In this document: positions 1 to 64,000 of the stretch, in pieces | How positions within the stretch are numbered: position 1 is the stretch's first letter | Layout: every line of letters begins with the position of its first letter | Source: a virus | IMG/VR virus record: IMGVR_UViG_3300027746_000697 | Coordinates: 1 to 64,000 of that record | Reading direction: 5' to 3' (one strand) | DNA length: 64,000 nt | The notes under the pieces: generated by a model | Databases searched by the model: none | The model's input: the letters and a program-made list of their open reading frames with translations, nothing else | What the model was told of the DNA's origin: nothing | Translations under genes and position numbers: made by a program

Positions 1-120
1 TAACGGATTAATGCTGAATATTTTAAAATTGTAATCTGATTGTAACGCTTTAATGACACCATTGCCCGACTGTACGCTACACTTAGGATCGTACAAAAAT
101 AAGGCAATGGTAGGTTTCAT
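1..120 (-). CDS. BPL-N/GATase1-like protein, N-terminal part (truncated by window edge); paralog of 59339..59974
   Basis: Manual translation MKPTIALFLYDPKCSVQSGNGVIKALQSDYNFKIF aligns with MKTIALFVHDPKCSVQSANGIMRALSPHYRFKLF. Confidence 0.8.
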   Translation of the reverse strand, partial: MKPTIALFLYDPKCSVQSGNGVIKALQSDYNFKIFSINPL

Positions 121-362
121 GATACTGTATTCTTTTTAATTTTCATTCCAACAAATGTTCCAACAAATGCCCCTGCTATTGCTGGAATCATCAACCAATG
201 ATTAGTTGTATAATTTATAACTGCTATACTTCCTAAAATATAACAAGCCACCGACCAAAAACTTGCGCCTAATACATTGTCATCGGCCACACATCTTAAA
301 TAATATGTATAAACAACATCTAGCAAAAAGATTGCAAAAAATGTTGTAGCATAATCTATCAT
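117..362 (-). CDS. small multi-pass membrane protein
   Basis: 81 aa, about three hydrophobic segments, ATGA-coupled to the next gene. Confidence 0.75.
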   Translation of the reverse strand: MIDYATTFFAIFLLDVVYTYYLRCVADDNVLGASFWSVACYILGSIAVINYTTNHWLMIPAIAGAFVGTFVGMKIKKNTVS

Positions 363-496
363 TTTTTATCATCTTTCTTTTCTTCTACTTTACGCTCAAT
401 TGGTGGAGGAAAGTAAGGTTCAATTACGTAGTGATTTGCGCCCCACCAGCCAAATGCGGTGAAAAACCCATATACTATGACTTCTAGTATGCCCAT
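359..496 (-). CDS. small membrane protein (45 aa, not in ORF track)
   Basis: MGILEVIVYGFFTAFGWWGANHYVIEPYFPPPIERK...; AAGGA SD and late motif upstream; stop overlaps next start. Confidence 0.6.
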   Translation of the reverse strand: MGILEVIVYGFFTAFGWWGANHYVIEPYFPPPIERKVEEKKDDKK

Positions 497-536
497 GTCT
501 GTGTCCTTTCATTAACTACTACTATTTAGCTTGCTC

Positions 537-561
537 ATAAAAATAGGAACCTAAGTTCCTA
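537..561 (-). terminator. intrinsic terminator
   Basis: TAGGAAC-TTAG-GTTCCTA followed by TTTTT on the minus strand. Confidence 0.7.
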
Positions 562-605
562 CTGCTGGTTACGAGTTCCAGCCCCACTCAATCTTTGTGG
601 ACGAT

Positions 606-923
606 TTAAACTGTCTTTTGTTCTGGCTCAACAAAAGCAACTACTTCTGCACCTTGATCGTCTAATCCGCCTTCTGGAAACGGCCATGTTGCACGAGCAA
701 TATGCTCTTCTGCAACTACTTCTTCATAATCTTCATTTTCTTCTAGAGCCTGTTCAAAGTCTTCATCATCTGGTATTGATACTACTGACAACATAACTTT
801 GTCGTATGTTGATAGCTCGTCGACTAGATCTTTAACATGTTGTAAAATCTCTAAACCGTTGTATGCACCATCATCTAATTCTAAATTAACATTTAACCCG
901 TGTACTGTCATTTCAAGTTTCAT
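606..923 (-). CDS. acidic hypothetical protein
   Basis: AAGGAG SD before MKLEMTVHG; D/E-rich C-terminal half. Confidence 0.7.
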   Translation of the reverse strand: MKLEMTVHGLNVNLELDDGAYNGLEILQHVKDLVDELSTYDKVMLSVVSIPDDEDFEQALEENEDYEEVVAEEHIARATWPFPEGGLDDQGAEVVAFVEPEQKTV

Positions 924-979
924 TTTGAGCTCCTTGTGGTTAGTGTGCTTGTGGCACACAATTATTTAACGGATAATCG

Positions 980-997
980 ATTACAAAGATTTTACAG
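980..997 (-). promoter_or_regulatory. Pho-box-like direct repeat
   Basis: CTGTAAA-ATCT-TTGTAAT on the minus strand, 11-bp period, similar to CTGTCAT-N4-CTGTCAT. Confidence 0.35.
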
Positions 998-1985
998 ATA
1001 TCAAATTGTCTTTAAATATTTCCCAGGCCTTCTCCCAAGTCCAGCGGCCACTACCTTCCCAGACCTTATTGCGATTCAACATAAGTGCATCGTTGACTGC
1101 CTGTTTCAGTTCATCATTCATACAACCAGTAATGCCCTCGTCGATGACATCCTCGGGACCTTGACATGGAAATGCGGCTACCGGAGTTCCGCAGGCCATT
1201 GCTTCTATCATAACAATGCCAAATGTTTCCCATTGACTTGGGAATACAAAAACTTCGGCATTGGCATAGTAACGTGCTAGATCGATTCCGGTCTTGAAAC
1301 CTGTAAAGTGTACATCTGGGTAACGTTTTTTGTAAGTGTCAAGCATAGGTCCATCACCTACCATAATCTTTAAGTATCCCGGATAGTCAAGTTCAAAAAA
1401 CTTTTCCAGATTTTTTTCTTTGCTTACACGGCTAACACATAGCAAATATTTTGCTAGTACTGTTTCTCTAAGAGCAGGAGTAAAGATATCGCGGTCAACA
1501 CCGCGAGTCCAAGGAATAACTTCACCACTGAAGCCGTGAGCTTGTAGTTCTTCAACCATTGAATCTGTAGTTGTTAGAACCTTGCCACTATGTTTATGAA
1601 ACCAGCGTACAAAGCGCCAAGTAAAAGACTCAGGTATTCCAAAAAGTTTCTTAAGTCCTTCTGGAAACTTAGTATGATAAGCGGTATTGTGAGGAATACC
1701 AGCCAATGAAAGATATGCTCGAGCCCACAGACCAAGAGGACCCTCTGTGGCGATATGGATATAATCCGGAGATATCTCCTCAATCTTCTTGCCCAAGTTC
1801 CGCGGATAGGCAATCTTGACTTCGTTGTAGCCAGGGCAATCAATGTAGCTGAACCACCCGGGATCCAACACCACAACGTGATAACCGTCACGAACAGCAC
1901 ACGCCTCAATATTCGTGTAGGTCGTAACCACGCCATTAATCTGATCCGGCAAGTTGTCTGTTATTATCAATATCTTCTTTGTCAT
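981..1985 (-). CDS. GT4-family glycosyltransferase (Agt-like diacylglycerol glycosyltransferase)
   Basis: KILIITD..PDQINGVVTT, HIATEGPLG, YHTKFPE, SRVSKEKN, FPSQWETFGIVMIEAMACGTPV; likely start MTKKIL. Confidence 0.85.
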   Translation of the reverse strand: MTKKILIITDNLPDQINGVVTTYTNIEACAVRDGYHVVVLDPGWFSYIDCPGYNEVKIAYPRNLGKKIEEISPDYIHIATEGPLGLWARAYLSLAGIPHNTAYHTKFPEGLKKLFGIPESFTWRFVRWFHKHSGKVLTTTDSMVEELQAHGFSGEVIPWTRGVDRDIFTPALRETVLAKYLLCVSRVSKEKNLEKFFELDYPGYLKIMVGDGPMLDTYKKRYPDVHFTGFKTGIDLARYYANAEVFVFPSQWETFGIVMIEAMACGTPVAAFPCQGPEDVIDEGITGCMNDELKQAVNDALMLNRNKVWEGSGRWTWEKAWEIFKDNLISVKSL

Positions 1986-2730
1986 TCTGTTTAGTCCATG
2001 TAACAATTTCCCAGGCTCCATCATGATGTTCCACCAATGCAGTACATGACTCAACCCAGTCGCCGTCATTCATATAAGTAACGCCATCTATTTGTTTGAT
2101 TTCAGCGTGATGTATGTGTCCACATATCACACCATCATAGCCACGCTTCTTGCAATAGCCTGCTAGATTTTTTTCAAACTGAAACATAAAGTCACTGGCC
2201 TTCTTGACTCTATGCTTGAGATATTTACTAAGACTCCAATAACCAAACCCTAATTTATGACGTACCCAATTGAACTTGCTGTTCCAGTCTAACACTAGGT
2301 CATATAACTTGTCACCCAGAAATGCAAGCCAAGGAGCAAGACGAGTAATACCGTCAAATAAATCACCATGTGTAACCAAATAGTGTCGGCCATCTGCACC
2401 TATATGTTCAGTTTGATTTTGTATTTCAATGAGTCCAAACGAAAAACCATATGGTATCATTGGCCTTAAAAACTCATCGTGATTGCCTGCCACATATATG
2501 ACTCTGGTGCCACGTTTGGCATGTCCCAGTACACGTCGAACCACATTGGTATGGCTTTGTTTCCAACGCCATTTGTTTTGTTGGATTTTCCATGCATCGA
2601 TTATATCTCCTACGAGATATAGCGTGTCACAACTATTATGCTTGAGGAAGTTGTTGAGCTTGTCTGCTTGACAGTCTCTAGTGCCTAAATGTACGTCAGA
2701 AATAAAAATGCTACGATAAGTTTTCTGCAT
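1936..2730 (-). CDS. plcP: metallophosphoesterase, PlcP/LpxH2 family (phospholipase C-like)
   Basis: SDVHLG, LVGDIID, GNHDE, HGDLFD and CGHIH motifs, YMNDGDWVES; coupled to a GT4 gene as in bacterial plcP-agt loci. Confidence 0.75.
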   Translation of the reverse strand: MQKTYRSIFISDVHLGTRDCQADKLNNFLKHNSCDTLYLVGDIIDAWKIQQNKWRWKQSHTNVVRRVLGHAKRGTRVIYVAGNHDEFLRPMIPYGFSFGLIEIQNQTEHIGADGRHYLVTHGDLFDGITRLAPWLAFLGDKLYDLVLDWNSKFNWVRHKLGFGYWSLSKYLKHRVKKASDFMFQFEKNLAGYCKKRGYDGVICGHIHHAEIKQIDGVTYMNDGDWVESCTALVEHHDGAWEIVTWTKQNDKEDIDNNRQLAGSD

Positions 2731-2735
2731 AGCAG

Positions 2736-2780
2736 TATTTATCGTAGCATAGTGTTGCTAATATTGCAGTTGTATTACAA
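2736..2780 (-). promoter_or_regulatory. Pho-box-like site plus -10-like element plus late TAAATA motif upstream of plcP
   Basis: TTGTAAT-ACAA-CTGCAAT (2780-2763), TATGCT 11 nt downstream, TAAATA at 2741-2736. Confidence 0.5.
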
Positions 2781-2782
2781 AC

Positions 2783-2941
2783 TTAAATCCTAACCAATGT
2801 CCACTTAGTTGTAAATGGTTTACCTTCGGCCTTGTGTTTCAGTATCTTAGCGAACTCTTTTTTACGCAGTTCGGAAACCGTTTCTGTATCATGGTCGACG
2901 CAAGCCCTGTACAGTTTGGCTAATAGCTTTTTCTGTTTCAT
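2783..2941 (-). CDS. small basic hypothetical protein
   Basis: AGGAGG SD before MKQKKLL; late motif upstream. Confidence 0.7.
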
Positions 2942-2968
2942 GGTTGTGTCCTCCTGACAAATATTTAG

Positions 2969-2998
2969 CAAAAAAAAGCCCGCCTAAGCGAGCTCTTT
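2969..2998 (-). terminator. intrinsic terminator
   Basis: AGCTCGC-TTAG-GCGGGCT followed by a T run on the minus strand. Confidence 0.7.
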
Positions 2999-3014
2999 GA
3001 TTACACTTTAAAAA

Positions 3015-3287
3015 TTAAAGTGTGATACCCATTGCTTTGGCTTTGTAGCCTAGTGCAATGATTTCTCTGCTGGCATTGCCCATTTCGTATTCAGTAACAG
3101 TTACACCGTTACCAGCCACACGGCTACGGCTGTAAACAGCATAACCTGATTGGCGAATACGACTAGCTTCTGCGGCAATATTCTTGATACCAAAACGCTT
3201 TTCAGCTTGAGCACCAGTAACTGACTCGCCGTTGTACAATGCGTTGAACAACTTGTAGGTCTTAGTTTCTTTCGAAATGAATTTCAT
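3015..3287 (-). CDS. putative winged-HTH DNA-binding protein
   Basis: helix pattern VTGAQAEKRFGIKNIAAEASRIRQSGYAV followed by a beta wing. Confidence 0.5.
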   Translation of the reverse strand: MKFISKETKTYKLFNALYNGESVTGAQAEKRFGIKNIAAEASRIRQSGYAVYSRSRVAGNGVTVTEYEMGNASREIIALGYKAKAMGITL

Positions 3288-3357
3288 ATATTTCCTCTTT
3301 TTAAGTTTTACTAGTATTCACTAGTTAGACTTAGTATACTATATGTAAAGAGTAAAC

Positions 3358-3711
3358 TCAAGCTGTTTGGCTATCTTGCGTTAGTTCAGGATGCCAAAAC
3401 TTCTTGCCGGGATATCGTTTGGCTGCAAGTGTCATAACTTGGTGCAGACTCTGTGCTTGTGCCAAAAACTCACCGGTCACTTTGTTGTAGGCATAAACCA
3501 AATCGTTTACACGTTCAATTTTGACTTCGATGGCATCTTCAGGGATGCCATCTGCTTCCACTTCTTCCATGACCTTTTGGGCATGTTCCAAATACTTGAT
3601 AGTCTCTTTAGCATTTCGAACCATACGTATCAACATGACTTGTTCCTTGACCCAAGAGCCTATGTAATAGCCCACCGCACCTGCAATTAGTAGTTCAAAT
3701 AGATTTTCCAT
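3358..3711 (-). CDS. hypothetical protein with N-terminal membrane anchor
   Basis: in a tightly packed minus-strand operon. Confidence 0.7.
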   Translation of the reverse strand: MENLFELLIAGAVGYYIGSWVKEQVMLIRMVRNAKETIKYLEHAQKVMEEVEADGIPEDAIEVKIERVNDLVYAYNKVTGEFLAQAQSLHQVMTLAAKRYPGKKFWHPELTQDSQTA

Positions 3712-3922
3712 TTTGATCCTTTTGATTGGTAACGTTATTTAATGTATCATGCGGAAATTCCGAGTGTTTTGTGCCCAAAACGCTGTAAAGGTTCCAAGTT
3801 ATTGGGTTCCAGTACCTATGAAACAGGTTATTTAAAAAAACTGCCAGCACAGCCAAACAGGCAATGCCCAAGCAGACCAGTACTGTACAGGCCAAAAAGT
3901 TACTTGCTGAATCCAATGTCAT
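3695..3922 (-). CDS. small membrane protein
   Basis: hydrophobic N-terminal half, ATGA coupling. Confidence 0.6.
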   Translation of the reverse strand: MTLDSASNFLACTVLVCLGIACLAVLAVFLNNLFHRYWNPITWNLYSVLGTKHSEFPHDTLNNVTNQKDQNGKSI

Positions 3923-4275
3923 TCTATTACTCCTTCAATTCGTTTACCTTCTTTTAATGTACGCATCAGTTGGCGATTAAGTTCTTTTTGTTCACCAGCC
4001 GCACGTTTCTTTTCATCGCTGATACGCAACATCATGTCATACTCACGTGCCCAACGTACACCAGCTAGCCAATCTTCAAGACGTTCAATGCTACCCACAA
4101 ACAGTTCCGCATCGCGACTGTAAATTGGCAAGCTGTCAGCATCCTTTGGCACAAGACTCAGAGCACCGTGATCCTCCGTCCAATCACTGTGCTTGCTCTT
4201 GCTGAACTTAAAGCCCAGCTCGTCAACCAATTGTTCAACACGTTTGATTCTTTGAATTGTGTTCCAACCGCTCAT
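3919..4275 (-). CDS. hypothetical protein
   Basis: ATGA-coupled ORF. Confidence 0.75.
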   Translation of the reverse strand: MSGWNTIQRIKRVEQLVDELGFKFSKSKHSDWTEDHGALSLVPKDADSLPIYSRDAELFVGSIERLEDWLAGVRWAREYDMMLRISDEKKRAAGEQKELNRQLMRTLKEGKRIEGVIE

Positions 4276-4526
4276 TTTATATCATCCTCTGTTGTTACAA
4301 AATGACTAATAACTAAATCCAATGCGGCAATAGTCTGTATGTTAAGGCCCACATCTTCTGGATGTAGCCAATAACCGTCAGGGTTTGAATCACTCTTGGG
4401 ATTCTTCTTCCATTGTTTTAATTCTTTTTTGAGATATGCACGATAGTCTTTTAGGTTAAGACTGGTAATGCGATCAGCAGTCTCTCCATCAATCCATTGG
4501 TGGGGTTTATGTTTTGCTTTGCTCAT
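4272..4526 (-). CDS. hypothetical protein
   Basis: ATGA-coupled ORF. Confidence 0.7.
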   Translation of the reverse strand: MSKAKHKPHQWIDGETADRITSLNLKDYRAYLKKELKQWKKNPKSDSNPDGYWLHPEDVGLNIQTIAALDLVISHFVTTEDDIK

Positions 4527-4977
4527 TGTAGTCTTTCGTTAGTTCTGAAACAAAAAGGAAACGTTCGTAGGCAAGACGAACAGTGGGATTGGCCATGAGT
4601 TTATCTGCTTCCAACATCATAGCCTTTACACCTGCTTCTGCACAGTCATGAACACTGAGTCCATTCAGTGTGCAAAGATCGTCACCAAACTCTTTGGCTA
4701 ATCGTTCCCATGCTCGTTTCTGGCCTGGGGTAATGGGAGTTTGTTTGGGACGTAGTTCGCTGGCCTTACTAATAGCCTTGCAAATAGCATCTTCAGCCAC
4801 ACGGCCAGCGGCTATCATAGCGGCATAGTTAGGATCAATGTTGTAGCGGCGGCTTGAGCCTCCGGGGTAGCTCATAACCAAATGAGTGCCTCGGGTAAAG
4901 CTGTCCAGAAAGTCGTTATCGTACTCACTAACTGGTACGTACTTTCGTCCAATTTTTTCGTAGTAGATTTTTTTCAT
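4507..4977 (-). CDS. hypothetical phage protein
   Basis: 156-aa ORF in operon. Confidence 0.75.
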   Translation of the reverse strand: MKKIYYEKIGRKYVPVSEYDNDFLDSFTRGTHLVMSYPGGSSRRYNIDPNYAAMIAAGRVAEDAICKAISKASELRPKQTPITPGQKRAWERLAKEFGDDLCTLNGLSVHDCAEAGVKAMMLEADKLMANPTVRLAYERFLFVSELTKDYNEQSKT

Positions 4978-5022
4978 CGCTTTTTACTGCTAGTTTATCG
5001 TACAGTAATTATAACAGCATTG

Positions 5023-5343
5023 TTAGGCTTTGTCAATGTCGTTTCCCCACTTGAGAACCCAAAAGGTGTAATCAACATCTTTGAGTTTGGCTACCACAGC
5101 GTACTTCATATGATATTGCAGTTGATCCATTTGTCTGTGCCATTCTGGAGTATCTACTGCTCGTTCCATTACCCATTTGCCCATTTCACTAGATTGCCAT
5201 TCGTATAAAGGTTGAGCGGCATATAAATCCGGGTCTTCAACATCGCCCATTTGAAAACGGTGTACAACTACTGTATGAATTTTGTAAGACTTGTCACCAA
5301 ACACCATGACATCGTGTGTTTGCGCATGTTTTGGTTTGGCCAT
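5023..5343 (-). CDS. hypothetical protein (C-terminal xLKW family)
   Basis: ends YTFWVLKWG; motif shared with neighbours. Confidence 0.7.
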   Translation of the reverse strand: MAKPKHAQTHDVMVFGDKSYKIHTVVVHRFQMGDVEDPDLYAAQPLYEWQSSEMGKWVMERAVDTPEWHRQMDQLQYHMKYAVVAKLKDVDYTFWVLKWGNDIDKA

Positions 5344-5375
5344 GTATCCGCGATTGGTTGCAGTAGTTATAGCCA

Positions 5376-6188
5376 TCACATGGCCAAATCAAACTGGATA
5401 GGATCAGCTTCTCGCACCACAGGTTTGCTGATTAATGGAGGTTTGGCAATCAACACGTTGGCTAATTGGCTACGCTCATTAACATTCTTCTGTCCTAGTA
5501 CCACAATACCATAATACTTTTTATCCTTTTCAACCAACATGACCACACAACGCCCTGCTGGATTGGTAAATCCGGTCTTACTGAGCAAAATGTTATCAAA
5601 TTTAAATATGCTAGGATTGGTATTGTGTAATTTGATATGTATTTGTTTCTTACCTTTTGGGATCAATATATCAGCAGTCTTTTCATCAGAATATGATTTA
5701 AGTGCTTCATTGTCTTTAACTGCGCCAATAAAACTAATCAATTCGGTGGCTGTGCTTACATTATTCTTACTTAGCCCGGTGGGCTCTTCGATACTGGTAT
5801 GTATTAAACCACGGCCTTTGATGTAGGCATTAGCATCCTTGATAAACTGATCAAAGCCTCCGGGGTACGTGTTAGCCAATGTTTCGGCAGCACGATTGTC
5901 ACTGCTGATCATCATGGCTTGCATTAGGTCGTGTCTAGATACCATAGCGCCATTGGGGAAACGGCCACCACTTTTACCTTTTACCTTAACCTTTTCATTT
6001 AGTTCTACACCGCTACGTAATATAGTGATAGCTGTGAACAATTTGGTAATGCTGGCGATTGGACGAACTTCGTATGTGTTAAATGACACTTGATATTCGT
6101 GTTGATCATAGTCATACAATGCATAAGCACCGTCTGCGTATGCAACAGTACTGAAAGATACAAGCAATGATAATAATATTTTTTTCAT
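5376..6188 (-). CDS. peptidase S11 D-Ala-D-Ala carboxy/endopeptidase (PBP7/PbpG-like), secreted
   Basis: signal peptide; SxxK (ASITK), SxN (SDN) and KTG motifs; TAAATA upstream. Confidence 0.9.
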   Translation of the reverse strand: MKKILLSLLVSFSTVAYADGAYALYDYDQHEYQVSFNTYEVRPIASITKLFTAITILRSGVELNEKVKVKGKSGGRFPNGAMVSRHDLMQAMMISSDNRAAETLANTYPGGFDQFIKDANAYIKGRGLIHTSIEEPTGLSKNNVSTATELISFIGAVKDNEALKSYSDEKTADILIPKGKKQIHIKLHNTNPSIFKFDNILLSKTGFTNPAGRCVVMLVEKDKKYYGIVVLGQKNVNERSQLANVLIAKPPLISKPVVREADPIQFDLAM

Positions 6189-6203
6189 CTACTATTTAAT
6201 AGT

Positions 6204-6461
6204 TTACAACCACCTTAGTGCAAACCAGTTGGCATCTTCTTCGCGTTCAAAGATCCAAACCAGTCCCATGGTTTCAAACGGTCCTTTGATGTGTGCGGCT
6301 GTCCATGCATCAATACTTGCTCCGACTTCCCAAGCCATTGGGCGTAGTATAACTTTGCGCCACCCTATTTGGCAAAGCATGTCTGTGAGGATACCAAAGT
6401 CTATCTCATCAGCTATTGCTTTGCCAGCCTTATTGATAATGTCTTGTTCTATATCATTCAT
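6204..6461 (-). CDS. hypothetical protein (FxLRW family)
   Basis: ends WIFEREEDANWFALRWL. Confidence 0.7.
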   Translation of the reverse strand: MNDIEQDIINKAGKAIADEIDFGILTDMLCQIGWRKVILRPMAWEVGASIDAWTAAHIKGPFETMGLVWIFEREEDANWFALRWL

Positions 6462-6838
6462 TTACGTGCCAACTCCAACAGCATCACATACTTCTGATAG
6501 GCTTTCTCCACAGCTGGATTGGCATTGCGTACTATCTGGTCCTTGCGTTCATGATCCCATGCCCGTTTGCCGTACTCGGCATCTTTGCTGAGATGTTGCA
6601 TGTGTTCCTGTTCTGCTACCAGCCTTGCCAAGTTGTCCGAAGTCAAGTGTATGGCTTTCATGGGAGTTATCTTGGTTTCCATTCGCCAATCGTCACTGGA
6701 GCAAACATCACGGTAGTAAGGTGCTGGTCTCACATATTGATTGTACTCGCGACTGTCTTCCACACGGCATTCAAACTTGGAAATAAAATACTCCAAGTCT
6801 TGATCACTGTATCTTTGTTTGGCGTAGTTGTGTCTCAT
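6458..6838 (-). CDS. hypothetical protein
   Basis: ATGA-coupled; C-terminal NPAVEKAYQKY. Confidence 0.7.
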   Translation of the reverse strand: MRHNYAKQRYSDQDLEYFISKFECRVEDSREYNQYVRPAPYYRDVCSSDDWRMETKITPMKAIHLTSDNLARLVAEQEHMQHLSKDAEYGKRAWDHERKDQIVRNANPAVEKAYQKYVMLLELARK

Positions 6839-7134
6839 GATGACCACCTGATTAGGAACATTGTGATTTGCTTTTCGCTCTTGAACTTCCAAACATTAAA
6901 ACTCATACGTGTACCACAGTGGCATTCGTCGGTCCATGCTTGTACAGGATCCATATCTGACTCATTAAGTCCACGTTCAAAGCCACGTGGGCCCACATCA
7001 TCTGTGTATGCTTGCAGTTTAAGTCCTGGCAAGCGTTGCCATTTTATTTTAGGTGTGAATGCCATTCTGTCGTAGAAGGATTTAAGTATATCAGCAACGT
7101 GTGATTTACCCATCTGTCTACCGTGTGATATCAC
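6835..7134 (-). CDS. hypothetical protein (FxxRW family)
   Basis: ends WKFKSEKQITMFLIRWSS; start uncertain. Confidence 0.65.
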   Translation of the reverse strand: MISHGRQMGKSHVADILKSFYDRMAFTPKIKWQRLPGLKLQAYTDDVGPRGFERGLNESDMDPVQAWTDECHCGTRMSFNVWKFKSEKQITMFLIRWSS

Positions 7135-7637
7135 AACTTGGGCATGGGGTTTAGTGTTTGTTCCAGCCACGGTTCACATGATTCCCAAGTTCTATAGATG
7201 TGTGCATGTCCACCGGCACGAATCCATTCTTCACAGTTGCTGGTACGGTCATCAATTAAGATGTCTCCAGGAGCACAATGGCGCCACTTGTCATGACTGA
7301 ATGGTCCAAACAGCACAGGTACACGTTCAAAACGTTCTATTGCCCACAGCACTTTGTCCCAAGCCGCAAATGGCATTGAATAATCATGTGGCAGTGCTGT
7401 GAGGAAACGTACTTCATCTGCTAGCCCAATAGCCACAGCATCACGACAAAAGTTAACCAGTTCATGTGCGCCTTCTTTAACAGGCAAGTCACGATAAAAA
7501 TGGCTGTTGCGTTTAACACGATCCCAATCTTCTTTGGGTATGCGTTCACTGTCTTTGTGCCAACGCATCTTGAGAAAATCCTGTGCGGCTGTGTGCCAAT
7601 CAGCTACCACATCGTCCATATCCAAATATATAATCAT
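7131..7637 (-). CDS. 5'(3')-deoxyribonucleotidase (HAD, NT5C-like)
   Basis: YLDMDDVVAD, FLTA, ILIDD and EWIRAGG motifs. Confidence 0.85.
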   Translation of the reverse strand: MIIYLDMDDVVADWHTAAQDFLKMRWHKDSERIPKEDWDRVKRNSHFYRDLPVKEGAHELVNFCRDAVAIGLADEVRFLTALPHDYSMPFAAWDKVLWAIERFERVPVLFGPFSHDKWRHCAPGDILIDDRTSNCEEWIRAGGHAHIYRTWESCEPWLEQTLNPMPKL

Positions 7638-8017
7638 GGTGCTATTTCTCTTAGTTCTGCTTCTAAGTCGTACTCGACAAATTTGCTGAGTAGTTCAAAG
7701 TTATCTTCAGCACGTTTAACTGCTTCTAATGCTTTCATCAGTGCTGGATTATTTTGAGCAAGCGTAAGTCTATTCATAGCCATAGTACGTTGCGCTCTGG
7801 CCCATTGCAATAAATCCTGTGTGTCTTGATCCAAACTCACCGTGGCATAACTGGTTGACAGGTTCATCCAATTAGCACCATCAAACACCTGCATATCTGT
7901 GCCCCATATACGTAGCATACCTTGTATAGGGTTAATAGGATTTTGATTAACATAAGGTAAAGCAGTATTACCTCCTGATACTACTAGTCCTTGACTGCCT
8001 TGTAGTCCTTTGATCAT
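7634..8017 (-). CDS. hypothetical phage protein
   Basis: ATGA-coupled ORF. Confidence 0.75.
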   Translation of the reverse strand: MIKGLQGSQGLVVSGGNTALPYVNQNPINPIQGMLRIWGTDMQVFDGANWMNLSTSYATVSLDQDTQDLLQWARAQRTMAMNRLTLAQNNPALMKALEAVKRAEDNFELLSKFVEYDLEAELREIAP

Positions 8018-8210
8018 TTCTTAAACCTTGGCATACATTATGTCCTGTGTATTGAAACGAGTCCAACATGGGCAATAGTCCAACCAAATCATCAGCAGGA
8101 TGTCGTTGTATCACTGGATGACCATCACCATCAGTCAGCATGAAGTACAGCTTCTCCGTGCCTTCTTCAATTTGATATTCAAAGATGTGTTGTAGATCTT
8201 CTAGGGTCAT
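7968..8210 (-). CDS. hypothetical protein
   Basis: ATG at 8210 overlaps the upstream stop. Confidence 0.55.
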   Translation of the reverse strand: MTLEDLQHIFEYQIEEGTEKLYFMLTDGDGHPVIQRHPADDLVGLLPMLDSFQYTGHNVCQGLRNDQRTTRQSRTSSIRR

Positions 8211-8314
8211 GCTCGGCACCTAACCAAATGTGAGAACATGGTCTTGCCGTTTTTCCGGGTATAGGCGAACCGCAAAAAGCATCGAGGGCATGTGACCCGT
8301 ATTGTATGTGTCAT
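8207..8314 (-). CDS. 35-aa Zn-finger-like peptide (not in ORF track)
   Basis: MTHTIRVTCPRCFLRFAYTRKNGKTMFSHLVRCRA; ATGA overlaps on both sides. Confidence 0.55.
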   Translation of the reverse strand: MTHTIRVTCPRCFLRFAYTRKNGKTMFSHLVRCRA

Positions 8315-8526
8315 TCTTCAACTCCGAAATGTTGTTTTATAACCTTGCTGATTTCGTAATGATCGTCAGCAGTTAACCCGACCTTGCGTCTAAAATCAAT
8401 ATTAGCACATTCTTTCACAATCAACTCGGCGAACTTTGCTAAGGGAACATTATCCCAATTCTCAATAGGAAAGTCGGCATCATCTAGTCCAGCCTGTCTA
8501 ACAAGTTCTCGAATTCGTTCGTTCAT
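8311..8526 (-). CDS. small phage protein (FAELIVKEC..HFGVEE family)
   Basis: tandem paralog of 8523..8723. Confidence 0.8.
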   Translation of the reverse strand: MNERIRELVRQAGLDDADFPIENWDNVPLAKFAELIVKECANIDFRRKVGLTADDHYEISKVIKQHFGVEE

Positions 8527-8723
8527 TCTTCAACTCCGAAATGTTGTTCAATCGCTACGGCACAATTATCTCTGTCAGTTTTCAAAGCATAATGATTAGG
8601 TTGGTCTCGACACACTTGAGCACATTCTCGAACAATCAACTCGGCGAGCTTTTGAGCACGTAGGGCAATCTCAGGAGCAGGATAGTCTGCTTGTACCATC
8701 AGTTGTCTAAGTCGTCTGTTCAT
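8523..8723 (-). CDS. small phage protein (LAELIVREC..HFGVEE family)
   Basis: tandem paralog; 26-nt 3' end identical to the previous gene. Confidence 0.8.
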   Translation of the reverse strand: MNRRLRQLMVQADYPAPEIALRAQKLAELIVRECAQVCRDQPNHYALKTDRDNCAVAIEQHFGVEE

Positions 8724-8941
8724 ACTATCCGTCCAAGTCCTAGATAGATTAGAGTTTCTAGTTCTAGTTGATAGTCTTGTCCAAGCCTACGCTTTTCAAA
8801 AATTGACTGCAATACTTCTTTGCCATCACCGTAGTCGGTAGCACCTGCACCACGGCTTTCCAATTCTTCAATTAAGTCATCTGTTTCAAAGTCTGACAAG
8901 TCGACGTCTACTTCGACTTCTTTATACATTGTTTTGTACAT
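8720..8941 (-). CDS. hypothetical protein
   Basis: EVDVDLSDFETDDLIEELESRG. Confidence 0.7.
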   Translation of the reverse strand: MYKTMYKEVEVDVDLSDFETDDLIEELESRGAGATDYGDGKEVLQSIFEKRRLGQDYQLELETLIYLGLGRIV

Positions 8942-8942
8942 T

Positions 8943-9161
8943 TTAATCTTCTTTAATTTTTGGAATACTATCAATCCAACGTAGGATAAACCATTCTCTG
9001 TGTGCTTCCTTTTTGAAGCTCCATAAGTTCTCAGTCATGCTCATGCCAACACCTTCAGCTTCAGCCCATGCAACCATTTCCGCATTTAGTTCAGGAGTCA
9101 GCTCGCCCAGTTCAAATGACAAACCAGGAAGTCTCCACATACCAACTTCTACATGTTTCAT
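8943..9161 (-). CDS. hypothetical protein (FxLRW family)
   Basis: WSFKKEAHREWFILRW. Confidence 0.7.
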   Translation of the reverse strand: MKHVEVGMWRLPGLSFELGELTPELNAEMVAWAEAEGVGMSMTENLWSFKKEAHREWFILRWIDSIPKIKED

Positions 9162-9162
9162 A

Positions 9163-9504
9163 TCAATACTCCGGTGCTGAATAGTCTTTGTACTTTTTGT
9201 ACATGGCCATGCCATCTGCCCCATACATAGGACAAACTAATACATAGTCGGCCATACCATCAGCACCTTTGCCGCCTGCTGTCCCACAAATAAACGGCCG
9301 CTCAACACCGAATAGTTTTCTAAGTTCTTCTCGCATACGCTCATTTTCTTTTACCAAATCATTATCACCTTTGGTAACAACTGGCGGAGAAGTTAAGTTA
9401 AAACTATCAAGAAAAAATTCTAGTAGATCCTCGTCTTCAAGTTTTTTATACTCGGCAGGATTCAATCCTAAATTTTCTAATTTAATTTCGATTATGTCTC
9501 TCAT
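9163..9504 (-). CDS. hypothetical protein
   Basis: ORF in operon. Confidence 0.7.
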   Translation of the reverse strand: MRDIIEIKLENLGLNPAEYKKLEDEDLLEFFLDSFNLTSPPVVTKGDNDLVKENERMREELRKLFGVERPFICGTAGGKGADGMADYVLVCPMYGADGMAMYKKYKDYSAPEY

Positions 9505-9505
9505 G

Positions 9506-9763
9506 TTAGTCTATCCTATTGATAAGCTCACTATACTTCAGTAGAAACATAGTGTACTTTCTTTCATTGTAAAAGTCTAGTCTGATTGAGTGTTCACCGC
9601 ATCCACCATCTGGTTTGATAACCCATTCATTATGTTCACGCACAGTAAAACCTAACACACTGCGCATTTTGTCTTTGAGCATGAACACGCTTTTTGAATG
9701 TTCAGTATGCAAGTCTGTTCGAATCTCTTGCCATTGTCTAACTGTTAGTCTGAGTGTAGGCAT
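9506..9763 (-). CDS. hypothetical protein (FLLKY variant)
   Basis: LDFYNERKYTMFLLKYS. Confidence 0.7.
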   Translation of the reverse strand: MPTLRLTVRQWQEIRTDLHTEHSKSVFMLKDKMRSVLGFTVREHNEWVIKPDGGCGEHSIRLDFYNERKYTMFLLKYSELINRID

Positions 9764-10013
9764 TTAGTATATGGTCCCAATGACGGTTATCGTATATTTG
9801 AAAGGCAATACTATAGCCCAACAATGCTAACTCTAGACTGAGACCAGCATGACTTTGACGCATGGTATAACCAAATTCAAAACCGATCAGCTGTCTACCT
9901 TTTAACAGTTCCAGTTCCCAACTCTTGTTCGTAGTCAATCTGCCTGAGCGGTTCCATAAGTTATCAAAAGGTGTGCCCCATGGGTTACTCAATCCAAAGC
10001 TAGCATGTATCAT
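9738..10013 (-). CDS. hypothetical protein
   Basis: ATGA-coupled ORF. Confidence 0.7.
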   Translation of the reverse strand: MIHASFGLSNPWGTPFDNLWNRSGRLTTNKSWELELLKGRQLIGFEFGYTMRQSHAGLSLELALLGYSIAFQIYDNRHWDHILNAYTQTNS

Positions 10014-10501
10014 TTTAATTCAGTTCCTTTAAGTGATCCTTTTTTACCATCGTCGAATATCACAGTTTTAACCCAGTGGCAGAAAGAACACATTGCGGCA
10101 ATGTTTTCTGCAGAATCATCACCACCGTCGGACTTGCGTGTGCCGTTGTGATCTCCGTGATTGTATCGACGTTTGATTTCATGTTTTTGAGTCTCTGTTA
10201 AAAATATGCCAAAGAATGTTTGTGCCTTTTCCCAACGAGAATCATCATCGATATCATGGCCGCAACAACTGCAAACATCACTACGGTGAAAGGTGTGTGG
10301 ACGTTCAAGTTTCCCATACCCACCATACTCAACTGTTTGTAGCTGATGCGGCCTGCACAATTTATCACTTCCAGGACCGTCAAAAACAGACACTAGTTCA
10401 TTGCAACCATCTATACAACAAGTTAAATTTACCTTAATTTGTTCTTTAAGGACACTTGGACTTTTGAGTTTATCTTTGTTAGGGTCTCTGAAAGTAGTCA
10501 T
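10010..10501 (-). CDS. HNH-like Zn-binding nuclease
   Basis: CSCC, HGDH...DGG....ENIAAMCSFCHWVKT. Confidence 0.65.
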   Translation of the reverse strand: MTTFRDPNKDKLKSPSVLKEQIKVNLTCCIDGCNELVSVFDGPGSDKLCRPHQLQTVEYGGYGKLERPHTFHRSDVCSCCGHDIDDDSRWEKAQTFFGIFLTETQKHEIKRRYNHGDHNGTRKSDGGDDSAENIAAMCSFCHWVKTVIFDDGKKGSLKGTELK

Positions 10502-10502
10502 A

Positions 10503-11666
10503 TTACCACAAGTCCGCTTTGTTAACTACAGTAAAACCATTGTTAGGTACAAACTTAGGTACTTTGAGTTTGGTACTTTTTCTAAGCTGTGCAACTAAAA
10601 ACGGTATACCTGTGCGCATCTCTGTAGTGAATCCTCTAACAATGATGTCGCCGTTTGAGTCAACGTCTGTACTGCCTTGATTAGCGGATCTGTACCAGTT
10701 TTCATATGCCATTCGAACCTTGGACCAAAATGGACTAGACGGGCTAAAGTCAGCGCCAAAGTTTTGTTTGGTAAATGCCACAAACTCCAGTAGGTAGGCA
10801 GAGTCCACAGTAATATCCTGTTCAAAGCACAGATTGAAATACTCATACAACTGTCTAGCTTCCTTAGCTTCAACCGGCCGTGCTTCATTGAGGTAGCTCC
10901 AGTATTCAGCAAACATTCTAGTGACTTCTGGATGCTTGCGAGTCTTGAGACTCTTGCTCATCAGGGTGTCTGCTAACAGCGTAAATGCACCGGGCTGGTC
11001 ATCATCGCCTAATTTGCTGTGGGTAGCAAATAACCCTGCGTTGGCAAGATAGTCGTTCTTGAGAGCAGAGTCAATCCATTCAACATCTGGTGCATTTTGT
11101 CCTTTGACTCCGTGTACGTGCTGAGTATATATATCAAAGAAGTCCATAGGTTCTTTAGCATCACCGTTCAGCAAAATAAAATTGCGTCGAATCTCCAATT
11201 TGTGTTTTACATTGTACTTCACCACAGGTATCATTACATTGGCAGTTTGTTCACCAAATACCTGAGTAAGAATAATATAAAGTGCAATGGCAGTGTGCTG
11301 TCCGTCCCATGCTACATAGTATCCAGGCTTTTCAGGATCTTCATACACCTGTATGGCCATGGCCATAGTGCTTTTAAAATAGGTTAGAATTTTCAGTATA
11401 TGTCTCAGATTAAGATTGCGTTGCATGGTAGTATCAATCAAAATTCGATCTGCAGGCGCAGGGATGGCCTCACACAGTTCAAGGTCCACAAACTTGGACC
11501 AGTTAGCATGTCTGCGTTTGAACTCGTTTACTACACCAACCAACATGGTGGTATACATGGGTGCAAATTTTAATGCTTCATTTAGGCGTTGCTGTAACGA
11601 TATGAAGTTGCTAGTGTTGTTGAGATATCGCCCATTGACAATTTGAGCGTGAGTTAGTGCTGTCAT
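10503..11666 (-). CDS. ParB/Srx-like (DGQH) domain protein
   Basis: IDTTMQRNL..HILKI, YVAWDGQHT and FILLNG motifs; AAGGA SD before MTALTH. Confidence 0.7.
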   Translation of the reverse strand: MTALTHAQIVNGRYLNNTSNFISLQQRLNEALKFAPMYTTMLVGVVNEFKRRHANWSKFVDLELCEAIPAPADRILIDTTMQRNLNLRHILKILTYFKSTMAMAIQVYEDPEKPGYYVAWDGQHTAIALYIILTQVFGEQTANVMIPVVKYNVKHKLEIRRNFILLNGDAKEPMDFFDIYTQHVHGVKGQNAPDVEWIDSALKNDYLANAGLFATHSKLGDDDQPGAFTLLADTLMSKSLKTRKHPEVTRMFAEYWSYLNEARPVEAKEARQLYEYFNLCFEQDITVDSAYLLEFVAFTKQNFGADFSPSSPFWSKVRMAYENWYRSANQGSTDVDSNGDIIVRGFTTEMRTGIPFLVAQLRKSTKLKVPKFVPNNGFTVVNKADLW

Positions 11667-11677
11667 TTTAATTTCCT

Positions 11678-11721
11678 TTTTTGCGGGCATCTTGCCCATT
11701 TTTTGCGGGCATCTTGCCCAT
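11678..11721. repeat. tandem 22-bp palindrome-containing repeat (2 copies)
   Basis: TTTTTGCGGGCATCTTGCCCAT x2, each containing GGGCA-TCT-TGCCC. Confidence 0.9.
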
Positions 11722-11751
11722 ATGCACAACGGAACTGCTGTGCATGTCGCT

Positions 11752-11831
11752 ATTATATAGTAGAGAAAGATCATAGTCAATCTAATTTGGCTAACAAATC
11801 TTTTGACTATCAACGAGATATGTTATATAAT
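11752..11831. promoter_or_regulatory. divergent pair of sigma70 promoters
   Basis: TTGACT-17-TATAAT on minus (11780-11752) and on plus (11803-11831). Confidence 0.85.
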
Positions 11832-11862
11832 AGCTACAACTTCAACACATCTAGGGCTAATC

Positions 11863-12210
11863 ATGGAAGCAGTCAAAGAAATCACAGTTTGGGCAGACAG
11901 CAATACTATTATCAATCACACATATCTGTTGGACGGTGACAAAATGGTAGCCTACATTCGGTACGGCACTACTGAACCATTTTGGTTTAAAACACCAATT
12001 AAGATTAGTAAAAGCGGCCGCAAATTTGAAAAGGTCAGTGACAGCATATTTAATATGTCCATGAATGTGTTTACTCCTAGCAATGTGAGAGAAGTAGCAG
12101 GCAGTAAAGGTCAAACTTACCTTGTTGACTTGGACGAGAATACTTGTACCTGCCCAGGATTTACATTCCGTGGTAACTGTAAACATGTTAAGGAATTAGA
12201 ACCAGCATGA
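11863..12210 (+). CDS. SWIM zinc-finger protein
   Basis: GSKGQTYLV...CTCPGFTFRGNCKH. Confidence 0.85.
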   Translation: MEAVKEITVWADSNTIINHTYLLDGDKMVAYIRYGTTEPFWFKTPIKISKSGRKFEKVSDSIFNMSMNVFTPSNVREVAGSKGQTYLVDLDENTCTCPGFTFRGNCKHVKELEPA

Positions 12211-12313
12211 AGAACTTTTTCTTGGGATTTTTACTGGCTACATCTATCTTTTTAGTCATACTAAGTTATATAGAAATACCCGAGTACACTATTACATCAA
12301 GGACAATCTGCAC

Positions 12314-12493
12314 ATGACAAACTTTAGACACTGGGTGCAAGAATTATGGATGCAACACAAAGACGAATACGTTGATTTGAAGTTACCCATACCTGAAGAC
12401 AGCTTAAACGAGTATTTTCAAAAATACAAATATTGGCTAAAACGTGAATATCGTCATCAAACAAAAAAGTCCCCAGCAGACAACGCTCAATAA
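12314..12493 (+). CDS. 59-aa hypothetical protein (not in ORF track)
   Basis: MTNFRHWVQELWMQHKDEY...YFQKYKYWLKREY; AAGGA SD. Confidence 0.65.
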   Translation: MTNFRHWVQELWMQHKDEYVDLKLPIPEDSLNEYFQKYKYWLKREYRHQTKKSPADNAQ

Positions 12494-12516
12494 ATACCTA
12501 GCGTTAAAGGGTTAAC

Positions 12517-13341
12517 ATGAAGATTTTGATAACGGGCTACAAAGGGTTCATTGGCCGAAACATGATGGATTGGTGCCATGCTGAAGAAGGCTGGCAAGTT
12601 GACGGCTGGGATTGGGATCCAAAAAACAAACCAAATGTCATCGAGTACGACTGGGTTATACATTTGGGTGCCATTGCTGATATGTCTGCCAACGACATTG
12701 ATGCGGTTATGATTCAAAACTATGAGTTTAGCCAGTGGCTCTTTGAAGAATGTAATAGCCACGGTGTTCATTTGCAATATGCCAGTTCAAGCAGTGTGTA
12801 TGGTGACACCAAAGACTTCAGCGAGTATGCGCCGTGCAAACCCGATAATCCCTATGCATGGAGCAAGTACTTGTTTGACAGATGGGTGTTCCAACAAGAA
12901 CAGCACGTAATGGTTCACGGATTCCGTTACTTTAACGTATATGGCAAATATATGCACTTGCGTGGTAAAAGGGCTAATGTTATACACAAGTGGCGAGAGC
13001 AAGCTCGTAAGGAAGGCAAAATCACAGTCTGGGATTGTGCAGAAACTGTTAAACGTGATTGGACATGGGTTGGTGATGTGTGCCGATTACAAATTGATTT
13101 TATAAAAACTGTGAATGGTTCAGGTATTTGGAACGTGGGTTCTGGACTATCACATAGTTTTCTAGATATAGCTGAAGAAATTGCAGAGCAGGAAAATGTT
13201 TCCATTGAATTGGAACCAGTAAGTCCTGAGTATGCTAGATCCATGCGGTGGAAAACGCAAGCCAATCTTACTAAACTAAAAGAAACAATAGGAAAAAGAA
13301 AATGGTTAAACGTATTCGAGTGGTTACATTATGAGACTTGA
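12517..13341 (+). CDS. ADP-L-glycero-D-manno-heptose 6-epimerase-like SDR (copy 1)
   Basis: GxxGxxG, YASSSSVYG, YAWSK, GFRYFNVYG, RDW. Confidence 0.8.
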   Translation: MKILITGYKGFIGRNMMDWCHAEEGWQVDGWDWDPKNKPNVIEYDWVIHLGAIADMSANDIDAVMIQNYEFSQWLFEECNSHGVHLQYASSSSVYGDTKDFSEYAPCKPDNPYAWSKYLFDRWVFQQEQHVMVHGFRYFNVYGKYMHLRGKRANVIHKWREQARKEGKITVWDCAETVKRDWTWVGDVCRLQIDFIKTVNGSGIWNVGSGLSHSFLDIAEEIAEQENVSIELEPVSPEYARSMRWKTQANLTKLKETIGKRKWLNVFEWLHYET

Positions 13342-13738
13342 AGGACAAGTTGAAAAAGGTTGGGGTGGTGAATTGATATTTGCCACTAACGATTTATATT
13401 GCGGTAAACTCATGTACTTCAAACAAGATGCAAAGTTTAGTATGCACTTTCATGATGAGAAAGACGAAACATGGTTTGTTCTAGAAGGCCAGTTTGAAGT
13501 AAAATATATTGATACAAAAGATGCAAGTATGCACAGCAAGATATTGAATGAAGGCGATACATGGAGAAATTTTCCACTGGAACCACATCAGTTGATTTGT
13601 ATCAAGCAAGGCATTATAATCGAAGTCAGCACTCCTGACAGTGTTGAAGACAACTATAGAGTGATGCCAGGCGACAGCCAAGCTAAACCAACGCCCCCAG
13701 CGCCAGTTAAAAAAAACAATCGTAAACGCAAGATATAA
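13331..13738 (+). CDS. cupin (sugar isomerase-like)
   Basis: KGWGGE, SMHFHDEKDETW, H..EVSTPD. Confidence 0.8.
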   Translation: MRLEGQVEKGWGGELIFATNDLYCGKLMYFKQDAKFSMHFHDEKDETWFVLEGQFEVKYIDTKDASMHSKILNEGDTWRNFPLEPHQLICIKQGIIIEVSTPDSVEDNYRVMPGDSQAKPTPPAPVKKNNRKRKI

Positions 13739-14140
13739 ATGACAACAGTAATGGTCAATGGTACGTTTGATGTACTTCATCCCGGACATATTGCTTTATT
13801 GAATACAGCACGTAGCTACGGCGATTGGCTTGTGGTAGCCATCGATACTGATAGACGAGTAAAAGAACTCAAAGGCGAACACCGTCCCATTAACAATCAA
13901 ACGGATCGTAAGATTATGTTGAGTAATCTCAAAGCTGTAGATTTTGTAGTATTCTTTGATAGCACAGAAGAACTGATTAAACTAATGGAATTATACAAAC
14001 CAGAAGTATATGTCAAAGGCAGTGATTGGAAACATGACAAAGGTTCCACAGCAGAAAAATATTGTAAACGGGTAATTTATTATGACAGAGTCGGCGACTA
14101 TTCAACAACAAAAACAATTCAACATATTGCTAATAGGTGA
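13739..14140 (+). CDS. heptose-1-phosphate nucleotidyltransferase (HldC / RfaE domain II-like)
   Basis: NGTFDVLHPGH, KGEHRPIN, YVKGSDW, YSTT. Confidence 0.85.
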   Translation: MTTVMVNGTFDVLHPGHIALLNTARSYGDWLVVAIDTDRRVKELKGEHRPINNQTDRKIMLSNLKAVDFVVFFDSTEELIKLMELYKPEVYVKGSDWKHDKGSTAEKYCKRVIYYDRVGDYSTTKTIQHIANR

Positions 14141-14849
14141 CGACTGTCACGACATTTACACTTATGGTTATGTAAATCGTATCAGCCCTGAAGCTCCAGT
14201 TCCTGTATTCGAACCTCACTATACCATTCACAAAGATGGTATGGCTGGCAATGTGTGTAAGAATCTAGAAGCATTAGGATGCACAGTTAACTTCCTACAC
14301 GGCAAAACCAGCGAGAAGAACAGACTAATTGATGAACGTACCAAACAACAATTACTGCGTATGGATAAAGATGTTGCCAGCGACCCTATCACATTTGAAA
14401 CAGCAATACCCTCTGTGTATGATGCCATTGTGATCAGTGACTACAACAAAGGCACAGTGACTTACGAACTTATTGAAGAACTGGTTAAAGAAGTCACTGT
14501 GCCTATTTTCGTTGACACAAAGAAAACAGACCTAGCAAGGCTAGCAGGATGCTATGTCAAGATCAATGCATTAGAAAAAAGTCGTGCAACCAGTTTACCT
14601 GACTCAGACCATTTGATTGTGACGCACGGTGGAGACGGCGCAGTATGGAATGGTTGGGTATATTCTGCTGAGATTGTAGGTGATGTGACTGATGTATGCG
14701 GTGCCGGCGATACATTTTTAGCCGCACTTGCCTACAAGTTTCTAGAGACAAATGACATACGTGATGCTGTTAAATTTGCCAACAAAGCCGCTAGTATAAC
14801 AGTACAGCATGTGGGTGTCTATGCTCCCCGATTAGAGGAAATCAAATGA
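14082..14849 (+). CDS. heptose-7-phosphate kinase (HldA / RfaE domain I, PfkB family)
   Basis: RISPEAPVPV, SDYNKG, DVCGAGDTF. Confidence 0.85.
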   Translation: MTESATIQQQKQFNILLIGDDCHDIYTYGYVNRISPEAPVPVFEPHYTIHKDGMAGNVCKNLEALGCTVNFLHGKTSEKNRLIDERTKQQLLRMDKDVASDPITFETAIPSVYDAIVISDYNKGTVTYELIEELVKEVTVPIFVDTKKTDLARLAGCYVKINALEKSRATSLPDSDHLIVTHGGDGAVWNGWVYSAEIVGDVTDVCGAGDTFLAALAYKFLETNDIRDAVKFANKAASITVQHVGVYAPRLEEIK

Positions 14850-15649
14850 GAGTTTTAGTAACTGGTTACAAAGGATTCATAGGAAAAAACTTAGTCCAAT
14901 ACATTTACGACAATACAGATTGGAGTGTGGACCTGTATGAGTGGGGCGAAAGCAACATGCCCAGTATCATGGAACAGGATTGGGTTATACATATAGGTGC
15001 TATCAGTAGTACTACAGAGCGAGACTTGGATAAAGTGATGCGACAGAATGTAGACTTTACTAGGCAACTGTTCAATGCTTGTAAAACATACGGAGTGAAT
15101 TTTCAGTACAGCAGTAGTGCAAGCCTATATGGGTTTGGTACGGACTTTGCAGAAACAGCACAGTTAGATCCCCGTACTCCTTATGCTTGGAGCAAGTATC
15201 TATGTGAATACTATCATAGGCAACATCAAGGCGGCAACACGGTACACGGGTTCAGATATTTCAATGTGTACGGTAATCATGAAGAACACAAAGGCAATCA
15301 AGGCAGTCCGGTAAGTCAGTTTAGTAGACAGGACCCTATTCGATTATTTGAAGGAAGTGACAAATATCTAAGAGATTTTATTGCAGTAGAAGATATCTGC
15401 AGAATACATGTAGAGTTCATTAATCGTGTAAAAGAATCAGGCGTATGGAATTTAGGTACAGGAAAAGCAACTAGTTTCCAAGAAGTAGCAGATTTAATTA
15501 ATACAAATCAAGAATACATTCCTATGCCTGATATACTTAAATCAAGCTACCAAACATATACTTGCTCAAATAATGACAAATTAGAACATACATTAGGGCC
15601 GCAACAATGGATCACTATAAAGGAATGGCTTGATAAATATAAATTATGA
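14846..15649 (+). CDS. ADP-L-glycero-D-manno-heptose 6-epimerase-like SDR (copy 2)
   Basis: GAISSTTE, YAWSK, FRYFNVYG.HEEHKG, RDFI. Confidence 0.85.
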   Translation: MRVLVTGYKGFIGKNLVQYIYDNTDWSVDLYEWGESNMPSIMEQDWVIHIGAISSTTERDLDKVMRQNVDFTRQLFNACKTYGVNFQYSSSASLYGFGTDFAETAQLDPRTPYAWSKYLCEYYHRQHQGGNTVHGFRYFNVYGNHEEHKGNQGSPVSQFSRQDPIRLFEGSDKYLRDFIAVEDICRIHVEFINRVKESGVWNLGTGKATSFQEVADLINTNQEYIPMPDILKSSYQTYTCSNNDKLEHTLGPQQWITIKEWLDKYKL

Positions 15650-16299
15650 GAGCAAAAGAATTCCTTATTTTAGAAGCCACAAGTGACCCTGAAATTGTAA
15701 AAACTCAGGAAAAATTACGTGATCTTGGCTACGATTTAGGGCCTTACGGGCCTAACGGTGACGGCGTAGATGGTATTATTGGCCCGTATACGCAAGCCGC
15801 AATGGACGCCTATGCCAAAGGTATAGATCCTAAAAATGTTCAAAAACCAGATGCCCTTGCTGTTCAAAACTTTGAAAAAGACCATCCTATCACACGTAAA
15901 GCTTCACGTAGAAAATCTAATGGAAAAATACAAATACCTGTTAACGGGCCAGTATCTAGTCCGTTTGGACATAGAACTAGTGTAGGCAAAGCCCATAGTC
16001 ATAATGGGACTGATTTTGCTGTTCCAACTGGAACTGAAGTAGTTGCACCAGCGTCTGGAGTAGTTACCGGCGCAGGCTCAGGCTCAGGTGGCGAAGGAAA
16101 CTATGTGACATTAGACGCAGATGGTGTAGTGCATAAATTCTTCCATCTTTCTAAAATTTTAGTACAAATTAATGATCAAGTAAGCGCAGGCGATGTAATT
16201 GCGTTATCGGGTAACACCGGTTATAGTACTGGCCCGCACCTGCATTGGGAAACACATATTGCTGGAACTCCAGTAGATCCTATGAGGAATATAGCTTAA
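15646..16299 (+). CDS. PG-binding domain plus M23 peptidase, with MRAKEF leader
   Basis: DGIIGPYT PG-binding motif; HNGTD and GPHLH. Confidence 0.9.
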   Translation: MRAKEFLILEATSDPEIVKTQEKLRDLGYDLGPYGPNGDGVDGIIGPYTQAAMDAYAKGIDPKNVQKPDALAVQNFEKDHPITRKASRRKSNGKIQIPVNGPVSSPFGHRTSVGKAHSHNGTDFAVPTGTEVVAPASGVVTGAGSGSGGEGNYVTLDADGVVHKFFHLSKILVQINDQVSAGDVIALSGNTGYSTGPHLHWETHIAGTPVDPMRNIA

Positions 16300-16682
16300 T
16301 GCGAGCAAAAGAATTCCTTCCTGAAACTAAACTACACGGCACATTTGGCAAAGTAGATGCACAAGTATCTAATAGTTTACCCGGTGCATTTGTACAGCGT
16401 GATTTGCGTAATACTGACCCTTATATGCAGTATCGTTATGGCATGGCGTTGGCTGGAGCAAGAGCTAACAAGGATCACGATGTAGAGTTTGAACAAGAAA
16501 GTGCATGGGCTGAGAATCTTGCACTGGTAACATTTTCACCAGAAGACGAAGAGACTATTCGTCTTGCAGACAAGATGATGGGTGTTAAAGCTAGTCGTAT
16601 TGCCAGTAACAAAAGTACAGAAACAGATGTTAACGCAGTTAGTCCTGTATCTAAACCAAAACGTAATCAATACGGGGTCTAA
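16299..16682 (+). CDS. hypothetical virion protein with MRAKEF leader
   Basis: ATG overlaps the upstream stop; MRAKEFLPE. Confidence 0.75.
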   Translation: MRAKEFLPETKLHGTFGKVDAQVSNSLPGAFVQRDLRNTDPYMQYRYGMALAGARANKDHDVEFEQESAWAENLALVTFSPEDEETIRLADKMMGVKASRIASNKSTETDVNAVSPVSKPKRNQYGV

Positions 16683-17639
16683 ATGAGAGCAAAAGAATTC
16701 ACATTATCAGAAGTAGCAGAACCAAAGCGTTCCAATGTGGATCCGTTAGGCGACTTAGTAAATAAAATAACAAATAAATCAGCACCTGTCAAACAACGTC
16801 CTGCTGGCACTCCACCGATACATATTGCATTAGAACCTAAAGGCTTAGGATCATACATTGAAAACAAAGCCAAAGCAGACGGTATCAAAGGGGTACAGCT
16901 GGCTAACTTTATGGCACAGTCCAAGGTTGAAACAGCAGGATTTACCGCCTTAGAAGAACGTGCAGACGGCTCAGGGTATGAAGGCAAATTAATACTTGGT
17001 AACAAATACAGAGGCGACGGACCTTTATTCAAAGGCAGAGGATTCATGCACTTGACCGGTCGTGAGAATTACACCAAATGTGCAGCCGCAATGCCTTCTT
17101 GCAAAAACATTGTTAAGAATCCTGAATTAGTTGCAACAAACAAAACAATTGCCGCAGACTCTGCGTTATGGTTTTGGAATACATTTATTAGACCCAACTA
17201 TCGCTCTAGCGATATACATGGAGTATCAATCAGAGTTAACGGTGGCTCCAATGGATTAACAGAACGTATTGCGGCATTCAAAGCCTACGTTGAAAAATTA
17301 AAGAAAGGCATACCATCCAGTTTGAATAAACGAGCTGAAGCGGATATCGAAGGCAATGCTGATCAGTATGTGGCAAGTGTTGATATGCCAGACGAACTAG
17401 CGGAAGAAGGCAAAGCAAGTCGTGCATTATGTACAGGCGGCAAGCCAGATCACGAATTAGGTGCAAGTCAGTTGGCTAGTTGTAAAAGTCAAGGACTTAG
17501 AGCCCGCGATGGTGAAAAGAGTCATTTGATCACTGCCGGCAAACGAAATGTGCGTGTAACCGTTGGCGGCAAGAAAATCAAAGGCAAAAAATACGGTGGC
17601 CCGTTACCTGACTATGGCACAAGGAAGAATCAACGATGA
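16683..17639 (+). CDS. GH19 glycoside hydrolase (endolysin-type) with MRAKEF leader and basic C-terminal module
   Basis: FMAQ..VET..F..LEE, FKGRGFMHLTGRENY, NGG.NGL.ER. Confidence 0.85.
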   Translation: MRAKEFTLSEVAEPKRSNVDPLGDLVNKITNKSAPVKQRPAGTPPIHIALEPKGLGSYIENKAKADGIKGVQLANFMAQSKVETAGFTALEERADGSGYEGKLILGNKYRGDGPLFKGRGFMHLTGRENYTKCAAAMPSCKNIVKNPELVATNKTIAADSALWFWNTFIRPNYRSSDIHGVSIRVNGGSNGLTERIAAFKAYVEKLKKGIPSSLNKRAEADIEGNADQYVASVDMPDELAEEGKASRALCTGGKPDHELGASQLASCKSQGLRARDGEKSHLITAGKRNVRVTVGGKKIKGKKYGGPLPDYGTRKNQR

Positions 17640-18931
17640 GATTTAATGAATTCAAATCTTTTTTAAGAGAAGATAAAAAGAAAACATATGCAATAGGTGA
17701 TAGTCATGCTAATGCTATTGCCAAAGCTGGAGGGTTTGTTAACCTATCCAAAGACGGTAGACGGGTAGAACGTCCAGAGAATCTGGCCGCAGTTAACCAA
17801 GTATTACCAGGCAGTGTAGTTGTTGTATCGCTTGGTGCCAACAACATGTTAGATGAAAACAAAGACAGCGTTGCAGATCAAATAGCTGATTTGTTACAAA
17901 CATTATTGAGTAAAAAATGCAAAGTATATTATATATTGTTTGCTGAAACTGATAATCCCAAGTATGCCAAAGACAGGAATAGATTAAGAACAACAGTTCA
18001 GTCAGTAATTCCGTCATCAGTACATGTTATTGATATGGGTACATTATCCATCAAAAACGGCGACGGAGTACATGCTAACGGAGGCTGGTACAACTCTACA
18101 GCACAAACTATCAAGTCGGAGTCTACAAATTTCCCAAGCGCAACCAGTCAAGTACCTGCACAAGACATTGTATCGCCTAGCAAAGAAGTTGGTGAGGTTG
18201 ATCAAGCTACAAAAGTTTCACCCAGTATCTATACTGTGGTGAGCGGTGACAATCTTTCAAATATTGCAAAAGACCACGGAGTTCCGTTAGCAGATTTGAT
18301 TGCCGCCAACAAGCAAATTAAGAATCCCAACAAAATCTATCCGGGTGATAAAGTTACCATTCCAGGCGGAAGCCACACTAATCCTACTCCACTACCGCCA
18401 GCCGTGGAACGCGGTCATCCAACAATGAAAGATGATCCACGTATCGTAACACCTACGCAACCTAAGAAGAAAAAAACTTTCAGCAAATACGAAATAGCCA
18501 ATACTGATTCAGCTGGCGAATGTTTTGACTTTTTTAAAGATAAAGGATTCAACGATATTCAATGTTCTGCATTTGTTGGAAATTTCAACGCTGAATCAGG
18601 ATTTAATACTACGGCGCACAACAAAAAAGAAAATGCAAGAGGAATTATACAGTGGAGACTAGATCGATTGAGTGGCCTTGCTGAATTTGCAAAAAAAGTT
18701 AAGAAAAAATGGCATAGTTTAGAATTACAATTAGATTATTCTTGGCACGAACTCACCGGAAGATACAAGAAAGTATTGCCAGCATTAGAGCGTAATAAAA
18801 ACAATCTTGAAGAATGTGTTAGAATTATCATGGACGATTACGAAGTCGCCAGTCCACAGTCTTATCCAGAACGATTGGGATATGCCGAGTCAGCCATGCG
18901 TTTATTTGGAACCGAGACTGAACGCAAATAA
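17636..18931 (+). CDS. SGNH-like plus LysM plus phage tail lysozyme multidomain protein
   Basis: IGDS..GANN..DGVH; YTVVSGDNLSNIA..NPNKIYPG; GNFNAES..GIIQW. Confidence 0.8.
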   Translation: MRFNEFKSFLREDKKKTYAIGDSHANAIAKAGGFVNLSKDGRRVERPENLAAVNQVLPGSVVVVSLGANNMLDENKDSVADQIADLLQTLLSKKCKVYYILFAETDNPKYAKDRNRLRTTVQSVIPSSVHVIDMGTLSIKNGDGVHANGGWYNSTAQTIKSESTNFPSATSQVPAQDIVSPSKEVGEVDQATKVSPSIYTVVSGDNLSNIAKDHGVPLADLIAANKQIKNPNKIYPGDKVTIPGGSHTNPTPLPPAVERGHPTMKDDPRIVTPTQPKKKKTFSKYEIANTDSAGECFDFFKDKGFNDIQCSAFVGNFNAESGFNTTAHNKKENARGIIQWRLDRLSGLAEFAKKVKKKWHSLELQLDYSWHELTGRYKKVLPALERNKNNLEECVRIIMDDYEVASPQSYPERLGYAESAMRLFGTETERK

Positions 18932-18939
18932 ATATCTGC

Positions 18940-19488
18940 ATGAATATAGTAGGTACACTCTTAATTGCGCCGCCCGCAGTAAAAAACAATTTCTGGCATA
19001 AATCCGTAATAGCAGTAACAGAGCACCACGGCCAAGGCAGTGTAGGTTTTATACTGAATAAACGTAGCCCGTTGAGCATCTTTGAATTTGGAAAACAAAT
19101 GAACTGCGATATAGATCTGCCAGGCTATGTGTATGTGGGCGGCCCTGTACATAATCAAAGTTTAACCATGCTACATTCAAACGAATGGTCAACAGGAAAC
19201 ACCTTAAGGGTAACTGATAAATTATCCATCAGTAGTACTGGCGATATGATACACAGATTAGCATCAGGCGACAGACCAGAATACTATAGAATATTTCTTG
19301 GCATGTGCGGATGGGCGGTTAATCAGTTAGAAGGCGAAATTGAAGGTAAACCACCGTGGACCAAAGAAACCAGTTGGTGTCTTACTAAAGCAACTATGGA
19401 TTTGGTTTTTGGTAGTGATCAACAGGATCAATGGTGTGGTGCCCTGGATAAAAGTGGATTAGAATTCGCTCAAAACATTTTGGCATAA
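18940..19488 (+). CDS. YqgE/AlgH family protein
   Basis: LLIAPP, GFILNK, GGPV, LGMCGW..QLEGEI. Confidence 0.85.
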   Translation: MNIVGTLLIAPPAVKNNFWHKSVIAVTEHHGQGSVGFILNKRSPLSIFEFGKQMNCDIDLPGYVYVGGPVHNQSLTMLHSNEWSTGNTLRVTDKLSISSTGDMIHRLASGDRPEYYRIFLGMCGWAVNQLEGEIEGKPPWTKETSWCLTKATMDLVFGSDQQDQWCGALDKSGLEFAQNILA

Positions 19489-19538
19489 GTAATATTAAGT
19501 GTATAATGTTTAATACACCGCCGTTTTAAAAGGTTCTT

Positions 19539-20051
19539 ATGGCAGATACGTTAGTCCTCAACGCTGACGGTTTACCAGTCAGCGTATTACCGTTAAGTAC
19601 AATCAATTGGCAAGAGTCAATCAAATACATGGTCTTGGAAAAGGCTGTTGTATTGCATTGGCACGACAATTGGATCGTGCGTTCAGCACGTTGGGAAACA
19701 CTGGTTCCTAGCGTGATTATTCTGCGCGACTATATGAAAATCAAAACCACAGTGAGATTCAGCAGATCCAATGTATACTTGAGAGACAACGGTCAATGTC
19801 AATATTGCGGCTGTAGTATAGAACGCAAGGTTGCAACACTGGATCACGTACTGCCAGTATCTAAAGGCGGTAAAACCACATGGGACAACTGTGTAACTGC
19901 CTGCGGCCCTTGCAACAGTCATAAAAGCGACAAATTAGGTATCAAGCCAAGAATCAAACCTTACAAGCCAGACTACTACAATCTTGTAAATAAACGCAAG
20001 AAACAAGATTTCAATGTAAGGCACACAGAATGGTTACAATATCTAAAGTAA
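19539..20051 (+). CDS. HNH endonuclease
   Basis: RD...CQYCG, TLDHVLPVSKGG.TTWDNCVTAC..CN..K. Confidence 0.9.
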   Translation: MADTLVLNADGLPVSVLPLSTINWQESIKYMVLEKAVVLHWHDNWIVRSARWETLVPSVIILRDYMKIKTTVRFSRSNVYLRDNGQCQYCGCSIERKVATLDHVLPVSKGGKTTWDNCVTACGPCNSHKSDKLGIKPRIKPYKPDYYNLVNKRKKQDFNVRHTEWLQYLK

Positions 20052-20467
20052 AACGATTCCTATGGAAAGTCCTAGGATTCCTTAGTCTTGGCATGGCCTA
20101 TGTGGGAATAATTACACCCGGCATTCCTTATAGTTGTTTTGTAGTGTTTGCGGCCTATTGCTTTGCCAAGGGCTCGCCTAAGATGCATGCCTGGTTATAC
20201 AACCATAAGATCTTTGGACCGTTCCTAACCAACTGGGGCGAGAAGCGAGTCTTCCCACAGAAGATGAAATACTTCATGTTGGCCATGATGAGCAGTAGTC
20301 TTTGCATCATGTATTTTACTAATGTACCTACACGCGGCATTATCTACACAGGTATCTTCATGTTCTTTGTAGCAGTATGGGCTTGGCGCTTTCCTGGCAG
20401 TGTAGAAGAACATGACAAACGTATTACAGATGGTCGCAAGATTGGTTGGTTTAACAACAGCTTCTAA
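20030..20467 (+). CDS. YbaN/DUF454 inner-membrane protein
   Basis: GIITPGIP..F...AAYCFAKGS..MHAWL..HK.FGP. Confidence 0.8.
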   Translation: MVTISKVKRFLWKVLGFLSLGMAYVGIITPGIPYSCFVVFAAYCFAKGSPKMHAWLYNHKIFGPFLTNWGEKRVFPQKMKYFMLAMMSSSLCIMYFTNVPTRGIIYTGIFMFFVAVWAWRFPGSVEEHDKRITDGRKIGWFNNSF

Positions 20468-20468
20468 C

Positions 20469-21143
20469 ATGAGAATAATATCATTTGGTCCTAGTGAAAT
20501 GTACGGACATGGCTTAGTAGATTGTTTTATTCCTCCAAATACGCCTGGAAATATTCCAAGTAAATTTGCATATCCTAATTTAGTAGCAAACTACTTAGAA
20601 TGTGAATGTATAAATCTCAGTAGTCCAGGTTGCGGCGCATTGGATGTACTTTTAAAAATATTAGATTTTGACTTTGATAACAACGATATTGTATTGGTAC
20701 AATGGCCATCACTGGGTACTGCAACATTAATATCAGAAGACAATAATCTCGTTAACATACAGCCTTGGATGGCCGAAGATTCTTTAAAAATAATGAAACA
20801 TGTAGTTGGTGCAGATTTAATACAATATCAAGCAAACAAATCAAACTTATCAATCAGTGAACAATTAATAGTTGCACAAAACTTTTACAAGACACATAGT
20901 GATAGGCATTTATCAATTACTAATTGTTTGTATATGGACTATGCCGCGCTTTATTTAGACAGTAAGTATCTTAAAAAGGTGTTTGGCGGCGCCGAATCTT
21001 GGAACTTTGAATACTCTCCAGTAACTGATCATAGAGTTATGAAAAATCACAGTGACTTCTTAGATGTTGCATTGGACGGGCAACATCCAGGTCCGCTATG
21101 GCATCAGCAGATAGCCAACGAAATTGTGTCAATATTACAATAA
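20469..21143 (+). CDS. SGNH-like hypothetical protein
   Basis: FGPSEMYG, NLSSPG, DGQHPG. Confidence 0.55.
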   Translation: MRIISFGPSEMYGHGLVDCFIPPNTPGNIPSKFAYPNLVANYLECECINLSSPGCGALDVLLKILDFDFDNNDIVLVQWPSLGTATLISEDNNLVNIQPWMAEDSLKIMKHVVGADLIQYQANKSNLSISEQLIVAQNFYKTHSDRHLSITNCLYMDYAALYLDSKYLKKVFGGAESWNFEYSPVTDHRVMKNHSDFLDVALDGQHPGPLWHQQIANEIVSILQ

Positions 21144-21177
21144 TTTCTAATAAATACTCTTATTACACGGAGTATAT

Positions 21178-21612
21178 ATGAAACGATTATTAGCATTACT
21201 ATTGTTAGTTCCAGTACTGGCATTTGCACAAAAAACACCCCAAGGCGTCACATATGATGCCAACATTATTAGAGTAACGGATGGCGATACAGTTGTTATC
21301 GCCGCACCCTTTCTACCTGCACCCCTTAAGCCCGAACTTGCAATACGAGTCTATGGCGTCGATACTCCGGAGAAAGGATTTAGAGGCCAATGCGACTCAG
21401 AAAAGCAACGTGGTGAAGCCGCCACAGTTTTCACTAAAGGTCTCATCAACGCCAGCCAACATCGACAAGTCATTCTATATGGTTGGGATAAATTCGGTGG
21501 TCGTGTATTGGGCGATCTTATTCTAAATGGACAGAGTCTACGTGCTGCCTTAATTGCCAATGGCTTTGCTCGTGAGTACTACGGCGAGGCAAAACAAAGC
21601 TGGTGCAATTAA
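21178..21612 (+). CDS. secreted thermonuclease (SNase-like)
   Basis: signal peptide; DGDT, RVYGVDTPE, DKFGGR. Confidence 0.9.
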   Translation: MKRLLALLLLVPVLAFAQKTPQGVTYDANIIRVTDGDTVVIAAPFLPAPLKPELAIRVYGVDTPEKGFRGQCDSEKQRGEAATVFTKGLINASQHRQVILYGWDKFGGRVLGDLILNGQSLRAALIANGFAREYYGEAKQSWCN

Positions 21613-21779
21613 ATCAAAGGACATAGATGAAAATGGACTACCCAGTATACCCAGAAGATGATGGAACAGACACTAAAAGAAATCCTTATAGCCCTGTTTA
21701 AACAGTTATACATTGGATTGGCATTGTTTGGTGCCGGTGTGGGCGGTATACTTTTAACATTTGAGGATATTAAAAACCT

Positions 21780-22319
21780 ATGAGAGCAACAGAATTTATA
21801 ACCGAAGACTGGAACAAAGTTAATCATCATGACAAAACCAACGGTCTAAGTCAAAAAGCTGTTAATGCATATCGTAGAGAGAATCCAGGCAGCAAATTAA
21901 AAACAGCAGTTACTACTAAGCCCAACAAGTTGAAAGCAGGCAGTAAGGATGCCAAACGCCGTAAGAGTTTTTGTGCCCGCATGAGTGGCAACAAAGGCCC
22001 AATGAAGAAACCCAATGGCAAACCTACACCAAAGGCATTGGCATTACGCAGATGGAACTGTGAGAGCGTGGAAGAGATGGTGGACATGATCATAGAGAAT
22101 ATGGATCATGCCAAGGACAATCAAGCTGTGCCAGAACTCAAGTCAGCATTGTTAGCAAAGAAAGTAACATTACAAAATGCCAGCGAAGATCAGGTATACG
22201 ATATTATTGATACATTAATGACACGTATCGCCAAGTCGCACGGCATAAGTGGACAGAAGTTACATGACATGTGGGTTAAAGAGTACGATCAAATACCGGA
22301 CACTTGGATTATGAAATGA
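21780..22319 (+). CDS. basic modular virion protein with MRATEF leader
   Basis: MRATEFITE; K/R-rich domain RRKSFCARM..ALRRWNC followed by a second module. Confidence 0.75.
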   Translation: MRATEFITEDWNKVNHHDKTNGLSQKAVNAYRRENPGSKLKTAVTTKPNKLKAGSKDAKRRKSFCARMSGNKGPMKKPNGKPTPKALALRRWNCESVEEMVDMIIENMDHAKDNQAVPELKSALLAKKVTLQNASEDQVYDIIDTLMTRIAKSHGISGQKLHDMWVKEYDQIPDTWIMK

Positions 22320-23236
22320 GAGCTGTTGAAATACAACCACGCAAACTGGTTATCTTTGACATAGATGACACGCTGGTGCATACTCAAACCACAGTACACG
22401 TAATTAAAGACGGCCGTGCTGTGAAAGCTCTTAACAGTCACGACTTCACACACTACAAACTACAACCTGGCGAATCGTTTGACTTTGAAAACTTTCGCAA
22501 CGCACAAGAATTCTTTAATAACAGCAAACCAATCATCCCCATGATTGATCAGCTGAAACATGATATCAACACAGGCAACAAGGTAGTCATGGTAACTGCC
22601 CGTGCTGACTTTGATGATAGAGAATTGTTCTTGGACACGTTTCGCAAGTATGGGGTAGACATGGATCGTGTGCATGTGTACCGTGCTGGCAACATGAATA
22701 ACAAAATTCAAACAGAAGAAAAGAAAAAGATTATTATTCGTGGCTTAATGGACAAAACACCATATACCAAAGCCATTATGTATGATGATGCTGTGCCTAA
22801 TTTAAAAAGTTTTTTAGAACTTAAACAAGAATATCCACAGACTAGATTTTATGCTTGGCATGTGAGTTTGGAAGGTGACGCCAGCGAGTATCATAGAACA
22901 AATGAATCACAATCGTTAGAAGAACGCAAGAAGAAACGCAAACCACGCAGAGCCGCATATGGTCCTGGATTGTACGGTGGGTATGGATATTTCTCAAACT
23001 ACGGCAACAGTGATAGTGCAAGCGACAGTGGTGGAGGCGATGGAGGCGGTGGCGAAAGTATGGCACAAGAAAACTTTGCTGATGGACGTAATCCACAAGA
23101 CAAAGGTGATTCAAAGCGTCACGGAGTTCCTACTAAAGCAAGCGTAAGTACACTGCGCAAGGTTGCTAAACAAGGCGGCCGCAAAGGACAACTGGCCCAT
23201 TGGATGGCTAATATGAAAGCAGGACGTAACAAATGA
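22316..23236 (+). CDS. HAD-superfamily phosphatase with C-terminal low-complexity and basic modules
   Basis: IFDIDDTL, VTAR, MYDD. Confidence 0.8.
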   Translation: MRAVEIQPRKLVIFDIDDTLVHTQTTVHVIKDGRAVKALNSHDFTHYKLQPGESFDFENFRNAQEFFNNSKPIIPMIDQLKHDINTGNKVVMVTARADFDDRELFLDTFRKYGVDMDRVHVYRAGNMNNKIQTEEKKKIIIRGLMDKTPYTKAIMYDDAVPNLKSFLELKQEYPQTRFYAWHVSLEGDASEYHRTNESQSLEERKKKRKPRRAAYGPGLYGGYGYFSNYGNSDSASDSGGGDGGGGESMAQENFADGRNPQDKGDSKRHGVPTKASVSTLRKVAKQGGRKGQLAHWMANMKAGRNK

Positions 23237-23616
23237 AAAAACTTTTAGCAATATTAGCATTGGTAAGTTTAACAGGCTGCGCCAGCATTATGGAATACAT
23301 TCCCAGCGGCTGGGATGCTAACCAAGCCCGAGTGATTACAGACATACAACAACAAGCTAGACACTTTGATTGCAAGGCAGAGTTAAAGCCGCAAGTTGAT
23401 AAGCTAGCTAGAGATGTAGAATGGTTTGATATCTACAGTCAAACCAAACCCACACGTGACATCAATAAACTAACAGGCGCCATCAAAGACACTGTTAAAG
23501 AATTGCAAGAGCGTGTGGCCAAAGGCTCAGTGAGTCCATTGTACTGTGATCTTAAGAAGAAAATCATACAACAACAAGCAGACATACTGGCTAAATCAGT
23601 ACAAGGGAGATTCTAA
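23233..23616 (+). CDS. lipoprotein
   Basis: lipobox LTGC. Confidence 0.75.
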   Translation: MKKLLAILALVSLTGCASIMEYIPSGWDANQARVITDIQQQARHFDCKAELKPQVDKLARDVEWFDIYSQTKPTRDINKLTGAIKDTVKELQERVAKGSVSPLYCDLKKKIIQQQADILAKSVQGRF

Positions 23617-23846
23617 TGAGCGCATTAGCTGAATTAATGAACAGTGGTAACACATGGGCCGCAGAACGTGCCCGGTATGCATTACAAGTACATGAAGCTG
23701 TGGGTGCTGGACAACTAAGTGCAAGCGAAGCTAGAGAGATCTTACAAGATTTAATCAGTACGGACAAACTGGAGGAAGCGGCAGCTGATCAACAAGCCCG
23801 TGCCGCATTGGTGTTTGGTGTTACACAGCTGATCAGTTTGTATTAA
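23616..23846 (+). CDS. hypothetical protein
   Basis: GGGAGA SD; coupled to the lipoprotein gene. Confidence 0.7.
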   Translation: MSALAELMNSGNTWAAERARYALQVHEAVGAGQLSASEAREILQDLISTDKLEEAAADQQARAALVFGVTQLISLY

Positions 23847-25032
23847 ACAACTTGGTCAGTGCTTGAACCAAGTCTTCAATCATTCCATCATCATGAAACG
23901 GAGTAGGTGCAAATCGTAACCGCTCCGTTCCCACATCCACTGTGGGATAGTTGATGGCTTGCACATAGATGTTGTGGTCATTCAACAGCGCATCACTCAT
24001 GGCTTTGGCACGTTTGGCATCGCCCACAAACACAGGCACAATGTGTGTGGTAGCACACTCCATTACAGGAATACCTGCGGCTTTTAATCTGTGTTTCAAT
24101 GTGGCAGCACGTTCTTGATGACGCTCACGGATCTCAGGATGTGCTTTTAAATATTTGATTGCACCCATGGCACCAGCACAAGTTACAGGGCTCATTGACG
24201 TTGTGAAGATAAAACCAGCGGCCACACTTCGAATAGCATCAGCCACAATTCTGTCGCAAGCAATGTAGCCGCCTTGTACTCCAAAGGCCTTTCCCAAGGT
24301 ACCATTGACTATGTCAATTTTGTGTTCGAGCGCCAGCTCTTCTACTTTGCCGCCACCAGTTGCACCATACAAACCTACTGCGTGAACTTCATCAATGTAT
24401 GTAATGGCCTTGTATTTTTTTGCCAGTTCGCATATGGCTTTCATTGGACTTATATCACCGTCCATGCTGTAAACTGATTCAAACACCACACAAGGAGTAT
24501 TGCCCTGTGCAAAACTGATCTTGAGTTTCTGTTCTAGATCTTCTAAGTCATTGTGTTTGAAGATAACTTTCTTGGCCCGACTGTGACTGATACCTATGAT
24601 GATACTGTTGTGATTGTTGCTGTCGCTGATGTATTCGATGTTGGGTATAATCTTGGCCAAGGCAATCAGTGTCCATTCATTGGCCACATAAGCTGAACTA
24701 AACAGCACTGCCTTTTCTTTCTTGTGTAGGGTTGCTAATTCATGCTCTAGAGCCACGTGATAGTGACTGGTGCCGCCAATATTACGTGTCCCGCCCGAAC
24801 CTGACCCAGTATGATCCAGTGCTGTGTGCATGGCATCCAACACCACTTTGTGCTGTCCCATGCCCAAGTAATCGTTGCTACACCAGTTCACAATGTTCTT
24901 GATGTTGTATGGGCCGTACCAAATAGCATTGGGAAACTTACCATTCTCCCGCACAATGTCGTTGAAAACACGATATTTGCCGGAATCTTTAAGGTTTTTT
25001 ATTAGATCTTCAAAGGGTTGTTTGTTTATCAT
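23833..25032 (-). CDS. hemA: 5-aminolevulinate synthase (Shemin/C4 pathway)
   Basis: WCSNDYLGM, GSGGTRNI, DEVHAVGLYG, GTLGKAFG, FIFTTS, INYPTV. Confidence 0.93.
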   Translation of the reverse strand: MINKQPFEDLIKNLKDSGKYRVFNDIVRENGKFPNAIWYGPYNIKNIVNWCSNDYLGMGQHKVVLDAMHTALDHTGSGSGGTRNIGGTSHYHVALEHELATLHKKEKAVLFSSAYVANEWTLIALAKIIPNIEYISDSNNHNSIIIGISHSRAKKVIFKHNDLEDLEQKLKISFAQGNTPCVVFESVYSMDGDISPMKAICELAKKYKAITYIDEVHAVGLYGATGGGKVEELALEHKIDIVNGTLGKAFGVQGGYIACDRIVADAIRSVAAGFIFTTSMSPVTCAGAMGAIKYLKAHPEIRERHQERAATLKHRLKAAGIPVMECATTHIVPVFVGDAKRAKAMSDALLNDHNIYVQAINYPTVDVGTERLRFAPTPFHDDGMIEDLVQALTKLFNTN

Positions 25033-25124
25033 AGTGAACTATTTACTATAATGCTGTTGTCAACAGCTAAATATTGATGTGGCGTACTAGCGTCGATCAA
25101 ACAATACTAGATTGGAGAATTACA

Positions 25125-26669
25125 ATGTCAAGAAACAAAATTACCGGCTATTCTGAAAGTTCAGCAATGCCACAACGTGTACGTGATGTACTTGGGCGTT
25201 TAAAAGTAGCAATACATCAGAACATTTATGATGCTGACTTTGAATATGGAACTCAACCTTTACGTTGGGAAGCATTTACATTAAGCGGCGCAACTATTGC
25301 CCACCAGCCAGGATTAGGCGGTGTTAAAATGTCTGTACCAACAACTAGTGGTGCTATCGCAATTCGCCAATCACGCCCATATATGCGTTACCAGCCAGGT
25401 AAGACTATGTTCATGGCTACTGCTTGTCAATTCGGCGCGGCGCTAGCCAACAACGTGACTCGCGTGGGTTTCTTTGATGACGGTAACGGTGCTTTCTTTG
25501 AACAAACTGCCGCTACCGCCGCAAATCCATCAGGCATGGCGGTAGTAATTCGCAGTGATGCTGGCGGAACAGTAACTGATACACGTTTTACACGTGATCA
25601 ATGGAATGGCGATCAGCGTGTTGTTAATACTATTGACGTATCACGTATTCAAATGTATTGGGTCGAATATGCATGGTACGGTGCAGGTGCTACACGTTTT
25701 GGTTTCTGGATTGACGGTGAACCAGTAATTGCACATCAAGTAGGTTGGGGTAACTATGTTAGCCCTACAGGCACTGCACAAACAACTCCTTGGTCACGTA
25801 CAGGTAACTTGCCAGTACGTTACGAACAGCGCAACACAGGCACCATTGCACAAGCCAACGACTTGTTCCATTTTGGTGTATCAGTATTGGTCGAAGGCGG
25901 CCAGGATGATCAGCGTGGTTTCACTTACTCATACGGCATGGCTCCAACCGCTCCAGTTCGTTCAACAGGCGGCGCAGTTACACGTTGGCCGGTACTAAGC
26001 ATTCGTCCAAAAGCAATGGGTACTTCTGAATATACACAAGCTAACAGTGCCGTAACTGCCGGTACAACTACTAGTGTTACATTAACTGGTACTCCATTAA
26101 CCGTTGACCAATTCAAAGGACGTTACATATATTTCCCAGGATTGAGTACAACACAAGGTGGTACAGGTGCAATCGGCCGTATCACAGGCAACACAACCAG
26201 TGTTATCAGTTTTGTTGATAACATCACCGGACTAGCGTTCAGCGCGGCTCCTAGTGCTAGTGCAAACTACACAATTGGTATTTTAAATCGTGGACAGCTA
26301 TTGCCTAAACGTTTAATGGTTGTACAAACTACTGCGGCGCAGAACGTGGTCATTGAACTAGTAGCCACTACTCCTGCTTCACCTATTAACTTAACAGGTG
26401 CAAGTTGGGTAGCATTATCTAGTTTAGGTTCTACTAACTCTTTTGCAGAACGTGACGTATCATCTACATCAATCAACTCAACAGGCGAAGTGGTGTTTGC
26501 GTTTACATTAAGTCCAGGTGCTGGCGTACAAGAAATTGATTTGAGTTACTTCTTTCCATTGTTGAACAGTCTTCGTGGTAACAACGTAGATATTTTATCA
26601 GTATGTGTGACTAGTGCGGCTACTGTTACAGTTGGCGCACATTTGATTTGCCAAGAAGCAATGAGTTAA
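25125..26669 (+). CDS. virion structural protein (tail/fibre-like, beta-rich)
   Basis: T/G/S-rich; late promoter and GGAGA SD upstream. Confidence 0.6.
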   Translation: MSRNKITGYSESSAMPQRVRDVLGRLKVAIHQNIYDADFEYGTQPLRWEAFTLSGATIAHQPGLGGVKMSVPTTSGAIAIRQSRPYMRYQPGKTMFMATACQFGAALANNVTRVGFFDDGNGAFFEQTAATAANPSGMAVVIRSDAGGTVTDTRFTRDQWNGDQRVVNTIDVSRIQMYWVEYAWYGAGATRFGFWIDGEPVIAHQVGWGNYVSPTGTAQTTPWSRTGNLPVRYEQRNTGTIAQANDLFHFGVSVLVEGGQDDQRGFTYSYGMAPTAPVRSTGGAVTRWPVLSIRPKAMGTSEYTQANSAVTAGTTTSVTLTGTPLTVDQFKGRYIYFPGLSTTQGGTGAIGRITGNTTSVISFVDNITGLAFSAAPSASANYTIGILNRGQLLPKRLMVVQTTAAQNVVIELVATTPASPINLTGASWVALSSLGSTNSFAERDVSSTSINSTGEVVFAFTLSPGAGVQEIDLSYFFPLLNSLRGNNVDILSVCVTSAATVTVGAHLICQEAMS

Positions 26670-26670
26670 T

Positions 26671-27081
26671 ATGCGAGCTAAAGAATTCTTAGCAGAAGGG
26701 TTAGATAAGAAGTCAACGTATAGTATACTACACGACTTTGTTCGTTTTGCCGCTGAACATTTGGAACTTGAAACACTGCCCAAGTTTGACTTTGTGTTTG
26801 ACTCAAAGAAAAGTGTTGAGCACAAATCGTTTGGTGGATATCAACCAGGCGCTGAACACATCACTATTACTGTAAAGAATCGCCACATCAATGACGTGTG
26901 CAGAACATTGGCACATGAAATGGTACACTTCAAACAAGACTTGAACAATGAGTTGAGTGATGATGCCGCTGGTTCAACTGGATCACCGCAAGAAAACGAT
27001 GCCAATGCTGAGGCCGCTGTGATCATGCGCAACTGGGGCAAACTGCATCCCAACTACTTTGATAAAGAATCAATAGAATAA
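26671..27081 (+). CDS. zincin-like metallopeptidase with MRAKEF leader
   Basis: RTLAHEMVH (HExxH)...ENDA. Confidence 0.75.
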   Translation: MRAKEFLAEGLDKKSTYSILHDFVRFAAEHLELETLPKFDFVFDSKKSVEHKSFGGYQPGAEHITITVKNRHINDVCRTLAHEMVHFKQDLNNELSDDAAGSTGSPQENDANAEAAVIMRNWGKLHPNYFDKESIE

Positions 27082-27093
27082 AAGGAAAATATC

Positions 27094-27816
27094 ATGGGAA
27101 GACCACTAAAAAAACGACTATTTGGAAACACCAACTTTGGGCTAGCGTCAACTACAAGTGACGACGGCTTAGGAGGTGGATCAGTTACTAGCATAACACA
27201 GTCCTTCAAAGGATCACCCAATCTAACTGGCACACTCACTGTGACACTGCCAGCACCGGATGAACCAGGCGGTGTGCAGGCCACAGCAACTGCCACAGTG
27301 ACCTCGGGCAATGTTACATTTGTGGTGACTGATCCAGGATCAGGTTACAGATCGTTAGTAATGCCTACATTAACCAGTACCAGTGGACAAACAGTGGGCG
27401 TTGGAGGCTTAAACTACGATTTCTTTGGGGTGATAACTGGCGGTGTGGAACACATTAGAATTAGGGCTAACATACTAGGACTAAATGATAACAAAGCTGA
27501 CATTGTGAAACAGTTGGGACCACGTAGGTTCCGAGTTAAAAACGCCAATGGCACAGCCATAGCTCGTATACATCCTGCAGGCATATACTACTTTGGCAAC
27601 TTGCCTGCTGGCTACATGTTCTTTTATGCACATGACAATGCTTCATCTAGATATATAGTCTCAAAGATCACAGCACATAGAGTGACCATAGTACGAGATC
27701 CCACAGACACGGGGCATTTGTTTGCGTCAGGTACCAGTGTGCGTTGGCGCCGAGCCAGTGGTGTGGATGGTGCTAGAACCAATGCTGATGTGACTATAGA
27801 CACACTATTAAACTAA
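27094..27816 (+). CDS. putative virion structural protein
   Basis: MGRPLKKR..FG; DPGSGY beta repeat; IVKQLG.RRF. Confidence 0.6.
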   Translation: MGRPLKKRLFGNTNFGLASTTSDDGLGGGSVTSITQSFKGSPNLTGTLTVTLPAPDEPGGVQATATATVTSGNVTFVVTDPGSGYRSLVMPTLTSTSGQTVGVGGLNYDFFGVITGGVEHIRIRANILGLNDNKADIVKQLGPRRFRVKNANGTAIARIHPAGIYYFGNLPAGYMFFYAHDNASSRYIVSKITAHRVTIVRDPTDTGHLFASGTSVRWRRASGVDGARTNADVTIDTLLN

Positions 27817-27818
27817 TA

Positions 27819-27846
27819 AAAAAGCCCACTCAAGCGTGGGCTTTTT
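27819..27846. terminator. bidirectional intrinsic terminator
   Basis: AAAAAGCCCAC-N6-GTGGGCTTTTT between convergent genes. Confidence 0.8.
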
Positions 27847-28069
27847 CATATGCTCTCATAGCTAGTTGACGTGCTAGCCATAATCTAAACTTCACATAGT
27901 CTGATAGTTCATCACTTTGAACTACTTTACCAAACTGTTCACTGCGTCGATTACGGCCAAAAGTGACCTCATCGTCTATTATGAGGTCACTGCCGTCTAG
28001 GTCAAACTTATTTTGCTGGGGCAGCAGGCTTTGCGTCTGCTTTAGGTGCGTCCTTCTTTGCACCGTCAC
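27830..28069 (-). CDS. small hypothetical protein (start uncertain)
   Basis: protein-like C-terminus ELSDYVKFRLWLARQLAM; overlaps the upstream gene. Confidence 0.45.
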   Translation of the reverse strand: MTVQRRTHLKQTQSLLPQQNKFDLDGSDLIIDDEVTFGRNRRSEQFGKVVQSDELSDYVKFRLWLARQLAMRAYEKAHA

Positions 28070-28208
28070 TTTTTGCAGGCTTTTTCTCGTCTTTCTTGGC
28101 TTCTACTTTGGCTGGTGCTGAAGCAGGAGTTGCTGGTGCCTTAGCTGGTTCAGCGGCAAATACAGTTGCGGCAAATGCAGTTGCGATTACGGTTGCGATA
28201 GCTTTCAT
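28008..28208 (-). CDS. small secreted Ala/Lys/Pro-rich protein
   Basis: signal peptide ending VFA, then low-complexity sequence. Confidence 0.75.
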   Translation of the reverse strand: MKAIATVIATAFAATVFAAEPAKAPATPASAPAKVEAKKDEKKPAKSDGAKKDAPKADAKPAAPAK

Positions 28209-28352
28209 GATATTTCCTTTTTGGTTAAGTAGGAATTTCTACCCCTACATATATATAACGCCTTAGAGTCGCAGTTAGTTGACACGCTAGTCAAAAGAAA
28301 AGCACCCGAAGGTGCTAGTGAATGTTACGCTATTCTGGCGACGAAGCTATGC

Positions 28353-28619
28353 TTACTTCTTAGTGCCCGTGTTAACGAACCCATAGAACTTTTCAGCGGC
28401 TTCCATGATCTTGTCTAAGCCTGGAAACTCTGGCATATCCACTCGGGTAACAACTTGGCCAGTCTTTTCATCCTTGGCCACTGACATTTCCCAACCGCGG
28501 AACTTTGAGTGGTACTCTTCCATAACAGCATCTTTGGCCATGGCCAACACATCTGTACGGATCTCGTAACCGTTCTTGCTGAACTTGACTTCTGGTAGTT
28601 TTGGTGTAAAGTCTGACAT
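28353..28619 (-). CDS. hypothetical phage protein
   Basis: KNGYEIRTDVLAMAKD..AEKFYGFV. Confidence 0.75.
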   Translation of the reverse strand: MSDFTPKLPEVKFSKNGYEIRTDVLAMAKDAVMEEYHSKFRGWEMSVAKDEKTGQVVTRVDMPEFPGLDKIMEAAEKFYGFVNTGTKK

Positions 28620-28620
28620 A

Positions 28621-28836
28621 TTACGCACCTTTCTTAGAGTAAACCAACTCATTGAGATTCTTCATTGCTGTTTGAGCAAGTTCCAATGTGTTGTTATAAG
28701 TGGTTTTTGTGAAAGCGGCTTGTGCTTCGATCAGTTTAGTAACTTCAGCTTTGACTTTCTTGTCTGTAACGTAAGTCTCTACAAACTTGGTTTGAGCACC
28801 TTTAGCGGTGTCGATGATTGATTCAAATGTAAACAT
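28621..28836 (-). CDS. phasin-like amphipathic helical protein
   Basis: 71 aa, all-helical amphipathic pattern; AGGAGA SD. Confidence 0.45.
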   Translation of the reverse strand: MFTFESIIDTAKGAQTKFVETYVTDKKVKAEVTKLIEAQAAFTKTTYNNTLELAQTAMKNLNELVYSKKGA

Positions 28837-28920
28837 ATAATTCTCCTGTGTGTTAATGTTTGTGTGTTACAACAACTTCTGCTGTTGTATTATTATATAT
28901 GCCTTTCGTCTAAAAAGCAA

Positions 28921-29496
28921 CTAATTCTTGAACTTTTTTACTCTATCTTTAATGATCTTAATCACAGGTTCTGCCAGTACAACTTCATAGTGGTTATACT
29001 CGACTTCTACCAGTTCCATATCCGCATGATGCCGTTGACTGGCAATGGTTACCACACCATCGTTGGGCTCATGCATAAATGGGCTTTGCCCTTTCACAGT
29101 TACTATGTTGGTCCACGGATGCTGTATCTTGATACGTTTGGCCTGTTTCATAACCCATGAACTGGGTCCAATGTCACGCATCAGTCTGCTGAATGGCAAA
29201 AAGTATTGAGCATAGTCTGCTACTTCAGCGCCACCGTACGGAGTGCTTAATGTTACAGCACCCTTAATGACTTCTGGCATGGTGTTGGCCAAGTGTAATG
29301 CGTATATACCGCCTAGACTGTGTGCAACAAACACTAGATTTTTATAGTTCTGCAATGTGGACTGCATGTCTTTTAGGTTGTTTTCAAACCCATTGCGACT
29401 GTCGTAGTTGATGTCTAGCCCCGTGCCCAGTTTACTCTTGATATAGTTGAAGCTCTCGCTGGTGGCATTTGCTCCGTGAATGTACACTAAGTTCAT
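28921..29496 (-). CDS. alpha/beta hydrolase (lipase/esterase-like)
   Basis: YIHG, AHSLGG, STPYGG, NDGVV, NH. Confidence 0.85.
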   Translation of the reverse strand: MNLVYIHGANATSESFNYIKSKLGTGLDINYDSRNGFENNLKDMQSTLQNYKNLVFVAHSLGGIYALHLANTMPEVIKGAVTLSTPYGGAEVADYAQYFLPFSRLMRDIGPSSWVMKQAKRIKIQHPWTNIVTVKGQSPFMHEPNDGVVTIASQRHHADMELVEVEYNHYEVVLAEPVIKIIKDRVKKFKN

Positions 29497-29507
29497 GCCA
29501 ATATTTA

Positions 29508-29627
29508 TCAAGCGCCGTATACAGCTTTGGCTTCAGCAATTCTGCCCTGGCGAGCAAGACTTGCGGCACAACGTGCTTGGCCAAATGCTTCTAACCATGA
29601 CCAGATGGTGTTGATGATTGTTTTCAT
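29508..29627 (-). CDS. 39-aa peptide (not in ORF track)
   Basis: MKTIINTIWSWLEAFGQARCAASLARQGRIAEAKAVYGA; ATGA-coupled, AAGGA SD. Confidence 0.65.
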   Translation of the reverse strand: MKTIINTIWSWLEAFGQARCAASLARQGRIAEAKAVYGA

Positions 29628-29800
29628 AGATATCTTTCCTTTTGGGAGTTGAATTGTTGGATGTAGTTTTCCAACTGTGCGGCATCGGTAATGCCTTTGG
29701 TTGCTAGATAAGCATCTAGACTTGATTGATAACTGCTACCTGGAAACATCTCTGATAAGCGTTCCAGTATATTTTGCATCTTTTCTGATAGGTATTTCAT
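29624..29800 (-). CDS. DUF3563-like small protein
   Basis: LDAYLA....DAAQLE pattern. Confidence 0.5.
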   Translation of the reverse strand: MKYLSEKMQNILERLSEMFPGSSYQSSLDAYLATKGITDAAQLENYIQQFNSQKERYL

Positions 29801-29942
29801 TTTGCTTTCCTGTGTGTTTGTGTAGCTACTCATGGTTTCTACTGAGTATTTAGCAAGTATACATGGCACTGCAACATTTACCAAGTTAATTGATATTATT
29901 ATTCAAACCGTGTATACTATAAATACACTTGGAAGATCATAT

Positions 29943-30194
29943 ATGCGCAAAACAACAAGAAGTATTTTACAGGAATTGAGCGACTTAGGCATTAACCGAG
30001 ACACTGACTTGGTTATCGAAAGCCGCGGTTCCAACATCATCCAAAGTGCTGTGAACTTGTTGGAGCAGATCAGGGCCAATTACGATATCGAAACAGCCGC
30101 TGAACTGGAGCGCAGATTCATCAACAGCATTAGAACAGCTGATGCCAACAAATTCAAGCGTGGTATCAAGCGCATACAAGAGAGTAAAGAATGA
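29943..30194 (+). CDS. hypothetical late protein
   Basis: TATAAATA late promoter at ~29918. Confidence 0.75.
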   Translation: MRKTTRSILQELSDLGINRDTDLVIESRGSNIIQSAVNLLEQIRANYDIETAAELERRFINSIRTADANKFKRGIKRIQESKE

Positions 30195-31147
30195 GCAATC
30201 ATGCATTGAAAAATTTAGGCATTGGAACTTTTGAAGATTTGTACAAAACTCCGCCACCAAAGAAAATATTCACTCCAACCAACGGAGTTACCATCAATGC
30301 AAACCCAAAAGCATTTGCACAAGTTAAAGCATCCTTAGTGCCAATTTTAACAGCGTTGGGCGATGCAGGTCGTTGGACCACAGGCAGCAGTGGCTCATGG
30401 GATGAAGAGCATAGATTCCATGGCAAAGCCGGAAGCAAAGGCCCAAGCCCCAAACAAGTCAGTGGCGACATTGACGTGTTTTTGGACACGGATCGTATCA
30501 AAAAGAAACTGAAACTTGATCCCACCATGCCCGAAGAACAAGTGCGTGATGTGATATTTGACTACATCAAAGAACACTTTGAAGCAACTAAAATTACTCA
30601 TGTCCACGTGGCCTTTCCAGCTGGCATCAACAGCGTGGTAGATGACAAGGGTAGAAAGAATCCCACAGGTGAAGAACTGCCAGCATTTTATCAAGTGGAC
30701 TTGTTTTCCACAGAAGCAGGACACGAAGTAGCAAGACATCATGAGCATGATTACAGTGCAAAGGATTCTCCATACAAGGGTGTTGACCAACAAATGGCCA
30801 TGAGTAGCTTGGTGAATACTATTCCTGGATATCCAGATCGTACATGGCAGTATCATGGCTTTGGTGGCATGCTGAAACGTCGCGACGCAAACAACACAGC
30901 ATTATTGCCCAACGGTAAACCACAAGAACGCAACATAGACGAAATTGCCAAAATCATACTGGGCAATCCACAAGCCAGTCACGATGACTTGGGCAATGTG
31001 GAAAGCATGTTGGCCGCCTTGCCATCAGGCATTGATAATCCAAGATTAGCACAGTTCCGCGCTGACATGGCCAAGAAAGCAGTGCCTGCACTTAAAGAAG
31101 GTAGCGCAGACTGGTTCAAAGCCATGCGTCAAATTACTGGCATTTAA
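30191..31147 (+). CDS. Pol-beta-superfamily nucleotidyltransferase-like protein
   Basis: TGS...SGDIDV...QVDL. Confidence 0.6.
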   Translation: MSNHALKNLGIGTFEDLYKTPPPKKIFTPTNGVTINANPKAFAQVKASLVPILTALGDAGRWTTGSSGSWDEEHRFHGKAGSKGPSPKQVSGDIDVFLDTDRIKKKLKLDPTMPEEQVRDVIFDYIKEHFEATKITHVHVAFPAGINSVVDDKGRKNPTGEELPAFYQVDLFSTEAGHEVARHHEHDYSAKDSPYKGVDQQMAMSSLVNTIPGYPDRTWQYHGFGGMLKRRDANNTALLPNGKPQERNIDEIAKIILGNPQASHDDLGNVESMLAALPSGIDNPRLAQFRADMAKKAVPALKEGSADWFKAMRQITGI

Positions 31148-31229
31148 GCTGGGTTTTTACCAAAATAGGTAAATAAATATACAAAGAACACAGAGGGTGT
31201 TCTAAAAAGCATATAGAGGAGAATATATT

Positions 31230-31643
31230 ATGCCTTCAGTAGATACAACAACATCGGCCAATTGGCTAAAAACATCAGAAACCACACAGTTTGGTACTCG
31301 TGAACTAACAGTAATTAAAGTATTAGTAACAGGCGGATCAAACGACATGCGTTATCAAGACGGTGCTACAAGCTCATTGTCTTACACACTATCAGGAAGT
31401 TTGTACAGCAAAGCAGTTCGTACATTACAAAACTTTGCAGAAGTTTATGCAGTATACGCACCAGTAGCTACAGGCTTTATCGCTGTTATTGCCGCAGATA
31501 CAGTTGACGGTTCAGAAGTTGCTACGCCTAATACACAAGCCGCAACATTTGGAAAAATGGAAGCCGCAATCAATGCCGCTTTAAATGCAAGTGCCGCAAC
31601 TACAGTTTCAGTTCCGACAATTGCAATCGGTACAACACTGTAA
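31230..31643 (+). CDS. putative virion structural protein
   Basis: late motif, GAGGAG SD, A/T-rich protein, downstream terminator. Confidence 0.65.
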   Translation: MPSVDTTTSANWLKTSETTQFGTRELTVIKVLVTGGSNDMRYQDGATSSLSYTLSGSLYSKAVRTLQNFAEVYAVYAPVATGFIAVIAADTVDGSEVATPNTQAATFGKMEAAINAALNASAATTVSVPTIAIGTTL

Positions 31644-31673
31644 TTAGTTTTATTTCTCAGGGATGGGAAGACT

Positions 31674-31700
31674 AAGCCTACTTTTATAGTAGGCTTTTTT
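31674..31700 (+). terminator. intrinsic terminator
   Basis: AAGCCTACT-N5-AGTAGGCTT plus T run. Confidence 0.75.
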
Positions 31701-31719
31701 ACCTCTGTTAAATACTACC

Positions 31720-32121
31720 ATGGAATATAAACTATACACATTGGTAGACATAACCAGCACTGGACAATATCGTCATGAAGCTGGCAAAGAAGCACTGCGT
31801 TGGAAAGAACAAAATTTTAGTTCTGTTGTGCAAACACTTGGCATGAGGGCCAACATCTCATACGTGCAAAAGCCCATAGCGACTAGTGTCAAGGGAACAG
31901 TGATAGGACTTGACATAGAAGACGTTGTCAAAGTATGGCGCTTTGATTTTAGTACAGAGCGTGATTTTTTATATCAAAAAGATGATGATTCAGTTGGCTA
32001 TCTCAAAGACGATTTCAACGGAGTGCCCTACATATCTGGTCTTGACGAACTTATGGAGCAGAGGTTTGCTGTGTTTGTCACAGAAGGGAAAAATCGAAAC
32101 ATTGTTTTTCATCAAAAGTAA
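31720..32121 (+). CDS. hypothetical phage protein
   Basis: YTLVDIT..EQNF..QTLGMRAN. Confidence 0.75.
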   Translation: MEYKLYTLVDITSTGQYRHEAGKEALRWKEQNFSSVVQTLGMRANISYVQKPIATSVKGTVIGLDIEDVVKVWRFDFSTERDFLYQKDDDSVGYLKDDFNGVPYISGLDELMEQRFAVFVTEGKNRNIVFHQK

Positions 32122-32221
32122 TAAATACTGTTAGTAAAATCAATACACTAATAGGCTCACTGACAGGCAATTAATCATACACTGGGAACAAGCCCGGACA
32201 CATTAATTCATAACCTCAAGG

Positions 32222-32668
32222 ATGAGCCCAATAATGGCTGTTAAAGAAACTGCACGATCAATACAAGCACAAATGTCCACGTTGCCAGAGCGTGTGGCAG
32301 TAGTTGAAACTAAAGTAGATGCCATGATTGTCTGTATTGAGTCTATCAAAGACTCTCAAAAAGACATTCGAGCCGATGTAAAAGACATGCACGACTGTTT
32401 GGACAACACCCGTGAAATGCTGGCAGACAAGCTGGAAAAAATGCAGGAAGAATATCGTGCCAACAGTAGTAAGTTTTTTGAACACGCTGAAAAGCTACAT
32501 GCAGAAGATATAGCTACAGATGAGAAGTTAGCTGGTAAAATAGCCGAATTAGAAAAAGTCAAAAGCAAATTTACAATGTATGCCATGGCCGCACTGGCAT
32601 TTGCCGCTGGCACAGGTTGGCTCAACTCAGTTCAGTTCCCACACTTATTAAAGTTTCTTGGCTTGTGA
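32222..32668 (+). CDS. coiled-coil protein with C-terminal membrane helix
   Basis: heptad pattern followed by a hydrophobic C-terminus. Confidence 0.7.
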   Translation: MSPIMAVKETARSIQAQMSTLPERVAVVETKVDAMIVCIESIKDSQKDIRADVKDMHDCLDNTREMLADKLEKMQEEYRANSSKFFEHAEKLHAEDIATDEKLAGKIAELEKVKSKFTMYAMAALAFAAGTGWLNSVQFPHLLKFLGL

Positions 32669-32687
32669 TTCTGTTAAATACAGTACC

Positions 32688-33395
32688 ATGTATGCTAACG
32701 AAACTCACTCAGACCTTGCACCCACTCACAATCAGCTGAATCCCAGCCTGTGGGACGGCACTGAACTCAAACTGGAAATTCGTTATAAACTGCTACAAAT
32801 TGCCAAGCACTTTATAGACTACATCAATATACCCAATTTAGATCTTACTGACATTACTATCAGCGGCAGTAATGCTAGTTTTGGTTATAGTAAGCACAGC
32901 GACATAGATCTACACTTGATAGCCAACATGCCCAAGGATCACTCAGATCTCAAAGAGCTATTCAATGCTAAGAAGAATCAATACAACAGTACATACCGCA
33001 TCACACTCAAAGATATACCTGTAGAAGTATATGTACAAGATGCCGCAGAGCCGCATCACAGTGCAGGCATTTTCAGTGTGTTGGACAGCAAGTGGTTAAG
33101 CGAGCCCAAAGAGCTAACACCCAATGTAGACCCAAAAGAGATTAAAAAGAAAGCCCGCAACTACTCTGGAAAGATAAACCAATCATTACGATCAAACGAC
33201 TTAAATACTGCAAAGGAAACAATGGATCATATCTATCGTTTACGCAAAGCTGGCTTGGAAGCTGGCGGCGAATACAGCATTGAGAATTTGGCATTTAAGC
33301 TATTGCGTTCCAGGGGACAAATAGACAAACTGCGCAAGCGCATTGATCACTTACAAAGCAAACAACTAAGCCTCGGGGAACAAGATGAAGATTAA
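32688..33395 (+). CDS. Pol-beta-superfamily nucleotidyltransferase
   Basis: ISGSNAS..YS..SDIDLH, PVEVYVQD, ENLAFKLLR. Confidence 0.75.
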   Translation: MYANETHSDLAPTHNQLNPSLWDGTELKLEIRYKLLQIAKHFIDYINIPNLDLTDITISGSNASFGYSKHSDIDLHLIANMPKDHSDLKELFNAKKNQYNSTYRITLKDIPVEVYVQDAAEPHHSAGIFSVLDSKWLSEPKELTPNVDPKEIKKKARNYSGKINQSLRSNDLNTAKETMDHIYRLRKAGLEAGGEYSIENLAFKLLRSRGQIDKLRKRIDHLQSKQLSLGEQDED

Positions 33396-34197
33396 AGATA
33401 TTCTAGAACATAAAAAAGGTCACAGAGCCAAGCTCTATACTAAAAAGCCACAACAACAAACCACTAAACCAGGTATGCCTCAAGTGGATGTCAATGAAGA
33501 TGGCGAGGCGTACAAAGTTATGCAAAACGATCCAACCAAAGGATTGACTTTGGCCAAGCCCGATGGCACACAACTTATTCTTCCTCCGGAGAAGATGGCT
33601 TCAGTAATGGCTGACCCAACTGACCCAAACAAATTCACTATGAATCCAGATGCAGTTGCGGACACACAGACTGATCCTAACAAACCAATGGGTCCTGAAG
33701 TGGGCAAAGAGGTTGAAATTGCGGCCGCAGAAGATATCGGCGCTCACGACGACATGGGAGATGACTTTATCAAAGACGTCAGTGTGAAACCACATGTAAG
33801 TGGTAGTTACAATTACGAAAACCAAGACGACAGTTTCAGTATGACTCCTGAAGAGTTCATGACTGGGCTTGCACAAACAGCACGTGAGAACGATACAGAT
33901 CTAAGCCCAAATGACATGGAGTCCGCAAAGAAGTTTATAGTTCCTGATGGTCAAGGCAATGTTGACTTAGTGTTAACTATGCAAAAAATGTCCAAGGCGT
34001 TTGACAATCCAGAATTTTTAAAGATGATTGACGACTTAAAAGCAATGGTAGGCGATGCACCTGATGTGCCTACAAGTCAACAGCCATCAGATAGACCCAC
34101 TTCAATCAAACCAGTAACACCAAGTGCAGACACAGCATCTAGACAAGCTGATGACGAGTTGTTAGAAAAAATGAGAACCATCGCAGGATTGAGATAA
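33385..34197 (+). CDS. acidic head-associated protein (putative)
   Basis: MKIKDILE leader; C-terminal LEKMRTIAGLR. Confidence 0.6.
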   Translation: MKIKDILEHKKGHRAKLYTKKPQQQTTKPGMPQVDVNEDGEAYKVMQNDPTKGLTLAKPDGTQLILPPEKMASVMADPTDPNKFTMNPDAVADTQTDPNKPMGPEVGKEVEIAAAEDIGAHDDMGDDFIKDVSVKPHVSGSYNYENQDDSFSMTPEEFMTGLAQTARENDTDLSPNDMESAKKFIVPDGQGNVDLVLTMQKMSKAFDNPEFLKMIDDLKAMVGDAPDVPTSQQPSDRPTSIKPVTPSADTASRQADDELLEKMRTIAGLR

Positions 34198-34460
34198 TGA
34201 AAATCAACGAAATACTTAAAGAAAACGATCCAACCGCACAAATAGCGGCAGATGCCCAGGCTATGGGACAAGCATTCAAATCCGGACAAATGGCTCCTAA
34301 ACAATTTGCTCCTGGTGAGATTAGTCTTTCACAGATATTTTCTCATCCTAAGTTTCGAGAAACTGTTGGACAGATGCATAAAAAATATCCTAATAATCAA
34401 GATCAAGCACAAAGAGCCGCGGAAGAAGTTATTAAAGGTTTAATTAGGCAAGGGCAGTAA
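34197..34460 (+). CDS. small protein with MKINEILKE leader
   Basis: coupled ORF. Confidence 0.7.
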   Translation: MKINEILKENDPTAQIAADAQAMGQAFKSGQMAPKQFAPGEISLSQIFSHPKFRETVGQMHKKYPNNQDQAQRAAEEVIKGLIRQGQ

Positions 34461-34714
34461 TGAAAATTAGTGAACTTTTAGACGGTTACGAACATAGTCC
34501 AAAGAACGAAAAGATATACAGCCTGCTTGACGGTTTTGATATATGGACTACTAACGAAGAGGCCAAACTATTAGCCCGTCTAAAAGAACCTGTTAAACTT
34601 AGCCAGCTGAGCGAGCAGGATCAATTCAAAGTTCAGGTCATGATACGCAAGAGTTTGATAACTAAAATAGGAATGAACGATCCTAGTGTAGTTGCAAATG
34701 AAAAAATCACATAA
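34460..34714 (+). CDS. small protein with MKISEL leader
   Basis: coupled ORF. Confidence 0.7.
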   Translation: MKISELLDGYEHSPKNEKIYSLLDGFDIWTTNEEAKLLARLKEPVKLSQLSEQDQFKVQVMIRKSLITKIGMNDPSVVANEKIT

Positions 34715-35153
34715 ACCTAAACCTAAATTTATTAAAGAACTCGTCGAACATTTTGATGTTGATCTTAACAAATCTCTGCCTATAAGCATACAGCCCAACG
34801 GCGATATTGTTTACAAAGATTACGTAATTAAATTAAACAAATTTAAGAACTGGGCTTTGCACTACAAATCCGGCCCAATTATAGAGCAGTTTTATCTTAA
34901 AACTTGTGCTCTTATGGCCGCAAGAGCATACCATCGGTTGGACCTTAACAAATTCAACAGTATCAAGCAATTAGACAGACACTATTGGTCGCACTATTGT
35001 GACACACTGGTGTTTAAAAACAACATTGCCAACAAAGCCATAGACTACGATAGATATTTGATACTGTTAAATAAGTTAGAATACAGCCAAGATAAGTCAG
35101 ATTTTTACAAAAATCAAATATCGCAGTCTTTTAAATGGACTTTCGCCAGCTGA
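34698..35153 (+). CDS. hypothetical protein
   Basis: ORF in late operon. Confidence 0.7.
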   Translation: MKKSHKPKPKFIKELVEHFDVDLNKSLPISIQPNGDIVYKDYVIKLNKFKNWALHYKSGPIIEQFYLKTCALMAARAYHRLDLNKFNSIKQLDRHYWSHYCDTLVFKNNIANKAIDYDRYLILLNKLEYSQDKSDFYKNQISQSFKWTFAS

Positions 35154-35192
35154 AAAGTATAAATACACAATAAGATATCTTAGGACGCCATC

Positions 35193-36191
35193 ATGCAAAT
35201 TAGAGAATTATCAAAACCTGTTACAAGCTCAAGACTTAACGAAAGTTTGGCTAAAAACTTTGGATACAAATTGAAACTGGAACAGTTCAACGATATTCAA
35301 CTTTCAGACGTGCAAAACAAACTACGCACTGAAATGAGCCAACTTGAAATGAATGAAAGTTTTGACTCGTTGAGTGGTAGCCCAGCTTACCAAAAGACTC
35401 GTGCTTTGCTTGACGTTATCAATCAAGAAATCATGGAGCGTGAAGAAGGCAAATGCGGCGATTGCCATAAGAGTCCATGTGCATGTGATATTGATGAATC
35501 TCAAGACGAAGAAACAACAATGAAAAAACAAAAGAAAAATGAAAGTGTTAACCAATACAGAGCAAATGCAATTGGTCAAAGAGCCCGTGGCTTTTCAGTA
35601 CCACAAAGTTGGATCAATGGCGCAATCAATAGAATCCATTTAGGTGAAAGTGACAATGCTGAACTCAAAGCAGAACTATCTATTCGTTACGACTTAACAG
35701 AATCACAAGCAAGTTATATTCTTGCTGAAGGCGAGGAAGACAAGGCCGAAATCATCATGGCTACAAAAGACATGGTAGACCGTATCACAGGCTGGCTAGA
35801 AGATGTAGCCGCAATGAAAGCAGAACAACTGCTTGAACTAATGGACTCTATAAGAGAAACCCAAGGAAGTGATGTTGCACAACAATATCAAGATGCAGTC
35901 AAACCTGCATTAGAGGCAATTTACACAGCATTAGAAACTTCAAGAACCGGTCTATCAACAGGCTTATCATTAGTGTCAGGCGGAGAAGCTCCAACCATGG
36001 GCGCACCGGCAGCACCAGCAGGTGGTTTACCATCCATGGGTGGTGATGCAATGGCAGGCATGGCCGCTGACATGTCAGGCGCCGCACCAGCAGAAGCAAC
36101 TCCTCCAGCACCAGAAGTAGGCAGAGAAAAAAGAGAAAGCATTGACTACAGCCGTAAGTTAGGCATGTTGTTGGCTTCAAAAAAAAAATAA
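35193..36191 (+). CDS. prohead core/scaffold-like protein (putative)
   Basis: TATAAATA promoter; helical and acidic, with many (I/L/M)xE(S) sites; Pro/Ala tail. Confidence 0.5.
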   Translation: MQIRELSKPVTSSRLNESLAKNFGYKLKLEQFNDIQLSDVQNKLRTEMSQLEMNESFDSLSGSPAYQKTRALLDVINQEIMEREEGKCGDCHKSPCACDIDESQDEETTMKKQKKNESVNQYRANAIGQRARGFSVPQSWINGAINRIHLGESDNAELKAELSIRYDLTESQASYILAEGEEDKAEIIMATKDMVDRITGWLEDVAAMKAEQLLELMDSIRETQGSDVAQQYQDAVKPALEAIYTALETSRTGLSTGLSLVSGGEAPTMGAPAAPAGGLPSMGGDAMAGMAADMSGAAPAEATPPAPEVGREKRESIDYSRKLGMLLASKKK

Positions 36192-36208
36192 TTGAGAACA
36201 TAGAACCC

Positions 36209-36541
36209 TTGGAGCGTATCCTTTGGGTTCTTCAATCAGACGCAAACAATCAAGGCCCCAACGGTATTGAAGGCAATCTTCGATGGGACACTATAAACAC
36301 TGAACTGGCCAACAGAGACATGCCCACATTAGGCGACAATGATGCAGAAGCATATGATGCGTTCAGTGCTCGCTGGGATGATCCGCAAGAAGGCCCGCTA
36401 CTAAAAAAATTCATAGATAGATTTGATGGCCAAGGCGTTGTATTAAAAACCAATAATCAAGAAGACAGACAGCAACAAGGCGGCGAACCAACCGGCGAAG
36501 TTGAAAAAATGGCTAAACGTGCAACCAAATTAGGCAAATAA
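36209..36541 (+). CDS. hypothetical protein, possibly a -1 frameshift extension of 35193..36191
   Basis: TTG start without SD; frame open from the A10 run. Confidence 0.6.
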   Translation: MERILWVLQSDANNQGPNGIEGNLRWDTINTELANRDMPTLGDNDAEAYDAFSARWDDPQEGPLLKKFIDRFDGQGVVLKTNNQEDRQQQGGEPTGEVEKMAKRATKLGK

Positions 36542-36544
36542 ACA

Positions 36545-36573
36545 TTGACACCCAGGGTTGTATAACGTATAAT
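36545..36573 (+). promoter_or_regulatory. consensus sigma70 promoter
   Basis: TTGACA-17-TATAAT; ATG 8 nt downstream suggests leaderless mRNA. Confidence 0.85.
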
Positions 36574-36580
36574 ACGCTAT

Positions 36581-37297
36581 ATGACTCTATTAACTGAAAG
36601 ATATGACTACACTCCCTTAAACAGAGAAAGTGTAGAAGGCAAGCGTTTATACGCAACACCAGACGGTGGCAAACTGCCCAGCGTTACCACAATCCTAGAC
36701 AAAACTAAACCAGCAGAAAAAGTTGCGGCCTTACAAGCATGGCGCAGAGCTGTGGGTGAAAAGAAAGCCACTGAGATTGTTACTGAAGCCGCAAGCCGTG
36801 GCACACGTATGCACAAATACTTGGAAGACTACATTGTGCAAGGCACACTTAATGATCCAGGCTCAAACCCATACAGTGTGCAAAGCCATAAGATGGCTCA
36901 ACACATCATCGAGCACGGACTCAAAAACGTCAACGAAGTATGGGGTGTTGAAGTTGGCCTATACTACCCTGGTTTATATGCGGGAACTACTGATTGTGTG
37001 GGACTTCACTTGGGTGAAGGTGCTATCATGGATCATAAGCAATCCAACAAGCCAAAAAAAGACGAGTGGATTGAAGACTACTATTTACAAATGGTTGCTT
37101 ACGCTCTAGCACACAACAAAGTACACGGCACTAACATACAAAAAGGTGTAGTGTTTATGTGCGTTAAACCGCCCGAAATCAAGCCTATGACCTGGGGAGA
37201 ACCAGCATACCAGGAGTTTATCTTAACACCGGATAAATTTGGGCATTGGGAAAAACAATGGTGGAATAGGGTTGAGCAGTACTATAACCAGAACTGA
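36581..37297 (+). CDS. PD-(D/E)XK exonuclease (phage exonuclease/Cas4-like)
   Basis: LPSVTTIL, RGT.MH, AGTTD, MDHK, Q..AY. Confidence 0.85.
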   Translation: MTLLTERYDYTPLNRESVEGKRLYATPDGGKLPSVTTILDKTKPAEKVAALQAWRRAVGEKKATEIVTEAASRGTRMHKYLEDYIVQGTLNDPGSNPYSVQSHKMAQHIIEHGLKNVNEVWGVEVGLYYPGLYAGTTDCVGLHLGEGAIMDHKQSNKPKKDEWIEDYYLQMVAYALAHNKVHGTNIQKGVVFMCVKPPEIKPMTWGEPAYQEFILTPDKFGHWEKQWWNRVEQYYNQN

Positions 37298-37324
37298 TAA
37301 ATATTCTATATAGAGGATATTCTC

Positions 37325-39244
37325 ATGGCTGTGGTACAAATTAGTCGGATTCAGGTTCGACGCGGAAGAATTAATAGTGGCACTGGACTGCCTCAATTGG
37401 CGTCAGGTGAAATGGCATGGGCCATTGATAGTCAAGAACTGTACATTGGAAACGGCGCAGTTAGTGAAGGGGCGCCAGCAGTTGGCAATACCAAGGTTCT
37501 TACTCAAAAAGATCTTGAGACGCAATTCAACATTCTCAACACCATCAAGCACATTTACCATGCTACTGATTCCAGTATAGTCACAGGCCCTACAGCAAAT
37601 AATCCCACCACACGGTTATTACAAGATAAGTTAGATGATTTAGTATCCGCATACGATTTTGGTGTTACAGGCAACGGTGTTGCTGACGACACAGTTGCAC
37701 TACAACGTGCTATCAATCAGTTATTTTTAAACCCCACTACTAAATCTTCAGGCACATCGGTCATTGCCAAACGAACTAGAGTAACATTAGCGTTACAACC
37801 TGGCGTGTACAATATTTCATCCACACTGTATGTTCCTGCATACGCAAGCATAGTTGGTGCTGGCTCAGATAAAACTTTTATATATTACAATCCAGTGTCC
37901 ACAGTTACAGGTGCTACTATCAACGGACAAAATATTTTAACTACCACCGGAGCAACTCTTCGCATGGTTGGAGCACTGATAACAGGCAACGGTATTCCTG
38001 TTGGTGCCAGCATTGTCAGCGTTGTTGCAGGAGTCAGTGTGACCTTGAGTGCAAATGCCACAGTTACACAAACTGCTGTTGCATTTACTGTTACCCTGAC
38101 CAAGTCTGCTGTGGAGTTTGTCAATGACACTTCGACCATTGGCAATCCATCGCTGATAGCAACAACTACCAATACCAACCAACCACGCGGCATACAATTG
38201 GAAGGCATGACTATCCATGCACCAACAGGAAAAAATGGATGCCTAACATTAAACTGTGTTAAAGACAGTAAATTTGTAGATTTAAATTTGCAAGGCGATT
38301 GGGCCGGTGTAGTAAATACCAAAAACATTGGCATTGCATTAAACAGTTTTAGTAGTTTGGTTACTTGTTCTGCTAACTTGTTTAAAGATATTCGATTTGT
38401 AAACTTTACCTACGCAGTATATGCAAAACAAGATATCATTGATAACACTTTTGAAAATTGTTTCTTTGATAACGGTTATCAAAGTTTTGTGTTGGGTGAA
38501 GGAGTCAACCCATCATTGAATATTGTTGGATCGTTGTATGGTCCACGAAATACCAACATTATTAATTGCAGATTTAACAACATTAAAAGACATGCTGTTT
38601 ATTTGGATGTTGGAACAAACAACACCACTAGAAATTGCATATACAAAAACGTAGGCAATGACGGCGGCACTGATAGTTTAAGTGCTGTCTATCCTCAGAT
38701 ATACTTTGCCACGCATGGTAACGCAAGTGTTAGTGATATATCAGATAGACATGGAGAGATGGCAACTTCATTAAATTTAACAGTAAAATATGTGCCTGAG
38801 TATGCTGGGCATGGTTCATATACTCCACAAACTTTTAAACGAATAACTTTGGGTTATAGAACCACTGCTGATTTGGCATTTAGATTGCCGTGTTCAACTG
38901 ATTCGTTTGGTGTTCCTGTAGAAAGTATTTTACATCACATTGATTATTTTTACAAAAGCACAGCACAAAACTTTACTAGACAAGGCACTATAAAAATTGT
39001 AGCAGACATTATCAATGCAAAAATTCAATTGAGCGACGAATACAATTTTGCAGGTACTGATCCATCCGGTAGTAACCAAATGTTGCTAGATTTTACTGCC
39101 AAATTTCTTGATGCCACAGGCGCAGTGTATACTGGTGCGGCAGGGCAAGTTCCATCGTCTATTGGAATTTATTACACCAATCTTGCTTGGGGAAGCCAAA
39201 CTGATCAAGGTTACTTTAACTACTCATATTCAAGTATTTTATAA
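37325..39244 (+). CDS. virion structural protein: Mtd_N-like N-terminus plus pectin-lyase-like beta-helix
   Basis: IQVRRG..LASGEMAW..LYIGNG; DFGVTGNGVADDT.ALQRAI. Confidence 0.75.
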   Translation: MAVVQISRIQVRRGRINSGTGLPQLASGEMAWAIDSQELYIGNGAVSEGAPAVGNTKVLTQKDLETQFNILNTIKHIYHATDSSIVTGPTANNPTTRLLQDKLDDLVSAYDFGVTGNGVADDTVALQRAINQLFLNPTTKSSGTSVIAKRTRVTLALQPGVYNISSTLYVPAYASIVGAGSDKTFIYYNPVSTVTGATINGQNILTTTGATLRMVGALITGNGIPVGASIVSVVAGVSVTLSANATVTQTAVAFTVTLTKSAVEFVNDTSTIGNPSLIATTTNTNQPRGIQLEGMTIHAPTGKNGCLTLNCVKDSKFVDLNLQGDWAGVVNTKNIGIALNSFSSLVTCSANLFKDIRFVNFTYAVYAKQDIIDNTFENCFFDNGYQSFVLGEGVNPSLNIVGSLYGPRNTNIINCRFNNIKRHAVYLDVGTNNTTRNCIYKNVGNDGGTDSLSAVYPQIYFATHGNASVSDISDRHGEMATSLNLTVKYVPEYAGHGSYTPQTFKRITLGYRTTADLAFRLPCSTDSFGVPVESILHHIDYFYKSTAQNFTRQGTIKIVADIINAKIQLSDEYNFAGTDPSGSNQMLLDFTAKFLDATGAVYTGAAGQVPSSIGIYYTNLAWGSQTDQGYFNYSYSSIL

Positions 39245-39267
39245 ACCAAATATTTCCACCGTTGGGC

Positions 39268-39296
39268 TAGACAAGTTTAAAAAATGCGTATATAAT
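39268..39296 (+). promoter_or_regulatory. sigma70 promoter upstream of nrdA
   Basis: TAGACA-17-TATAAT. Confidence 0.6.
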
Positions 39297-39462
39297 TTAG
39301 TTTACGCTAATGATAAGGACTTTGCTAGCCCATCATCGTTTTGTTAACACCGCAAAACCCGCATAAATTGGTGTTTATGAAGAAGAATATTTGAACGCGA
39401 TTTTGCCACTAAATACTTCCTCATAAGGTTAATTACAAGATGAATGGTAGGTTTCGACAACA

Positions 39463-41808
39463 ATGAATAAAATTACAGTAATAAAAAGAAACGGTGATAG
39501 AGAACCGTTAACAATTGAAAAATGGCAAGCCCAAGTAGCAAAGGTCTGTAAGAGCATAGCTGACGTTAGTCAGAGTATGATAGAAATCAAAGCACAACCT
39601 CACTTTTATGATGGCATCACCACAGAAGAAATTGACGGTATCACGCTTAGAGCAATTGTGGATCTTATTGACGTGGAAAACAATCCAGACGTTGGACATG
39701 TTAATTATCAATATGTCGCAGGCAAACAGCGACTCAGCATGTTGCGTAAAGATGTTTACGGTAGCTACGCAGTTCCAGAACTTTTTGGTATTGTGCAACG
39801 TAATGTGGCAACTGGATTATACACAAGTGAATTACTTGAATGGTACAGTGAAGAAGATTGGAATCGAATGGACGAAATGCTGGATCACGAAAAAGATGAA
39901 CAGTATTCATATGCGGCCATTGAACAGTTGATTGAAAAGTATCTAGTAAAGAATCGTAGTACTAAACAAACTTACGAAACTCCACAAATTAGATATATGA
40001 TTGCAGCCGCAACAATCTTTCATAAAGAAGAGCCAAACAGTGCTCGAATGAAATATATCAAGGAGTATTATAATGCCGCAAGTGACGGACTATTTACGTT
40101 GGCCACGCCAGTGTTGGCAGGGCTTGGTACGCCTACTAAGCAATTTAGTAGTTGTGTGCTTATTCGCTCGGATGATGATTTGGACAGTATTTTCGCGTCA
40201 GGCGAAATGATGGCCAAGTATGCCAGCAAACGTGCTGGCATTGGTTTAGAGATTGGACGTTTACGCCCATTAGGCAGTCCCATCAGAGGTGGTGAGATTA
40301 TGCACACAGGTATGATACCGTTCCTGAAAAAATGGTTCGGAGATTTGCGTTCATGTTCACAAGGAGGTATCCGCAATGCTAGTGCTACTGTATTCTATCC
40401 TATTTGGCATCTTCAGTTTGATGATCTTATTGTGCTTAAGAACAACCAAGGAACAGAAGAAACCCGAGTCCGTCATATGGATTATGGGGTTGTGCTTAGT
40501 GCTTTCTTCTGGAGACGATTTAAAAACAAAGAACAAATAACATTCTTTGATCCCAACGAAGTTCCAGACTTGTATGAAGCATTTTATAAAAACACTGAGT
40601 TGTTCGAAGAGCTGTATGTCAAGTATGAAAAACAAAAAGGTCTTCGTAAGAAGACCATGAGTGCTGAAGAAGTATTCAAGAGTGGCATACTGAAAGAGCG
40701 TACTGATACTGGTCGTATCTATCTAGTGTTTATTGACAATGTACAGAACCAAGGACCATTTGATCCCGAGTATCATACAATTTACCAGAGTAACCTATGC
40801 TGTGAAATACTATTACCTACTAAGTCTTTTAAGCGTCTCGATGATGCTGATGGTCGCATCGCTTTATGCACTCTTGGTTCTATCAACTGGGGAGCCTTCC
40901 GTAACCCAGAAGACATGCGCCGGGCTTGTCGCATTTTGCAACGTAGTCTGTGCAACATACTTGATTACCAAGACTTCCTAAGCATACAAAGCAAACTAAG
41001 CAATGATGAAATCCAACCATTGGGCATTGGTGTCACTAACTTGGCCTACTGGCACGCCAAGCGTGGGCACAAGTATGGCGAGAAAGATGCACTACAAGAT
41101 GTCAAAGCATGGATGGAGCATCAAGCATTTTATCTAACAGAAGCCACAGTTGAACTGGCTCGAGAACGTGGCCCTTGTACTACCAGTCAACACACACGTT
41201 ACGGTCAAGGCATATTCCCCTGGGAATTACGAGCAAAGGGTGTTAATGACTTAGCAGACTTTACTCCAGAACTTGATTGGGAAACATTACGTACTAATAT
41301 GAAACAGTACGGTGTTCGCAATGCCACACTAATGGCCATTGCCCCAGTCGAAAGCTCAAGTGTTGTTATAAACAGCACTAATGGAATTGAGTTGCCCATG
41401 AGCTTGATCTCAGTTAAAGAAAGCAAAGCAGGATCATTTGTACAAGTTGTTCCTGAATACCATAAACTTAAAAACAAATATCAACTCATGTGGGATCAAA
41501 AAGACTGTGATGGCTACTTAAAAACCAGTGCAGTACTTGCGGCTTATGTTGATCAAAGCATCAGCACCAATACGTTTTATAATCCAGCACACTTTGCAGA
41601 TCGTAAAGTACCAACCACACTGATTGCCAAAAACTTGATGCAGGCACACATGTGGGGATTGAAAACATTCTACTACAGTTTGATCAACAAGCAAGGCAGT
41701 AAACAAGTTGCTGAGATTGCTCCTGAACAAACACAAGTAAACGGAGTTCAAGTGAATGGCTATCACTTTGATGAACTTGAGGACGACTGTGAGGCATGCA
41801 AACTATGA
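39463..41808 (+). CDS. nrdA: ribonucleotide reductase class Ia alpha subunit
   Basis: ATP cone VIKRNG, QFSSC, CSQGG.R, SNLCCEI, C-terminal CEAC. Confidence 0.97.
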   Translation: MNKITVIKRNGDREPLTIEKWQAQVAKVCKSIADVSQSMIEIKAQPHFYDGITTEEIDGITLRAIVDLIDVENNPDVGHVNYQYVAGKQRLSMLRKDVYGSYAVPELFGIVQRNVATGLYTSELLEWYSEEDWNRMDEMLDHEKDEQYSYAAIEQLIEKYLVKNRSTKQTYETPQIRYMIAAATIFHKEEPNSARMKYIKEYYNAASDGLFTLATPVLAGLGTPTKQFSSCVLIRSDDDLDSIFASGEMMAKYASKRAGIGLEIGRLRPLGSPIRGGEIMHTGMIPFLKKWFGDLRSCSQGGIRNASATVFYPIWHLQFDDLIVLKNNQGTEETRVRHMDYGVVLSAFFWRRFKNKEQITFFDPNEVPDLYEAFYKNTELFEELYVKYEKQKGLRKKTMSAEEVFKSGILKERTDTGRIYLVFIDNVQNQGPFDPEYHTIYQSNLCCEILLPTKSFKRLDDADGRIALCTLGSINWGAFRNPEDMRRACRILQRSLCNILDYQDFLSIQSKLSNDEIQPLGIGVTNLAYWHAKRGHKYGEKDALQDVKAWMEHQAFYLTEATVELARERGPCTTSQHTRYGQGIFPWELRAKGVNDLADFTPELDWETLRTNMKQYGVRNATLMAIAPVESSSVVINSTNGIELPMSLISVKESKAGSFVQVVPEYHKLKNKYQLMWDQKDCDGYLKTSAVLAAYVDQSISTNTFYNPAHFADRKVPTTLIAKNLMQAHMWGLKTFYYSLINKQGSKQVAEIAPEQTQVNGVQVNGYHFDELEDDCEACKL

Positions 41809-42905
41809 GTAAAGCACAATACAATTTAAACACCAAGACAGACTATCTTAATCGCAAGATGTTTTTGGACCCAGCTGGTCCTGTAACTATTCAACGATTT
41901 GAAGAAGTCAAATACAAAAAGATTGCAGACTTTGAAGCCACAGCACGTGGTTTCTTTTGGCAACCAGAAGAGATCAGTCTTACTAAAGATTCAAATGATT
42001 TCAAAGATGCCAGCGAAGCAATCAAACATATCTTTACCAGCAACCTGCTACGTCAAACAGCATTGGACAGCTTGCAAGGTCGCGGCCCAAGTCAAATCTT
42101 TATGCCAGTAATCAGTTTGCCTGAACTAGAAGCATTGGTGTACAACTGGACATTCTTTGAAACCAACATTCATTCAAAAAGCTACAGCCATATCATTCGC
42201 AATATTTATAATGTGCCCAAAGATGTGTTCAACACCATCCATGACACACAAGAAATTGTTGACATGGCCAGTTCAGTGGGCGACTACTACGAAGCACTAC
42301 ATGTGGTCAACTGCCGTAAACAGCTAGGCGAGGCAGTTACTGAAAAAGAACATATCCGAGCAATCTACATGGCACTACATGCCAGTTATGCGTTGGAAGC
42401 ATTCCGCTTTATGGTTAGCTTTGCTACCAGCTTGGCCATGGTAGAGAACAAAATCTTCATTGGCAACGGCAACATTATCAGTTTGATTCTGCAAGACGAA
42501 CTGCTACACAAAGGCTGGACAGCTTATTTGATCAATCAAGTAGTCAAAGAGGACACTAGGTTTGCCGAAATCAAAGCAGAATGCGAACAAGAAGTGTATA
42601 ATTTGTACATGGATGTTATACGCGAAGAAAAAGAGTGGGCCACTTACTTGTTTAAAATGGGGCCGGTGATTGGACTCAACGCAAATATCTTACGCGACTT
42701 TGTGGACTACACCGCGGTGGATGCTCTTAAACAGATTGGTATCAAGTACAACAACCCAGCACCAAAGTCAACTCCAATACCGTGGTTCAACAAGCATACA
42801 GATACCAGTAAGAAACAAACAGCACTACAGGAAAGCGAAAGCACAAACTACGTTATCGGAGTAATGAGTGAAGCATTAGACTACGATGACTTGCCAGCAT
42901 TATAA
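41805..42905 (+). CDS. nrdB: ribonucleotide reductase class Ia beta subunit
   Basis: FFWQPEE, ETNIHSKSY, DELLH, QESESTNY. Confidence 0.97.
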   Translation: MSKAQYNLNTKTDYLNRKMFLDPAGPVTIQRFEEVKYKKIADFEATARGFFWQPEEISLTKDSNDFKDASEAIKHIFTSNLLRQTALDSLQGRGPSQIFMPVISLPELEALVYNWTFFETNIHSKSYSHIIRNIYNVPKDVFNTIHDTQEIVDMASSVGDYYEALHVVNCRKQLGEAVTEKEHIRAIYMALHASYALEAFRFMVSFATSLAMVENKIFIGNGNIISLILQDELLHKGWTAYLINQVVKEDTRFAEIKAECEQEVYNLYMDVIREEKEWATYLFKMGPVIGLNANILRDFVDYTAVDALKQIGIKYNNPAPKSTPIPWFNKHTDTSKKQTALQESESTNYVIGVMSEALDYDDLPAL

Positions 42906-42913
42906 GAGAAAAG

Positions 42914-43156
42914 ATGATCACAGTATATTCAAAGAACAACTGTCCGTTTTGTGACAGAGCAAAAGCACTATTAGAAAGTAAATCAATTCCATTCAAAGTA
43001 ATTAAAATGGAAGATGAACCGGACGCTCGTGGATTCCTAATGGATCAAGGTTTGCGTTCAGTTCCACAAATTTTCAAGGACGGCGTTCTCCTTCCTGGCG
43101 GCTATCAAGGCCTTGCAGGTAAAGACGAAGAATTTTTCAACACACTCAAAGGGTAA
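42914..43156 (+). CDS. glutaredoxin
   Basis: CPFC, SVPQIF, GGY. Confidence 0.92.
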   Translation: MITVYSKNNCPFCDRAKALLESKSIPFKVIKMEDEPDARGFLMDQGLRSVPQIFKDGVLLPGGYQGLAGKDEEFFNTLKG

Positions 43157-43158
43157 AC

Positions 43159-43449
43159 ATGTTAATCAATAAAGGTATCGCAACGGGCGAAGTAGTTACA
43201 ATCAAAACAACAGCAGGCGAAGAAATTGTTGCCAAACTGGTGGACGAAAATGTAATGGGTGTTACAGTAAATAAACCATTAGTTCTAACAGCAGGACAAA
43301 AGGGCATTGCACTTGTGCCATTTTTGTTCACAGTTGAAATGGATACAAACGTCACTATTTCACGTGCAACTATTATGGTACTAGCACCAACTGCAAAAGA
43401 TGCTTCGGATCAGTATATTCAAAATACCACCGGCATTGCTTTGAAATAA
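43159..43449 (+). CDS. Sm-like fold phage protein (putative)
   Basis: VVTIKTTAGEEIVAKL..YIQNTTGI. Confidence 0.55.
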   Translation: MLINKGIATGEVVTIKTTAGEEIVAKLVDENVMGVTVNKPLVLTAGQKGIALVPFLFTVEMDTNVTISRATIMVLAPTAKDASDQYIQNTTGIALK

Positions 43450-43457
43450 ATATAAAC

Positions 43458-44450
43458 ATGCCAGCTGTAGCCCGCCAAGGAGACCCAACAACAACCGGAC
43501 ATGGTTGTGATGGAACCACGACCGTAACTGGACCAACTGGCGCAGTAGCCAAAGTCTATGCTAACGATATTGCTGTAGAATGTAAAGGCAATCCAACTGC
43601 CGCACATACTATCAAATCTGGTAATAACTGTGTTCCTCATGGAGCTGTGATCAATGTCGGGTCTGGCAATGTGTTTGTTGGTGAGGTTCCGGTTGCCCGA
43701 GTAGGGGACAGTACAGACGGCGGTAAAATTACGGCTGGTTCAGGCACTGTGTTTATCAACGGAGAAGGCGGCGCCTTTGGCGGCGGCGTTGGTATTGACG
43801 GTGGTACCGGCAACGTGGCAATTGGACCTGGAGGCGGTGGCACAGTTCCAAGAGACCCAGGCTGGGATTATGCGGCACATTCGTTTTTTGAAAACAATCG
43901 TCATGATTATCAATACTTTGCCGCGGAGTATGCCGGAATGGACTATTTGCCTAAGACCGGCAACGCGGCTTTACCGCTTGATACTCGAAGAGAGTTGTTA
44001 CGAGATTATGCAATAAACGTATTAGGTTGGGCCCCAGATGCAGTTATCCCAACGGGCCCTGATGGAGAAGTATCTTTTACGGACCCTAATTATCATCCTC
44101 CAGTAAAATTACAAGATTATATTAATACAGTTGCAACAGAAAAAGGTTATCTCGATAGTCAAGGAAAAAGTACCTTGCCATTAGACTACCAACAAGCGAT
44201 AGATCAGGCACAATTGGCATCTCTTGCTCCATACATTCAAGCACAATTAGCAAGAGTGAATAATGGCGAGCAAACTTTGGTAAATCCCAGTATTCCGCCA
44301 ATAGAGGAAATCGCTGCCGCGGCCGCGGCCGCTGTTGCTAATAGTGCAAGTAATCCTTATAGAAATGAACCAAATCTGATTGGCGGACCAGTACAGGATC
44401 CTGCACCTGCACCTGCAACACCTGAGCCAGAATGGTTTACAAATAATTGA
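43458..44450 (+). CDS. PAAR spike-tip protein with ~230-aa C-terminal extension
   Basis: MPAVARQGD..GHGC, PH, PVARVGD, GSGTVF, then a Gly linker. Confidence 0.85.
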   Translation: MPAVARQGDPTTTGHGCDGTTTVTGPTGAVAKVYANDIAVECKGNPTAAHTIKSGNNCVPHGAVINVGSGNVFVGEVPVARVGDSTDGGKITAGSGTVFINGEGGAFGGGVGIDGGTGNVAIGPGGGGTVPRDPGWDYAAHSFFENNRHDYQYFAAEYAGMDYLPKTGNAALPLDTRRELLRDYAINVLGWAPDAVIPTGPDGEVSFTDPNYHPPVKLQDYINTVATEKGYLDSQGKSTLPLDYQQAIDQAQLASLAPYIQAQLARVNNGEQTLVNPSIPPIEEIAAAAAAAVANSASNPYRNEPNLIGGPVQDPAPAPATPEPEWFTNN

Positions 44451-44475
44451 CATTTATTTTTAAGCCCTGTATACT
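44447..44475 (+). promoter_or_regulatory. sigma70 promoter
   Basis: TTGACA-17-TATACT. Confidence 0.75.
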
Positions 44476-44516
44476 AGGTATAAGTACTCTGTACTTCATA
44501 TAAAGGATTATTAAAA

Positions 44517-44711
44517 ATGGCTACAAATAAACACGCAGAATTTACAGCAATCGTAGAAGCAATGGAAGCAGACTTTGAAAAGTTTTATGACAAGGAAGTT
44601 GGCGCCGCAGGTACCCGTGTACGTAAACATTGTCAAGATCTTGCCAAATTGTGCAAAGAAACACGTAATGATGTAACAGCAGTTAAAAACGCACGAAAAG
44701 AAGTAAAATAA
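44517..44711 (+). CDS. histone H1-like (Hc1-type) small DNA-binding protein
   Basis: DFEKFY.K.V.AAGTRVRK...L.KLCKE.R. Confidence 0.7.
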   Translation: MATNKHAEFTAIVEAMEADFEKFYDKEVGAAGTRVRKHCQDLAKLCKETRNDVTAVKNARKEVK

Positions 44712-44749
44712 TCCACTAAATACTGTACACTTTTATTAGGAGGTGTATT

Positions 44750-44869
44750 ATGTTAGAAACTTTATTTTGGTTAGCACTTGGTGCTTTCATTGGTTGGAAT
44801 TTTCCTCAGCCTGGTTTTGCTAAGAACATTCAAGCAAAAGTAATGGGCATGTTTAAAAAGGCAGAGTAA
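44750..44869 (+). CDS. 39-aa membrane peptide (not in ORF track)
   Basis: AGGAGG SD; MLETLFWLALGAFIGWNFPQP. Confidence 0.7.
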   Translation: MLETLFWLALGAFIGWNFPQPGFAKNIQAKVMGMFKKAE

Positions 44870-44917
44870 ACGAAACTAACGCCTTAGGCGTTATATTAGT
44901 ATACTAGGAAACATACT

Positions 44918-45226
44918 ATGAAAAAACTATTAGCGATCTTATTAATGACTATTAGCGTTACGGCGATGGCACAACATCACGGACACTATGGTCATCATAA
45001 CAACTATTACAGAGGTGGTAACGGGTGGGGGTGGGTAGCACCAGCAGTTATTGGGGGTGTTGTAGTTTACGGAATGACTCGTCCACAGATTGTTCAACAA
45101 CCTCCTGTAATAGTACAACAACCAAATCAAATAATTGTACCTTATGCGGCTCCTCAAGGATTTCATTGGGAACAAATTTTAGATGCTAATTGTAACTGCT
45201 ATAGATTAGTATTGGTACAAGGATAA
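44918..45226 (+). CDS. small secreted His/Gly/Pro-rich protein
   Basis: signal peptide; GWVAPAVIGG. Confidence 0.75.
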   Translation: MKKLLAILLMTISVTAMAQHHGHYGHHNNYYRGGNGWGWVAPAVIGGVVVYGMTRPQIVQQPPVIVQQPNQIIVPYAAPQGFHWEQILDANCNCYRLVLVQG

Positions 45227-45227
45227 T

Positions 45228-45614
45228 ATGGCATATTCAGACAAAGTAATAGATCATTATGAGAATCCACGTAATGTAGGATCGTTTGATAAAAACGATC
45301 CTACCGTGGGCACTGGCATGGTAGGAGCTCCGGCATGCGGTGATGTAATGAAACTACAAATAAAAGTAGACGAAACTGGTATTATTACCGATGCCAAATT
45401 TAAAACATATGGCTGTGGATCGGCAATTGCCAGCAGTTCTCTTGTTACCGAAATGATCAAAGGCATGACTCTTGAACAGGCTGGTAGCATTAAGAACAGC
45501 GAGATTGCAACAGAACTTGCTCTTCCTCCGGTCAAAATACATTGTAGTATATTGGCCGAAGATGCCATAAAAGCGGCCGTACATGATTATCGTAACCGAC
45601 ACAGCACAAACTAA
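45228..45614 (+). CDS. iscU: Fe-S cluster scaffold IscU
   Basis: GAPACGD, GCGSAIASSS, LPPVKIHCS. Confidence 0.95.
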   Translation: MAYSDKVIDHYENPRNVGSFDKNDPTVGTGMVGAPACGDVMKLQIKVDETGIITDAKFKTYGCGSAIASSSLVTEMIKGMTLEQAGSIKNSEIATELALPPVKIHCSILAEDAIKAAVHDYRNRHSTN

Positions 45615-45909
45615 AATCAAAAAGAATTTAGAAAAACGTGGCAAGGGCGTGGGTATTCGTATCGGCGTTCGAACTACAGGGTGCAGTGGATTGGCCTACA
45701 CTATGGAATACGTGGACGAATACACTGCCGAAGTTGGTGTAACCAATTTTGGCCATCCAGACTTTGTGTTATTAGTAGATGCCAAAAGTCTAGCCTACTT
45801 AAACGGCTTAACAATGGATTGGGTTCGCAACGGACTCAATGAAGGTTTTGATTTTATCAATCCCAACGAACGAGATCGTTGCGGATGCGGTGAATCATTT
45901 CGAGTATAA
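45583..45909 (+). CDS. iscA: A-type Fe-S carrier IscA
   Basis: TGCSG.AY, CGCGESF. Confidence 0.93.
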   Translation: MIIVTDTAQTKIKKNLEKRGKGVGIRIGVRTTGCSGLAYTMEYVDEYTAEVGVTNFGHPDFVLLVDAKSLAYLNGLTMDWVRNGLNEGFDFINPNERDRCGCGESFRV

Positions 45910-45915
45910 CAATCC

Positions 45916-45944
45916 TTGACTTAGTCAAATTTTATTAGTATAAT
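45916..45944 (+). promoter_or_regulatory. sigma70 promoter with a palindrome over the -35 element
   Basis: TTGACT-17-TATAAT; TTGACT-T-AGTCAA inverted repeat. Confidence 0.75.
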
Positions 45945-45975
45945 ACTAGTACTGTTATTACTTTTGGAGATTATT

Positions 45976-46365
45976 TTGAGTATGCATTTAGAAGGTCCGT
46001 GGCTCAGTACCACCGGCAAAAAGAAAGGCAAAAAGAAATTCGCTTCGGCAAAACATGCTAGAAAAGCACGTGAGCAAGAAGAAAGTTGGAAAGAACTACA
46101 AAAACGATGGGCCATAGAAGCTGAGGATAAAAAACGTAAACGAGCATTGTCAAGTGAGATTTACAAGTCACCTAAACTTACATATCGCGGATCAGATGCT
46201 CCCCGTATTCCCAGTAGAGATTCTGGTAGTGGTGTAGCTACATTGGCTCCAGCCAAGGTTTATACAGGAACTATGGTGAAAGGCATTGCCACCATGCATA
46301 AGAGCAACGCAGTACCGGTGTTCAGTGATGAACAAGCAGTTGACATATCTCGTATGAGACGTTAA
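45976..46365 (+). CDS. basic hypothetical phage protein
   Basis: YTG..VKGIATMHKSNAVPVF. Confidence 0.75.
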   Translation: MSMHLEGPWLSTTGKKKGKKKFASAKHARKAREQEESWKELQKRWAIEAEDKKRKRALSSEIYKSPKLTYRGSDAPRIPSRDSGSGVATLAPAKVYTGTMVKGIATMHKSNAVPVFSDEQAVDISRMRR

Positions 46366-46534
46366 ACTATAAACTTAGTATTTTAACCTTGTACACAGAT
46401 GATAATTACATATTACCCTGATAGGTTTTGGGGTAATAAAGCAGTAGGCTTTTAACGCACAAGGAGATGTATCGAAGCCATTTGTTAAATGACGGGACCA
46501 GCAATTCCGTGATCCAGCGTAAAGGAGAAAGAAA

Positions 46535-47065
46535 ATGATACGCATCATAAAAGCAGTAGTATTTTTACTAGCAATAACGCTAGTGATATTCGCAGGGTAT
46601 AGAGCAGTTAATTATAAATTTGATACCCTTAAAACGGCCCGTGAACAAGCGAGCCCAGTTACAGCACAATTAAGACAAAAACAATTAGATTGTCTTGCTC
46701 GTAACATATACCATGAAGCCGGCTACGAGTCCTTTGAAGGCAAAGTAGCGGTTGCACAAGTTACAATCAACAGAGCAGAAAGCGGTCAATTTCCGTCTGA
46801 CATCTGCCAAGTTGTATATCAAAAGAATGTAGTGTACGAAAAAGTGCTTTGCCAGTTCAGCTGGTATTGTGAAGGCCCTAGTGCTAAAAAGCCTATGAAT
46901 GGTCCAGTGTATACAGAAAGTATGGAAGTAGCCAAAAAAGTATTACTTGAAGGATTTAGACTGCCTTCAATTAAACATGCACTTTACTTCCATGGCGATT
47001 ACATCAACCCTAAATGGGGTAAACAACCTGTGGCGAAAATTGGCCGACACATTTTTTATAATTGA
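46535..47065 (+). CDS. SleB-like cell wall hydrolase (Hydrolase_2), membrane-anchored
   Basis: CLARNIYHEA..E..GK.AVAQV..NR, CQFSW, IGRHIFY. Confidence 0.9.
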   Translation: MIRIIKAVVFLLAITLVIFAGYRAVNYKFDTLKTAREQASPVTAQLRQKQLDCLARNIYHEAGYESFEGKVAVAQVTINRAESGQFPSDICQVVYQKNVVYEKVLCQFSWYCEGPSAKKPMNGPVYTESMEVAKKVLLEGFRLPSIKHALYFHGDYINPKWGKQPVAKIGRHIFYN

Positions 47066-47073
47066 GGACTAGT

Positions 47074-47415
47074 ATGAACATGAACATTGAAAAATTCAAA
47101 GCAGAACTACATAACTTTTTTGACCTTAATCTATTGGTTAAGAATATCAAAGAACATGCACCCAACATTTCAGCAGAAACTATGGGCTGGATTGCAGTAG
47201 TGCTGATGCATCTTGCTACAATTCCAACATTGTTGGCAGTGTTAACGGGACTAACTGAGAAAATGCCTCCAGTGGATTTGGTATTGTTTGCATGGAGCGG
47301 ATTATTTTGCTTTTTTGTCAAAGCCACTATCCAAAAAGATGTGTTAAACATTGTTACAATTGGGTTTGGATTCTTTGTTCAAGCCGCTCTTTTAGCCTTA
47401 ATAGTGTTCAAGTAA
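47074..47415 (+). CDS. membrane protein
   Basis: three hydrophobic helices. Confidence 0.7.
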   Translation: MNMNIEKFKAELHNFFDLNLLVKNIKEHAPNISAETMGWIAVVLMHLATIPTLLAVLTGLTEKMPPVDLVLFAWSGLFCFFVKATIQKDVLNIVTIGFGFFVQAALLALIVFK

Positions 47416-47448
47416 CGATAAATATTAGATAATTAAGGAGCACCTAAA

Positions 47449-48024
47449 ATGCCATCAGGATTTCAAAACGACACAAATCAGCTACAAGCTGAAATGTACA
47501 GAGCAACAATCACAATGAGTAATACAACCTATTACCCAACCGCAGACACAGACGATAACGGTGGAGTTACTCCCAGCGCATCAGACAGTTTTGCCACATT
47601 GCCAACTACACTGGCCAAGGGCAAGGCCCGTGCCAGAGGTAACATGCGTTTCCGCAATGTGGTAAATCGTCTAACAGGCCTGGGCGATTGCCAAATTCGT
47701 GATATTACTATTACAGAAGCCAACGGCGATGCACAAGCAACCAGTTTAGCATTCACTGTGGCCTACGATAGACCAAGTCTTATCACTGTTAGCGGCACAT
47801 CAGTTGACGGAACCACAGCAATTACCACAACAGCGTTGGCTGTTAAAGATGCTGTTGCACGTGGCGTCAGAGACGTGACTGTGGCCAATACACGAGTATA
47901 TGACGGCACAAATGCACAAGATACACAAATGACTCTTACTGTGACCACAACAGGCGCAACTGCTACACAGACATACGGAACTGTGGCAGTTACCTTAATT
48001 GACGAAACAACACTTTTTGATTAA
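47449..48024 (+). CDS. putative virion structural protein
   Basis: late motif, AAGGAG SD, Thr-rich. Confidence 0.6.
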   Translation: MPSGFQNDTNQLQAEMYRATITMSNTTYYPTADTDDNGGVTPSASDSFATLPTTLAKGKARARGNMRFRNVVNRLTGLGDCQIRDITITEANGDAQATSLAFTVAYDRPSLITVSGTSVDGTTAITTTALAVKDAVARGVRDVTVANTRVYDGTNAQDTQMTLTVTTTGATATQTYGTVAVTLIDETTLFD

Positions 48025-48033
48025 GATTATCTG

Positions 48034-49248
48034 ATGATTTTAGCCTGGTTACTACTTCTTACTGGCTTAACAATATCTGCGGTTGCAATCTACTATTCTG
48101 TAGTAGGCCTGACCGCAATATTTTCTGCGGCCGTGATTCCGATTATTATCATGGGGTCCGCTCTTGAAGTTGGTAAACTTGTTTGCGCTTCCTGGTTAAA
48201 AGCCAATTGGGAACGTGCTCCTGCGTACATGAAGTACTACATGATATCAGCAGTGATTATCCTAATGCTTATTACTTCAATGGGAATCTTTGGATTCCTT
48301 TCAAAAGCTCACAACGACCAAAATCTAGTAAGTGGTGATGTGCAAAGTAAGATTGCCATCTACGACGAAAAAATTCGAACAGAACGAGAAAACATTGAAG
48401 CCAATCGTAAAGCACTCAAGCAAATGGATGCTACTATTGATGAAACTATTTCTCGTAGTAAAACAGATCAAGGTGCTGTAAACGCCAATGCAATGCGTCA
48501 GCGCCAAGCCAAAGAAAGAACACAGATACAAGCTGACATCACTAAATCTCAAAAATCCATTGCCGCCTTGAACGAAGAACGTTCTCCGATTGCCGCCGAA
48601 GTTCGCAAAGTAGAAGCTGAAGTAGGTCCAATCAAATACATTGCCAAGTTCATTTACGGAGAACATGGCGCAGATGAAAACATGTTGGAAAAAGCAGTAA
48701 CATGGATCATTGTTCTTATTGTTGTGGTATTTGACCCACTTGCAGTTATCATGTTATTGGCCGCACAAATGACGTTTGGATGGCGCAAAGAAGAACCAGC
48801 AGTAGTGGAAGCACCAGTTAAACTTGAGCCATCATATTCCAAGGATGAAGGTCCGTTAACTGATGATCAAATAGAGCAAATTAAGGCAACTGTAGAGGCA
48901 CCAAAAGAAGAAACTAGCGAAACACCGTTGACTGCACTAGGAGGTGATATAACAGCACCGGAGGAACCTTTAGTAACAATGACTGCTACCGAAGAATCAG
49001 AGCTAGCAAAGTGGAACAAGATGATAGAGCAAGCTGATGCATTATTAGCCCAAGAAGCTATAACTCAAGAAGAAGCTAAACGATATCGTTCCGAAATAGC
49101 AACTGCTGACAGCTACACAGAAGTAACAGGAGACAGGCTTAAACCCGATCTAACAGAAGTTATTGAACCTGAGTCAGAAGAGTCAAAAAAAAAGACTTAT
49201 ATGATCAAGGACCGTACGGGACAGATACTAGTAAAGGCTCGAGAATAG
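48034..49248 (+). CDS. multi-TM plus coiled-coil membrane protein
   Basis: three N-terminal TMs, long coiled coil, EAEVGPIKYIA, FDPLAV. Confidence 0.8.
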   Translation: MILAWLLLLTGLTISAVAIYYSVVGLTAIFSAAVIPIIIMGSALEVGKLVCASWLKANWERAPAYMKYYMISAVIILMLITSMGIFGFLSKAHNDQNLVSGDVQSKIAIYDEKIRTERENIEANRKALKQMDATIDETISRSKTDQGAVNANAMRQRQAKERTQIQADITKSQKSIAALNEERSPIAAEVRKVEAEVGPIKYIAKFIYGEHGADENMLEKAVTWIIVLIVVVFDPLAVIMLLAAQMTFGWRKEEPAVVEAPVKLEPSYSKDEGPLTDDQIEQIKATVEAPKEETSETPLTALGGDITAPEEPLVTMTATEESELAKWNKMIEQADALLAQEAITQEEAKRYRSEIATADSYTEVTGDRLKPDLTEVIEPESEESKKKTYMIKDRTGQILVKARE

Positions 49249-49298
49249 GCTACATACAGAACGAAGAACAACAAGCATCAAATTCAATTTGGAATAGA

Positions 49299-49532
49299 AT
49301 GATAGAACGCACCGGTATGAAACCCATCGATGAGTTGTACACATATTATTCACAAGGTGGATTTGAGCAAGTTGTGATAGATAATATCGTGGAACCTGAG
49401 TTAGCAGATTTCGTAGAGAAAACTAAAACAGACGGTCCAAGGTTTAATAGTTATCCAAAAGATAAATTAGAATATTTCGCAAGAAGGATATATGAACTTA
49501 GGAAAAATAACCCTGATAACACCGCCGGATAA
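49299..49532 (+). CDS. hypothetical protein, probably a -1 frameshift extension of 48034..49248
   Basis: frame open from 49173, spanning A_AAA_AAG. Confidence 0.55.
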   Translation: MIERTGMKPIDELYTYYSQGGFEQVVIDNIVEPELADFVEKTKTDGPRFNSYPKDKLEYFARRIYELRKNNPDNTAG

Positions 49533-49902
49533 GTTGTTCAATATGAACCTTAGCTACTTGTTAATCAAGCCATCTACTCAAGTTAAAGAGCAATTTCAGA
49601 TCATATTAAGCCAAATCTTAGAAGATGTAAACGTGTTTGTTTACGACGAAGACGATCACGACATTGGCTGGTTGCTGGGTATTGCACAACAAGTCGAAGT
49701 TATAATTATTGATGTTGATAATTGTGATTTAATCACAAGCCATTTTATTACATTTTTATTGGCTCATCCTAATTCTTACTATATAACTGTTGATGATACT
49801 ATTCCGTATAAATTAATTAGTAAGAATAGAATATATAATCTAGACTGGATTATTGAAAAAATAAAACAAGATGAGGATGACGCAGATGCTGAAGAAGATT
49901 AA
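49492..49902 (+). CDS. hypothetical protein
   Basis: ITLITPPD. Confidence 0.7.
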
Positions 49903-50116
49903 AGGAACCGGAGTTACTGTTAGGGATAACGAAAATATCAATCAAACTTTGAGAAGGTTTAAAAAGAAGATTGAAGAAGCAGGAATCCTAGACGACCTAC
50001 GCAAACACGAGTTTTACGAAAAACCCACAACCGAACGCAAACGTAAAAAAGGTGCGGCCAAAGCTCGTTGGAGAAAGAAACTCGAAAGTCAGCAATTACC
50101 TAAAAAAATGTATTGA
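49871..50116 (+). CDS. rpsU: 30S ribosomal protein bS21
   Basis: [34 protein letters not shown]. Confidence 0.9.
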
Positions 50117-50141
50117 CACAGCATCTGTATTATGTTATAAT
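50113..50141 (+). promoter_or_regulatory. consensus sigma70 promoter
   Basis: TTGACA-17-TATAAT. Confidence 0.85.
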
Positions 50142-50169
50142 TTAAGCTCACAATAAAGAAAGAGCTTAA

Positions 50170-50754
50170 ATGGCAAATACAGACGTGATGATTGATTTGG
50201 AGACGCTTAACACTACTCCGGATGCAACCATACTTACAATCGGTGCAGTAAAATTTGATCCGTTTGGCAGAGAATTACAAGAACCAAAAATGGACAGTTT
50301 TTACTGCCGAGTAGACACAGATAGCTGTGACCGAATTGGACTAACTACCAACGATGATACCATTGCTTGGTGGGCCAGTCAAAGCAAAGAAGCTCAAGAT
50401 GCGGCTTTTGATCCCACTGATAGACTTGATATAGAAGAAGCGTTTGCTCGTCTGTACAAGTTCTGTTGGGGTGCTAAACGTGTTTGGAGTAATGGTTCTA
50501 CATTTGATATTATCATTTGCGAGCATGTGTATCGCAAAATCAATCGTGCTATACCTTGGAAGTTTTGGGAAGTACGTGATGTGCGTACAGCATTTGATCT
50601 TGGCATTAATCCACACCGTCCGCCAGTCACAGCTCATCATGCATTGGAAGATGCTTGGAATCAAGCAGTTGGAATTCAAAATGTCTACAACACACTACGC
50701 ACTAGCACAACCAGTGCCGGCGATTATATCGCACCATTTGCAAATCAAAGGTAA
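50170..50754 (+). CDS. DEDDh 3'-5' exonuclease
   Basis: MIDLET, WSNG..FD, RDVRT, HHALEDA. Confidence 0.88.
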   Translation: MANTDVMIDLETLNTTPDATILTIGAVKFDPFGRELQEPKMDSFYCRVDTDSCDRIGLTTNDDTIAWWASQSKEAQDAAFDPTDRLDIEEAFARLYKFCWGAKRVWSNGSTFDIIICEHVYRKINRAIPWKFWEVRDVRTAFDLGINPHRPPVTAHHALEDAWNQAVGIQNVYNTLRTSTTSAGDYIAPFANQR

Positions 50755-50757
50755 TAT

Positions 50758-51042
50758 ATGGACAGTCAAACTAAAGAAGTAATGGACATTCTCCAAGAAG
50801 AATGTGCTGAAGTAATTCAAGCAGTTAGTAAAATCAGCAGATTTGGACTAGACAATTTCAAACCAGGAAAACCCAAAACTAACAGAGAACACTTGGAAGA
50901 AGAATTGGGCGATTTGTATGCTATGATTGAAATTCTACAAGAACTAGATGTAGTTAGCTGGACTAACATTGAAAAAGCCGCAGAAGCCAAGCGTGAAAAA
51001 CTTAAAATTTGGTCCAATATCTTTAATTCAGAGAACATCTGA
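50758..51042 (+). CDS. MazG-like NTP pyrophosphohydrolase
   Basis: EECAE..EELGD. Confidence 0.8.
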   Translation: MDSQTKEVMDILQEECAEVIQAVSKISRFGLDNFKPGKPKTNREHLEEELGDLYAMIEILQELDVVSWTNIEKAAEAKREKLKIWSNIFNSENI

Positions 51043-51054
51043 GATAAATAAATT

Positions 51055-51111
51055 TGTAAAACGCCGTAAGGGTTTTACATATTCTTGCTTAATTTAAAGG
51101 AGAAAATTATG
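51055..51111 (+). promoter_or_regulatory. ROSE-like RNA thermometer leader of dnaK
   Basis: hairpin followed by TTCTTGCT pairing with the AAGGAGAA SD. Confidence 0.55.
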
Positions 51112-53013
51112 AGCAAAATCATCGGTATCGATTTAGGTACAACAAATAGCTGTGTAGCAATCCTAGAAAATGGAATTGCCAAAGTAATTGAAAACAGCGA
51201 AGGTGCTAGAACAACACCATCAATCATTGCGTATACAGAGAAAGAAATTCTTGTAGGCGCAACAGCAAAACGACAAGCAGTCACAAACCCAAAGAACACT
51301 ATCTACGCAAGCAAGCGTCTTATTGGGCGCAAGTTTGACGAAAAAGAAGTACAGAAAGACATTGACTTGATGCCATACAATATTATCAAAGCTGATAATG
51401 GTGACGCATGGATTGAAGCCAACGGTGAAAAACTTGCACCACAACAAGTGTCAGCTGAAGTATTGCGTAAAATGAAAAAGACAGCGGAGGATTATCTTGG
51501 TACAGAAGTTACTCAAGCAGTTATCACAGTTCCTGCATACTTTAACGATAGCCAAAGACAAGCAACTAAAGATGCTGGCCGCATTGCCGGCTTGGAAGTA
51601 CTGCGTATTATTAACGAACCTACTGCGGCAGCTCTTGCTTATGGTGTTGATAAAGCTGATAAAAGAGACAGGAAAATTGCTGTTTACGACCTTGGTGGTG
51701 GTACATTCGACATATCAATCATTGAAATTGCAAATATTGACGGCGATAAACAAATTGAAGTACTAAGCACCAACGGCGACACCTTCTTGGGCGGTGAAGA
51801 CTTTGATCAAGTTATCATGGATCACTTGGTTGACGAGTTCAAGAAAGACAGCGGCATTGATCTTAAGAAAGACATGCTGGCCTTACAACGCCTCAAAGAG
51901 TCAGCGGAAAAAGCCAAGATTGAATTGTCCAGCGCCGCCAGTACCAGTGTTAACTTGCCATACATCACAGCAGACGCAACTGGTCCTAAGCACATGAATG
52001 TAACTATCAGTCGTGCTAAGTTTGAAGGCATGGTTGAGCAACTTATTGAGCGTTCAATTGCTCCATGTAAGATTGCCATGACTGATGCCAAAGTAACTGC
52101 CGCAGACATTGACGAGGTTATACTGGTTGGTGGACAAACACGTATGCCTAAAGTACAAGAAGCAGTTGAGAAACTGTTTGGCAAGTCTCCACGCAAAGAC
52201 GTTAACCCAGACGAAGCAGTGGCCGCAGGTGCCGCGATTCAAGGTGCAGTGTTGGCCGGCGACAAGACGGATGTGCTGTTGCTGGACGTGACACCATTGA
52301 GCCTAGGTATTGAAACAATGGGCGGTGTGTTTACCAAGTTGATTGCCAAGAACACAACAATTCCAACCAAGGCCAGTCAAACATTCAGCACTGCGGATGA
52401 TAATCAACCAGCTGTGGACATCAAAGTAGCACAAGGCGAGCGTGAACTATTCAAGTTCAACAAAGCACTGGGTGAATTCAAGTTAGATGGTATTAGTCCA
52501 CAACCACGTGGCATGCCGCAAATTGAAGTTACGTTTGATATTGACGCAAACGGAATTATGAATATCAGTGCCAAAGATAAAAGCACCGGTAAAGAAAACA
52601 AGATCACTATTAAAAGCGATAGCGGATTATCAGAAGCTGAAATCCAGCGCATGGTACGTGAAGCGGAAGACAACGCAGAGTCTGATAAGAAAATACGTGA
52701 GTTAATTGATGCACGTAACAGTGCAGAATCAACTACACACGGCATCAAGAAAGACTTTGAAGAATTCAAAGATCAGTTGACTGAGGAAGAAAAGACTGCA
52801 TACGAAACTGCATTCAAAACTGTCGAAACAGCAGTTTTAGGTGAAGACGTAGAAGCCATTACTACATCAGTTACTGCATTTTTTGAAGCGGCCGGTCCTG
52901 TAATTGCTAAAAAGCAAGCCGCAGAACAGGCCAAAACTGCACCACAAACTCAAGGTGGTGAACAAACTGTGGATGCGGCCTTTACAGAGGTTGACCCCGC
53001 AGACAAAAAGTAA
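51109..53013 (+). CDS. dnaK: chaperone DnaK (Hsp70)
   Basis: [32 protein letters not shown]. Confidence 0.97.
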
Positions 53014-53019
53014 TATAAT
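52991..53019 (+). promoter_or_regulatory. sigma70 promoter for hsp20 embedded in the dnaK 3' end
   Basis: TTGACC-17-TATAAT. Confidence 0.75.
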
Positions 53020-53026
53020 GTAACAT

Positions 53027-53082
53027 GCAGGACGCCTTAGGGGTCCTGCGAGGTTCTTGCTTATTTAAAGGAGAAAATTATG
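53027..53082 (+). promoter_or_regulatory. ROSE-like RNA thermometer leader of hsp20
   Basis: GCAGGAC..GTCCTGC hairpin followed by TTCTTGCT..AAGGAGAA. Confidence 0.6.
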
Positions 53083-53502
53083 AACCAACTTAGAACTATT
53101 GACGCCGCTCACTTGGCTAATCTTAGCAGAGCACTTGTGGGATTTGATCGTTATTTTAACGGACAATTTCCCAACACTAATGGTAACTATCCACCACACA
53201 ACATTGTAAAGTATGATGAAACACATTACAGTATTGAAGTGGCAGTTGCCGGCTTCACCAAAGAAGAAATCAATGTAACTGTTGATCAAGATCAATTAAC
53301 TATCATCGGCAAACAACACATAACCGACGACAGTAAAGAGTACTTGCATCGAGGGTTAGCGGCTAGAGACTTTGAACAGACATTTACTCTTGCTGAGTAT
53401 ATGGAAGTCAAAGGTGCTGAAGTTAAAGATGGTATGCTCAAAATTCAAATAGAGCGTATTATTCCAGAGGCACTCAGACCTCGGCATATTGAAATTAAAT
53501 AA
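53080..53502 (+). CDS. small heat-shock protein (IbpA-like)
   Basis: NYPPHNI, AVAGF, YLHRGLA.R.F, DGML. Confidence 0.93.
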   Translation: MNQLRTIDAAHLANLSRALVGFDRYFNGQFPNTNGNYPPHNIVKYDETHYSIEVAVAGFTKEEINVTVDQDQLTIIGKQHITDDSKEYLHRGLAARDFEQTFTLAEYMEVKGAEVKDGMLKIQIERIIPEALRPRHIEIK

Positions 53503-53550
53503 TTGTAAATAACAATGGGGGAGGAAACTCCCCCAACATCGGAGAACTAA

Positions 53551-53853
53551 ATGGCAGGCACGGATATTCAACTAGAAGAGAAAATTAAAGTAGTAGTAAG
53601 CGAACCTAAAAGATGGAAGGTTATCCTGCTCAACGATGATTCAACTCCAATGGATTTTGTTGTTTCAGTATTAATTGAAATTTTTAAACATAACCCTGAT
53701 ACTGCTCACGCTGTCATGGCAGAAGTACATGAAACCGGAAGTGGAATTGCCGGAATTTATAGCTTTGAAATTGCCGAAGCCAAAGCCGTTGAAGCAACCA
53801 ATCAAGCTCGTACTAGCAACCATCCTTTACAGATTAAATTGGAAGAAGAATGA
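53551..53853 (+). CDS. clpS: Clp protease adaptor ClpS
   Basis: KVILLNDD.TPMDFV, VH..G, EIAE.K, HPL. Confidence 0.9.
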   Translation: MAGTDIQLEEKIKVVVSEPKRWKVILLNDDSTPMDFVVSVLIEIFKHNPDTAHAVMAEVHETGSGIAGIYSFEIAEAKAVEATNQARTSNHPLQIKLEEE

Positions 53854-54395
53854 GTCTGCGAGATATTACCAAAGACCTTCATCACAAGGCAGAGACAACA
53901 ACATTTGCCAAGATGCTTCTTAGCGGCAAAATTGAAAAATCACACTATAGAAACTATCTGTATAATCTATTAGCAATATACGATCCAATTGAATGGTATT
54001 GTAAGCGGCAAGGTTTTTTTACAAATTTACACGAGTTGCCAAGATTGAAATCAATCCTTGCAGATTTTCTTGAACTGGATGAATGCGAATATTACTATTT
54101 AACTCCTGCTACTCTAGAGTATCAGGCATACTTGCACAAGCTGGCCAACGATCCAGAGCGTAAACATCTTATTAAAGCACACTTGTATTGCAGACACATG
54201 GGCGATTTATTTGGTGGTCAGATTATTAAGAAACAAGTAGCACATATTTCAAGTGGCAAATTTTATGAATTTGAAAATGCTGACACTATGAAGACTGCTA
54301 TTCGTTCAATGCTAACAGATGACCTTGGAGACGAAGCTCGTGTGGCGTTTGAGTACGCTATCAAAATGATGCGGGATCTCTACCATGGAGAGTAA
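53850..54395 (+). CDS. heme oxygenase
   Basis: LRDITKDLH..AE; AHLYCRHMGDLFGGQII. Confidence 0.9.
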   Translation: MSLRDITKDLHHKAETTTFAKMLLSGKIEKSHYRNYLYNLLAIYDPIEWYCKRQGFFTNLHELPRLKSILADFLELDECEYYYLTPATLEYQAYLHKLANDPERKHLIKAHLYCRHMGDLFGGQIIKKQVAHISSGKFYEFENADTMKTAIRSMLTDDLGDEARVAFEYAIKMMRDLYHGE

Positions 54396-55068
54396 TGTCT
54401 GGGATACATTGATCAAGATTGAGCAGTATCTTGAGTCACAATTTTACGCAACTGGTAGCATTATACACGAACCGGGTATGGCTCGCTTCAATCAACCAGG
54501 CTGGGTAAACAAAGTATGGGCAAGTAGTCGTTATCGTCGTGCCCATATCGATGTGGTAGATGCACGTGAAACAAAAGGCTTGTGGATGATGCATTGTTGC
54601 ATTTTCCCACATACCCACAATCCTGCTCCAATTTTTGGCTTTGATGTCATAGCAGGTAAAAACAAAATTACTGGTTGTTTTATCGACTACAGTCCAGCTG
54701 GCGATGCAGAACATCCTATGATTGAATACTTTGGCAAAGAAGTTGGCCGCTACGAGTGGAATAAAAAACGCAAACTGCCTGAGTGGGCAGAGCGCATTTT
54801 CAGCGAGCACATGGTGGCCGCCGGCAACGTAAGCGATGAAACTGAACTTAACCAACTCACAAGTCTGGCACATATCCTAGTAAATCATTACTTAGACTCA
54901 GTATCTGAAACTAATAATACAACCAACAATACTACAGAATCACAGAATTATTATTGTGAGAATCAAAAGCAAAACCCACATACTCCTAAAGTTATGGTTA
55001 GTTTAGGGCTTAGTGAGGAAGATGTACAGGTTTTTATTCAGGATTGCTTGTTCCCCGAAATACGATAA
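54385..55068 (+). CDS. ferredoxin-dependent bilin reductase (PcyX/PcyA-like)
   Basis: RRAH, MHCCIFP..PIFGFD, DYSP, LPEWA..IFS, Q..YC.NQKQNPHT, LFP; follows heme oxygenase. Confidence 0.85.
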   Translation: MESNVWDTLIKIEQYLESQFYATGSIIHEPGMARFNQPGWVNKVWASSRYRRAHIDVVDARETKGLWMMHCCIFPHTHNPAPIFGFDVIAGKNKITGCFIDYSPAGDAEHPMIEYFGKEVGRYEWNKKRKLPEWAERIFSEHMVAAGNVSDETELNQLTSLAHILVNHYLDSVSETNNTTNNTTESQNYYCENQKQNPHTPKVMVSLGLSEEDVQVFIQDCLFPEIR

Positions 55069-55078
55069 ATATTTTACT

Positions 55079-56695
55079 ATGAATATTCTCGATATAATCA
55101 CCGAAACAGCCATGTCTGCTGGCGAACTTCAAAAACATAACTATCTCAGTAATTTTGCCCAATTAATAAAATTAGGAACCCCTATAAAAATTGTAGCAAG
55201 CAAGCAAGATAAATTTGGAGAAACTGTTATAATCTCTAAAACTACAGCAATGCAAGCAATAAAAGACATCCTTATGGGCCGCGCAACAAGTTTACCGCTG
55301 AGTCGAGAAAGCATAAAAATTGTAAATGCATTACCTTCTAATGCTACAGCTAAATCTAAAATACTGCTAGTACCTATTACTGCTATAGAAAAGTCTATGC
55401 AAATTAAAGGAAAAACTAGCGATTTTAACATAGGCGGAATTGGAGAAATATGTTTAGGAGTTGCGGCAACTGCTAGATTTTTAAAATTAGCAGAATTAAT
55501 TGATGTGATGGATTTTATAAATTTTGCTAATGAGTTAAAAGTAACTCCATTTGTTGGAAAAACTGGAAAAATTGGAAACTCATTAAAATTAACATATTCC
55601 GGACCACTATATCATACTAACGGTAAAACAGATAAATTATTTTGTGTAATTGTTGCGCCAGGCCGCGACGTTAAAACATTCCTGCAAATAATGAAAAATC
55701 CTGAGTCTGCGCCACAAGCAGTTCAATCAGTTATATCATCATCTGTGGTATACGCTAACGATGCTAAAAAAATATCTGTAGGTATTAAAAGAACTTCTGA
55801 AGATCCTAATATTAATAATATTGAAATTGTAGCAGACGGACAAAGCGATAATAAAGGAACAAAAGCAGATTTAGTAATGAATATCGACCAGTCTCGAATT
55901 ACACTTATTAGTGCTAAAACAGGCCCAAGTCAACTTGGGCAAGCATCGGGCAAAGAATTTTCTAAACAAGTTGACTTCTTTCAAACTGTTTTCGGAGTTG
56001 ACATAAGCGGATTAAAGAAAACTTGGATTCCAGACGGCAAAGCCGACAATACTCCTACACTTACTATTGCTTGGCAAAAACATGCAATTCCTAAAGTATT
56101 ACGATTAACAGGCGGCGACAGTGTTCAAAAAGAAGCAAGTTTAGTACAATCGATAGCTAAAGGATTAATAAGATATGCTAACGACCAAACAGACACGGGT
56201 GAAGTAGAGACCGTAGATATTGTCAAATTAATCACAGATGTTGGACAGCCTGGTTATACTTTAATGAGAATTGACTCAAGGTTGGAATCAGCATTATCAA
56301 AAGTTGACTTACACGGAAGCCATACAGAACGCGGTGTTGCTGTATCTGGTAATGTTAATGGAAAAATGATTAGTTTATTTAGGGCTTGGAGTTATTACAG
56401 TCCGGCAGGAAAAACTACCAGAACTGCCATTGCTGGAGGCCCGTTGTTAGATACGTTAGCTGTATTGACTCCTGAGCAATATAGACAAGAAACTCCAACT
56501 CTAGTAGTTAGACCATCAAAAGAAAAAACTGCGGTTAAAACTGTACCAGTTAAAAAAACTGCGGTTAAAACTGTACCAGTTAACAATGTTCCTGTTGACA
56601 CAACTACAGATAACTCCGTTGTAGTGGAACCATCATCTACACAAGACATCGATGACCCAATGCAAGCAGAATCTATAATACGTCTAAAGTTTTAA
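55079..56695 (+). CDS. large protein with MNILDIITE leader and PD-(D/E)XK-like motif
   Basis: G.IGE, TKADL..ISAK; AT-rich. Confidence 0.55.
   Translation: MNILDIITETAMSAGELQKHNYLSNFAQLIKLGTPIKIVASKQDKFGETVIISKTTAMQAIKDILMGRATSLPLSRESIKIVNALPSNATAKSKILLVPITAIEKSMQIKGKTSDFNIGGIGEICLGVAATARFLKLAELIDVMDFINFANELKVTPFVGKTGKIGNSLKLTYSGPLYHTNGKTDKLFCVIVAPGRDVKTFLQIMKNPESAPQAVQSVISSSVVYANDAKKISVGIKRTSEDPNINNIEIVADGQSDNKGTKADLVMNIDQSRITLISAKTGPSQLGQASGKEFSKQVDFFQTVFGVDISGLKKTWIPDGKADNTPTLTIAWQKHAIPKVLRLTGGDSVQKEASLVQSIAKGLIRYANDQTDTGEVETVDIVKLITDVGQPGYTLMRIDSRLESALSKVDLHGSHTERGVAVSGNVNGKMISLFRAWSYYSPAGKTTRTAIAGGPLLDTLAVLTPEQYRQETPTLVVRPSKEKTAVKTVPVKKTAVKTVPVNNVPVDTTTDNSVVVEPSSTQDIDDPMQAESIIRLKF
56523..56581 (+). 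repeat. 30-bp coding tandem repeat (KTAVKTVPV x2)
   Basis: aaaaaactgcggttaaaactgtaccagtt repeated. Confidence 0.85.
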
Positions 56696-56764
56696 TCTTG
56701 CAGTAACAATAAAAGTAGTAGTTATCGATAAATACTGGTATAATAACTTAACCGGGAGCTAATT

Positions 56765-57934
56765 ATGACTATCGTGGATCAAATCAATATTAGAAATCAA
56801 GCAACCACAGAAGGTACTGTGGGTGCTGATGGCACATACAGTGCTGAGACAAGTCAAACTACCACTGCTGACGCAGGGTACGATGACACAAGTGTACATG
56901 CAGAATACGAAAACAGCGTCAAAGCAGAAGTTGCAGTTGGCGCAACAGCCGGTGACGAAACAGCCGGCGGCAGTGTAGAAGTAAGTGCCAGTGCAGAAAT
57001 TACACAAAGCGCACACATTGAAGCAGGCCTAGACGGCAACAATGCATATGTTGATGTTGGAGCCAAAGACATGGCAGAAGCACATGTAACTGTGGATGCA
57101 GAAGCACATGCTGGTCCAGTCAGTGCAGAAGTTAGTGGCGATGCTTATGCTAAATCAGGCGTAAGTGCTGAAGCCAGTGCCCGTGCAGGTGACGGAGGTG
57201 TTCAAGCACAAGGCGAAGTATTTGCAGGTAATGCAGTGGGTGTTGATGCCAGTGCTACTGGAGGAGTTAGTGGTGTATCAGGAACGGTTGGCAGTGGAGT
57301 CAGTATTGGTGAACAAGTTGGTGTAGGCGGCGGCGGCCAAGCTACATTTGCAGATGGCACAGCAACCGTTGGAATCAGCGGAGAAGTTGCAGTGTTGGTG
57401 GGTGTTGAAGTTGACTTGTCTGTTAGTGTAGACACTAATCAAGTTGCAGATGATTCTGTTGCACTTGCGGCCGCAACAGAAGAACAATACCGAAGAATTG
57501 CACAAGAAGCTCAACGTCAATTTGATGAAGTGGCTCGTAATGCACAAATTGCTGCCGAAGAAGCACATCGTCAAGCAGAAGCCGCGGCCGTGGAAGCTCA
57601 ACGTGTGGCTGACGAAGTGGCTCAAGCTCAACGTGTGGCTGAACAACAAGCCGCAGAAGCTCAACGTGTAGCACAAGAGCAAGCTGAAATTGCTCGTCGC
57701 CAAGCAGAACAAGCTGCCGCAGAAGCTCAACGTGTAGCACAAGAGCAAGCCGCCGCCGCGCAACGCTTTGCAGAACAACAAGCCGCTGACGCCAAACGAG
57801 TTGCAGATGCTGCCGCTGCCGAAAGCAAACGAATTGCAGATGCTGCCGCAGATGAAGCTCGTAGACAAGCAGATGCTGCCAAACGAGCATTAGAAAATGC
57901 TGGCAAAAAGATGGATCCAAGACGCTGGTTCTAA
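56765..57934 (+). CDS. Gly/Ala/Val beta-rich domain plus 11-mer-repeat coiled-coil protein
   Basis: alternating A/G/V/S strands; AEAQRVAQEQA-type repeats; ends MDPRRWF. Confidence 0.8.
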   Translation: MTIVDQINIRNQATTEGTVGADGTYSAETSQTTTADAGYDDTSVHAEYENSVKAEVAVGATAGDETAGGSVEVSASAEITQSAHIEAGLDGNNAYVDVGAKDMAEAHVTVDAEAHAGPVSAEVSGDAYAKSGVSAEASARAGDGGVQAQGEVFAGNAVGVDASATGGVSGVSGTVGSGVSIGEQVGVGGGGQATFADGTATVGISGEVAVLVGVEVDLSVSVDTNQVADDSVALAAATEEQYRRIAQEAQRQFDEVARNAQIAAEEAHRQAEAAAVEAQRVADEVAQAQRVAEQQAAEAQRVAQEQAEIARRQAEQAAAEAQRVAQEQAAAAQRFAEQQAADAKRVADAAAAESKRIADAAADEARRQADAAKRALENAGKKMDPRRWF

Positions 57935-57951
57935 ATTATATAACTGTATAG

Positions 57952-57977
57952 AAAATAGGACCTTTGGGTCCTATTTT
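57952..57977 (+). terminator. intrinsic terminator
   Basis: AAAATAGGACC-TTTG-GGTCCTATTTT. Confidence 0.85.
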
Positions 57978-57987
57978 CACGACTAAG

Positions 57988-58036
57988 TGTTGAAAAATTA
58001 ACACTGTTGAAAAATCAACATGTTGTAATAATAACA
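57988..58036. repeat. three tandem 16-bp TGTT-N8-AACA palindromes
   Basis: TGTTGAAAAATTAACA, TGTTGAAAAATCAACA, TGTTGTAATAATAACA. Confidence 0.85.
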
Positions 58037-58100
58037 GCAGAGTTTAATATTTGTAATTTCATGAATAAATAATTTTAATAACAAATAGGAACGAGATAAC

Positions 58101-58532
58101 ATGCTGGACGGAGTCAAACAAGCTACGACTGCACTTAAAACAGCACAAAGTGCAGGCAAAGAATTAGGAGCAGTTGTATCAAGCCAACAGGCTGATATGG
58201 AAGCTACCGTTCAGCGCGAGCATGAATCCCGTATAAAATCTAAACTAGCAGAGCAACATCGAAAATCAACTCTTGAGTATAGAGCTCTTGAAAAATTTGA
58301 GATTAAGATGAAGTACGAGCGAGATGTGGCTAGACTAAAGGCTGAAACTATTCAAAAATACGGCAAGGATGCGTGGATCAAAGTAGAAGCTGAAAAAGCT
58401 GTTATAGAAAAAGAATATAAAGCTGAATTATCTGCAATGGATCGAGACCGACAAAAACAAATTGATGTGTTGTGCTGGTGTTTTGTAGCTGGCACATTAG
58501 TTACTTACTTTTTTAAACTATACAAAATATGA
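58101..58532 (+). CDS. coiled-coil protein with C-terminal TM
   Basis: helical with a hydrophobic C-terminus. Confidence 0.7.
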   Translation: MLDGVKQATTALKTAQSAGKELGAVVSSQQADMEATVQREHESRIKSKLAEQHRKSTLEYRALEKFEIKMKYERDVARLKAETIQKYGKDAWIKVEAEKAVIEKEYKAELSAMDRDRQKQIDVLCWCFVAGTLVTYFFKLYKI

Positions 58533-58609
58533 GATTACCACAAATTGTTCTGATATTAACATTATTAGTCACTGCGTTCTTGATATGGATGGAATGGCAA
58601 TTAAAGTAA

Positions 58610-59311
58610 TTAACGTAGACGTGCCAGACCCACTAATCTAAACAGGCCCAACCACATCCAACCTATATCAAATTCAAACCAGCGGCGACTGAGACGAGGA
58701 TTTGCGGGTTCCAAATGATGATTATTGTGCAGACATTCACCGCCAATAAGAATGCCCCAAGGCATAATATTTTTACTTTTATCCTTAGTTTCGCCATTTC
58801 TATATCCTATCCAATGTCCAACACCGTTGATAACACCTGCGGCCCAGAACGGAATCCATATCATTTGCACACCCCATATAACTAGGCCCCACGGTCCAAA
58901 GAACAGGCAGTCTATGACCAGCATTAGAAGAATACCAAGGCGGCTATGGGGTGTGTAAATGACCCGTTCAATCCAATCCTCAGGTGTGCCTACACCATAT
59001 TGTTGAATCATTTCTTTGTCTTTACTTGCTGAGTGATATAAAACTGCTCCCTTAAACAACACACGCCAAATACCGTATATGTGCGGAGTATGAGGGTCGC
59101 CTTCTTGATCACTAAATCTATGATGTTTTCTATGGATAGCTACCCACTGCTTGGTAACCATTCCGGTTGTGAGCCACAGCCAGAATCGCATAAAATGCTC
59201 CAATACAGGGTGGAAAATAATTCCTTTGTGAGCTTGTCCTCTGTGTAAATACAGAGTAACGCATATTATAGTAATATGCGTCATAGCCAAAGTTGCTATA
59301 AGTTCTATCAT
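58610..59311 (-). CDS. membrane fatty-acid (delta-9-type) desaturase
   Basis: His boxes HRGQAH, HRKHH, HNNHH; EFDIGW. Confidence 0.92.
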   Translation of the reverse strand: MIELIATLAMTHITIICVTLYLHRGQAHKGIIFHPVLEHFMRFWLWLTTGMVTKQWVAIHRKHHRFSDQEGDPHTPHIYGIWRVLFKGAVLYHSASKDKEMIQQYGVGTPEDWIERVIYTPHSRLGILLMLVIDCLFFGPWGLVIWGVQMIWIPFWAAGVINGVGHWIGYRNGETKDKSKNIMPWGILIGGECLHNNHHLEPANPRLSRRWFEFDIGWMWLGLFRLVGLARLR

Positions 59312-59338
59312 GCAATATTTATCCTACTAAAGACCACT

Positions 59339-59974
59339 ATGAAAACCATAGCTTTGTTTGTACATGATCCAAAATGCTCTGTACAAAGTGCAAACGGCAT
59401 TATGCGGGCACTGAGTCCACATTACAGATTTAAACTATTTGGGAAAAATCCCCTAGAAGATGTGTTCTTTGATGATGTTGATATGATAGCAATTCCTGGA
59501 GGAATTGGGGACTCGGAATCTTTTCATTATCTGCTTAGAAACAGTGGAGACTTGATCCGTCAATTTGTCAGCAAGGGTGGCAAATATCTAGGCATTTGTA
59601 TGGGTGCATATTGGGCCGGCAGTTGTTATCTCAATGTGTTAGACAGTGTGGATGCTGTGCAATACATCAAGCAACCTGGAACAGACACACGTCGCCCACA
59701 TGCCAAAGCCGTTGATGTAACGTGGAATGGTGTACAGGATAAGATGTTCTTCTATGACGGATGTGCGCTAGTCGGTGATGTTACTAAATTTACAACGGTT
59801 GCCACGTATGCCAACGGTGATGCCATGGCCATTGTACAGAATAATATTGGGTTAATAGGATGCCATCCTGAGAGTGAACAATTTTGGTACGACGGATACA
59901 GTTGGTTAAAAGGAAAACATCAAGATCACCATCATGCACTATTGCTTGAATTTGTTGATAACTTGATGAAATAA
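59339..59974 (+). CDS. BPL-N / class I glutamine amidotransferase-like protein
   Basis: IPGG, GGKYLGICMGAY, GCHPE. Confidence 0.8.
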   Translation: MKTIALFVHDPKCSVQSANGIMRALSPHYRFKLFGKNPLEDVFFDDVDMIAIPGGIGDSESFHYLLRNSGDLIRQFVSKGGKYLGICMGAYWAGSCYLNVLDSVDAVQYIKQPGTDTRRPHAKAVDVTWNGVQDKMFFYDGCALVGDVTKFTTVATYANGDAMAIVQNNIGLIGCHPESEQFWYDGYSWLKGKHQDHHHALLLEFVDNLMK

Positions 59975-59977
59975 AAA

Positions 59978-60074
59978 TGCTCACTTTCGAAAGTCTAGGA
60001 TTCCCGGCCCAGCCACTCGCGCCAGCAGCCGGCGCACACTCCGTTACGAATAACGGGTCCTAAGGTGTGTTCTT
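59978..60074 (-). ncRNA. candidate structured ncRNA
   Basis: GC-rich multi-stem segment between convergent genes, UUCG-capped stem, own TAAATA motif at 60088-60083, trailing U run. Confidence 0.55.
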
Positions 60075-60085
60075 TAATAAAGTAT

Positions 60086-60868
60086 TTACCTTCCTATATA
60101 TACTTTAGGCTCTGCTTCGGATTGTCGCTGTTTTTCAGACTTGGGAAATAGCTCGTTACCGTATTGAGGATATTTTTGCTGTCGATCGTAAGCTACCCAC
60201 ATAAAAACTCCACCCATGACAAATATTATAAACACGATTGCAATGCCTATTATGAAATCTTCTCTAATTTGTTTCATTCGTGCCGCACGTCTACGATCTT
60301 GTATAGCTTGACGTTGCATCTGACGAGTAATAAGAACACTTTGTTCCTTGCCCATCTGTTTCATCATTTCTTCTACTTCAGTGTATAAAGCTCCTAGTTC
60401 TTTGGGACTTTGATACACCATCAATTCACGCAACTCTACTTCCATTTGTTGTAATTGCTTTTTCATCAGGACACGCTGTAAAGCACGTTTGCCTAAACTT
60501 GCGTCACCTGTGTACACTTCAGTTTTTGCTCTGCGCTCTTCTTCTTCAAACACCGCTATGCATTTGTAAAAGTTATCGTAGTATGTGCCAAGGTGATTAC
60601 CAATTTCTGTATAGATACCAGTGTGCTCGTCTGCATTGGCTTTTTTGTTTAATGTAATTACCCGATTTTTTTCTTCTATGAAAGCATTTTTCTGTGCCAC
60701 CGTGGGAGGTTTTTCAGGTGGATGTAATTTTTGAAACTGTGCATCAAGATCTTTAATCACATCCTTTACATCACCAGCCGCGCCTTTGATGTCTTTGTAA
60801 AGTTTACACCCAGCCTTAACAGCGGAGACTGCTCCGTTGGCCAAAGCAAATAGTGTAATTGGATCCAT
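60086..60868 (-). CDS. helical protein with MDPIT amphipathic N-terminus and C-terminal TM
   Basis: coiled coil plus TM. Confidence 0.75.
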   Translation of the reverse strand: MDPITLFALANGAVSAVKAGCKLYKDIKGAAGDVKDVIKDLDAQFQKLHPPEKPPTVAQKNAFIEEKNRVITLNKKANADEHTGIYTEIGNHLGTYYDNFYKCIAVFEEEERRAKTEVYTGDASLGKRALQRVLMKKQLQQMEVELRELMVYQSPKELGALYTEVEEMMKQMGKEQSVLITRQMQRQAIQDRRRAARMKQIREDFIIGIAIVFIIFVMGGVFMWVAYDRQQKYPQYGNELFPKSEKQRQSEAEPKVYIGR

Positions 60869-60873
60869 ATTAA

Positions 60874-61107
60874 TTAAACGTAAAGGTCTATAGTGCCTAC
60901 CTTGAATATTTCCATAAGCACATGATTTTCGTGCGATCTTTTCAAATACACATCATACAAGTAATCTCTAAAATGTATTTTTTCAGTTAGTTGTTTATTA
61001 TATTCAGTCCAACGCTCTTCATTCTTTCTTGCATGAACATCGGCCAGTATGCCATCCACATTTGCATAACTTGGCTGCACAATTGGGAACCATGTGACAG
61101 CATCCAT
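60874..61107 (-). CDS. hypothetical protein
   Basis: ends GTIDLYV; coupled. Confidence 0.65.
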   Translation of the reverse strand: MDAVTWFPIVQPSYANVDGILADVHARKNEERWTEYNKQLTEKIHFRDYLYDVYLKRSHENHVLMEIFKVGTIDLYV

Positions 61108-61448
61108 TATGATTTTTCCTTGCGTTCCTTCTCTTCGGCTCTGGAATAATAATAAAGTATTTTGCCCCGCAATTCAGCTGAATCGGCTGCGCCTGTCCAT
61201 TCTGCAAGACGATTCCAAATCAACACAAGTTGTTTACTGTCACACTTGTCTCCATTTTTTGTTAACCATATTGATAGTTGCTGATGTCGTAGGCTAGGAT
61301 CATGTAATGTGTATGCAATGTTATAAAAATTAGATACTGAACATGTTTTAGTATCCGTGGCAACAACACCGCCTATGCAATCATCACAGGATTGACCTAC
61401 ACTAGACGCACCCAACAACGATAATAAAAATATTATTCGCCATTTCAT
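61107..61448 (-). CDS. secreted Cys-containing protein (antiholin-like?)
   Basis: signal peptide, four Cys, helical; ATGA-coupled to the upstream gene. Confidence 0.55.
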   Translation of the reverse strand: MKWRIIFLLSLLGASSVGQSCDDCIGGVVATDTKTCSVSNFYNIAYTLHDPSLRHQQLSIWLTKNGDKCDSKQLVLIWNRLAEWTGAADSAELRGKILYYYSRAEEKERKEKS

Positions 61449-62164
61449 TGCGACATCTCTGATGTGGCTAGATTAATTCTAGTTTTAACCACACTCAGTT
61501 CTGTTGGTTCTGTTTTGAATCCAACAGACACATATCCGTCAAAGTCTCCAATCTCTGGAGGAATACCACCACGACAGATAAACGTGGCGCCTTGCTTGAC
61601 TTCCCATTCTGAAGTCTTGCCAGTAACTTCTAACTTATCGCATATAACTTCACCGTTGAGCATGCCAATGATTGCGGCATTACGTGCAGGATCTTTGCTG
61701 AACAAACTGGAAACTAATCCGTCTAATGTGTTATCTCTGCCTCTGGGGCCAAACGCCAACATAGTTACTCTGGTGTTGACAACTAGACTGGCTTTGTGTA
61801 CTACAACTGATACTGCTTCTAGATCTTTTTGTAGACTCACAGCAACTGGTATGAGATGATTTACTTCTTTGAGGTTGGTGATCTTACTGCTTTGGGTTAT
61901 GGCATTTAGGATAACTGTTCTGCTGTCCCAAGCAAAATAACCAAAGAAGAACACACTGGCCAACAGTATAACTTCAAACAGTTTAAATGGGCTATCAACC
62001 CATTTGATCAAATCTATTGCTTTGTCCAGCATTGATGATGCTGATTTGGTAGTGCTACTAACATCAATCACAATAGGAGAATTAGCGGCCTTCTTAACAG
62101 GCGCTTTCTTAACAGGCGCTTTCTTAACAGGCGCTTTCTTAGCAGGTGTTTTTTTGATGACCAT
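61445..62164 (-). CDS. single-TM protein with periplasmic GAF-like domain (T4 holin T-like?)
   Basis: KKAPV repeats, amphipathic helix, one TM, C-terminal FICR..IPP...FDGYVSVGF. Confidence 0.45.
   Translation of the reverse strand: MVIKKTPAKKAPVKKAPVKKAPVKKAANSPIVIDVSSTTKSASSMLDKAIDLIKWVDSPFKLFEVILLASVFFFGYFAWDSRTVILNAITQSSKITNLKEVNHLIPVAVSLQKDLEAVSVVVHKASLVVNTRVTMLAFGPRGRDNTLDGLVSSLFSKDPARNAAIIGMLNGEVICDKLEVTGKTSEWEVKQGATFICRGGIPPEIGDFDGYVSVGFKTEPTELSVVKTRINLATSEMSQ
62091..62150 (-). repeat. 15-bp coding tandem repeat (KKAPV)
   Basis: ttcttaacaggcgct x3 plus a degenerate copy. Confidence 0.9.
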
Positions 62165-62202
62165 TGATTCGCTCCCAACTTATACTACTGTTTTGATAAT
62201 GG

Positions 62203-62580
62203 TTACTTCTTCCCACCATTGTTACTTTGTTTCTCTTTGAACTTTTCCAACTCTTGCACACGCCATACTAGAGTGTCTAACACTGCTTTGTTGGCACCGC
62301 TTCTTGATAGTGCTTCTGTGTTAGCCTGCATGAAGTCTTGGCGCAGTTTTTCACGAACCAGTTCAGCACCCATGTTCGGTGCTTGTTTGTTGTCTGATGT
62401 CACCACCAACTGCATCTTGCCTTCAAGAATGGTCAACTGTGTATGAACCGCACTCAGCGCATTCATCAAGTACACCACACAGGCAAACATGATGGGCAAT
62501 ACTGCAAATGTTACCTTTTCAATCAGCGCACCTTTGGCTTCGCCAGCACTCATCTTTTCTTTGATTTGTTCCAATTCCAT
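62203..62580 (-). CDS. single-TM coiled-coil protein
   Basis: AAGGAG SD; TM followed by a coiled coil. Confidence 0.7.
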   Translation of the reverse strand: MELEQIKEKMSAGEAKGALIEKVTFAVLPIMFACVVYLMNALSAVHTQLTILEGKMQLVVTSDNKQAPNMGAELVREKLRQDFMQANTEALSRSGANKAVLDTLVWRVQELEKFKEKQSNNGGKK

Positions 62581-62741
62581 GGTTTTCGCTCCTTTTGGAT
62601 TGTTTGTTCGCGGATTTGCTACTGAAAAATCGATTCGCTCCCGACTTGTTCCTTCAATAATATTTAGCTTTTAAAGCACCAATTCTCTTGCTATACTAAA
62701 TACAAGGCACTATAATAGTGTTTTAATAGGAAAATAAGTAA

Positions 62742-62945
62742 ATGGCAACAGGTAAAGTAAAATGGTTTAATGAAACCAAAGGTTTTGGGTTTATTACTCC
62801 AGACAACGGCGGTGAGGATTTATTTGCTCACTACTCAGCGATTCAGACATCAGGATTCAAAGTTCTGCAAGAGAATCAATCAGTAAGTTTTGACGTAGTA
62901 CAGGGTCAAAAAGGCTTGCAAGCCGCAAATATTCAACCGCAGTAA
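62742..62945 (+). CDS. cspA: cold-shock protein
   Basis: [21 protein letters not shown]. Confidence 0.95.
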
Positions 62946-62967
62946 TTAGGATAATACGGAGAGCATC

Positions 62968-63033
62968 ATGGCCCAGAAGAAAAGAACACCAATGGAACGT
63001 GCGGCTCGCCGTGCTACCAAAAAGAAACGTTGA
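62968..63033 (+). CDS. 21-aa highly basic peptide (not in ORF track)
   Basis: GGAGA SD; MAQKKRTPMERAARRATKKKR. Confidence 0.6.
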   Translation: MAQKKRTPMERAARRATKKKR

Positions 63034-63041
63034 TTTAAAAA

Positions 63042-63435
63042 TTGTTGTAATCCCTTCAAAACGAAGGCATGTTGGACGAGGGTTCGATTCCCTCCATCTC
63101 CACCAAAAAGGTTTTTAATGGATCAGTGGGACGAGTACTTTCCTCCTTTGAATTTATGGAACTATAGCCTACATTGGCAATGGTTCAATGATCCAATAGA
63201 AGAAGAAAATCTTTCTGATGGGGATGACCAGGTTTCGACAGCGTGAGATAGTAGAGACGGCAACACGATAGGCGATGGACGTAATCCAAGCAAAAACCGT
63301 AAATGCAAACGCAAATACATTTGAGTATTTCAAAGTTCCAGCTTCAGTAGCTTTTTCAGCTAATGATGCAGACTTTGCAATGGTAGCCTAAGAAACTACA
63401 ACTCCGGGGCTGGTTAGCCTTGTAAACCAATAACC
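63042..63435 (+). ncRNA. ssrA: circularly permuted (two-piece) tmRNA: acceptor piece ~63042-63105, intervening segment 63106-63219, coding piece 63220-~63435
   Basis: T-arm GAGGG-TTCGATT-CCCTC plus CATCTCC-A-CCA precedes 5' GGGGATG-ACCAGGTTTCGAC; 7-bp acceptor stem with G3.U70; tag ORF 63305-63391. Confidence 0.9.
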
Positions 63436-63463
63436 AAAAAAGGCACTTTCGAGTGCCTTTTTT
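63436..63463 (+). terminator. intrinsic terminator after tmRNA
   Basis: AAAAAAGGCAC-TTTCGA-GTGCCTTTTTT. Confidence 0.9.
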
Positions 63464-63534
63464 CTTGACCTCATGCAATATAGAATATATACTAGTCTTA
63501 GTGACTGACGTCATTATATTAAAAGGAATTAATT

Positions 63535-63987
63535 ATGAAAAAATTAGCAATCGCATCAATGTTGGCCTTGGCCGCATTTTCAGCAAGTGCTGTAGAAGTT
63601 GGCGTTAATGGTAGTTATGATTTTGGCGGTGCAAATGACCGTCCAGGCGCTGGTATTACCATTGGACAGAAATATAACAAATTTGGAATCACTGCTGGCT
63701 TTGATCGTTACACCAAAGGTACTGATCAAAACAAGTGGAACCTAATGGGTTCATATGATGTTGCTACTGTGGCTGGTGCTACTGTTGCAGTCAAAGCTGG
63801 TGCAATGTATATTGACAACACTGGCAGAGTAGCAGACGGCTATGCCGCATTGGTTGGTGCTGGCGTAAGCTACCCACTTAGCAAAACTGTTGCCTTAACT
63901 GCTGATTATCGTTATCAAGCAGGTCAATCGCGTGTAAACACATTTGACGGTAGCACTGTTTTATTTGGTGGCAAGTACTCGTTCTAA
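63535..63987 (+). CDS. outer-membrane beta-barrel protein (OmpA-TM/Ail-Lom-like)
   Basis: signal peptide, amphipathic strands, C-terminal G.KYSF. Confidence 0.85.
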   Translation: MKKLAIASMLALAAFSASAVEVGVNGSYDFGGANDRPGAGITIGQKYNKFGITAGFDRYTKGTDQNKWNLMGSYDVATVAGATVAVKAGAMYIDNTGRVADGYAALVGAGVSYPLSKTVALTADYRYQAGQSRVNTFDGSTVLFGGKYSF

Positions 63988-64000
63988 TTTAAAAATTAGA

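Follow-up and report, generated by a model that had tools for sequence, protein, structure and literature searches.

The window, a stretch of 64,000 nucleotides (positions 1 to 64,000 of IMG/VR record IMGVR_UViG_3300027746_000697), is part of the genome of a large uncultured freshwater (lake) phage and carries a gene pair, plcP-agt, that is a viral version of a known bacterial pathway of membrane lipid renovation. The phage probably uses it to re-tailor the membrane of its host, and we infer that the purpose would be the release of phosphate for phage DNA synthesis. Taken jointly, the enzymatic steps and the expression scheme proposed below seem to us rather probable.

The record is 116,631 bp long, which is ~32% of a phage genome that we estimate at about 360 kb. 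It contains a virion structural protein gene, which indicates its viral origin, and a T4-type Gp23 capsid gene is present in two of five related records. Megablast of positions 900-2900 against 50,697 phage records gave no match. A scan of species genomes gave a single locus, on a 2.6-kb MAG contig with TAAATA before the ATG and an acidic small ORF. Since this contig is phage-like itself, we did not use it as a clue to the host.

The plcP-like and agt-like genes

The plcP-like gene (positions 1936 to 2730, minus strand, as for the other genes and motifs located below) encodes a metallophosphoesterase of 264 aa with an LpxH-type fold, a predicted phospholipase C. The predicted reaction of PlcP converts a phospholipid into diacylglycerol and a phospho-head group. 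The agt-like gene (981 to 1985) encodes a GT4 protein of 334 aa, a predicted diacylglycerol glycosyltransferase. The original prediction had described a metallophosphoesterase gene overlapping a GT4 gene; we recovered both ORFs, an overlap of 50 nt, and every motif that it quoted for the first protein (SDVHLG, GDIID, GNHDE, HGD, GHIH), which matches the Pfam Metallophos model at 43.5 bits.

Over 241 aa, the phage protein shares 56% identity (E 1e-94) with a Pseudomonas aeruginosa protein of the PA3219 type, whose gene has a glycosyltransferase and cyaB as neighbors. We take this locus to be PA3219/PA3218, from the species, the gene order and the cyaB neighbor. Identity to the Sinorhizobium meliloti protein, a locus recognized by species and synteny, is 48.6%. 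Both values reach the level at which characterized PlcPs resemble one another (46-47%, PMC8528852). Alignment A3 shows no variation at the metal ligands D12, H14, D42, N83, H121, H205 and H207, and the PlcP-specific motifs WxWxQxH, YWSLS and GDWVESCTAL are kept. Matches to the phage protein were found in 104 of 301 Pseudomonadota genomes, nearly all with 38-58% identity; two matches near 25% were LpxH. In a quick maximum-likelihood IQ-TREE search (47 rows, SH-aLRT as the only support measure, LpxH outgroups from two genomes other than the five best-matching ones), the phage clade was nested among the PlcP-type rows, of both the PA3219 and the S. meliloti type, and LpxH formed a long outgroup branch with 100% SH-aLRT support.

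The protein shares with LpxH a calcineurin-like fold with a helical lid, and the metal ligands, but the lid differs in sequence and length and the protein fails both equivalog models for LpxH. On NF003743 (cut-off 134 bits) it scored 46 bits, next to 55 for the PA3219-type protein and 38 for that of S. meliloti, whereas two true LpxH proteins scored 325. On TIGR01854 it reached 34.8 bits against a cut-off of 190. Solved LpxH structures matched it at 25 bits only, and its identity to LpxH is about 17-27%, compared with about 49-58% to PlcP-type proteins. In each of the five best-matching bacterial genomes, the sole match to the LpxH family was the PlcP-like gene, and none had an LpxH over the cut-off. 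The assignment of this predicted enzyme as a PlcP orthologue, and not as an LpxH, is thus well supported by sequence comparison; the original prediction had favored the same choice, and both the phylogeny and the model scores side with it.

For the glycosyltransferase, the longest ORF spans 981 to 2069, and the ATG at 1985 (MTKKILIITD) is the start that aligns with those of its relatives and of Agt1. The protein matches Glyco_transf_4 (56 bits) and Glycos_transf_1 (81 bits), has an EX7E-type motif (E-TFGIVMI-E) in register with that of Agt1, and is 40% identical to the PA3218-type Agt1 of P. aeruginosa over its full length (336 aa, E 3e-82). Agt1 itself is 41% identical to the Agt of Phaeobacter and led to the synthesis of MGDG when expressed in Escherichia coli (PMC8528852). 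The plcP-agt order was found at 23 of 29 bacterial loci, where the glycosyltransferase directly downstream is 39-44% identical to the phage protein. These alignments likewise give good support to the earlier prediction that the phage GT4 is orthologous to Agt and keeps the gene order of bacteria. The predicted functions of the pair are well supported and rest on 40-56% identity to characterized enzymes.

The association is widespread among viruses. At least 599 viral contigs have a close PlcP relative, and among the 76 relatives with at least 1200 nt of downstream DNA, 75 have a glycosyltransferase directly after plcP (52 GT4 and 23 GT2-like).

Sequence elements around the gene pair

All three elements predicted upstream of plcP were found: a direct repeat, TTGTAAT-ACAA-CTGCAAT, at 2780-2763; 11 nt after it TATGCT, at 2751-2746; and TAAATA, at 2741-2736, 5 nt before the ATG. 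The repeat has an 11-bp period, is Pho-box-like and could be the site of a tandem-binding regulator. TATGCT resembles a sigma-70 -10 element and lies within the 5' arm of the hairpin described below, and TAAATA is a recurrent promoter-like motif. The second predicted Pho-like repeat is also there (CTGTAAA-ATCT-TTGTAAT, 980 to 997); it overlaps the stop codon of the glycosyltransferase gene, and an 11-nt spacer separates it from TAAATA at 968-963. This site (963 to 997) is promoter-like for the next gene, which encodes an acidic protein of 106 aa with no Pfam match (606 to 926), and is shared with just two relatives, L056 and L073, which also keep the downstream gene.

In the 116,631-bp record we counted three occurrences of the strict repeat pattern, compared with 0.37 +/- 0.55 in 30 shuffles. 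The repeat next to plcP is kept in related viral contigs. We surveyed 75 classifiable relatives, 44 of which have plcP inside an operon with no spacer upstream. The box with two repeats was found in 15 of the 31 relatives that have a spacer before plcP and in none of the 44 operonic ones. About nine independent site types (28 distinct sequences plus the second site of the window) include boxes in front of a small malonyl-CoA-decarboxylase-like gene, the acidic protein gene and a structured RNA, and in the related sequences box and TAAATA are always 10-11 or 21-22 nt apart. The direct repeat upstream of plcP combines conservation and rarity with the phasing of a Pho box. We also considered the box as a general class of phage promoter and rejected this, since there are just 3-5 per record.

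In the 116-kb record, 18 ORFs that encode 50 aa or more have TAAATA 3-8 nt ahead of their ATG, and no hexamer is commoner at gene starts, where it was counted in 16 of 182 crude genes. Besides plcP, these are 17 ORFs, among them one for a PAAR protein and one for a virion structural protein. The place of TAAATA before plcP, 4-6 nt from the ATG, is kept in 17 hairpin-type relatives (A1), in the relatives L005, L006, L038, L044, L053 and L068, in the phage Mosig and in L004. A role as ribosome-binding signal was rejected: the motif has no anti-Shine-Dalgarno complementarity, and other genes use AGGAGG-type sites. The genes that start with TAAATA may give leaderless transcripts.

TAAATA and the plcP start codon are enclosed in a covarying hairpin with a U-run (2700 to 2750). 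Its 12-bp arms lie at 2750-2739 (5') and at 2719-2708 (3', in codons 5-9), an inner 4-bp helix surrounds the AUG, and the U-run follows at 2707-2700. In the alignment, 99.5% of the cells are paired and 5 of the 12 pairs show compensatory changes; none of 500 shuffles reached the observed value, and slid controls were 19-57% paired. The 96-nt RNA from 2695 to 2790 folds at -21.9 kcal/mol (z = -3.9). Such a hairpin would be able to act like a terminator or to sequester the start codon. A scan for consensus promoters and terminators did not report it, because the loop limit of that scan is 8 nt, and the promoter-like matches of the same scan were no commoner than in shuffles.

Two further elements flank the pair. 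Upstream of plcP lies an ORF of 52 aa (2783 to 2941) that has a TAAATA of its own (2966-2961), directly after a terminator (2969-2992), and a strong Shine-Dalgarno site. The ORF is conserved: among 80 relatives, tblastn located it upstream of plcP in 23, and two additional weak hits fell downstream of where plcP starts. The protein has no Pfam match. On the other side, positions 536 to 601 hold a conserved RNA motif of two hairpins (601-564) followed by an intrinsic terminator (560-536). It shows compensatory changes in 8 of 10 pairs (14 sequences) and in relatives has a promoter-like site of its own, made of a box and TAAATA. Six related loci gave no Rfam match at E <= 1, and the window gave none at gathering scores. 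We regard this motif as a new structured RNA.

Parts of 600-3300 were found in 18 runs, 14 of them recorded as RNA, with a best share of words in any single run of 0.24. We compared four of the 18 runs piece by piece with the window. In RNA libraries from lake water, contig pieces from run X1 are exact at 2241-2434, 2747-2950 and 2970-3300, and one from run X2 (1738-1971) has one difference. These matches are assembled contigs, given without strand or ends and open to DNA carry-over, and they are evidence of presence in an RNA library, not proof of transcription. The gap between two X1 pieces, 2951-2969, falls at the junction of terminator and TAAATA, a faint hint from a single run.

Proposed mechanism

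We propose that the pathway operates in three steps. By orthology, PlcP, a two-metal phosphoesterase, would split phospho-head groups off the glycerophospholipids of the infected host and leave diacylglycerol. Agt would then transfer a sugar from a UDP-sugar to the diacylglycerol, yielding a phosphorus-free glycolipid of the MGDG or GADG type, with glucose (as for Agt1) or glucuronate (as for Agt2) as the sugar, which would keep the bilayer intact while lipid phosphorus is freed. Finally, phosphatases could recover phosphate from the head groups and supply the synthesis of the ~360-kb genome. The gene pair would be its own transcription unit, with TAAATA, 5 nt from the ATG, giving an mRNA that is leaderless or nearly so. 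The hairpin and U-run around TAAATA would block transcripts that read through from the 52-aa gene upstream, or keep them silent, and the phased repeat further upstream would bind a regulator with tandem sites, host PhoB being the leading candidate.

Possible regulation by PhoB or by another protein

Control of plcP-agt by PhoB would fit the geometry of the site, which has two 7-bp direct repeats, a 4-bp spacer and 11 nt to TATGCT; in a PhoB-dependent promoter, about 10-11 bp separate such repeats from the -10 element. Bacterial plcP genes have Pho-box-like repeats at the same place. Yet the repeat could be the site of another regulator, encoded by the phage or belonging to the OmpR family of the host, and this we give slightly less than an even chance. 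Such a protein would govern a small phage regulon of box plus TAAATA, with plcP-agt, the small malonyl-CoA-decarboxylase-like gene, the gene of the acidic protein and the structured RNA as its members. The fixed distances between box and TAAATA at all those site types fit this well, and several boxes precede an RNA or genes without a known link to phosphorus. PhoB works with a sigma-70 -10 element. TAAATA is a poor one; thus, a mechanism of PhoB and sigma-70 would need TATGCT, which co-varies with the opposite arm of the hairpin in relatives. The half-sites also diverge, being TGTAAY/TGCAAY in the phage and TGTCAY before bacterial plcP genes, but each still matches 5 of the 7 positions of CTGTCAT, the Pho box consensus that PMC8528852 quotes and that may differ from the host's; half-site and geometry together come nearest to this consensus. 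What weighs against another regulator is that a search of the 116-kb fragment, itself just some 32% of the genome, found no gene with a Trans_reg_C (winged-helix) domain. PhoB control is made less certain by the 44 of 75 relatives whose plcP has no box, and by the lack of a pstS gene for comparison in this record and in five related ones. More generally, a study of the cyanophage S-PM2d warns that the prediction of Pho boxes in phages from sequence is unreliable (PMC10976474).

If host PhoB does read the box, a wider scheme could be drawn, which we put forward tentatively and consider rather unlikely as a whole. This freshwater phage clade may have its own host-sensing regulon, in which a box at a distance of one or two turns of the helix, on the upstream side of a phage-type TAAATA, would drive leaderless plcP-agt mRNAs and the small RNA with two hairpins. 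With the plcP promoter nested in a terminator-like hairpin, PlcP would come from this promoter only and never from read-through, so that membrane phosphorus would be mined only on the starvation signal of the host.

Purpose of the pathway

The same enzymes could serve another end, namely to remodel the envelope for the mechanics of the phage and not to gain phosphorus; this seems to us unlikely, though worth weighing. The phage could block superinfection through the properties of surface or membrane, adjust charge or fluidity for assembly or for the timing of lysis, or obtain diacylglycerol. Expression would then follow the TAAATA gene class of the phage instead of the phosphate sensing of the host. 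Since TAAATA also precedes virion genes, plcP may simply share the expression of that class, whatever the phosphorus supply, and 44 of the 75 relatives lack any box. The predicted products of PlcP are phospho-head groups, not phosphate, and no dedicated phosphatase is linked to the pair, which counts against phosphate as the purpose. The record also has a fatty-acid desaturase gene, a further lipid-tailoring function, and the remodeling of host lipids is reported to affect phage attachment (PMC9938194, PMC9804370). The bacterial pathway, however, is a response to phosphate starvation (PMC4796936, PMC8528852), the Mosig homologue adjoins a pstS-type gene, and the conserved, phased repeat resembles a Pho box. 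A pstS gene, a phoA-type gene and a response regulator were not found in the 116-kb fragment, and pstS (PF12849) was not found in five related records of 130-266 kb either.

A third reading, in which the first gene encodes an LpxH-type lipid A enzyme, the glycosyltransferase acts on lipopolysaccharide and the module alters or boosts LPS synthesis, has on its side the source annotations of the relatives (UDP-2,3-diacylglucosamine pyrophosphatase LpxH), the predicted fold, for which the best 25 PDB matches listed are solved LpxH structures, and a table from a viral metatranscriptome of Lake Baikal that gives lpxH as a viral auxiliary gene of LPS biosynthesis (PMC9611531), but we reject it as extremely improbable, since it is close to refuted by the model scores, the identities, the different lid, the PlcP-like gene kept without LpxH in the best-matching genomes, and the orthology of the glycosyltransferase with an enzyme acting on diacylglycerol.

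Relation to known systems

The nearest relative of the lipid renovation pair is the PA3219-PA3218 operon of P. aeruginosa (PMC8528852), which has the same two families in the same order, overlapping genes and a repeat box upstream of plcP. The phage copy differs in being encoded by a virus, in having TAAATA by the ATG inside a covarying hairpin, in its longer gene overlap (50 nt versus 4 nt), and in that no Agt2 partner is known for it. The arrangement most often seen in bacteria is a plcP that has a predicted Pho box and is followed by a glycosyltransferase gene, and for marine heterotrophs and rhizobia (Phaeobacter MED193, SAR11 HTCC7211 and Sinorhizobium meliloti) mutants and lipidomics show a role of PlcP and Agt in phosphorus starvation (PMC4796936). 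Those are cellular genes with mutant and lipidomic support, whereas the phage pair is known from sequence.

The phage plcP would be a counterpart of the cyanophage genes pstS and phoA, which Zeng and Chisholm in 2012 reportedly found to be driven by the host PhoBR: it would likewise descend from a host gene, could increase the phosphorus supply in infected cells and has a candidate PhoB site upstream. The cyanophage genes differ in drawing on external phosphate instead of the host's own membrane lipid pool, and the Pho box of cyanobacteria has a motif different from that of the phage box. Homologues of PlcP are found in two cultured phages, Mosig and S-SRM01. The gene of Pelagibacter phage Mosig EXVC030M (Mosig_00120), annotated as a "putative UDP-2,3-diacylglucosamine hydrolase," is phage-encoded too, with 50% identity to the protein described here and TAAATA 5 nt before its ATG, and groups in the quick tree with the sister branch of the viral clade. 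It is not followed by a glycosyltransferase, in contrast to the pair in the window, and is divergent from the pstS-type gene. The words diacylglucosamine, phosphate, lipid and auxiliary are absent from the genome announcement of Mosig. We found no paper describing a phage plcP, which is consistent with the novelty claimed for it in the original prediction.

The layout of the start site recalls the genes e, soc and I-TevI of T4, where long early transcripts have their translation start masked by a hairpin and a late promoter within the hairpin relieves this. As in these genes, a conserved hairpin at the start codon holds a promoter-like motif, here one near the T4 late consensus. The phage plcP differs by its lack of a Shine-Dalgarno site, by a motif so near the ATG that its transcript would be leaderless, and by a hairpin with a U-run that may terminate transcription.

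Implications

These results concern a widespread gene, present in at least 599 viral contigs, that is routinely labeled LpxH; surveys of viral genes thus file plcP under the wrong pathway. A cultured system is available in Pelagibacter phage Mosig. For the study of phage gene expression, three features are interesting in their own right: the promoter-in-hairpin layout, the class of genes with TAAATA by the ATG, and the new RNA motif. To our knowledge, the phosphorus auxiliary genes known from phages, pstS and phoA, act on uptake. A viral PlcP-Agt pathway would add an internal route, turning host phospholipids into glycolipids and releasing their phosphorus. The lipids of a bacterial cell contain roughly ten million phosphorus atoms or more, of the same order as the need of tens of copies of a 360-kb genome, so that this pool would be large enough to matter for the phage.

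The plcP-agt pair and the record that carries it

The gene pair lies in an IMG/VR virus record of 116,631 bp (G000), which is 32% complete according to CheckV, giving an estimate of about 360 kb for the whole genome. The window, which covers the first 64 kb of this record, has a G+C content near 41%, and its minus strand carries nearly all ORFs from base 1 to about 11.8 kb. Its other genes include those for a virion structural protein, a PAAR protein, ribonucleotide reductase, an exonuclease and DnaK, as well as endolysin-like genes. On the minus strand, the ORF of a plcP-like metallophosphoesterase (1936..2730, 264 aa) overlaps by 50 nt an agt-like GT4 glycosyltransferase gene (334 aa), when the latter is read from the conserved ATG at 1985; its longest ORF reaches 2069, and the start was placed by alignment with relatives and a PA3218-type protein. 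The original prediction had described this pair and the elements in front of it, and all of them are there: the five catalytic motifs quoted for the metallophosphoesterase (5/5) occur in its ORF, and the string upstream of plcP and a second repeat at 997-980 are as described.

The only hint at a host, a possible clue, is a permuted tmRNA of betaproteobacterial type (62980-63463, plus strand; RF01850 at 120 bits, RF04321 at 134 bits), which is also found in the related loci L006 and L007. The record further holds a fatty-acid desaturase gene (G000 65780-66526, or L135:1780-2526) and, at 76-108 kb, a rubrerythrin gene, nine genes with Asp/Arg-hydroxylase domains, seven radical-SAM genes (two of them with a SPASM domain) and two further metallophosphoesterases.

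The first gene is of the PlcP type

Pfam recognizes in the first gene product only a generic calcineurin-like phosphoesterase, and the NCBIfam LpxH equivalog models give it 46 and 35 bits, under cut-offs of 134 and 190. As controls on the LpxH model, two true LpxH proteins score 325 bits (the genome of origin of one also carries a PlcP-like gene), a PA3219-type protein 55 bits and the S. meliloti protein 38 bits. The best P. aeruginosa match, found in a plasmid collection, is 56% identical over 241 aa (E 1e-94), and its gene overlaps by 4 nt a family-1 glycosyltransferase gene that is followed by cyaB. From this arrangement, we take the locus to be PA3219-PA3218. The S. meliloti match, on a 3.7-Mb replicon filed as plasmid pSymB in the same collection, is 48.6% identical. 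PA3219 is the PlcP of P. aeruginosa and is 47% and 46% identical to those of Phaeobacter and S. meliloti (PMC8528852), so the phage protein is as near to each characterized PlcP as these are to one another.

Matches occur in 104 of 301 sampled Pseudomonadota genomes, nearly all at 38-58% identity (E 1e-49 to 1e-104), and the two near 25% identity are the LpxH proteins. In a quick maximum-likelihood tree of 47 rows, LpxH forms the outgroup on a long, fully supported branch, and the viral clade falls within the PlcP-type proteins, with Pelagibacter phage Mosig and two bacterial genomes as its sister. The tree thus groups the phage protein with the PlcP type, apart from LpxH; together with the model scores and the identities to known PlcPs, it bears out the earlier claim of a PlcP-like enzyme. 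LpxH as the identity of the first gene is very unlikely, given the scores below the cut-offs, against those of the true LpxH proteins, and the tree. What the two families have in common is the fold. The 25 best PDB matches of an AlphaFold model (mean pLDDT 76, lid region poorly defined) are all LpxH, with E about 1e-11 and other phosphoesterases four orders of magnitude behind; at the sequence level, solved LpxH chains reach 25 bits over the N-terminal half only. In a protein alignment, the metal ligands are invariant in both families, and the phage protein retains PlcP-specific motifs that are absent from LpxH. Taking metal ligands, PlcP motifs and PDB matches together, we read the phage protein as a predicted LpxH fold with the sequence identity of a PlcP.

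The second gene and its coupling to plcP

The second gene is an Agt by homology. Its product carries both GT4 domains and can be aligned over its full length with the PA3218-type protein, at 40% identity across 336 aa (E 3e-82); an acidic EX7E-type motif is retained in that alignment. Of the 29 best bacterial loci, 23 have an ORF immediately behind the plcP-like gene that shares 39-44% identity with the phage GT4, so that identity and gene order both agree with the Agt-like GT4 that had been proposed beside plcP. PA3218 is Agt1 and produces MGDG on expression in E. coli (PMC8528852); SAR11 agt expressed in E. coli makes MGDG and GADG, and plcP-agt is the commonest arrangement among marine isolates (PMC4796936).

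Viral relatives are numerous. At least 599 IMG/VR contigs have a plcP match, and the best 120 of the 8000 matches listed in a protein collection are 82-97% identical to the plcP product. Source annotations mislabel such relatives as LpxH. Among the best 80 viral loci, 52 have a GT4 gene downstream of plcP, with an overlap of 29-50 nt in 30, a gap of 18-77 nt in 16 and a distance of 233-1025 nt in 6. A further 24 lack a GT4 gene over 1200 nt or more of downstream sequence, and 4 are too short to judge. In 23 of these 24, plcP is immediately followed by one conserved protein of 236-246 aa, and the two members that were scanned match Glycos_transf_2 at 59 and 75 bits. PlcP is therefore paired with a glycosyltransferase in 75 of the 76 informative relatives while the family of the glycosyltransferase (GT4 or GT2-like) is exchanged, which argues for PlcP and glycosyltransferase as a functional couple. 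Among relatives, PlcP is 85-95% conserved and GT4 71-90%. The carriers are diverse, a T4-type Gp23 capsid gene being present in 2 of 5 larger related records.

Two cultured phages have plcP homologues, at 50% and 36% identity. One is Pelagibacter phage Mosig, where the homologue lies head to head with a gene annotated as "putative phosphate ABC transporter". Of the 16 TTAAC pentamers in the 8.7-kb locus, 5 fall in the 153-nt spacer between this pstS-type gene and the plcP homologue (L001 3842-3991), including one pair 11 nt apart; the spacer also has a TAAATA 5 nt before the ATG. The sole "bacterial" match of a species-genome scan, L004, is a 2.6-kb contig in a Competibacteraceae MAG; it falls in the viral clade of the tree, carries a small acidic ORF and has TAAATA ahead of the ATG. 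It looks phage-derived and was probably mis-binned.

A direct repeat upstream of plcP

A direct repeat resembling a Pho box lies at 2780-2763 (minus strand), immediately after the stop codon of a 52-aa ORF. The record has 3 occurrences of the strict repeat pattern, where 0.37 are expected, and five related records have 0-3 each. Conservation of the repeat in related phages had been proposed as a check, and it holds in part: upstream of plcP, 31 relatives have a spacer of 25 nt or more, and 15 of these carry a two-repeat box at -50 or -39 (by distinct sequences, 13 of 26), but none of the 44 in which plcP abuts an upstream ORF does. Several other spacer-bearing relatives have one good and one degenerate half-site. 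Among 28 distinct sequences with both box and TAAATA, the distance between the two is 10 nt (1), 11 nt (6), 21 nt (20, many of which represent one homologous site) or 22 nt (1), and all other lengths in the range of 5 to 35 nt are absent. These distances correspond to one or two turns of the helix, as would fit a bound protein in contact with the polymerase. Bacterial plcP genes have TGTCAY-type repeats at the matching place, and the published Pho box consensus is CTGTCAT-N4-CTGTCAT (PMC8528852).

A pstS gene for comparison was found neither in the 116,631-bp record nor in the five related records. The box also precedes an acidic protein gene in the window, a structured RNA and, in two other records, a small gene whose product weakly matches a malonyl-CoA decarboxylase domain, and a study of S-PM2d found predicted phage Pho boxes to be poor predictors of PhoB binding (PMC10976474). 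Control of plcP-agt by PhoB is a tentative proposal, to which we give somewhat less than even odds. The malonyl-CoA decarboxylase-like gene (143-147 aa; C-terminal domain match of 26.6 bits; L128 1501-1995 in record G305, and L130 in G304) is in both records preceded by a box that lies 11 or 21 nt from TAAATA. The third strict copy of the repeat (61303-61319, plus strand) lies within a 576-nt gap without long ORFs (60869-61444); TAGATA comes 11 nt after it, with a small hairpin, and neither an ORF nor a known RNA lies further downstream.

A start-site hairpin and a TAAATA gene class

Neither the hairpin over the plcP start nor the TAAATA class was part of the original prediction. The hairpin is a 12-nt inverted repeat (2750-2739 with 2719-2708, minus strand); inside it lie TAAATA, an inner helix of 4 bp and the AUG. 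Codons 5-9 of plcP form its 3' arm, after which comes a U-run. Across 17 related sequences, 99.5% of cells are paired and 5 of 12 pairs have changed on both sides, values matched by 0 of 500 shuffles, and slid controls are 19-57% paired. The 96-nt stretch containing the hairpin (2695-2790) folds at -21.9 kcal/mol (z = -3.9). At this position, the related loci L005 and L044 have a different hairpin, whose 3' arm contains the AUG.

In the record, 18 ORFs of 50 aa or longer have TAAATA at 3-8 nt ahead of their ATG, where about 0.5 would be expected by chance (simple arithmetic from the 18 ORFs and 111 TAAATA in total). TAAATA is the top hexamer in that position (16 of 182 crude genes), the next being of the Shine-Dalgarno type. 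Examples are at window positions 6188, 15646, 18940, 25032, 25077, 29496, 31720, 43458 and 59311, and members include the virion structural protein and PAAR protein genes; Mosig and the 2.6-kb MAG contig have the same spacing before plcP. Genes outside the class have normal Shine-Dalgarno sites. TAAATA resembles the T4 late consensus. This pattern suggests leaderless transcripts from a phage-specific promoter, and we favor TAAATA as its element, with transcripts that would begin at or beside the plcP AUG. The hairpin would then stop or mask read-through out of the 52-aa gene and, because of this block, plcP-agt would be made solely from its own box-modulated promoter. Lake-water RNA libraries contain contigs that are identical or almost identical to parts of plcP and agt, though transcript ends are not visible in such contigs. 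The 52-aa ORF (2783-2941, minus strand) is basic and conserved and lies upstream of plcP in 23 of the best 80 relatives; its Shine-Dalgarno site is strong, and a TAAATA of its own (2966-2961) comes directly after a terminator (region 2961-2992).

A two-hairpin RNA motif

Two neighboring hairpins of 5 bp each, with conserved loops of 9 nt, occur at 536-601 of the window (minus strand). The motif recurs in related loci (L068 3197-3247, L072 3188-3238, L063 3689-3739, L044 1908-1958 and L053 3734-3784), downstream of agt in L006, L007, L011, L012, L047 and L071, and after the acidic-protein gene in L056 and L073, usually with an intrinsic terminator after it. Compensatory changes affect 8 of 10 pairs (14 sequences). 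Rfam has no family for it at E <= 1 in six related loci and none at gathering scores in the window. In four relatives, the motif has its own box and TAAATA promoter without an ORF, and it may represent a small RNA co-regulated with plcP-agt.

A probable viral variant of a bacterial pathway

A search of the main texts of papers outside the subscription journals found none on phage-encoded plcP, and those mentioning both plcP and phage concern, by their titles and abstracts, host lipids and phage attachment. A table of viral auxiliary genes lists lpxH under LPS biosynthesis (PMC9611531), and in the text of the Mosig genome announcement the words diacylglucosamine, phosphate, lipid and auxiliary do not occur.

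Our confidence drops along the chain from family through lipid conversion and phosphorus benefit to PhoB control. The pair very probably belongs to the PlcP-Agt pathway as a viral representative, and it is likely that it turns phospholipid into glycolipid in infected cells; whether the benefit to the phage is phosphorus we consider an even bet. The pathway is already known from bacteria and the viral copy would be a new variant of it, one that is readily testable.

Follow-up and report, generated by a model that had tools for sequence, protein, structure and literature searches.

Nine genes in the window, the whole 64-kb stretch of phage DNA analysed here, open with a shared leader that we take, with a probability of roughly 0.7, to be a capsid targeting propeptide of the T4 type. 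Because these nine gene starts are very like the head-loading tag of T4, the virus particle probably contains several enzymes that cut the cell wall, together with a small protease.

Leader form and chance controls

The window covers the first 64 kb of a 116.6-kb (116,631-bp) fragment (completeness 32%) of an uncultured jumbo phage from lake water, a T4-like phage of ~356 kb related to T4-type phages. A syntenic relative, G006 (356,312 bp, 96% complete), aligned to 97,189 bases of this 116,631-base contig at 72-86% identity (pieces of at least 800 bp). A preliminary description had listed 12 N-termini, and a sequence check confirmed all of them at their coordinates; they open plus-strand ORFs of 84 to 538 aa (Table 1). 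The full leader, M-[R/K/N]-x-x-[E/D]-[F/I]-(x)-[L/I]-x-E, was present in nine genes, where [L/I]-x-E ended each leader at residue 8 to 12 (n=9), and a partial leader in three. The three starts described as weaker proved to be so: there was no [LIV]xE in 22316 before the catalytic FDIDDT, which starts at residue 14; Asp took the place of Glu in 34460; and the first L-x-E of 35193 came only at residues 15-17, with nine [LI]xE sites in total. The G006 ortholog of 22316 begins MRAQEFQPKK, and the MKISELLD start of 34460 is the same in G006. The product of 35193 has a C-terminal part rich in Ala/Gly/Met, matched PHROG 14154 'virion structural protein' (E 2e-8) and looks like a scaffold-like or virion protein. 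Leader-core proteins without a cut site exist; the cut site is not universal.

Table 1. Leader-bearing genes, doubtful members and late-promoter-like motifs in the window.
Feature	Coordinates	Strand	Length (aa)	Leader or motif	Description
Candidate cargo 1	15646..16299	+	217	MRAKEFLILE	Peptidoglycan-binding-like region, then M23 metallo-endopeptidase domain
Candidate cargo 2	16299..16682	+	127	MRAKEFLPE	Widespread small phage family
Candidate cargo 3	16683..17639	+	318	MRAKEFTLSE	GH19 (chitinase/lysozyme-type) domain
Candidate cargo 4	17636..18931	+	431	MRFNEFKSFLRE	SGNH/GDSL-like block, LysM, Phage_lysozyme2
Candidate cargo 5	21780..22319	+	179	MRATEFITE	Basic; DUF6321
Doubtful member	22316..23236	+	306	MRAVEI (MRAVEIQPRK...)	HAD-type phosphatase-like; leader core only
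Candidate cargo 6	26671..27081	+	136	MRAKEFLAE	Small HExxH zincin-like domain
Candidate cargo 7	33385..34197	+	270	MKIKDILE	Acidic
Candidate cargo 8	34197..34460	+	87	MKINEILKE	Leader similar to T4 gp24 MAKINELLRE
Doubtful member	34460..34714	+	84	MKISELLD	Leader core with Asp replacing Glu
Doubtful member	35193..36191	+	332	MQIRELSK	Acidic
Candidate cargo 9	55079..56695	+	538	MNILDIITE	Basic
Late-promoter-like motif	15632..15639	+		GATAAATA	Ends 6 nt before ATG of 15646; within 3' end of upstream epimerase gene
Late-promoter-like motif	55064..55071	+		GATAAATA	Ends 7 nt before ATG of 55079

A shared start could arise by chance or from the usual composition bias of N-termini; MK.. starts are common in AT-rich phages, and one of the nine strict-pattern matches (ClpS at 53551) looks accidental and is probably a chance match. 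All controls were contrary to this explanation. The DNA pattern MR.KEF matched four times in the window and never in 100 dinucleotide shuffles. The strict protein pattern was found at the N-terminus of 9 of 174 called genes (at least 60 aa); inside the proteins it occurred at 48 of 32,226 positions and at 2 of 756 Met residues (gene starts against internal, binomial p ~1e-11). A six-frame scan of the whole contig (116,631 bp) for ATG codons that begin the core M[RK]xx[ED][FILV] and have 50 or more open codons behind them gave 11 occurrences; 10 were genes of the preliminary description, all on the plus strand from 15,646 to 34,460. The core together with the cut site was observed 8 times, against 0.31 expected when each N-terminal column was shuffled among genes (maximum 4 in 2000 shuffles). 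The leader was also kept across hundreds of relatives. A chance origin, already refuted by these controls, has a negligible probability, and the N-terminal enrichment proposed earlier as a check was seen in the window and its contig, with gene starts far above chance in the shuffles, the binomial test and the column permutation.

Conservation of the leader in relatives

The leader DNA pattern matched 127 times in a scan of IMG/VR; 93 of the matches fit the strict leader pattern and stand at the start of ORFs of 60 aa or longer, and more than 100 distinct IMG/VR ORFs open with the leader. Among 112 distinct MRAKEF starts, residue 7 was I/L/V in 94 and residue 9 was Glu in 89; residue 8 and the residues from 10 onward were variable, and conservation ended sharply at the Glu. 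Arg was encoded by AGA (93), CGA (11) and others (8), Ala by GCA (69), GCT (25), GCC (16) and GCG (2), Ile by ATA (26), ATT (20) and ATC (19), and Glu by GAA (74) and GAG (15). The variable synonymous codons together with the residue pattern indicate that selection acts on the peptide and that conservation ends at the cut site.

These data bear on the possibility that the shared start is a nucleic-acid feature, namely a translation-initiation region used in common or a cassette-swapping recombination joint, and that the peptide has no role. The tagged genes do act as cassettes: leader genes are frequently in tandem, of 39 loci of the 127-aa gene (16299), only those of the two closest relatives have the hydrolase genes on its flanks, and modules of T4-type phages are reportedly shuffled at conserved motifs. 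However, residues were kept while synonymous codons varied freely, orthologs replaced MRAKEF by MKVKEIL (same chemistry, different bases), and conservation stopped exactly at the protease-site Glu. Exchange of cassettes can go together with a targeting role but is no substitute for it, and we regard a purely nucleic-acid origin as very improbable.

The leader was kept in diverged orthologs of four candidate cargo families. In the 127-aa family (484 relatives), an alignment of 29 sequences showed M1 as invariant and E9 as retained in at least 90%, and 20 of 26 ORFs taken from IMG/VR loci carried the leader in variants such as MRAKEFLPE, MRANEFIVE, MKINEIITE and MKVFDLIAE; its AF2 model had a pLDDT of only 60. 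In the M23 family, the leader core was present in 109 of 120 examined homologs, and the first Glu past the core was residue 10 in 92 of these; the residue two before that Glu was I/L/V in 76 of 107 and Thr in 21 of 107. A hydrophobic signal anchor replaced the leader in the most distant M23 homologs among the matches listed, which are of the cell type (P0233-P0236, P0240; 272-274 aa); together with a leaderless DUF6321 protein (below), this speaks for a portable leader. In the HExxH family, a 9-residue leader was found in 46 of 58 distinct orthologs, mostly as MKVxE[IL]LTE as against MRAKEFLAE in the window, indicating that the MRAKEF and MKVxE[IL] forms are interchangeable. The full leader opened 61 of the 150 representatives listed for the 55079 family (152 cluster representatives, E <=0.001), e.g., MRAHEFLFE, MKTTEFLTE and MKINEILLE. 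The portable leader on proteins unrelated to one another, as first described, is therefore a real peptide-level signal, given the enrichment at gene starts and the conservation in orthologs.

The cut site was absent from part of these families, which counts against head loading: apart from the Thr of M23 homologs, the Glu at residue 8 was missing in many 33385 orthologs though MKIKDIV was retained, and 23 of the 112 MRAKEF starts had no Glu at residue 9 (e.g., the MRAKEFTINxPI family).

Proteins carrying the leader

Three of the tagged proteins are wall hydrolases. The M23 domain of 15646 (PF01551, E 7.6e-29) contains the motifs HNGTD and HLH, and PF01471 was precomputed for some homologs. The GH19 domain of 16683 (PF00182, E 4.9e-10) was accompanied by a match to PHROG 181 endolysin (E 1.5e-32), and the G006 ortholog begins MRAKDFILFE. 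The 17636 protein matched PF18013 (E 2.6e-25) and PF01476 (E 5.6e-14); its SGNH/GDSL-like block is AIGDSHA, with GDS beginning at residue 21, and the PF13472 match was weak (E 1.2e-4, under its cut-off). Its G006 ortholog begins MRFTEFKLVLKE. A full-length ortholog of the M23 protein was not found in cultured phages, where M23 matches fell in tape-measure and tail proteins. The position of M23 domains of other phages on tape-measure or tail proteins counts against head loading, as does the site of action of peptidoglycan hydrolases, the periplasm, given that T4 delivers its internal proteins together with the DNA.

The remaining tagged proteins were more varied. DUF6321 of 21780 (PF19846, E 7e-18) is preceded by MRATEFITE in G006 as well; the DUF6321 protein of marine cyanophage S-ShM2 is without the leader. 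HEMVH lies at residue 82 of 26671, and H82, E83 and H86 were invariant in 36 sequences of the family. Weak fold matches of this protein (E 0.006-0.15) were to zincin peptidases only (SPRTN/Wss1, minigluzincins, IrrE), and its AF2 model had a pLDDT of 87.7 with residues 1-7 below 50, which fits the expected free tail. The 33385 protein has a second site, V-N-E at residues 36-38, directly before the conserved DGEAYKV. No Pfam family, no match in cultured phages and no meaningful match in T4 was found for 55079, and its matches in Atlas were viral hypothetical clusters only.

The proposed cargo list of peptidase, glycosidases, phosphatase, metalloprotease and nuclease stood in part. The M23 peptidase, the GH19 domain, the lysozyme domain and the HExxH zincin-like protein were tagged; the phosphatase has the leader core and lacks the cut site. 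The nuclease has to be dropped, since none was tagged: a signal peptide opens the SNase homolog at 21178, and the leader is missing from the PD-(D/E)XK exonuclease at 36581. The set was also called large, which is relative, with about nine proteins in the window and roughly 10-14 leader-tagged genes among the 408 called in G006.

The presence of three peptidoglycan hydrolases of endolysin kinds, and the position of the leader next to the first catalytic block in 17636, would suit a pro-sequence that holds the enzymes, above all the wall hydrolases and the zincin, in an inactive state until it is removed by a protease late in infection, for lysis from within and with no capsid loading. We consider this unlikely. 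From T4, proteases of the gp21 type are known to be active only inside proheads, the small non-enzyme proteins 16299 and 34197 are tagged too, and a disordered tail of nine residues is unlikely to block an active site. Moreover, a separate lysis-type enzyme with an N-terminal hydrophobic segment (signal anchor) and a Hydrolase_2 domain is encoded at 46535-47065, showing that the tagged hydrolases are not needed as endolysin.

Prohead protease, head genes and genomic setting

The T4 prohead protease cuts at L/I-x-E, and the first 10 residues of IPIII are the capsid targeting sequence, according to PMC9026906 and PMC8442874. In the T4 record, MKTYQEFIAE opens IPII and IPIII, and related starts are those of gp24 (MAKINELLRE), gp21 (MNEPQLLIE), gp67 (MEGLIE) and gp68 (MLLIPE); gp23 has LTE at 63-65 and gp22 has 16 [LI]xE sites. 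The claimed likeness to the T4 internal-protein form was thus upheld, and the gp24 form is matched as well.

No protease or head gene was found on the window's own 116,631-bp contig, so the link to a protease and head module rests on relatives. PF03420 was present in 4 of 5 large contigs with MRAKEF genes, in all three of those at least 90% complete and in both further relatives. G006 encodes a gp21-type prohead protease that begins with an L-R-E site, and its head module contains gp23 with LLE at 39-41, in the propeptide, before SPSAGAT and a gp22-like scaffold ORF with 16 [L/I]xE sites. In a further relative (G003), portal, protease and gp23 were confirmed by Pfam, and the ORF adjoining the protease begins MRSQYEQLIE. 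The leader end is accordingly the [L/I]xE site of gp21-type proteases, as had been supposed, and the lineage encodes such a protease.

We infer docking, cleavage, packaging and ejection of the tagged proteins. Late in infection they would be synthesized with a flexible leader, 8 to 12 residues long (Met, basic, two variable, acidic, Phe/Ile/Leu, then [L/I]-x-Glu), which would dock each protein onto the scaffolding core while the prohead assembles. The gp21-type protease (Peptidase_S77) would cut behind the leader Glu, the leader would depart, and the mature protein would remain in the head beside the DNA until it exits at the next infection. The cargo would comprise the M23 endopeptidase, the GH19 enzyme, an esterase-LysM-lysozyme fusion, the HExxH zincin-like and DUF6321 proteins and four further proteins.

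An address other than the head core (the tail or baseplate lumen, or a membrane), or another protease, would agree with the tail-borne M23 domains of other phages, with the location of the tagged genes among 'virion structural protein' family matches beside a tail-spike-like gene, and with the leader-core proteins that lack a cut site. Such a destination is improbable, because the form and cut site of the leader match T4 head propeptides, the leader is too short and too charged for a membrane signal, and no tail protein of the T4 type is known to us to begin in this way.

The gene 15646 heads a four-gene tagged operon. The T4 late-promoter consensus is TATAAATA; the late-promoter-like motifs just before 15646 and 55079 (Table 1) count in favour of head loading, as does TAAATA, found 4-8 nt upstream in 25 of 112 IMG/VR leader genes. 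GTATAAATA occurs 27 nt upstream of 35193. Two features of the setting count against head loading: a promoter motif lies directly upstream of only two tagged genes and also before untagged ones, and the tagged genes of G006 (~287-335 kb) are far from its head module (79-90 kb).

Comparison with known systems

Like the T4 internal-protein leader, the leader described here is a conserved tag, about 10 residues long, at the very start of diverse, otherwise unrelated proteins, with a Met + basic start, a core E-F-[I/L]-x-E (MKTYQEFIAE vs MRAKEFLAE and MRAKEFLILE) and an end at the L/I-x-E of the gp21 protease. It differs in its consensus, MRAKEF..., and is often 9 residues long. T4 internal proteins are small, basic anti-restriction proteins encoded in one or two ip loci, whereas the candidate cargo includes cell-wall enzymes of 217-538 aa, and the tagged genes are scattered over ~40 kb in an uncultured jumbo relative (~356 kb). 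The second leader form (MKINEILKE, MKIKDILE) is close to T4 gp24, and the proteases of relatives start with L-x-E (MLYLRE, MNNLLIE) as gp21 does; however, gp24, gp21, gp67 and gp68 are structural or core head proteins, and the tag here is on accessory enzymes.

In virion-associated peptidoglycan hydrolases such as T7 gp16, the M23 or lysozyme domain is part of a tape-measure, tail or internal core protein. They share their catalytic domains with the tagged hydrolases, and the presumed role is wall opening at entry, but the proteins described here are free-standing with a head-type leader and are not parts of tail proteins. A precedent for a large enzyme as processed head cargo is T4 Alt, an ADP-ribosyltransferase cut by gp21 and injected, as described in PMC9026906; Alt acts in the cytoplasm and has no sequence relation to any tagged protein. 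For the inner-body and ejection proteins of phiKZ, 201phi2-1 and SPN3US, phages of a different lineage that are without a short common N-terminal tag, PMC9026906 describes how a diverged homolog of gp21 cuts many proteins of the head interior behind a Glu; the site is S/A-x-E and not L/I-x-E as here.

A shared leader at the start of unrelated proteins

The preliminary description had listed 12 N-termini opening with a common leader, a peptide of 8-12 residues (M-[R/K/N]-x-x-[E/D]-[F/I]-(x)-[L/I]-x-E; core M[RK]xx[ED][FILV]), and every one was found where it had been placed. The full leader, ending in the cut-site motif [L/I]-x-E, was present in nine of them and a partial form in three; the nine proteins carried unrelated domains and had the leader in common at the extreme N-terminus. 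By analogy with T4, the leader is probably (at roughly 0.7) a capsid targeting propeptide of the T4 type that is removed by the prohead protease.

The N-terminal motif enrichment proposed in the description was borne out, the leader being above chance in four controls. The DNA pattern for MR.KEF matched 4 times in the window and 0 times in 100 shuffles. With genes called by a simple longest-ORF script, the strict leader pattern opened 9 of 174 called genes, compared with 48 matches at 32,226 internal positions and 2 at 756 internal Met residues; the match in ClpS, counted among the nine, is probably accidental. The core at an ATG followed by at least 50 open codons occurred 11 times in the six frames of the whole contig, and 10 of these were genes of the original list. 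When N-terminal columns were shuffled among genes, 8 leaders were observed in the window versus 0.31 expected; in two related IMG/VR records, G006 and G003, the numbers were 10 versus 0.27 and 8 versus 0.34. Chance, a reading of negligible probability, was refuted by these controls.

Features of the window, its contig and the related record G006 (window coordinates unless stated)
Location	Strand	Feature	Leader and remarks
12517-15649		Five sugar-nucleotide genes: two epimerase/dehydratases, cupin, cytidylyltransferase-like, PfkB kinase-like	Directly upstream of the tagged operon, 4-nt overlap with it
15632-15639		Late-promoter-like TAAATA	4-7 nt before ATG
15646	+	M23 endopeptidase, metal motifs intact	Full
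16299	+	127-aa protein	Full
16683	+	GH19 domain	Full
17636	+	GDS(H) esterase-like block, LysM and phage lysozyme domain	Full
21780	+	DUF6321 protein	Full
22316		HAD-type phosphatase-like	Core only; [L/I]-x-E absent
26671	+	HExxH zincin-like protein	Full
33385	+	No known family (Pfam, PHROGs, Atlas)	Full
34197	+	No known family (Pfam, PHROGs, Atlas)	Full
34460			Partial; [L/I]-x-E absent
35193-36191		Acidic, 332 aa, nine [LI]xE sites, Ala/Gly/Met-rich C-terminal part	Partial; by its sequence resembles a protease-degraded scaffold/core protein more than cargo
37325-39244		Mtd_N-type opening, pectate-lyase-like domain	
43458-44450		330-aa PAAR-motif protein, probably the baseplate spike tip	AATAAATA motif 5 nt from ATG
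45228-45909, 49871-50116, 51085-55068		Host-like genes: IscU, IscA, ribosomal protein S21, DnaK, Hsp20, ClpS, heme oxygenase, ferredoxin-dependent bilin reductase	Set unusually rich for a phage
46535-47065		Hydrolase_2 (SleB-type) cell-wall hydrolase	N-terminal hydrophobic segment
55064-55071		Late-promoter-like TAAATA	4-7 nt before ATG
55079	+	No known family (Pfam, PHROGs, Atlas)	Full
Contig 83822-85060		Mtd_N-type opening	
G006 89082-90281		399-aa ORF by head and baseplate genes	Starts MKVLDVILE; leader-bearing, close to the head module of this relative
G006 169308-170411		Longer fusion protein	
G006 320437-320718		Member of the MRAKEFTINxPINI family	Core only

Conservation of the leader in related viruses

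When IMG/VR was scanned for MRAKEF by means of a degenerate DNA pattern, at least 127 matches in at least 123 stretches came up; among the matches listed, at least 93 started ORFs of 60 aa or more and satisfied the strict leader pattern. In the 112 distinct MRAKEF starts among the matches listed, residue 7 was I/L/V in 94 and residue 9 was Glu in 89, while residue 8 and residues 10 onward were variable. The conservation ended exactly at the Glu of [I/L/V]-x-Glu. Codon use varied synonymously at Arg2, Ala3, Ile7 and Glu9, indicating that conservation acts at the peptide level. A family of 86-96 aa opening with MRAKEFTINxPINI, found in G006 and at several IMG/VR loci (L029, L035, L049, L089, L091, L100, L120) and not in the window, had the leader core and lacked [ILV]xE at residues 7-9; its members may be targeted without cleavage or cleaved further in.

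The core was present in 109 of 120 M23 homologs examined (family of 15646), and the first Glu past it was residue 10 in 92, a length equal to that of the T4 tag. Of 107 homologs, 76 had I/L/V two positions ahead of this Glu and 21 had Thr there. The most distant M23 homologs among the matches listed (cell type, 272-274 aa) had a hydrophobic signal anchor in place of the leader. The 127-aa family (16299) had 484 relatives, and 20 of 26 ORFs taken from IMG/VR loci (31-90% identity; 2 truncated and 4 longer fusions included) began with the leader in variants such as MRAKEFLPE, MRANEFIVE, MKINEIITE and MKVFDLIAE. In a 29-sequence alignment of this family M1 was invariant, E9 was present in at least 90%, and a linker of variable length lay between the leader Glu and the conserved domain; the AF2 model of the 127-aa protein on that alignment had a pLDDT of 60.5.

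The HExxH family (26671) retained a 9-residue leader in 46 of 58 distinct orthologs, mostly as MKVxE[IL]LTE versus MRAKEFLAE in the window. These orthologs exchanged MRAKEF and MK[IV]x[ED]I[LV] starts, showing two forms of one signal and justifying the way MRAKEF-type and MK-type starts had been grouped at the outset. The variation in codons argues against a nucleic-acid-level signal or a recombination joint as the origin of the shared start, and so does the exchange of one leader form for the other; this reading is very unlikely.

The full leader opened 61 of the 150 cluster representatives listed for the 55079 family, some of which (e.g., the homolog P0307) had the ten-residue variant MRNFIEIIAE, very near the T4 tag. 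The 33385 family retained MKIKDIV, with the Glu at residue 8 often missing; cleavage would then probably fall at V-N-E, directly ahead of the conserved DGEAYKV. Orthologs in G006 kept the leader for 8 of the 9 strong members, sometimes as another variant (MRAKDFILFE, MRFTEFKLVLKE, MKVKEILTE, MRVIDILSE). The DUF6321 gene of the marine cyanophage S-ShM2 was without it. In more distant phages (loci L277, L278, L282 and L183, and G006), the HExxH and 127-aa domains formed the C-terminal parts of longer proteins, whose N-terminal part resembled an NMNAT-type nucleotidyltransferase (GKFKPPH, GRFNPPHKG) and which started with a leader-like peptide (MNIGEEIVSQLLEE, MKLREMFE).

Tagged proteins

The genes at 15646, 16299, 16683 and 17636 formed one tight run with overlapping or abutting stops and starts and a GATAAATA motif ahead. 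A fixed module of the 127-aa protein and the hydrolases was rejected: the GH19 and lysozyme genes adjoined in only 2 of 39 related loci, with M23 too in 1. The product of 26671 was modelled by AF2 as a small domain with a disordered leader (pLDDT 87.7); H82, E83 and H86 were invariant, and its fold matches were zincin peptidases only, all weak (E 0.006 and above). The expected cargo of peptidase, glycosidases, phosphatase, metalloprotease and nuclease was recovered in part: the M23 peptidase, GH19, lysozyme and HExxH zincin-like proteins were tagged, but the phosphatase had the core only (its G006 ortholog begins MRAQEF) and no nuclease was tagged. For 55079, Pfam gave no family, PHROGs only weak matches of unknown function and the Atlas only unnamed viral clusters; there was no tblastn match among 50,697 phage records and nothing meaningful against T4, B23 and S-ShM2 (best E 0.03, T4). 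Window positions 15000-23000 had no megablast match in cultured phages, and the searches with 55079 and the M23 protein yielded no cultured carrier. A link to ClpS and N-degrons was discarded on inspection, the predicted post-cut residues (A, T, V, D, D, G, H, N, T) differing from the L/F/Y/W that ClpS recognises.

Two other roles for the tagged hydrolases were considered, and the features expected of each were not found. Endolysins would be placed with holin or spanin genes or have an export or SAR signal; no hydrophobic N-terminus was seen in the inspected sequences, the genes sit between sugar-nucleotide genes and an AlgH-like gene, and a signal-anchored Hydrolase_2 is encoded elsewhere. 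Tail-borne enzymes would be fused to a tape-measure, baseplate or tail-fibre protein; the tagged hydrolases, of 217-431 aa, stand free, and beyond the lysozyme domain neither Pfam nor PHROGs gave a tail domain in them. Matches to the M23 domain in cultured phages were tape-measure and tail proteins, which fits an entry role, though delivery there is by the tail. The Hydrolase_2 protein at 46535 is likely a signal-anchored endolysin and a better lysis-enzyme candidate than the tagged hydrolases; its lysis partners may be encoded downstream, where small ORFs and a gene for a 404-aa membrane protein lie.

In a tentative and rather doubtful extension of the capsid-targeting reading, the head and not the tail carries the wall-breaching tools of this jumbo T4-like phage. 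The M23, GH19 and esterase-LysM-lysozyme proteins would come from one late operon with a capsid tag on each, and would be co-packed with DNA in the head together with the minimal zincin protease. Expelled through the tail at infection, they would breach a cell wall that is thick or modified, or attack host proteins. The tag would then be a general mark by which the injected proteome of an entire uncultured clade of lake phages can be recognised in sequence. That the cargo is ejected and acts on the next host we infer as further steps, all functional steps resting on the analogy with T4.

Prohead machinery

According to passages of two papers (PMC9026906; PMC8442874), gp21, the T4 prohead protease, cleaves after L/I-x-E, and residues 1-10 of IPIII are sufficient for packaging. 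Neither a PF03420 (Peptidase_S77) protease nor head genes were found on the window's own contig, a fragment of 116,631 bp rated 32% complete. PF03420 was present in 4 of 5 large MRAKEF-bearing contigs, with no miss among the 3 of 90% completeness or more. Both of 2 further relatives had it as well, making 6 out of 7 for the large related records searched, the syntenic G006 among them. Portal, protease and gp23 stood in T4 order in G003 (Pfam). The gp23 of G003 and G006 had LAE or LLE at about residue 40, ahead of S-x-SAGAT, and that of T4 (NC_000866) had LTE at residues 63-65. The gp22-like ORFs had 18 (G003) and 16 (G006) [LI]xE sites; T4 gp22 had 16. The ORF adjoining the G003 protease began MRSQYEQLIE, and the relatives' proteases themselves began with an L-x-E site; in T4, gp21 begins MNEPQLLIE, gp67 MEGLIE and gp68 MLLIPE. 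The leader might instead be a pro-sequence for late activation, without packaging; we hold this to be unlikely, and an address to another part of the virion to be equally so.

Genome context and expression

The window's record is a single linear sequence of 116,631 bp (CheckV completeness 32%). Its nearest cultured relatives at the protein level were T4-like cyanomyoviruses (Kyanoviridae), with matches to a 'virion structural protein' of S-RIM2 and Syn33 and to hypothetical proteins of the 240-kb Synechococcus phages B23, B3 and S-SRM01. The record G006 (356,312 bp, 96% complete) was syntenic with the contig, 97,189 of whose 116,631 bases aligned at 72-86% identity (pieces of at least 800 bp), indicating that the window belongs to a T4-like jumbo phage whose genome is about 356 kb long. 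Auxiliary genes of the contig included ribonucleotide reductase, glutaredoxin and an ADP-heptose-like sugar pathway. The two proteins with Mtd_N-type openings (ISRIQVRRG, LRIRRGT) had a motif typical of tail fibres or spikes. A 2025 paper on DnaK-carrying aquatic 'moraphages' describes DnaK, Hsp20 and a prohead protease in common with the phage here (PMC12619734); the term 'N-terminal' occurs nowhere in it. Moraphages may be a related lineage.

The GATAAATA motif ended 6 nt before the ATG of 15646 and 7 nt before that of 55079, the two operon heads. TAAATA lay 4-8 nt upstream of 25 of 112 IMG/VR leader genes among the matches listed, and the same motif was also found ahead of a number of untagged contig genes. 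Besides the two operon heads, late-promoter-like TAAATA preceded about ten other gene starts at 4-7 nt (e.g., 18940, 31720 and 43458), a gap too short for a Shine-Dalgarno sequence. T4 late transcription begins a few bases past the promoter motif; if transcription starts likewise here, these late mRNAs would have little or no 5' untranslated region. Across 15000-19000, RNA libraries from two studies of lake water held short contigs that covered parts of 15658-16875 with 0-3 differences, one of them spanning the 15646/16299 junction; this records presence in RNA libraries and is not proof of transcription, and stretches without coverage are uninformative.

Comparison with T4

In the largely open-access literature searched, nothing was found on the leader or on capsid targeting sequences in cyanophages or metagenomic jumbo phages, and cell-wall hydrolases or a small metalloprotease as head cargo were not found in the T4 literature examined. 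If the tag works as in T4, it points to such enzymes as head cargo here, and sequence alone would be enough to list the proteins that uncultured T4-like phages package and probably inject. Searching with the consensus M-R/K-x-x-E/D-F/I-[L/I]-x-E is simple: a single degenerate DNA pattern recovered over 100 distinct ORFs with the tag from IMG/VR. The leader set also offers natural, ready-made variants of the T4 protein-packaging tag. The one point that sets the finding apart is a putative late operon encoding three cell-wall hydrolases, each with the tag. For T-even phages the principle can be found in papers from the 1990s onward, and the gain is in scope and cargo, not in mechanism. At the level of the peptide, MKTYQEFIAE, which opens T4 IPII and IPIII, resembles MRAKEFLAE of the window, and MAKINELLRE, which opens T4 gp24, resembles its MKINEILKE.

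Follow-up and report, generated by a model that had tools for sequence, protein, structure and literature searches.

Comparative sequence analysis points to a real, conserved structured RNA of about 95 nt that is carried once per genome by many related phages and is taken to be read from the minus strand of the stretch studied here. The most conserved parts of this element are not its helices but its unpaired segments, and two of these are complementary to ribosomal RNA beyond chance. The best reading of the element, a tentative one with not quite an even chance of being right, is that of a trans-acting RNA that would pair with host rRNA through exposed antisense segments. The reading is favoured because the helices drift while the rRNA-complementary letters are fixed, and because independent classes of one of its loops converge on a single 23S neighbourhood.

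The element and its surroundings

The window, meaning the whole stretch of DNA that was analysed, covers the opening 64 kb of a virus record in IMG/VR; the record is 116.6 kb long and is estimated to be 32% complete. The source of the element is an uncultured giant lake phage. Among the genes in the window are those for ribonucleotide reductase, virion and lysis functions and a permuted tmRNA, the last being placed at 62980-63463 by Rfam and at 63013-63482 by ARAGORN.

The element fills a 111-nt gap between two convergent ORFs (Table 1), and the minus-strand sequence quoted in the earlier note is present there. That note had described it as rich in G+C within AT-rich surroundings, and the composition agrees, with 0.50-0.51 in 100-nt windows at the element against roughly 0.33-0.45 around it; the model match itself has a G+C content of 0.58. 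Model R1, described below, matches the element over its full length (1-96) with 65.7 bits and an E value of 9.6e-17 in cmsearch.

The upstream 260-aa ORF has no Pfam or PHROG family and has 499 related stretches in IMG/VR. Of 80 loci with a homologue of this gene, only two have the element downstream. The slot downstream of the 260-aa gene is highly variable, so synteny is unhelpful for finding relatives of the element. Homologues of the convergent amidotransferase-like gene have the element directly upstream in 4 of 80 loci.

Table 1. Positions of the element, its parts and the adjoining features in the window.
Feature	Position	Strand	Description
Whole element	59978..60073	minus	96 nt as matched by model R1
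Upstream same-strand ORF	60086..60868	minus	260 aa
Convergent ORF	59276..59974	plus	232 aa, like BPL_N / class-I glutamine amidotransferase (PF09825, E 1.3e-10)
TAAATA (putative late promoter)	60083..60088	minus	Overlaps the TAA stop codon (60086-60088) of the 260-aa ORF
P1, 5' strand CACAC	60065..60069	minus	Pairs with GUGUG 60035-60039
J1, CUUAGGACC	60056..60064	minus	Unpaired, internal loop of P1
P1a hairpin, CCGUUA-UUCG-UAACGG	60041..60056	minus	Helix 2
P1, 3' strand GUGUG	60035..60039	minus	Helix 1
P2 hairpin	60020..60034	minus	Stem 60031-60034 with 60020-60023; invariant 7-nt loop GGCUGCU 60024-60030
P3, 5' strand GAGU	60015..60018	minus	Pairs with ACUU 59991-59994
P3a hairpin, CUGG / loop GCCGGGAAUC / CUAG	59995..60012	minus	Loop class L3b
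P3, 3' strand ACUU	59991..59994	minus	Helix 4
3' tail, GAAAGUGAGCA	59978..59988	minus	Invariant core AAGUGAGC at 59979-59986
U run	59973..59977	minus	Five U directly 3' of the tail

Comparison with known RNA families

An Rfam search and a check of covariation among homologues had been proposed in the earlier note. In the search of the whole window against Rfam 15, only the tmRNA reaches a gathering threshold. With the limit relaxed to an E value of 10 or less, three chance-level matches are found between 59800 and 60300 (E 1.8-6.3), all of them at least 35 bits below threshold. ARAGORN finds no tRNA at the element and only the tmRNA in the window. The covariation check gives compensatory changes in 19 of 22 pairs, as set out in the next section. 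Together with a single copy in related giant phages, the strong covariation and the lack of an Rfam match uphold the proposal of a novel structured ncRNA outside the known families.

A ribozyme, which had also been suggested, finds no support. None of the Rfam models of self-cleaving ribozymes (hammerhead, twister, HDV-like, pistol and hatchet) matches, and the hammerhead core CUGANGA occurs in none of 145 flank-inclusive sequences. Box C/D guide RNAs were rejected in the same set, in which neither the C box (RUGAUGA) nor the order C...D is found in any of the 145 sequences. A Box H/ACA RNA was likewise rejected, an ACA within 9 nt past the tail being present in just 14 of the 145. A simple scan calls no intrinsic terminator at the element; a run of at least four T follows in 43 of 135 members, the window included, and it comes after the 11-nt unpaired tail rather than after a stem.

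Fold and covariation

Single-sequence folding gives no signal on either strand. The minus strand has a minimum free energy of -29.9 kcal/mol (z = 0.11), with 109 of 200 shuffles folding as well, and the plus strand has a z of -0.68. Plain MAFFT alignment of the unaligned members followed by RNAalifold was likewise unsuccessful. The support for a structure comes only from comparison with relatives through model R1, which was made by constrained folding and from a hand-annotated seed of 31 sequences. It was run on 100 of the 108 non-redundant loci and gave exactly one match per source (100 sources, 954 kb).

In the resulting alignment (n = 100), 91.6% of the cells hold standard pairs against 62.1% in column shuffles, and none of 500 shuffles reaches the observed value. 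Cells in which both partners have changed number 530, against 155 in the shuffles. When the partners are slid by 1-3 columns as a control, 31-46% of the cells are paired. Applied to the model alignment, RNAalifold finds just P2, P3 and P3a, with 12 pairs of which 9 show compensatory changes.

The RNA has P1 around J1 and P1a, then P2, then P3 with P3a, and ends in the unpaired tail. Across the family P1 is 5-7 bp long and the stem of P2 is 4-5 bp. Cells of P1 are paired in 91.2% of cases and 4 of its 5 pairs show compensatory changes, as in ACACC/GGUGU and ACUCAC/GUGAGU. The same values, 91.2% and 4 of 5, are found for P1a, in which the letters GUUA occur in 110 and GUUAC in 82 of 135 members. 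This hairpin is dispensable, being absent from members L369 and L370. P2 is paired in 99.0% of cells, with changes of the compensatory kind in 3 of 4 pairs (GCGCC/GGCGC, GGCC/GGCC, GGGC/GCCC). In P3 and P3a, all 4 of 4 pairs are compensatory in each helix, and 93.0% and 82.9% of the cells are paired.

The earlier note had proposed four stems, and half of these stand. CACAC/GTGTG enclosing CCGTTA-TTCG-TAACGG and the GCGCC/GGCGC hairpin both covary across the relatives. The ACTTT/AAAGT stem is not conserved, and ACUU pairs instead with GAGU as the outer stem P3. A long-range TAGGA/TCCTA pseudoknot is unsupported as well: TCCTAG pairs locally with CTGG to form P3a, and CUUAGGAC remains single-stranded and unchanged even where a relative has no UCCUA at all.

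In the family alignments, conservation is highest in the unpaired segments of the element. J1, whose family form is CUUAGGAC(C), is kept in every member from the search that forced only the P2 hairpin and in all 8 matches of a motif-free model search. The loop of P2 is invariant in 7 of 7 members that were found without forcing it, and the tail is invariant in three alignments. When folding is left unconstrained, the partition function gives these segments an unpaired probability of 0.41-0.61 against 0.38 elsewhere. The third loop, at the end of P3a, is variable and falls into four classes among the 135 members: L3a (ending in UUCGCUAC) in 93, L3c (GUCGUG) in 25, L3b (GGGAAU) in 10 and L3d (CGCCA) in 7. 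The window has the second rarest of the four. The minus strand is taken as the RNA with some reserve, on the G.U count and the orientation of the genes, both given below.

Distribution in phage genomes

Relatives were gathered by three pattern scans of IMG/VR. A scan with the exact 18-nt P2 hairpin found 73 loci, 52 with the whole element and 21 that are unrelated G+C-rich coding sequence. Seven divergent members were identified among the 11 matches of a second pattern, and a three-block pattern gave at least 120 stretches. The element is present in at least 175 of the 359 loci collected, in at least 135 distinct versions, and never occurs twice in a locus.

Large related records of 285-374 kb (86-100% complete) hold one copy each in all five cases, three of these records having been chosen for a flanking protein and not for the element. 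The 116.6-kb record of the window gives a single R1 match. In five further records there is one copy in each of three, and the element is absent from a 61%-complete record and from a complete 180-kb phage. Overall, 8 of 10 large related records have exactly one copy and 2 have none. A dispersed repeat of the REP or MITE type was rejected on the one copy per genome and on the fact that all 100 sources searched with R1 (954 kb together) gave a single match in each locus.

A strict form of the pattern was found in 3 of 185,579 bacterial species genomes, in each case on a contig of a metagenome-assembled genome. It is absent from 50,697 cultured-phage records. BLAST against cultured phages gave no match with a 1,301-nt query and only five chance fragments (E 0.3-0.9) with a 97-nt member.

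The genes upstream form 27 clusters and those downstream 59, most of them without a known function, and a constant protein neighbour was rejected on these numbers. The next gene downstream is on the strand of the element in 94 of 131 cases and on the opposite strand in 37, the window included. A riboswitch or other cis-regulatory leader was rejected in view of the 59 downstream clusters and of the 37 genes that lie on the other strand. Association with tRNA clusters was also rejected, a tRNA or tmRNA gene being in the locus for 4 of 135 members.

Complementarity to ribosomal RNA

Antisense likeness to rRNA in the conserved unpaired segments is the main feature of the element, and the earlier note had missed it. 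The conserved letters resemble universal rRNA primer sites. This lead was noticed after the family had been seen, so the combined odds are post hoc. The rRNA reference is the rrnH operon of E. coli K-12, whose 16S, 23S and 5S sequences were scanned without gaps and with shuffled controls.

J1 of the window, CUUAGGACC, matches the reverse complement of E. coli 23S 1921-1929 without a mismatch, and with the two preceding bases (60065-60066) it becomes an 11-nt perfect complement of 23S 1921-1931. The 10-nt CCUUAGGACC is complementary to 23S 1921-1930 at 10 of 10 positions, which is matched by 3 of 300 shuffles. In P2, CGGCUGCUGG (60022-60031) is complementary to 16S 518-527 at 10 of 10 positions, which is matched by 1 of 300 shuffles. 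These sites are the base of helix 69 (23S 1921-1930) and the 530 loop (16S 518-527), which rank among the best-conserved stretches of bacterial rRNA. P1a in turn resembles the reverse complement of 23S helix 69.

The third loop adds to the 23S complementarity in two of its classes. In class L3a, UUCGCUAC is the exact reverse complement of 23S 1930-1937, adjoining the site of J1. The best site of L3a in all rRNA is 23S 1929-1939, with an unexceptional score that 51 of 300 shuffles equal. For L3d the best site in all rRNA is 23S 1967-1979, in the same domain (helix 69-71), and 115 of 300 shuffles are as good. For both classes only the location is telling, not the score. Complementarity to rRNA beyond chance is thus shown by the score for J1 and the P2 loop, and solely by the position of the best site for L3a and L3d. 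No significant complement in rRNA is found for the L3b loop of the window (155 of 300 shuffles as good) or for L3c (41 of 300), and the tail has none beyond chance (93 of 300). J1, the P2 loop and the tail have no complement in the phage tmRNA, and nothing notable was found for them elsewhere in the window.

A map of 7-mer matches gives runs of consecutive matches at 23S 1919-1931 and 16S 517-522 in the antisense reading only; in the control readings (sense, reversed and complemented) the runs reach at most 3. Complements of 7 nt to the tail and the P2 loop at 23S 1099 and 1070 were treated as chance, because single 7-mer matches are equally common in the control readings. Duplex energies were calculated for 24 of 138 members against 440 rRNA windows. 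The most stable duplex lies at 23S 1901-1930 in 14 of the 24 and at 16S 501-540 in the other 10, and the mean best energy is -41.6 kcal/mol against -33.5 kcal/mol for shuffles.

Divergent members keep the complementarity in altered settings. L370 has CUUAGGGCC, in which an A-to-G change retains a wobble with U1923. In L369, where P1a is missing, a 13-nt loop, CUACCUUAGGACC, is antisense to 23S 1921-1933. A UAC extension that makes the antisense stretch contiguous to 1933 is found in 13 of 93 L3a members against 28 of 42 members without CGCUAC in the third loop, as raw member counts in which kinship is ignored. Of 81 genomes sampled from a single bacterial phylum, 36 have the 17-nt 23S target without any change, and none has its reversed control.

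A possible trans-acting RNA aimed at ribosomal RNA

The fold and these complements would fit together as follows. A small, stable RNA of three domains would be read from the minus strand of the window and would probably form the 3' terminus of the upstream transcript or be excised from that transcript. The helices of the RNA would hold out three single-stranded segments for pairing with host rRNA. J1, with the helix-69-like P1a, and the third loop would pair with the base of 23S helix 69 and with helices 70-71 (1906/1921-1937); in other loop classes, the third loop would pair around 23S 1967-1979. The invariant P2 loop would pair with the 530 loop of 16S (518-527). That pairing takes place, and the form of the rRNA that is paired, we infer. 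In a mature 70S ribosome the target segments are either base-paired or buried, so the likeliest substrates would be incompletely folded rRNA, as in subunits that are nascent or still being assembled, or else free subunits, where helix 69 can move. The outcome would likely be hindered maturation or joining of the subunits, or an RNA tethered to ribosomes, as part of a phage take-over of translation. Points against this reading are the L3b and L3c loops without a significant complement, the tail without a partner and the modest predicted accessibility. The complete related 180-kb phage that has no element is also counted against it.

A first alternative is a structured RNA that acts through a protein partner or by its own chemistry, as a scaffold, decoy or ribozyme, with the likeness to rRNA a leftover, for example of a captured rDNA fragment, or a coincidence. 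We consider this unlikely, if the foremost of the alternatives. The invariant tail AAGUGAGC and the A-rich 5' flank have no rRNA partner, nor do L3b and L3c have a significant complement. It is also possible that the P2 loop (UGCU) and the tail (AGCA), both invariant, form 3-4 bp with each other, and such a predicted pairing would occupy both. On this alternative, however, it is unexpected that the stems drift freely while exactly the rRNA-complementary letters are fixed, and that different loop classes, like the UAC extension, all lead to one 23S neighbourhood. None of the protein genes nearby is constant across the family, and neither a ribozyme model nor the hammerhead core is found.

The position of the element raises a second alternative, that it acts in cis at the 3' end of the upstream mRNA as a transcript-end protector, a processing signal or an unusual terminator. 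It starts within 40 nt past the end of a same-strand ORF in 92 of 135 members, and in the window it sits between convergent genes. The earlier note had given the element its own late promoter, TAAATA. This motif is not enriched in the window (57 seen, 59.7 expected), and it lies within 70 nt upstream of the element in 18 of 133 members against 42 of 133 in which it lies within 70 nt downstream, clustering 2-19 nt past the element's end. Such clustering on the 3' side makes the element look like the end of an upstream transcription unit and not like a gene with a promoter of its own. The window differs in having a TAAATA upstream of the element (Table 1). In 43 of 135 members a run of at least four T lies within 10 nt past the tail; the other 92 have no such run nearby, and the terminator scan calls none. 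There is one copy per genome of 285-374 kb, whereas a genome of this size has hundreds of transcript ends, and the strict conservation of unpaired letters would not be expected of an end-protecting hairpin. This alternative is rather improbable. It could also hold together with the trans-acting reading, for an RNA derived from a 3'UTR.

It is still less probable that the plus strand is the functional one, as an rRNA mimic. Such an RNA would carry helix 69 with its 3' flank in the sense orientation, the core of the 530 loop and a piece of helix 70, and would soak up a molecule that recognises these rRNA sites, for instance a modifying enzyme, a factor or a toxin that cuts ribosomes. Read as their reverse complement, P1a and J1 do look like helix 69 with its flank, and structure energy favours neither strand, the model structure being more stable on the chosen strand in 54 of 100 members (-9.38 against -8.54 kcal/mol). 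The R1 pairs nevertheless include 84 G.U or U.G against 28 A.C or C.A, in an alignment that was fitted on the chosen strand, and in the per-pair tables of P3 and P3a the numbers are about 41 and 11. The flanking genes are mostly co-oriented with the minus reading, 94 of 131 downstream and 92 of 135 upstream, and three unrelated rRNA sites in one small RNA offer no obvious single target. A role as a splint, on which a phage RNA ligase would rejoin the ends of cut rRNA and so repair ribosomes damaged by a host toxin, is highly improbable: only the geometry suits it, with antisense stretches across functional rRNA sites, and of 5 records that all have the element, one encodes an Rnl2-type RNA ligase (PF09414) and none encodes RtcB.

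Relation to known systems

The closest parallels to an antisense RNA of this kind are the Box C/D and H/ACA guide RNAs of archaea and eukaryotes. These are likewise small and structured, with exposed segments antisense to conserved functional rRNA, and likewise use two separated guide pieces for neighbouring stretches of one target. The phage element differs in its fold and in having no C box or C...D order, no partner enzyme was seen for it, and its two 23S-complementary pieces are in permuted order relative to a continuous antisense strand. To our knowledge, Box C/D and H/ACA guide RNAs do not occur in bacteria or phages.

RNA segments of eukaryotic viruses that lie near the ends of ORFs and are thought to pair with rRNA and hold a ribosomal subunit are known in motif 1 of the calicivirus TURBS and in some plant-virus 3' translation enhancers. 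Their partner is 18S rRNA, and their effect is exerted in cis on the ORF that follows, whereas the gene downstream of the phage element is convergent in 37 of 131 cases and the sites complementary to the element are the helix 69-71 region in 23S and the 530 loop in 16S. In group II introns, EBS1 and EBS2 are two loops that pair with adjoining stretches of the target in the same 5'-to-3' order as J1 and L3a. The element has neither intron domains nor a catalytic domain V, a reverse transcriptase is not encoded nearby, and the gap that contains it is only 111 nt.

An antisense agent at the same target helix can block translation. According to one review, translation and the growth of E. coli are blocked by a PNA against helix 69 (PMC12828698, citing Kulik et al. 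2017). That agent is man-made, short and unstructured, while the phage RNA is natural, folded and directed at several sites. A survey from 2023 mined 8,495 unnamed candidate structured RNAs from IMG/VR, and it has in common with the present work both the source of the data and the kind of evidence, covariation in phage intergenic regions (PMC10690425). With its at least 175 loci, the motif may well be one of those candidates. The portions of the survey at hand report no rRNA overlap among them and do not mention antisense likeness to rRNA.

Implications

Proteins, tRNAs and tmRNA are known means by which phages take over translation. Full-text searches of the literature found no described phage RNA that is aimed at ribosomal RNA, and a search on structured phage RNAs found no description of the element. 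The helix 69-71 region and the 530 loop are the rRNA elements that flank the ribosomal A site. It is conceivable, though somewhat short of probable, that this is a single-copy guide-like RNA of giant lake phages which docks by Watson-Crick pairing on both of them, and that host ribosomes, or intermediates of their assembly, are thereby put out of action, marked or turned to another use. If true, this would be the first case of a natural antisense RNA by which a bacterial virus targets rRNA, and a counterpart in the bacterial world of snoRNA-type rRNA recognition.

If the pairing is real, it would add a new layer to the conflict between phage and host. It would also offer a model from nature for the antisense recognition of structured rRNA at several sites, of relevance to antisense antibacterials against helix 69, and a way to learn when, in the living cell, helix 69 and the 530 loop can be reached. 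Even without the rRNA reading, the element is a single-copy RNA gene that is widespread in giant phages, covaries strongly and has no assigned family.

Variation and setting of the element

The P1a arm, a hairpin within P1 of the element, is missing from some members. At three loci from relatives (L258, L317 and L357) it is replaced by a long insertion, a second and larger hairpin, showing that this arm tolerates replacement.

The 260-aa gene upstream of the element is on the same strand. Comparison of the loci with a homologue of this gene (L003-L082) identified a hypervariable slot just downstream of it. Depending on the phage, the slot contains different ORFs, opposite-strand tRNA genes (e.g. 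L007, L053, L058-L061 and L072) or the RNA element. The complete related phage G010, the record of locus L012, is 179,754 bp with terminal repeats and a homologue of the 260-aa gene; a search of it with the RNA model gave no match (E<=0.01).

The TAAATA motif, which the earlier note took as the late promoter of the element, has no overall enrichment in the window (57 copies found versus 59.7 expected). Many of the copies nevertheless precede the start of a same-strand ORF by about 27-53 nt, a spacing that would be expected of a promoter motif.

The desaturase-like, BPL_N/amidotransferase-like and beta-barrel-like ORFs are unusual cargo for a phage. The first two types of gene again adjoin the RNA element in other phages. 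About 3 kb separate the tmRNA gene from the element; L036 and L337 also have a tmRNA near the element, at a distance of 1.7-2.6 kb.

Features in the window
Feature	Position	Strand	Remark
TAAATA upstream of ORF starts (examples)	35160, 37298, 39410, 51045, 56729, 58066, 59246	+	
Fatty-acid-desaturase-like protein	58610-59311	-	
BPL_N/amidotransferase-like protein	59276-59974	+	
260-aa gene	60086-60868	-	
tmRNA gene, circularly permuted (two-piece type)	62980-63482	+	tag peptide ANANTFEYFKVPASVAFSANDADFAMVA
Outer-membrane beta-barrel-like ORF	63535-63987	+	weak likeness

Matches in bacterial genomes

Only three 'bacterial' matches to the element were found (L360, L361 and L362). The contigs that carry them are 14.6, 233 and 183 kb long and belong to metagenome-assembled genomes with the labels Lishizhenia, Acidobacteriota and Haliscomenobacter. 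They probably derive from phages and were placed in bacterial bins, and may give a hint at the hosts.
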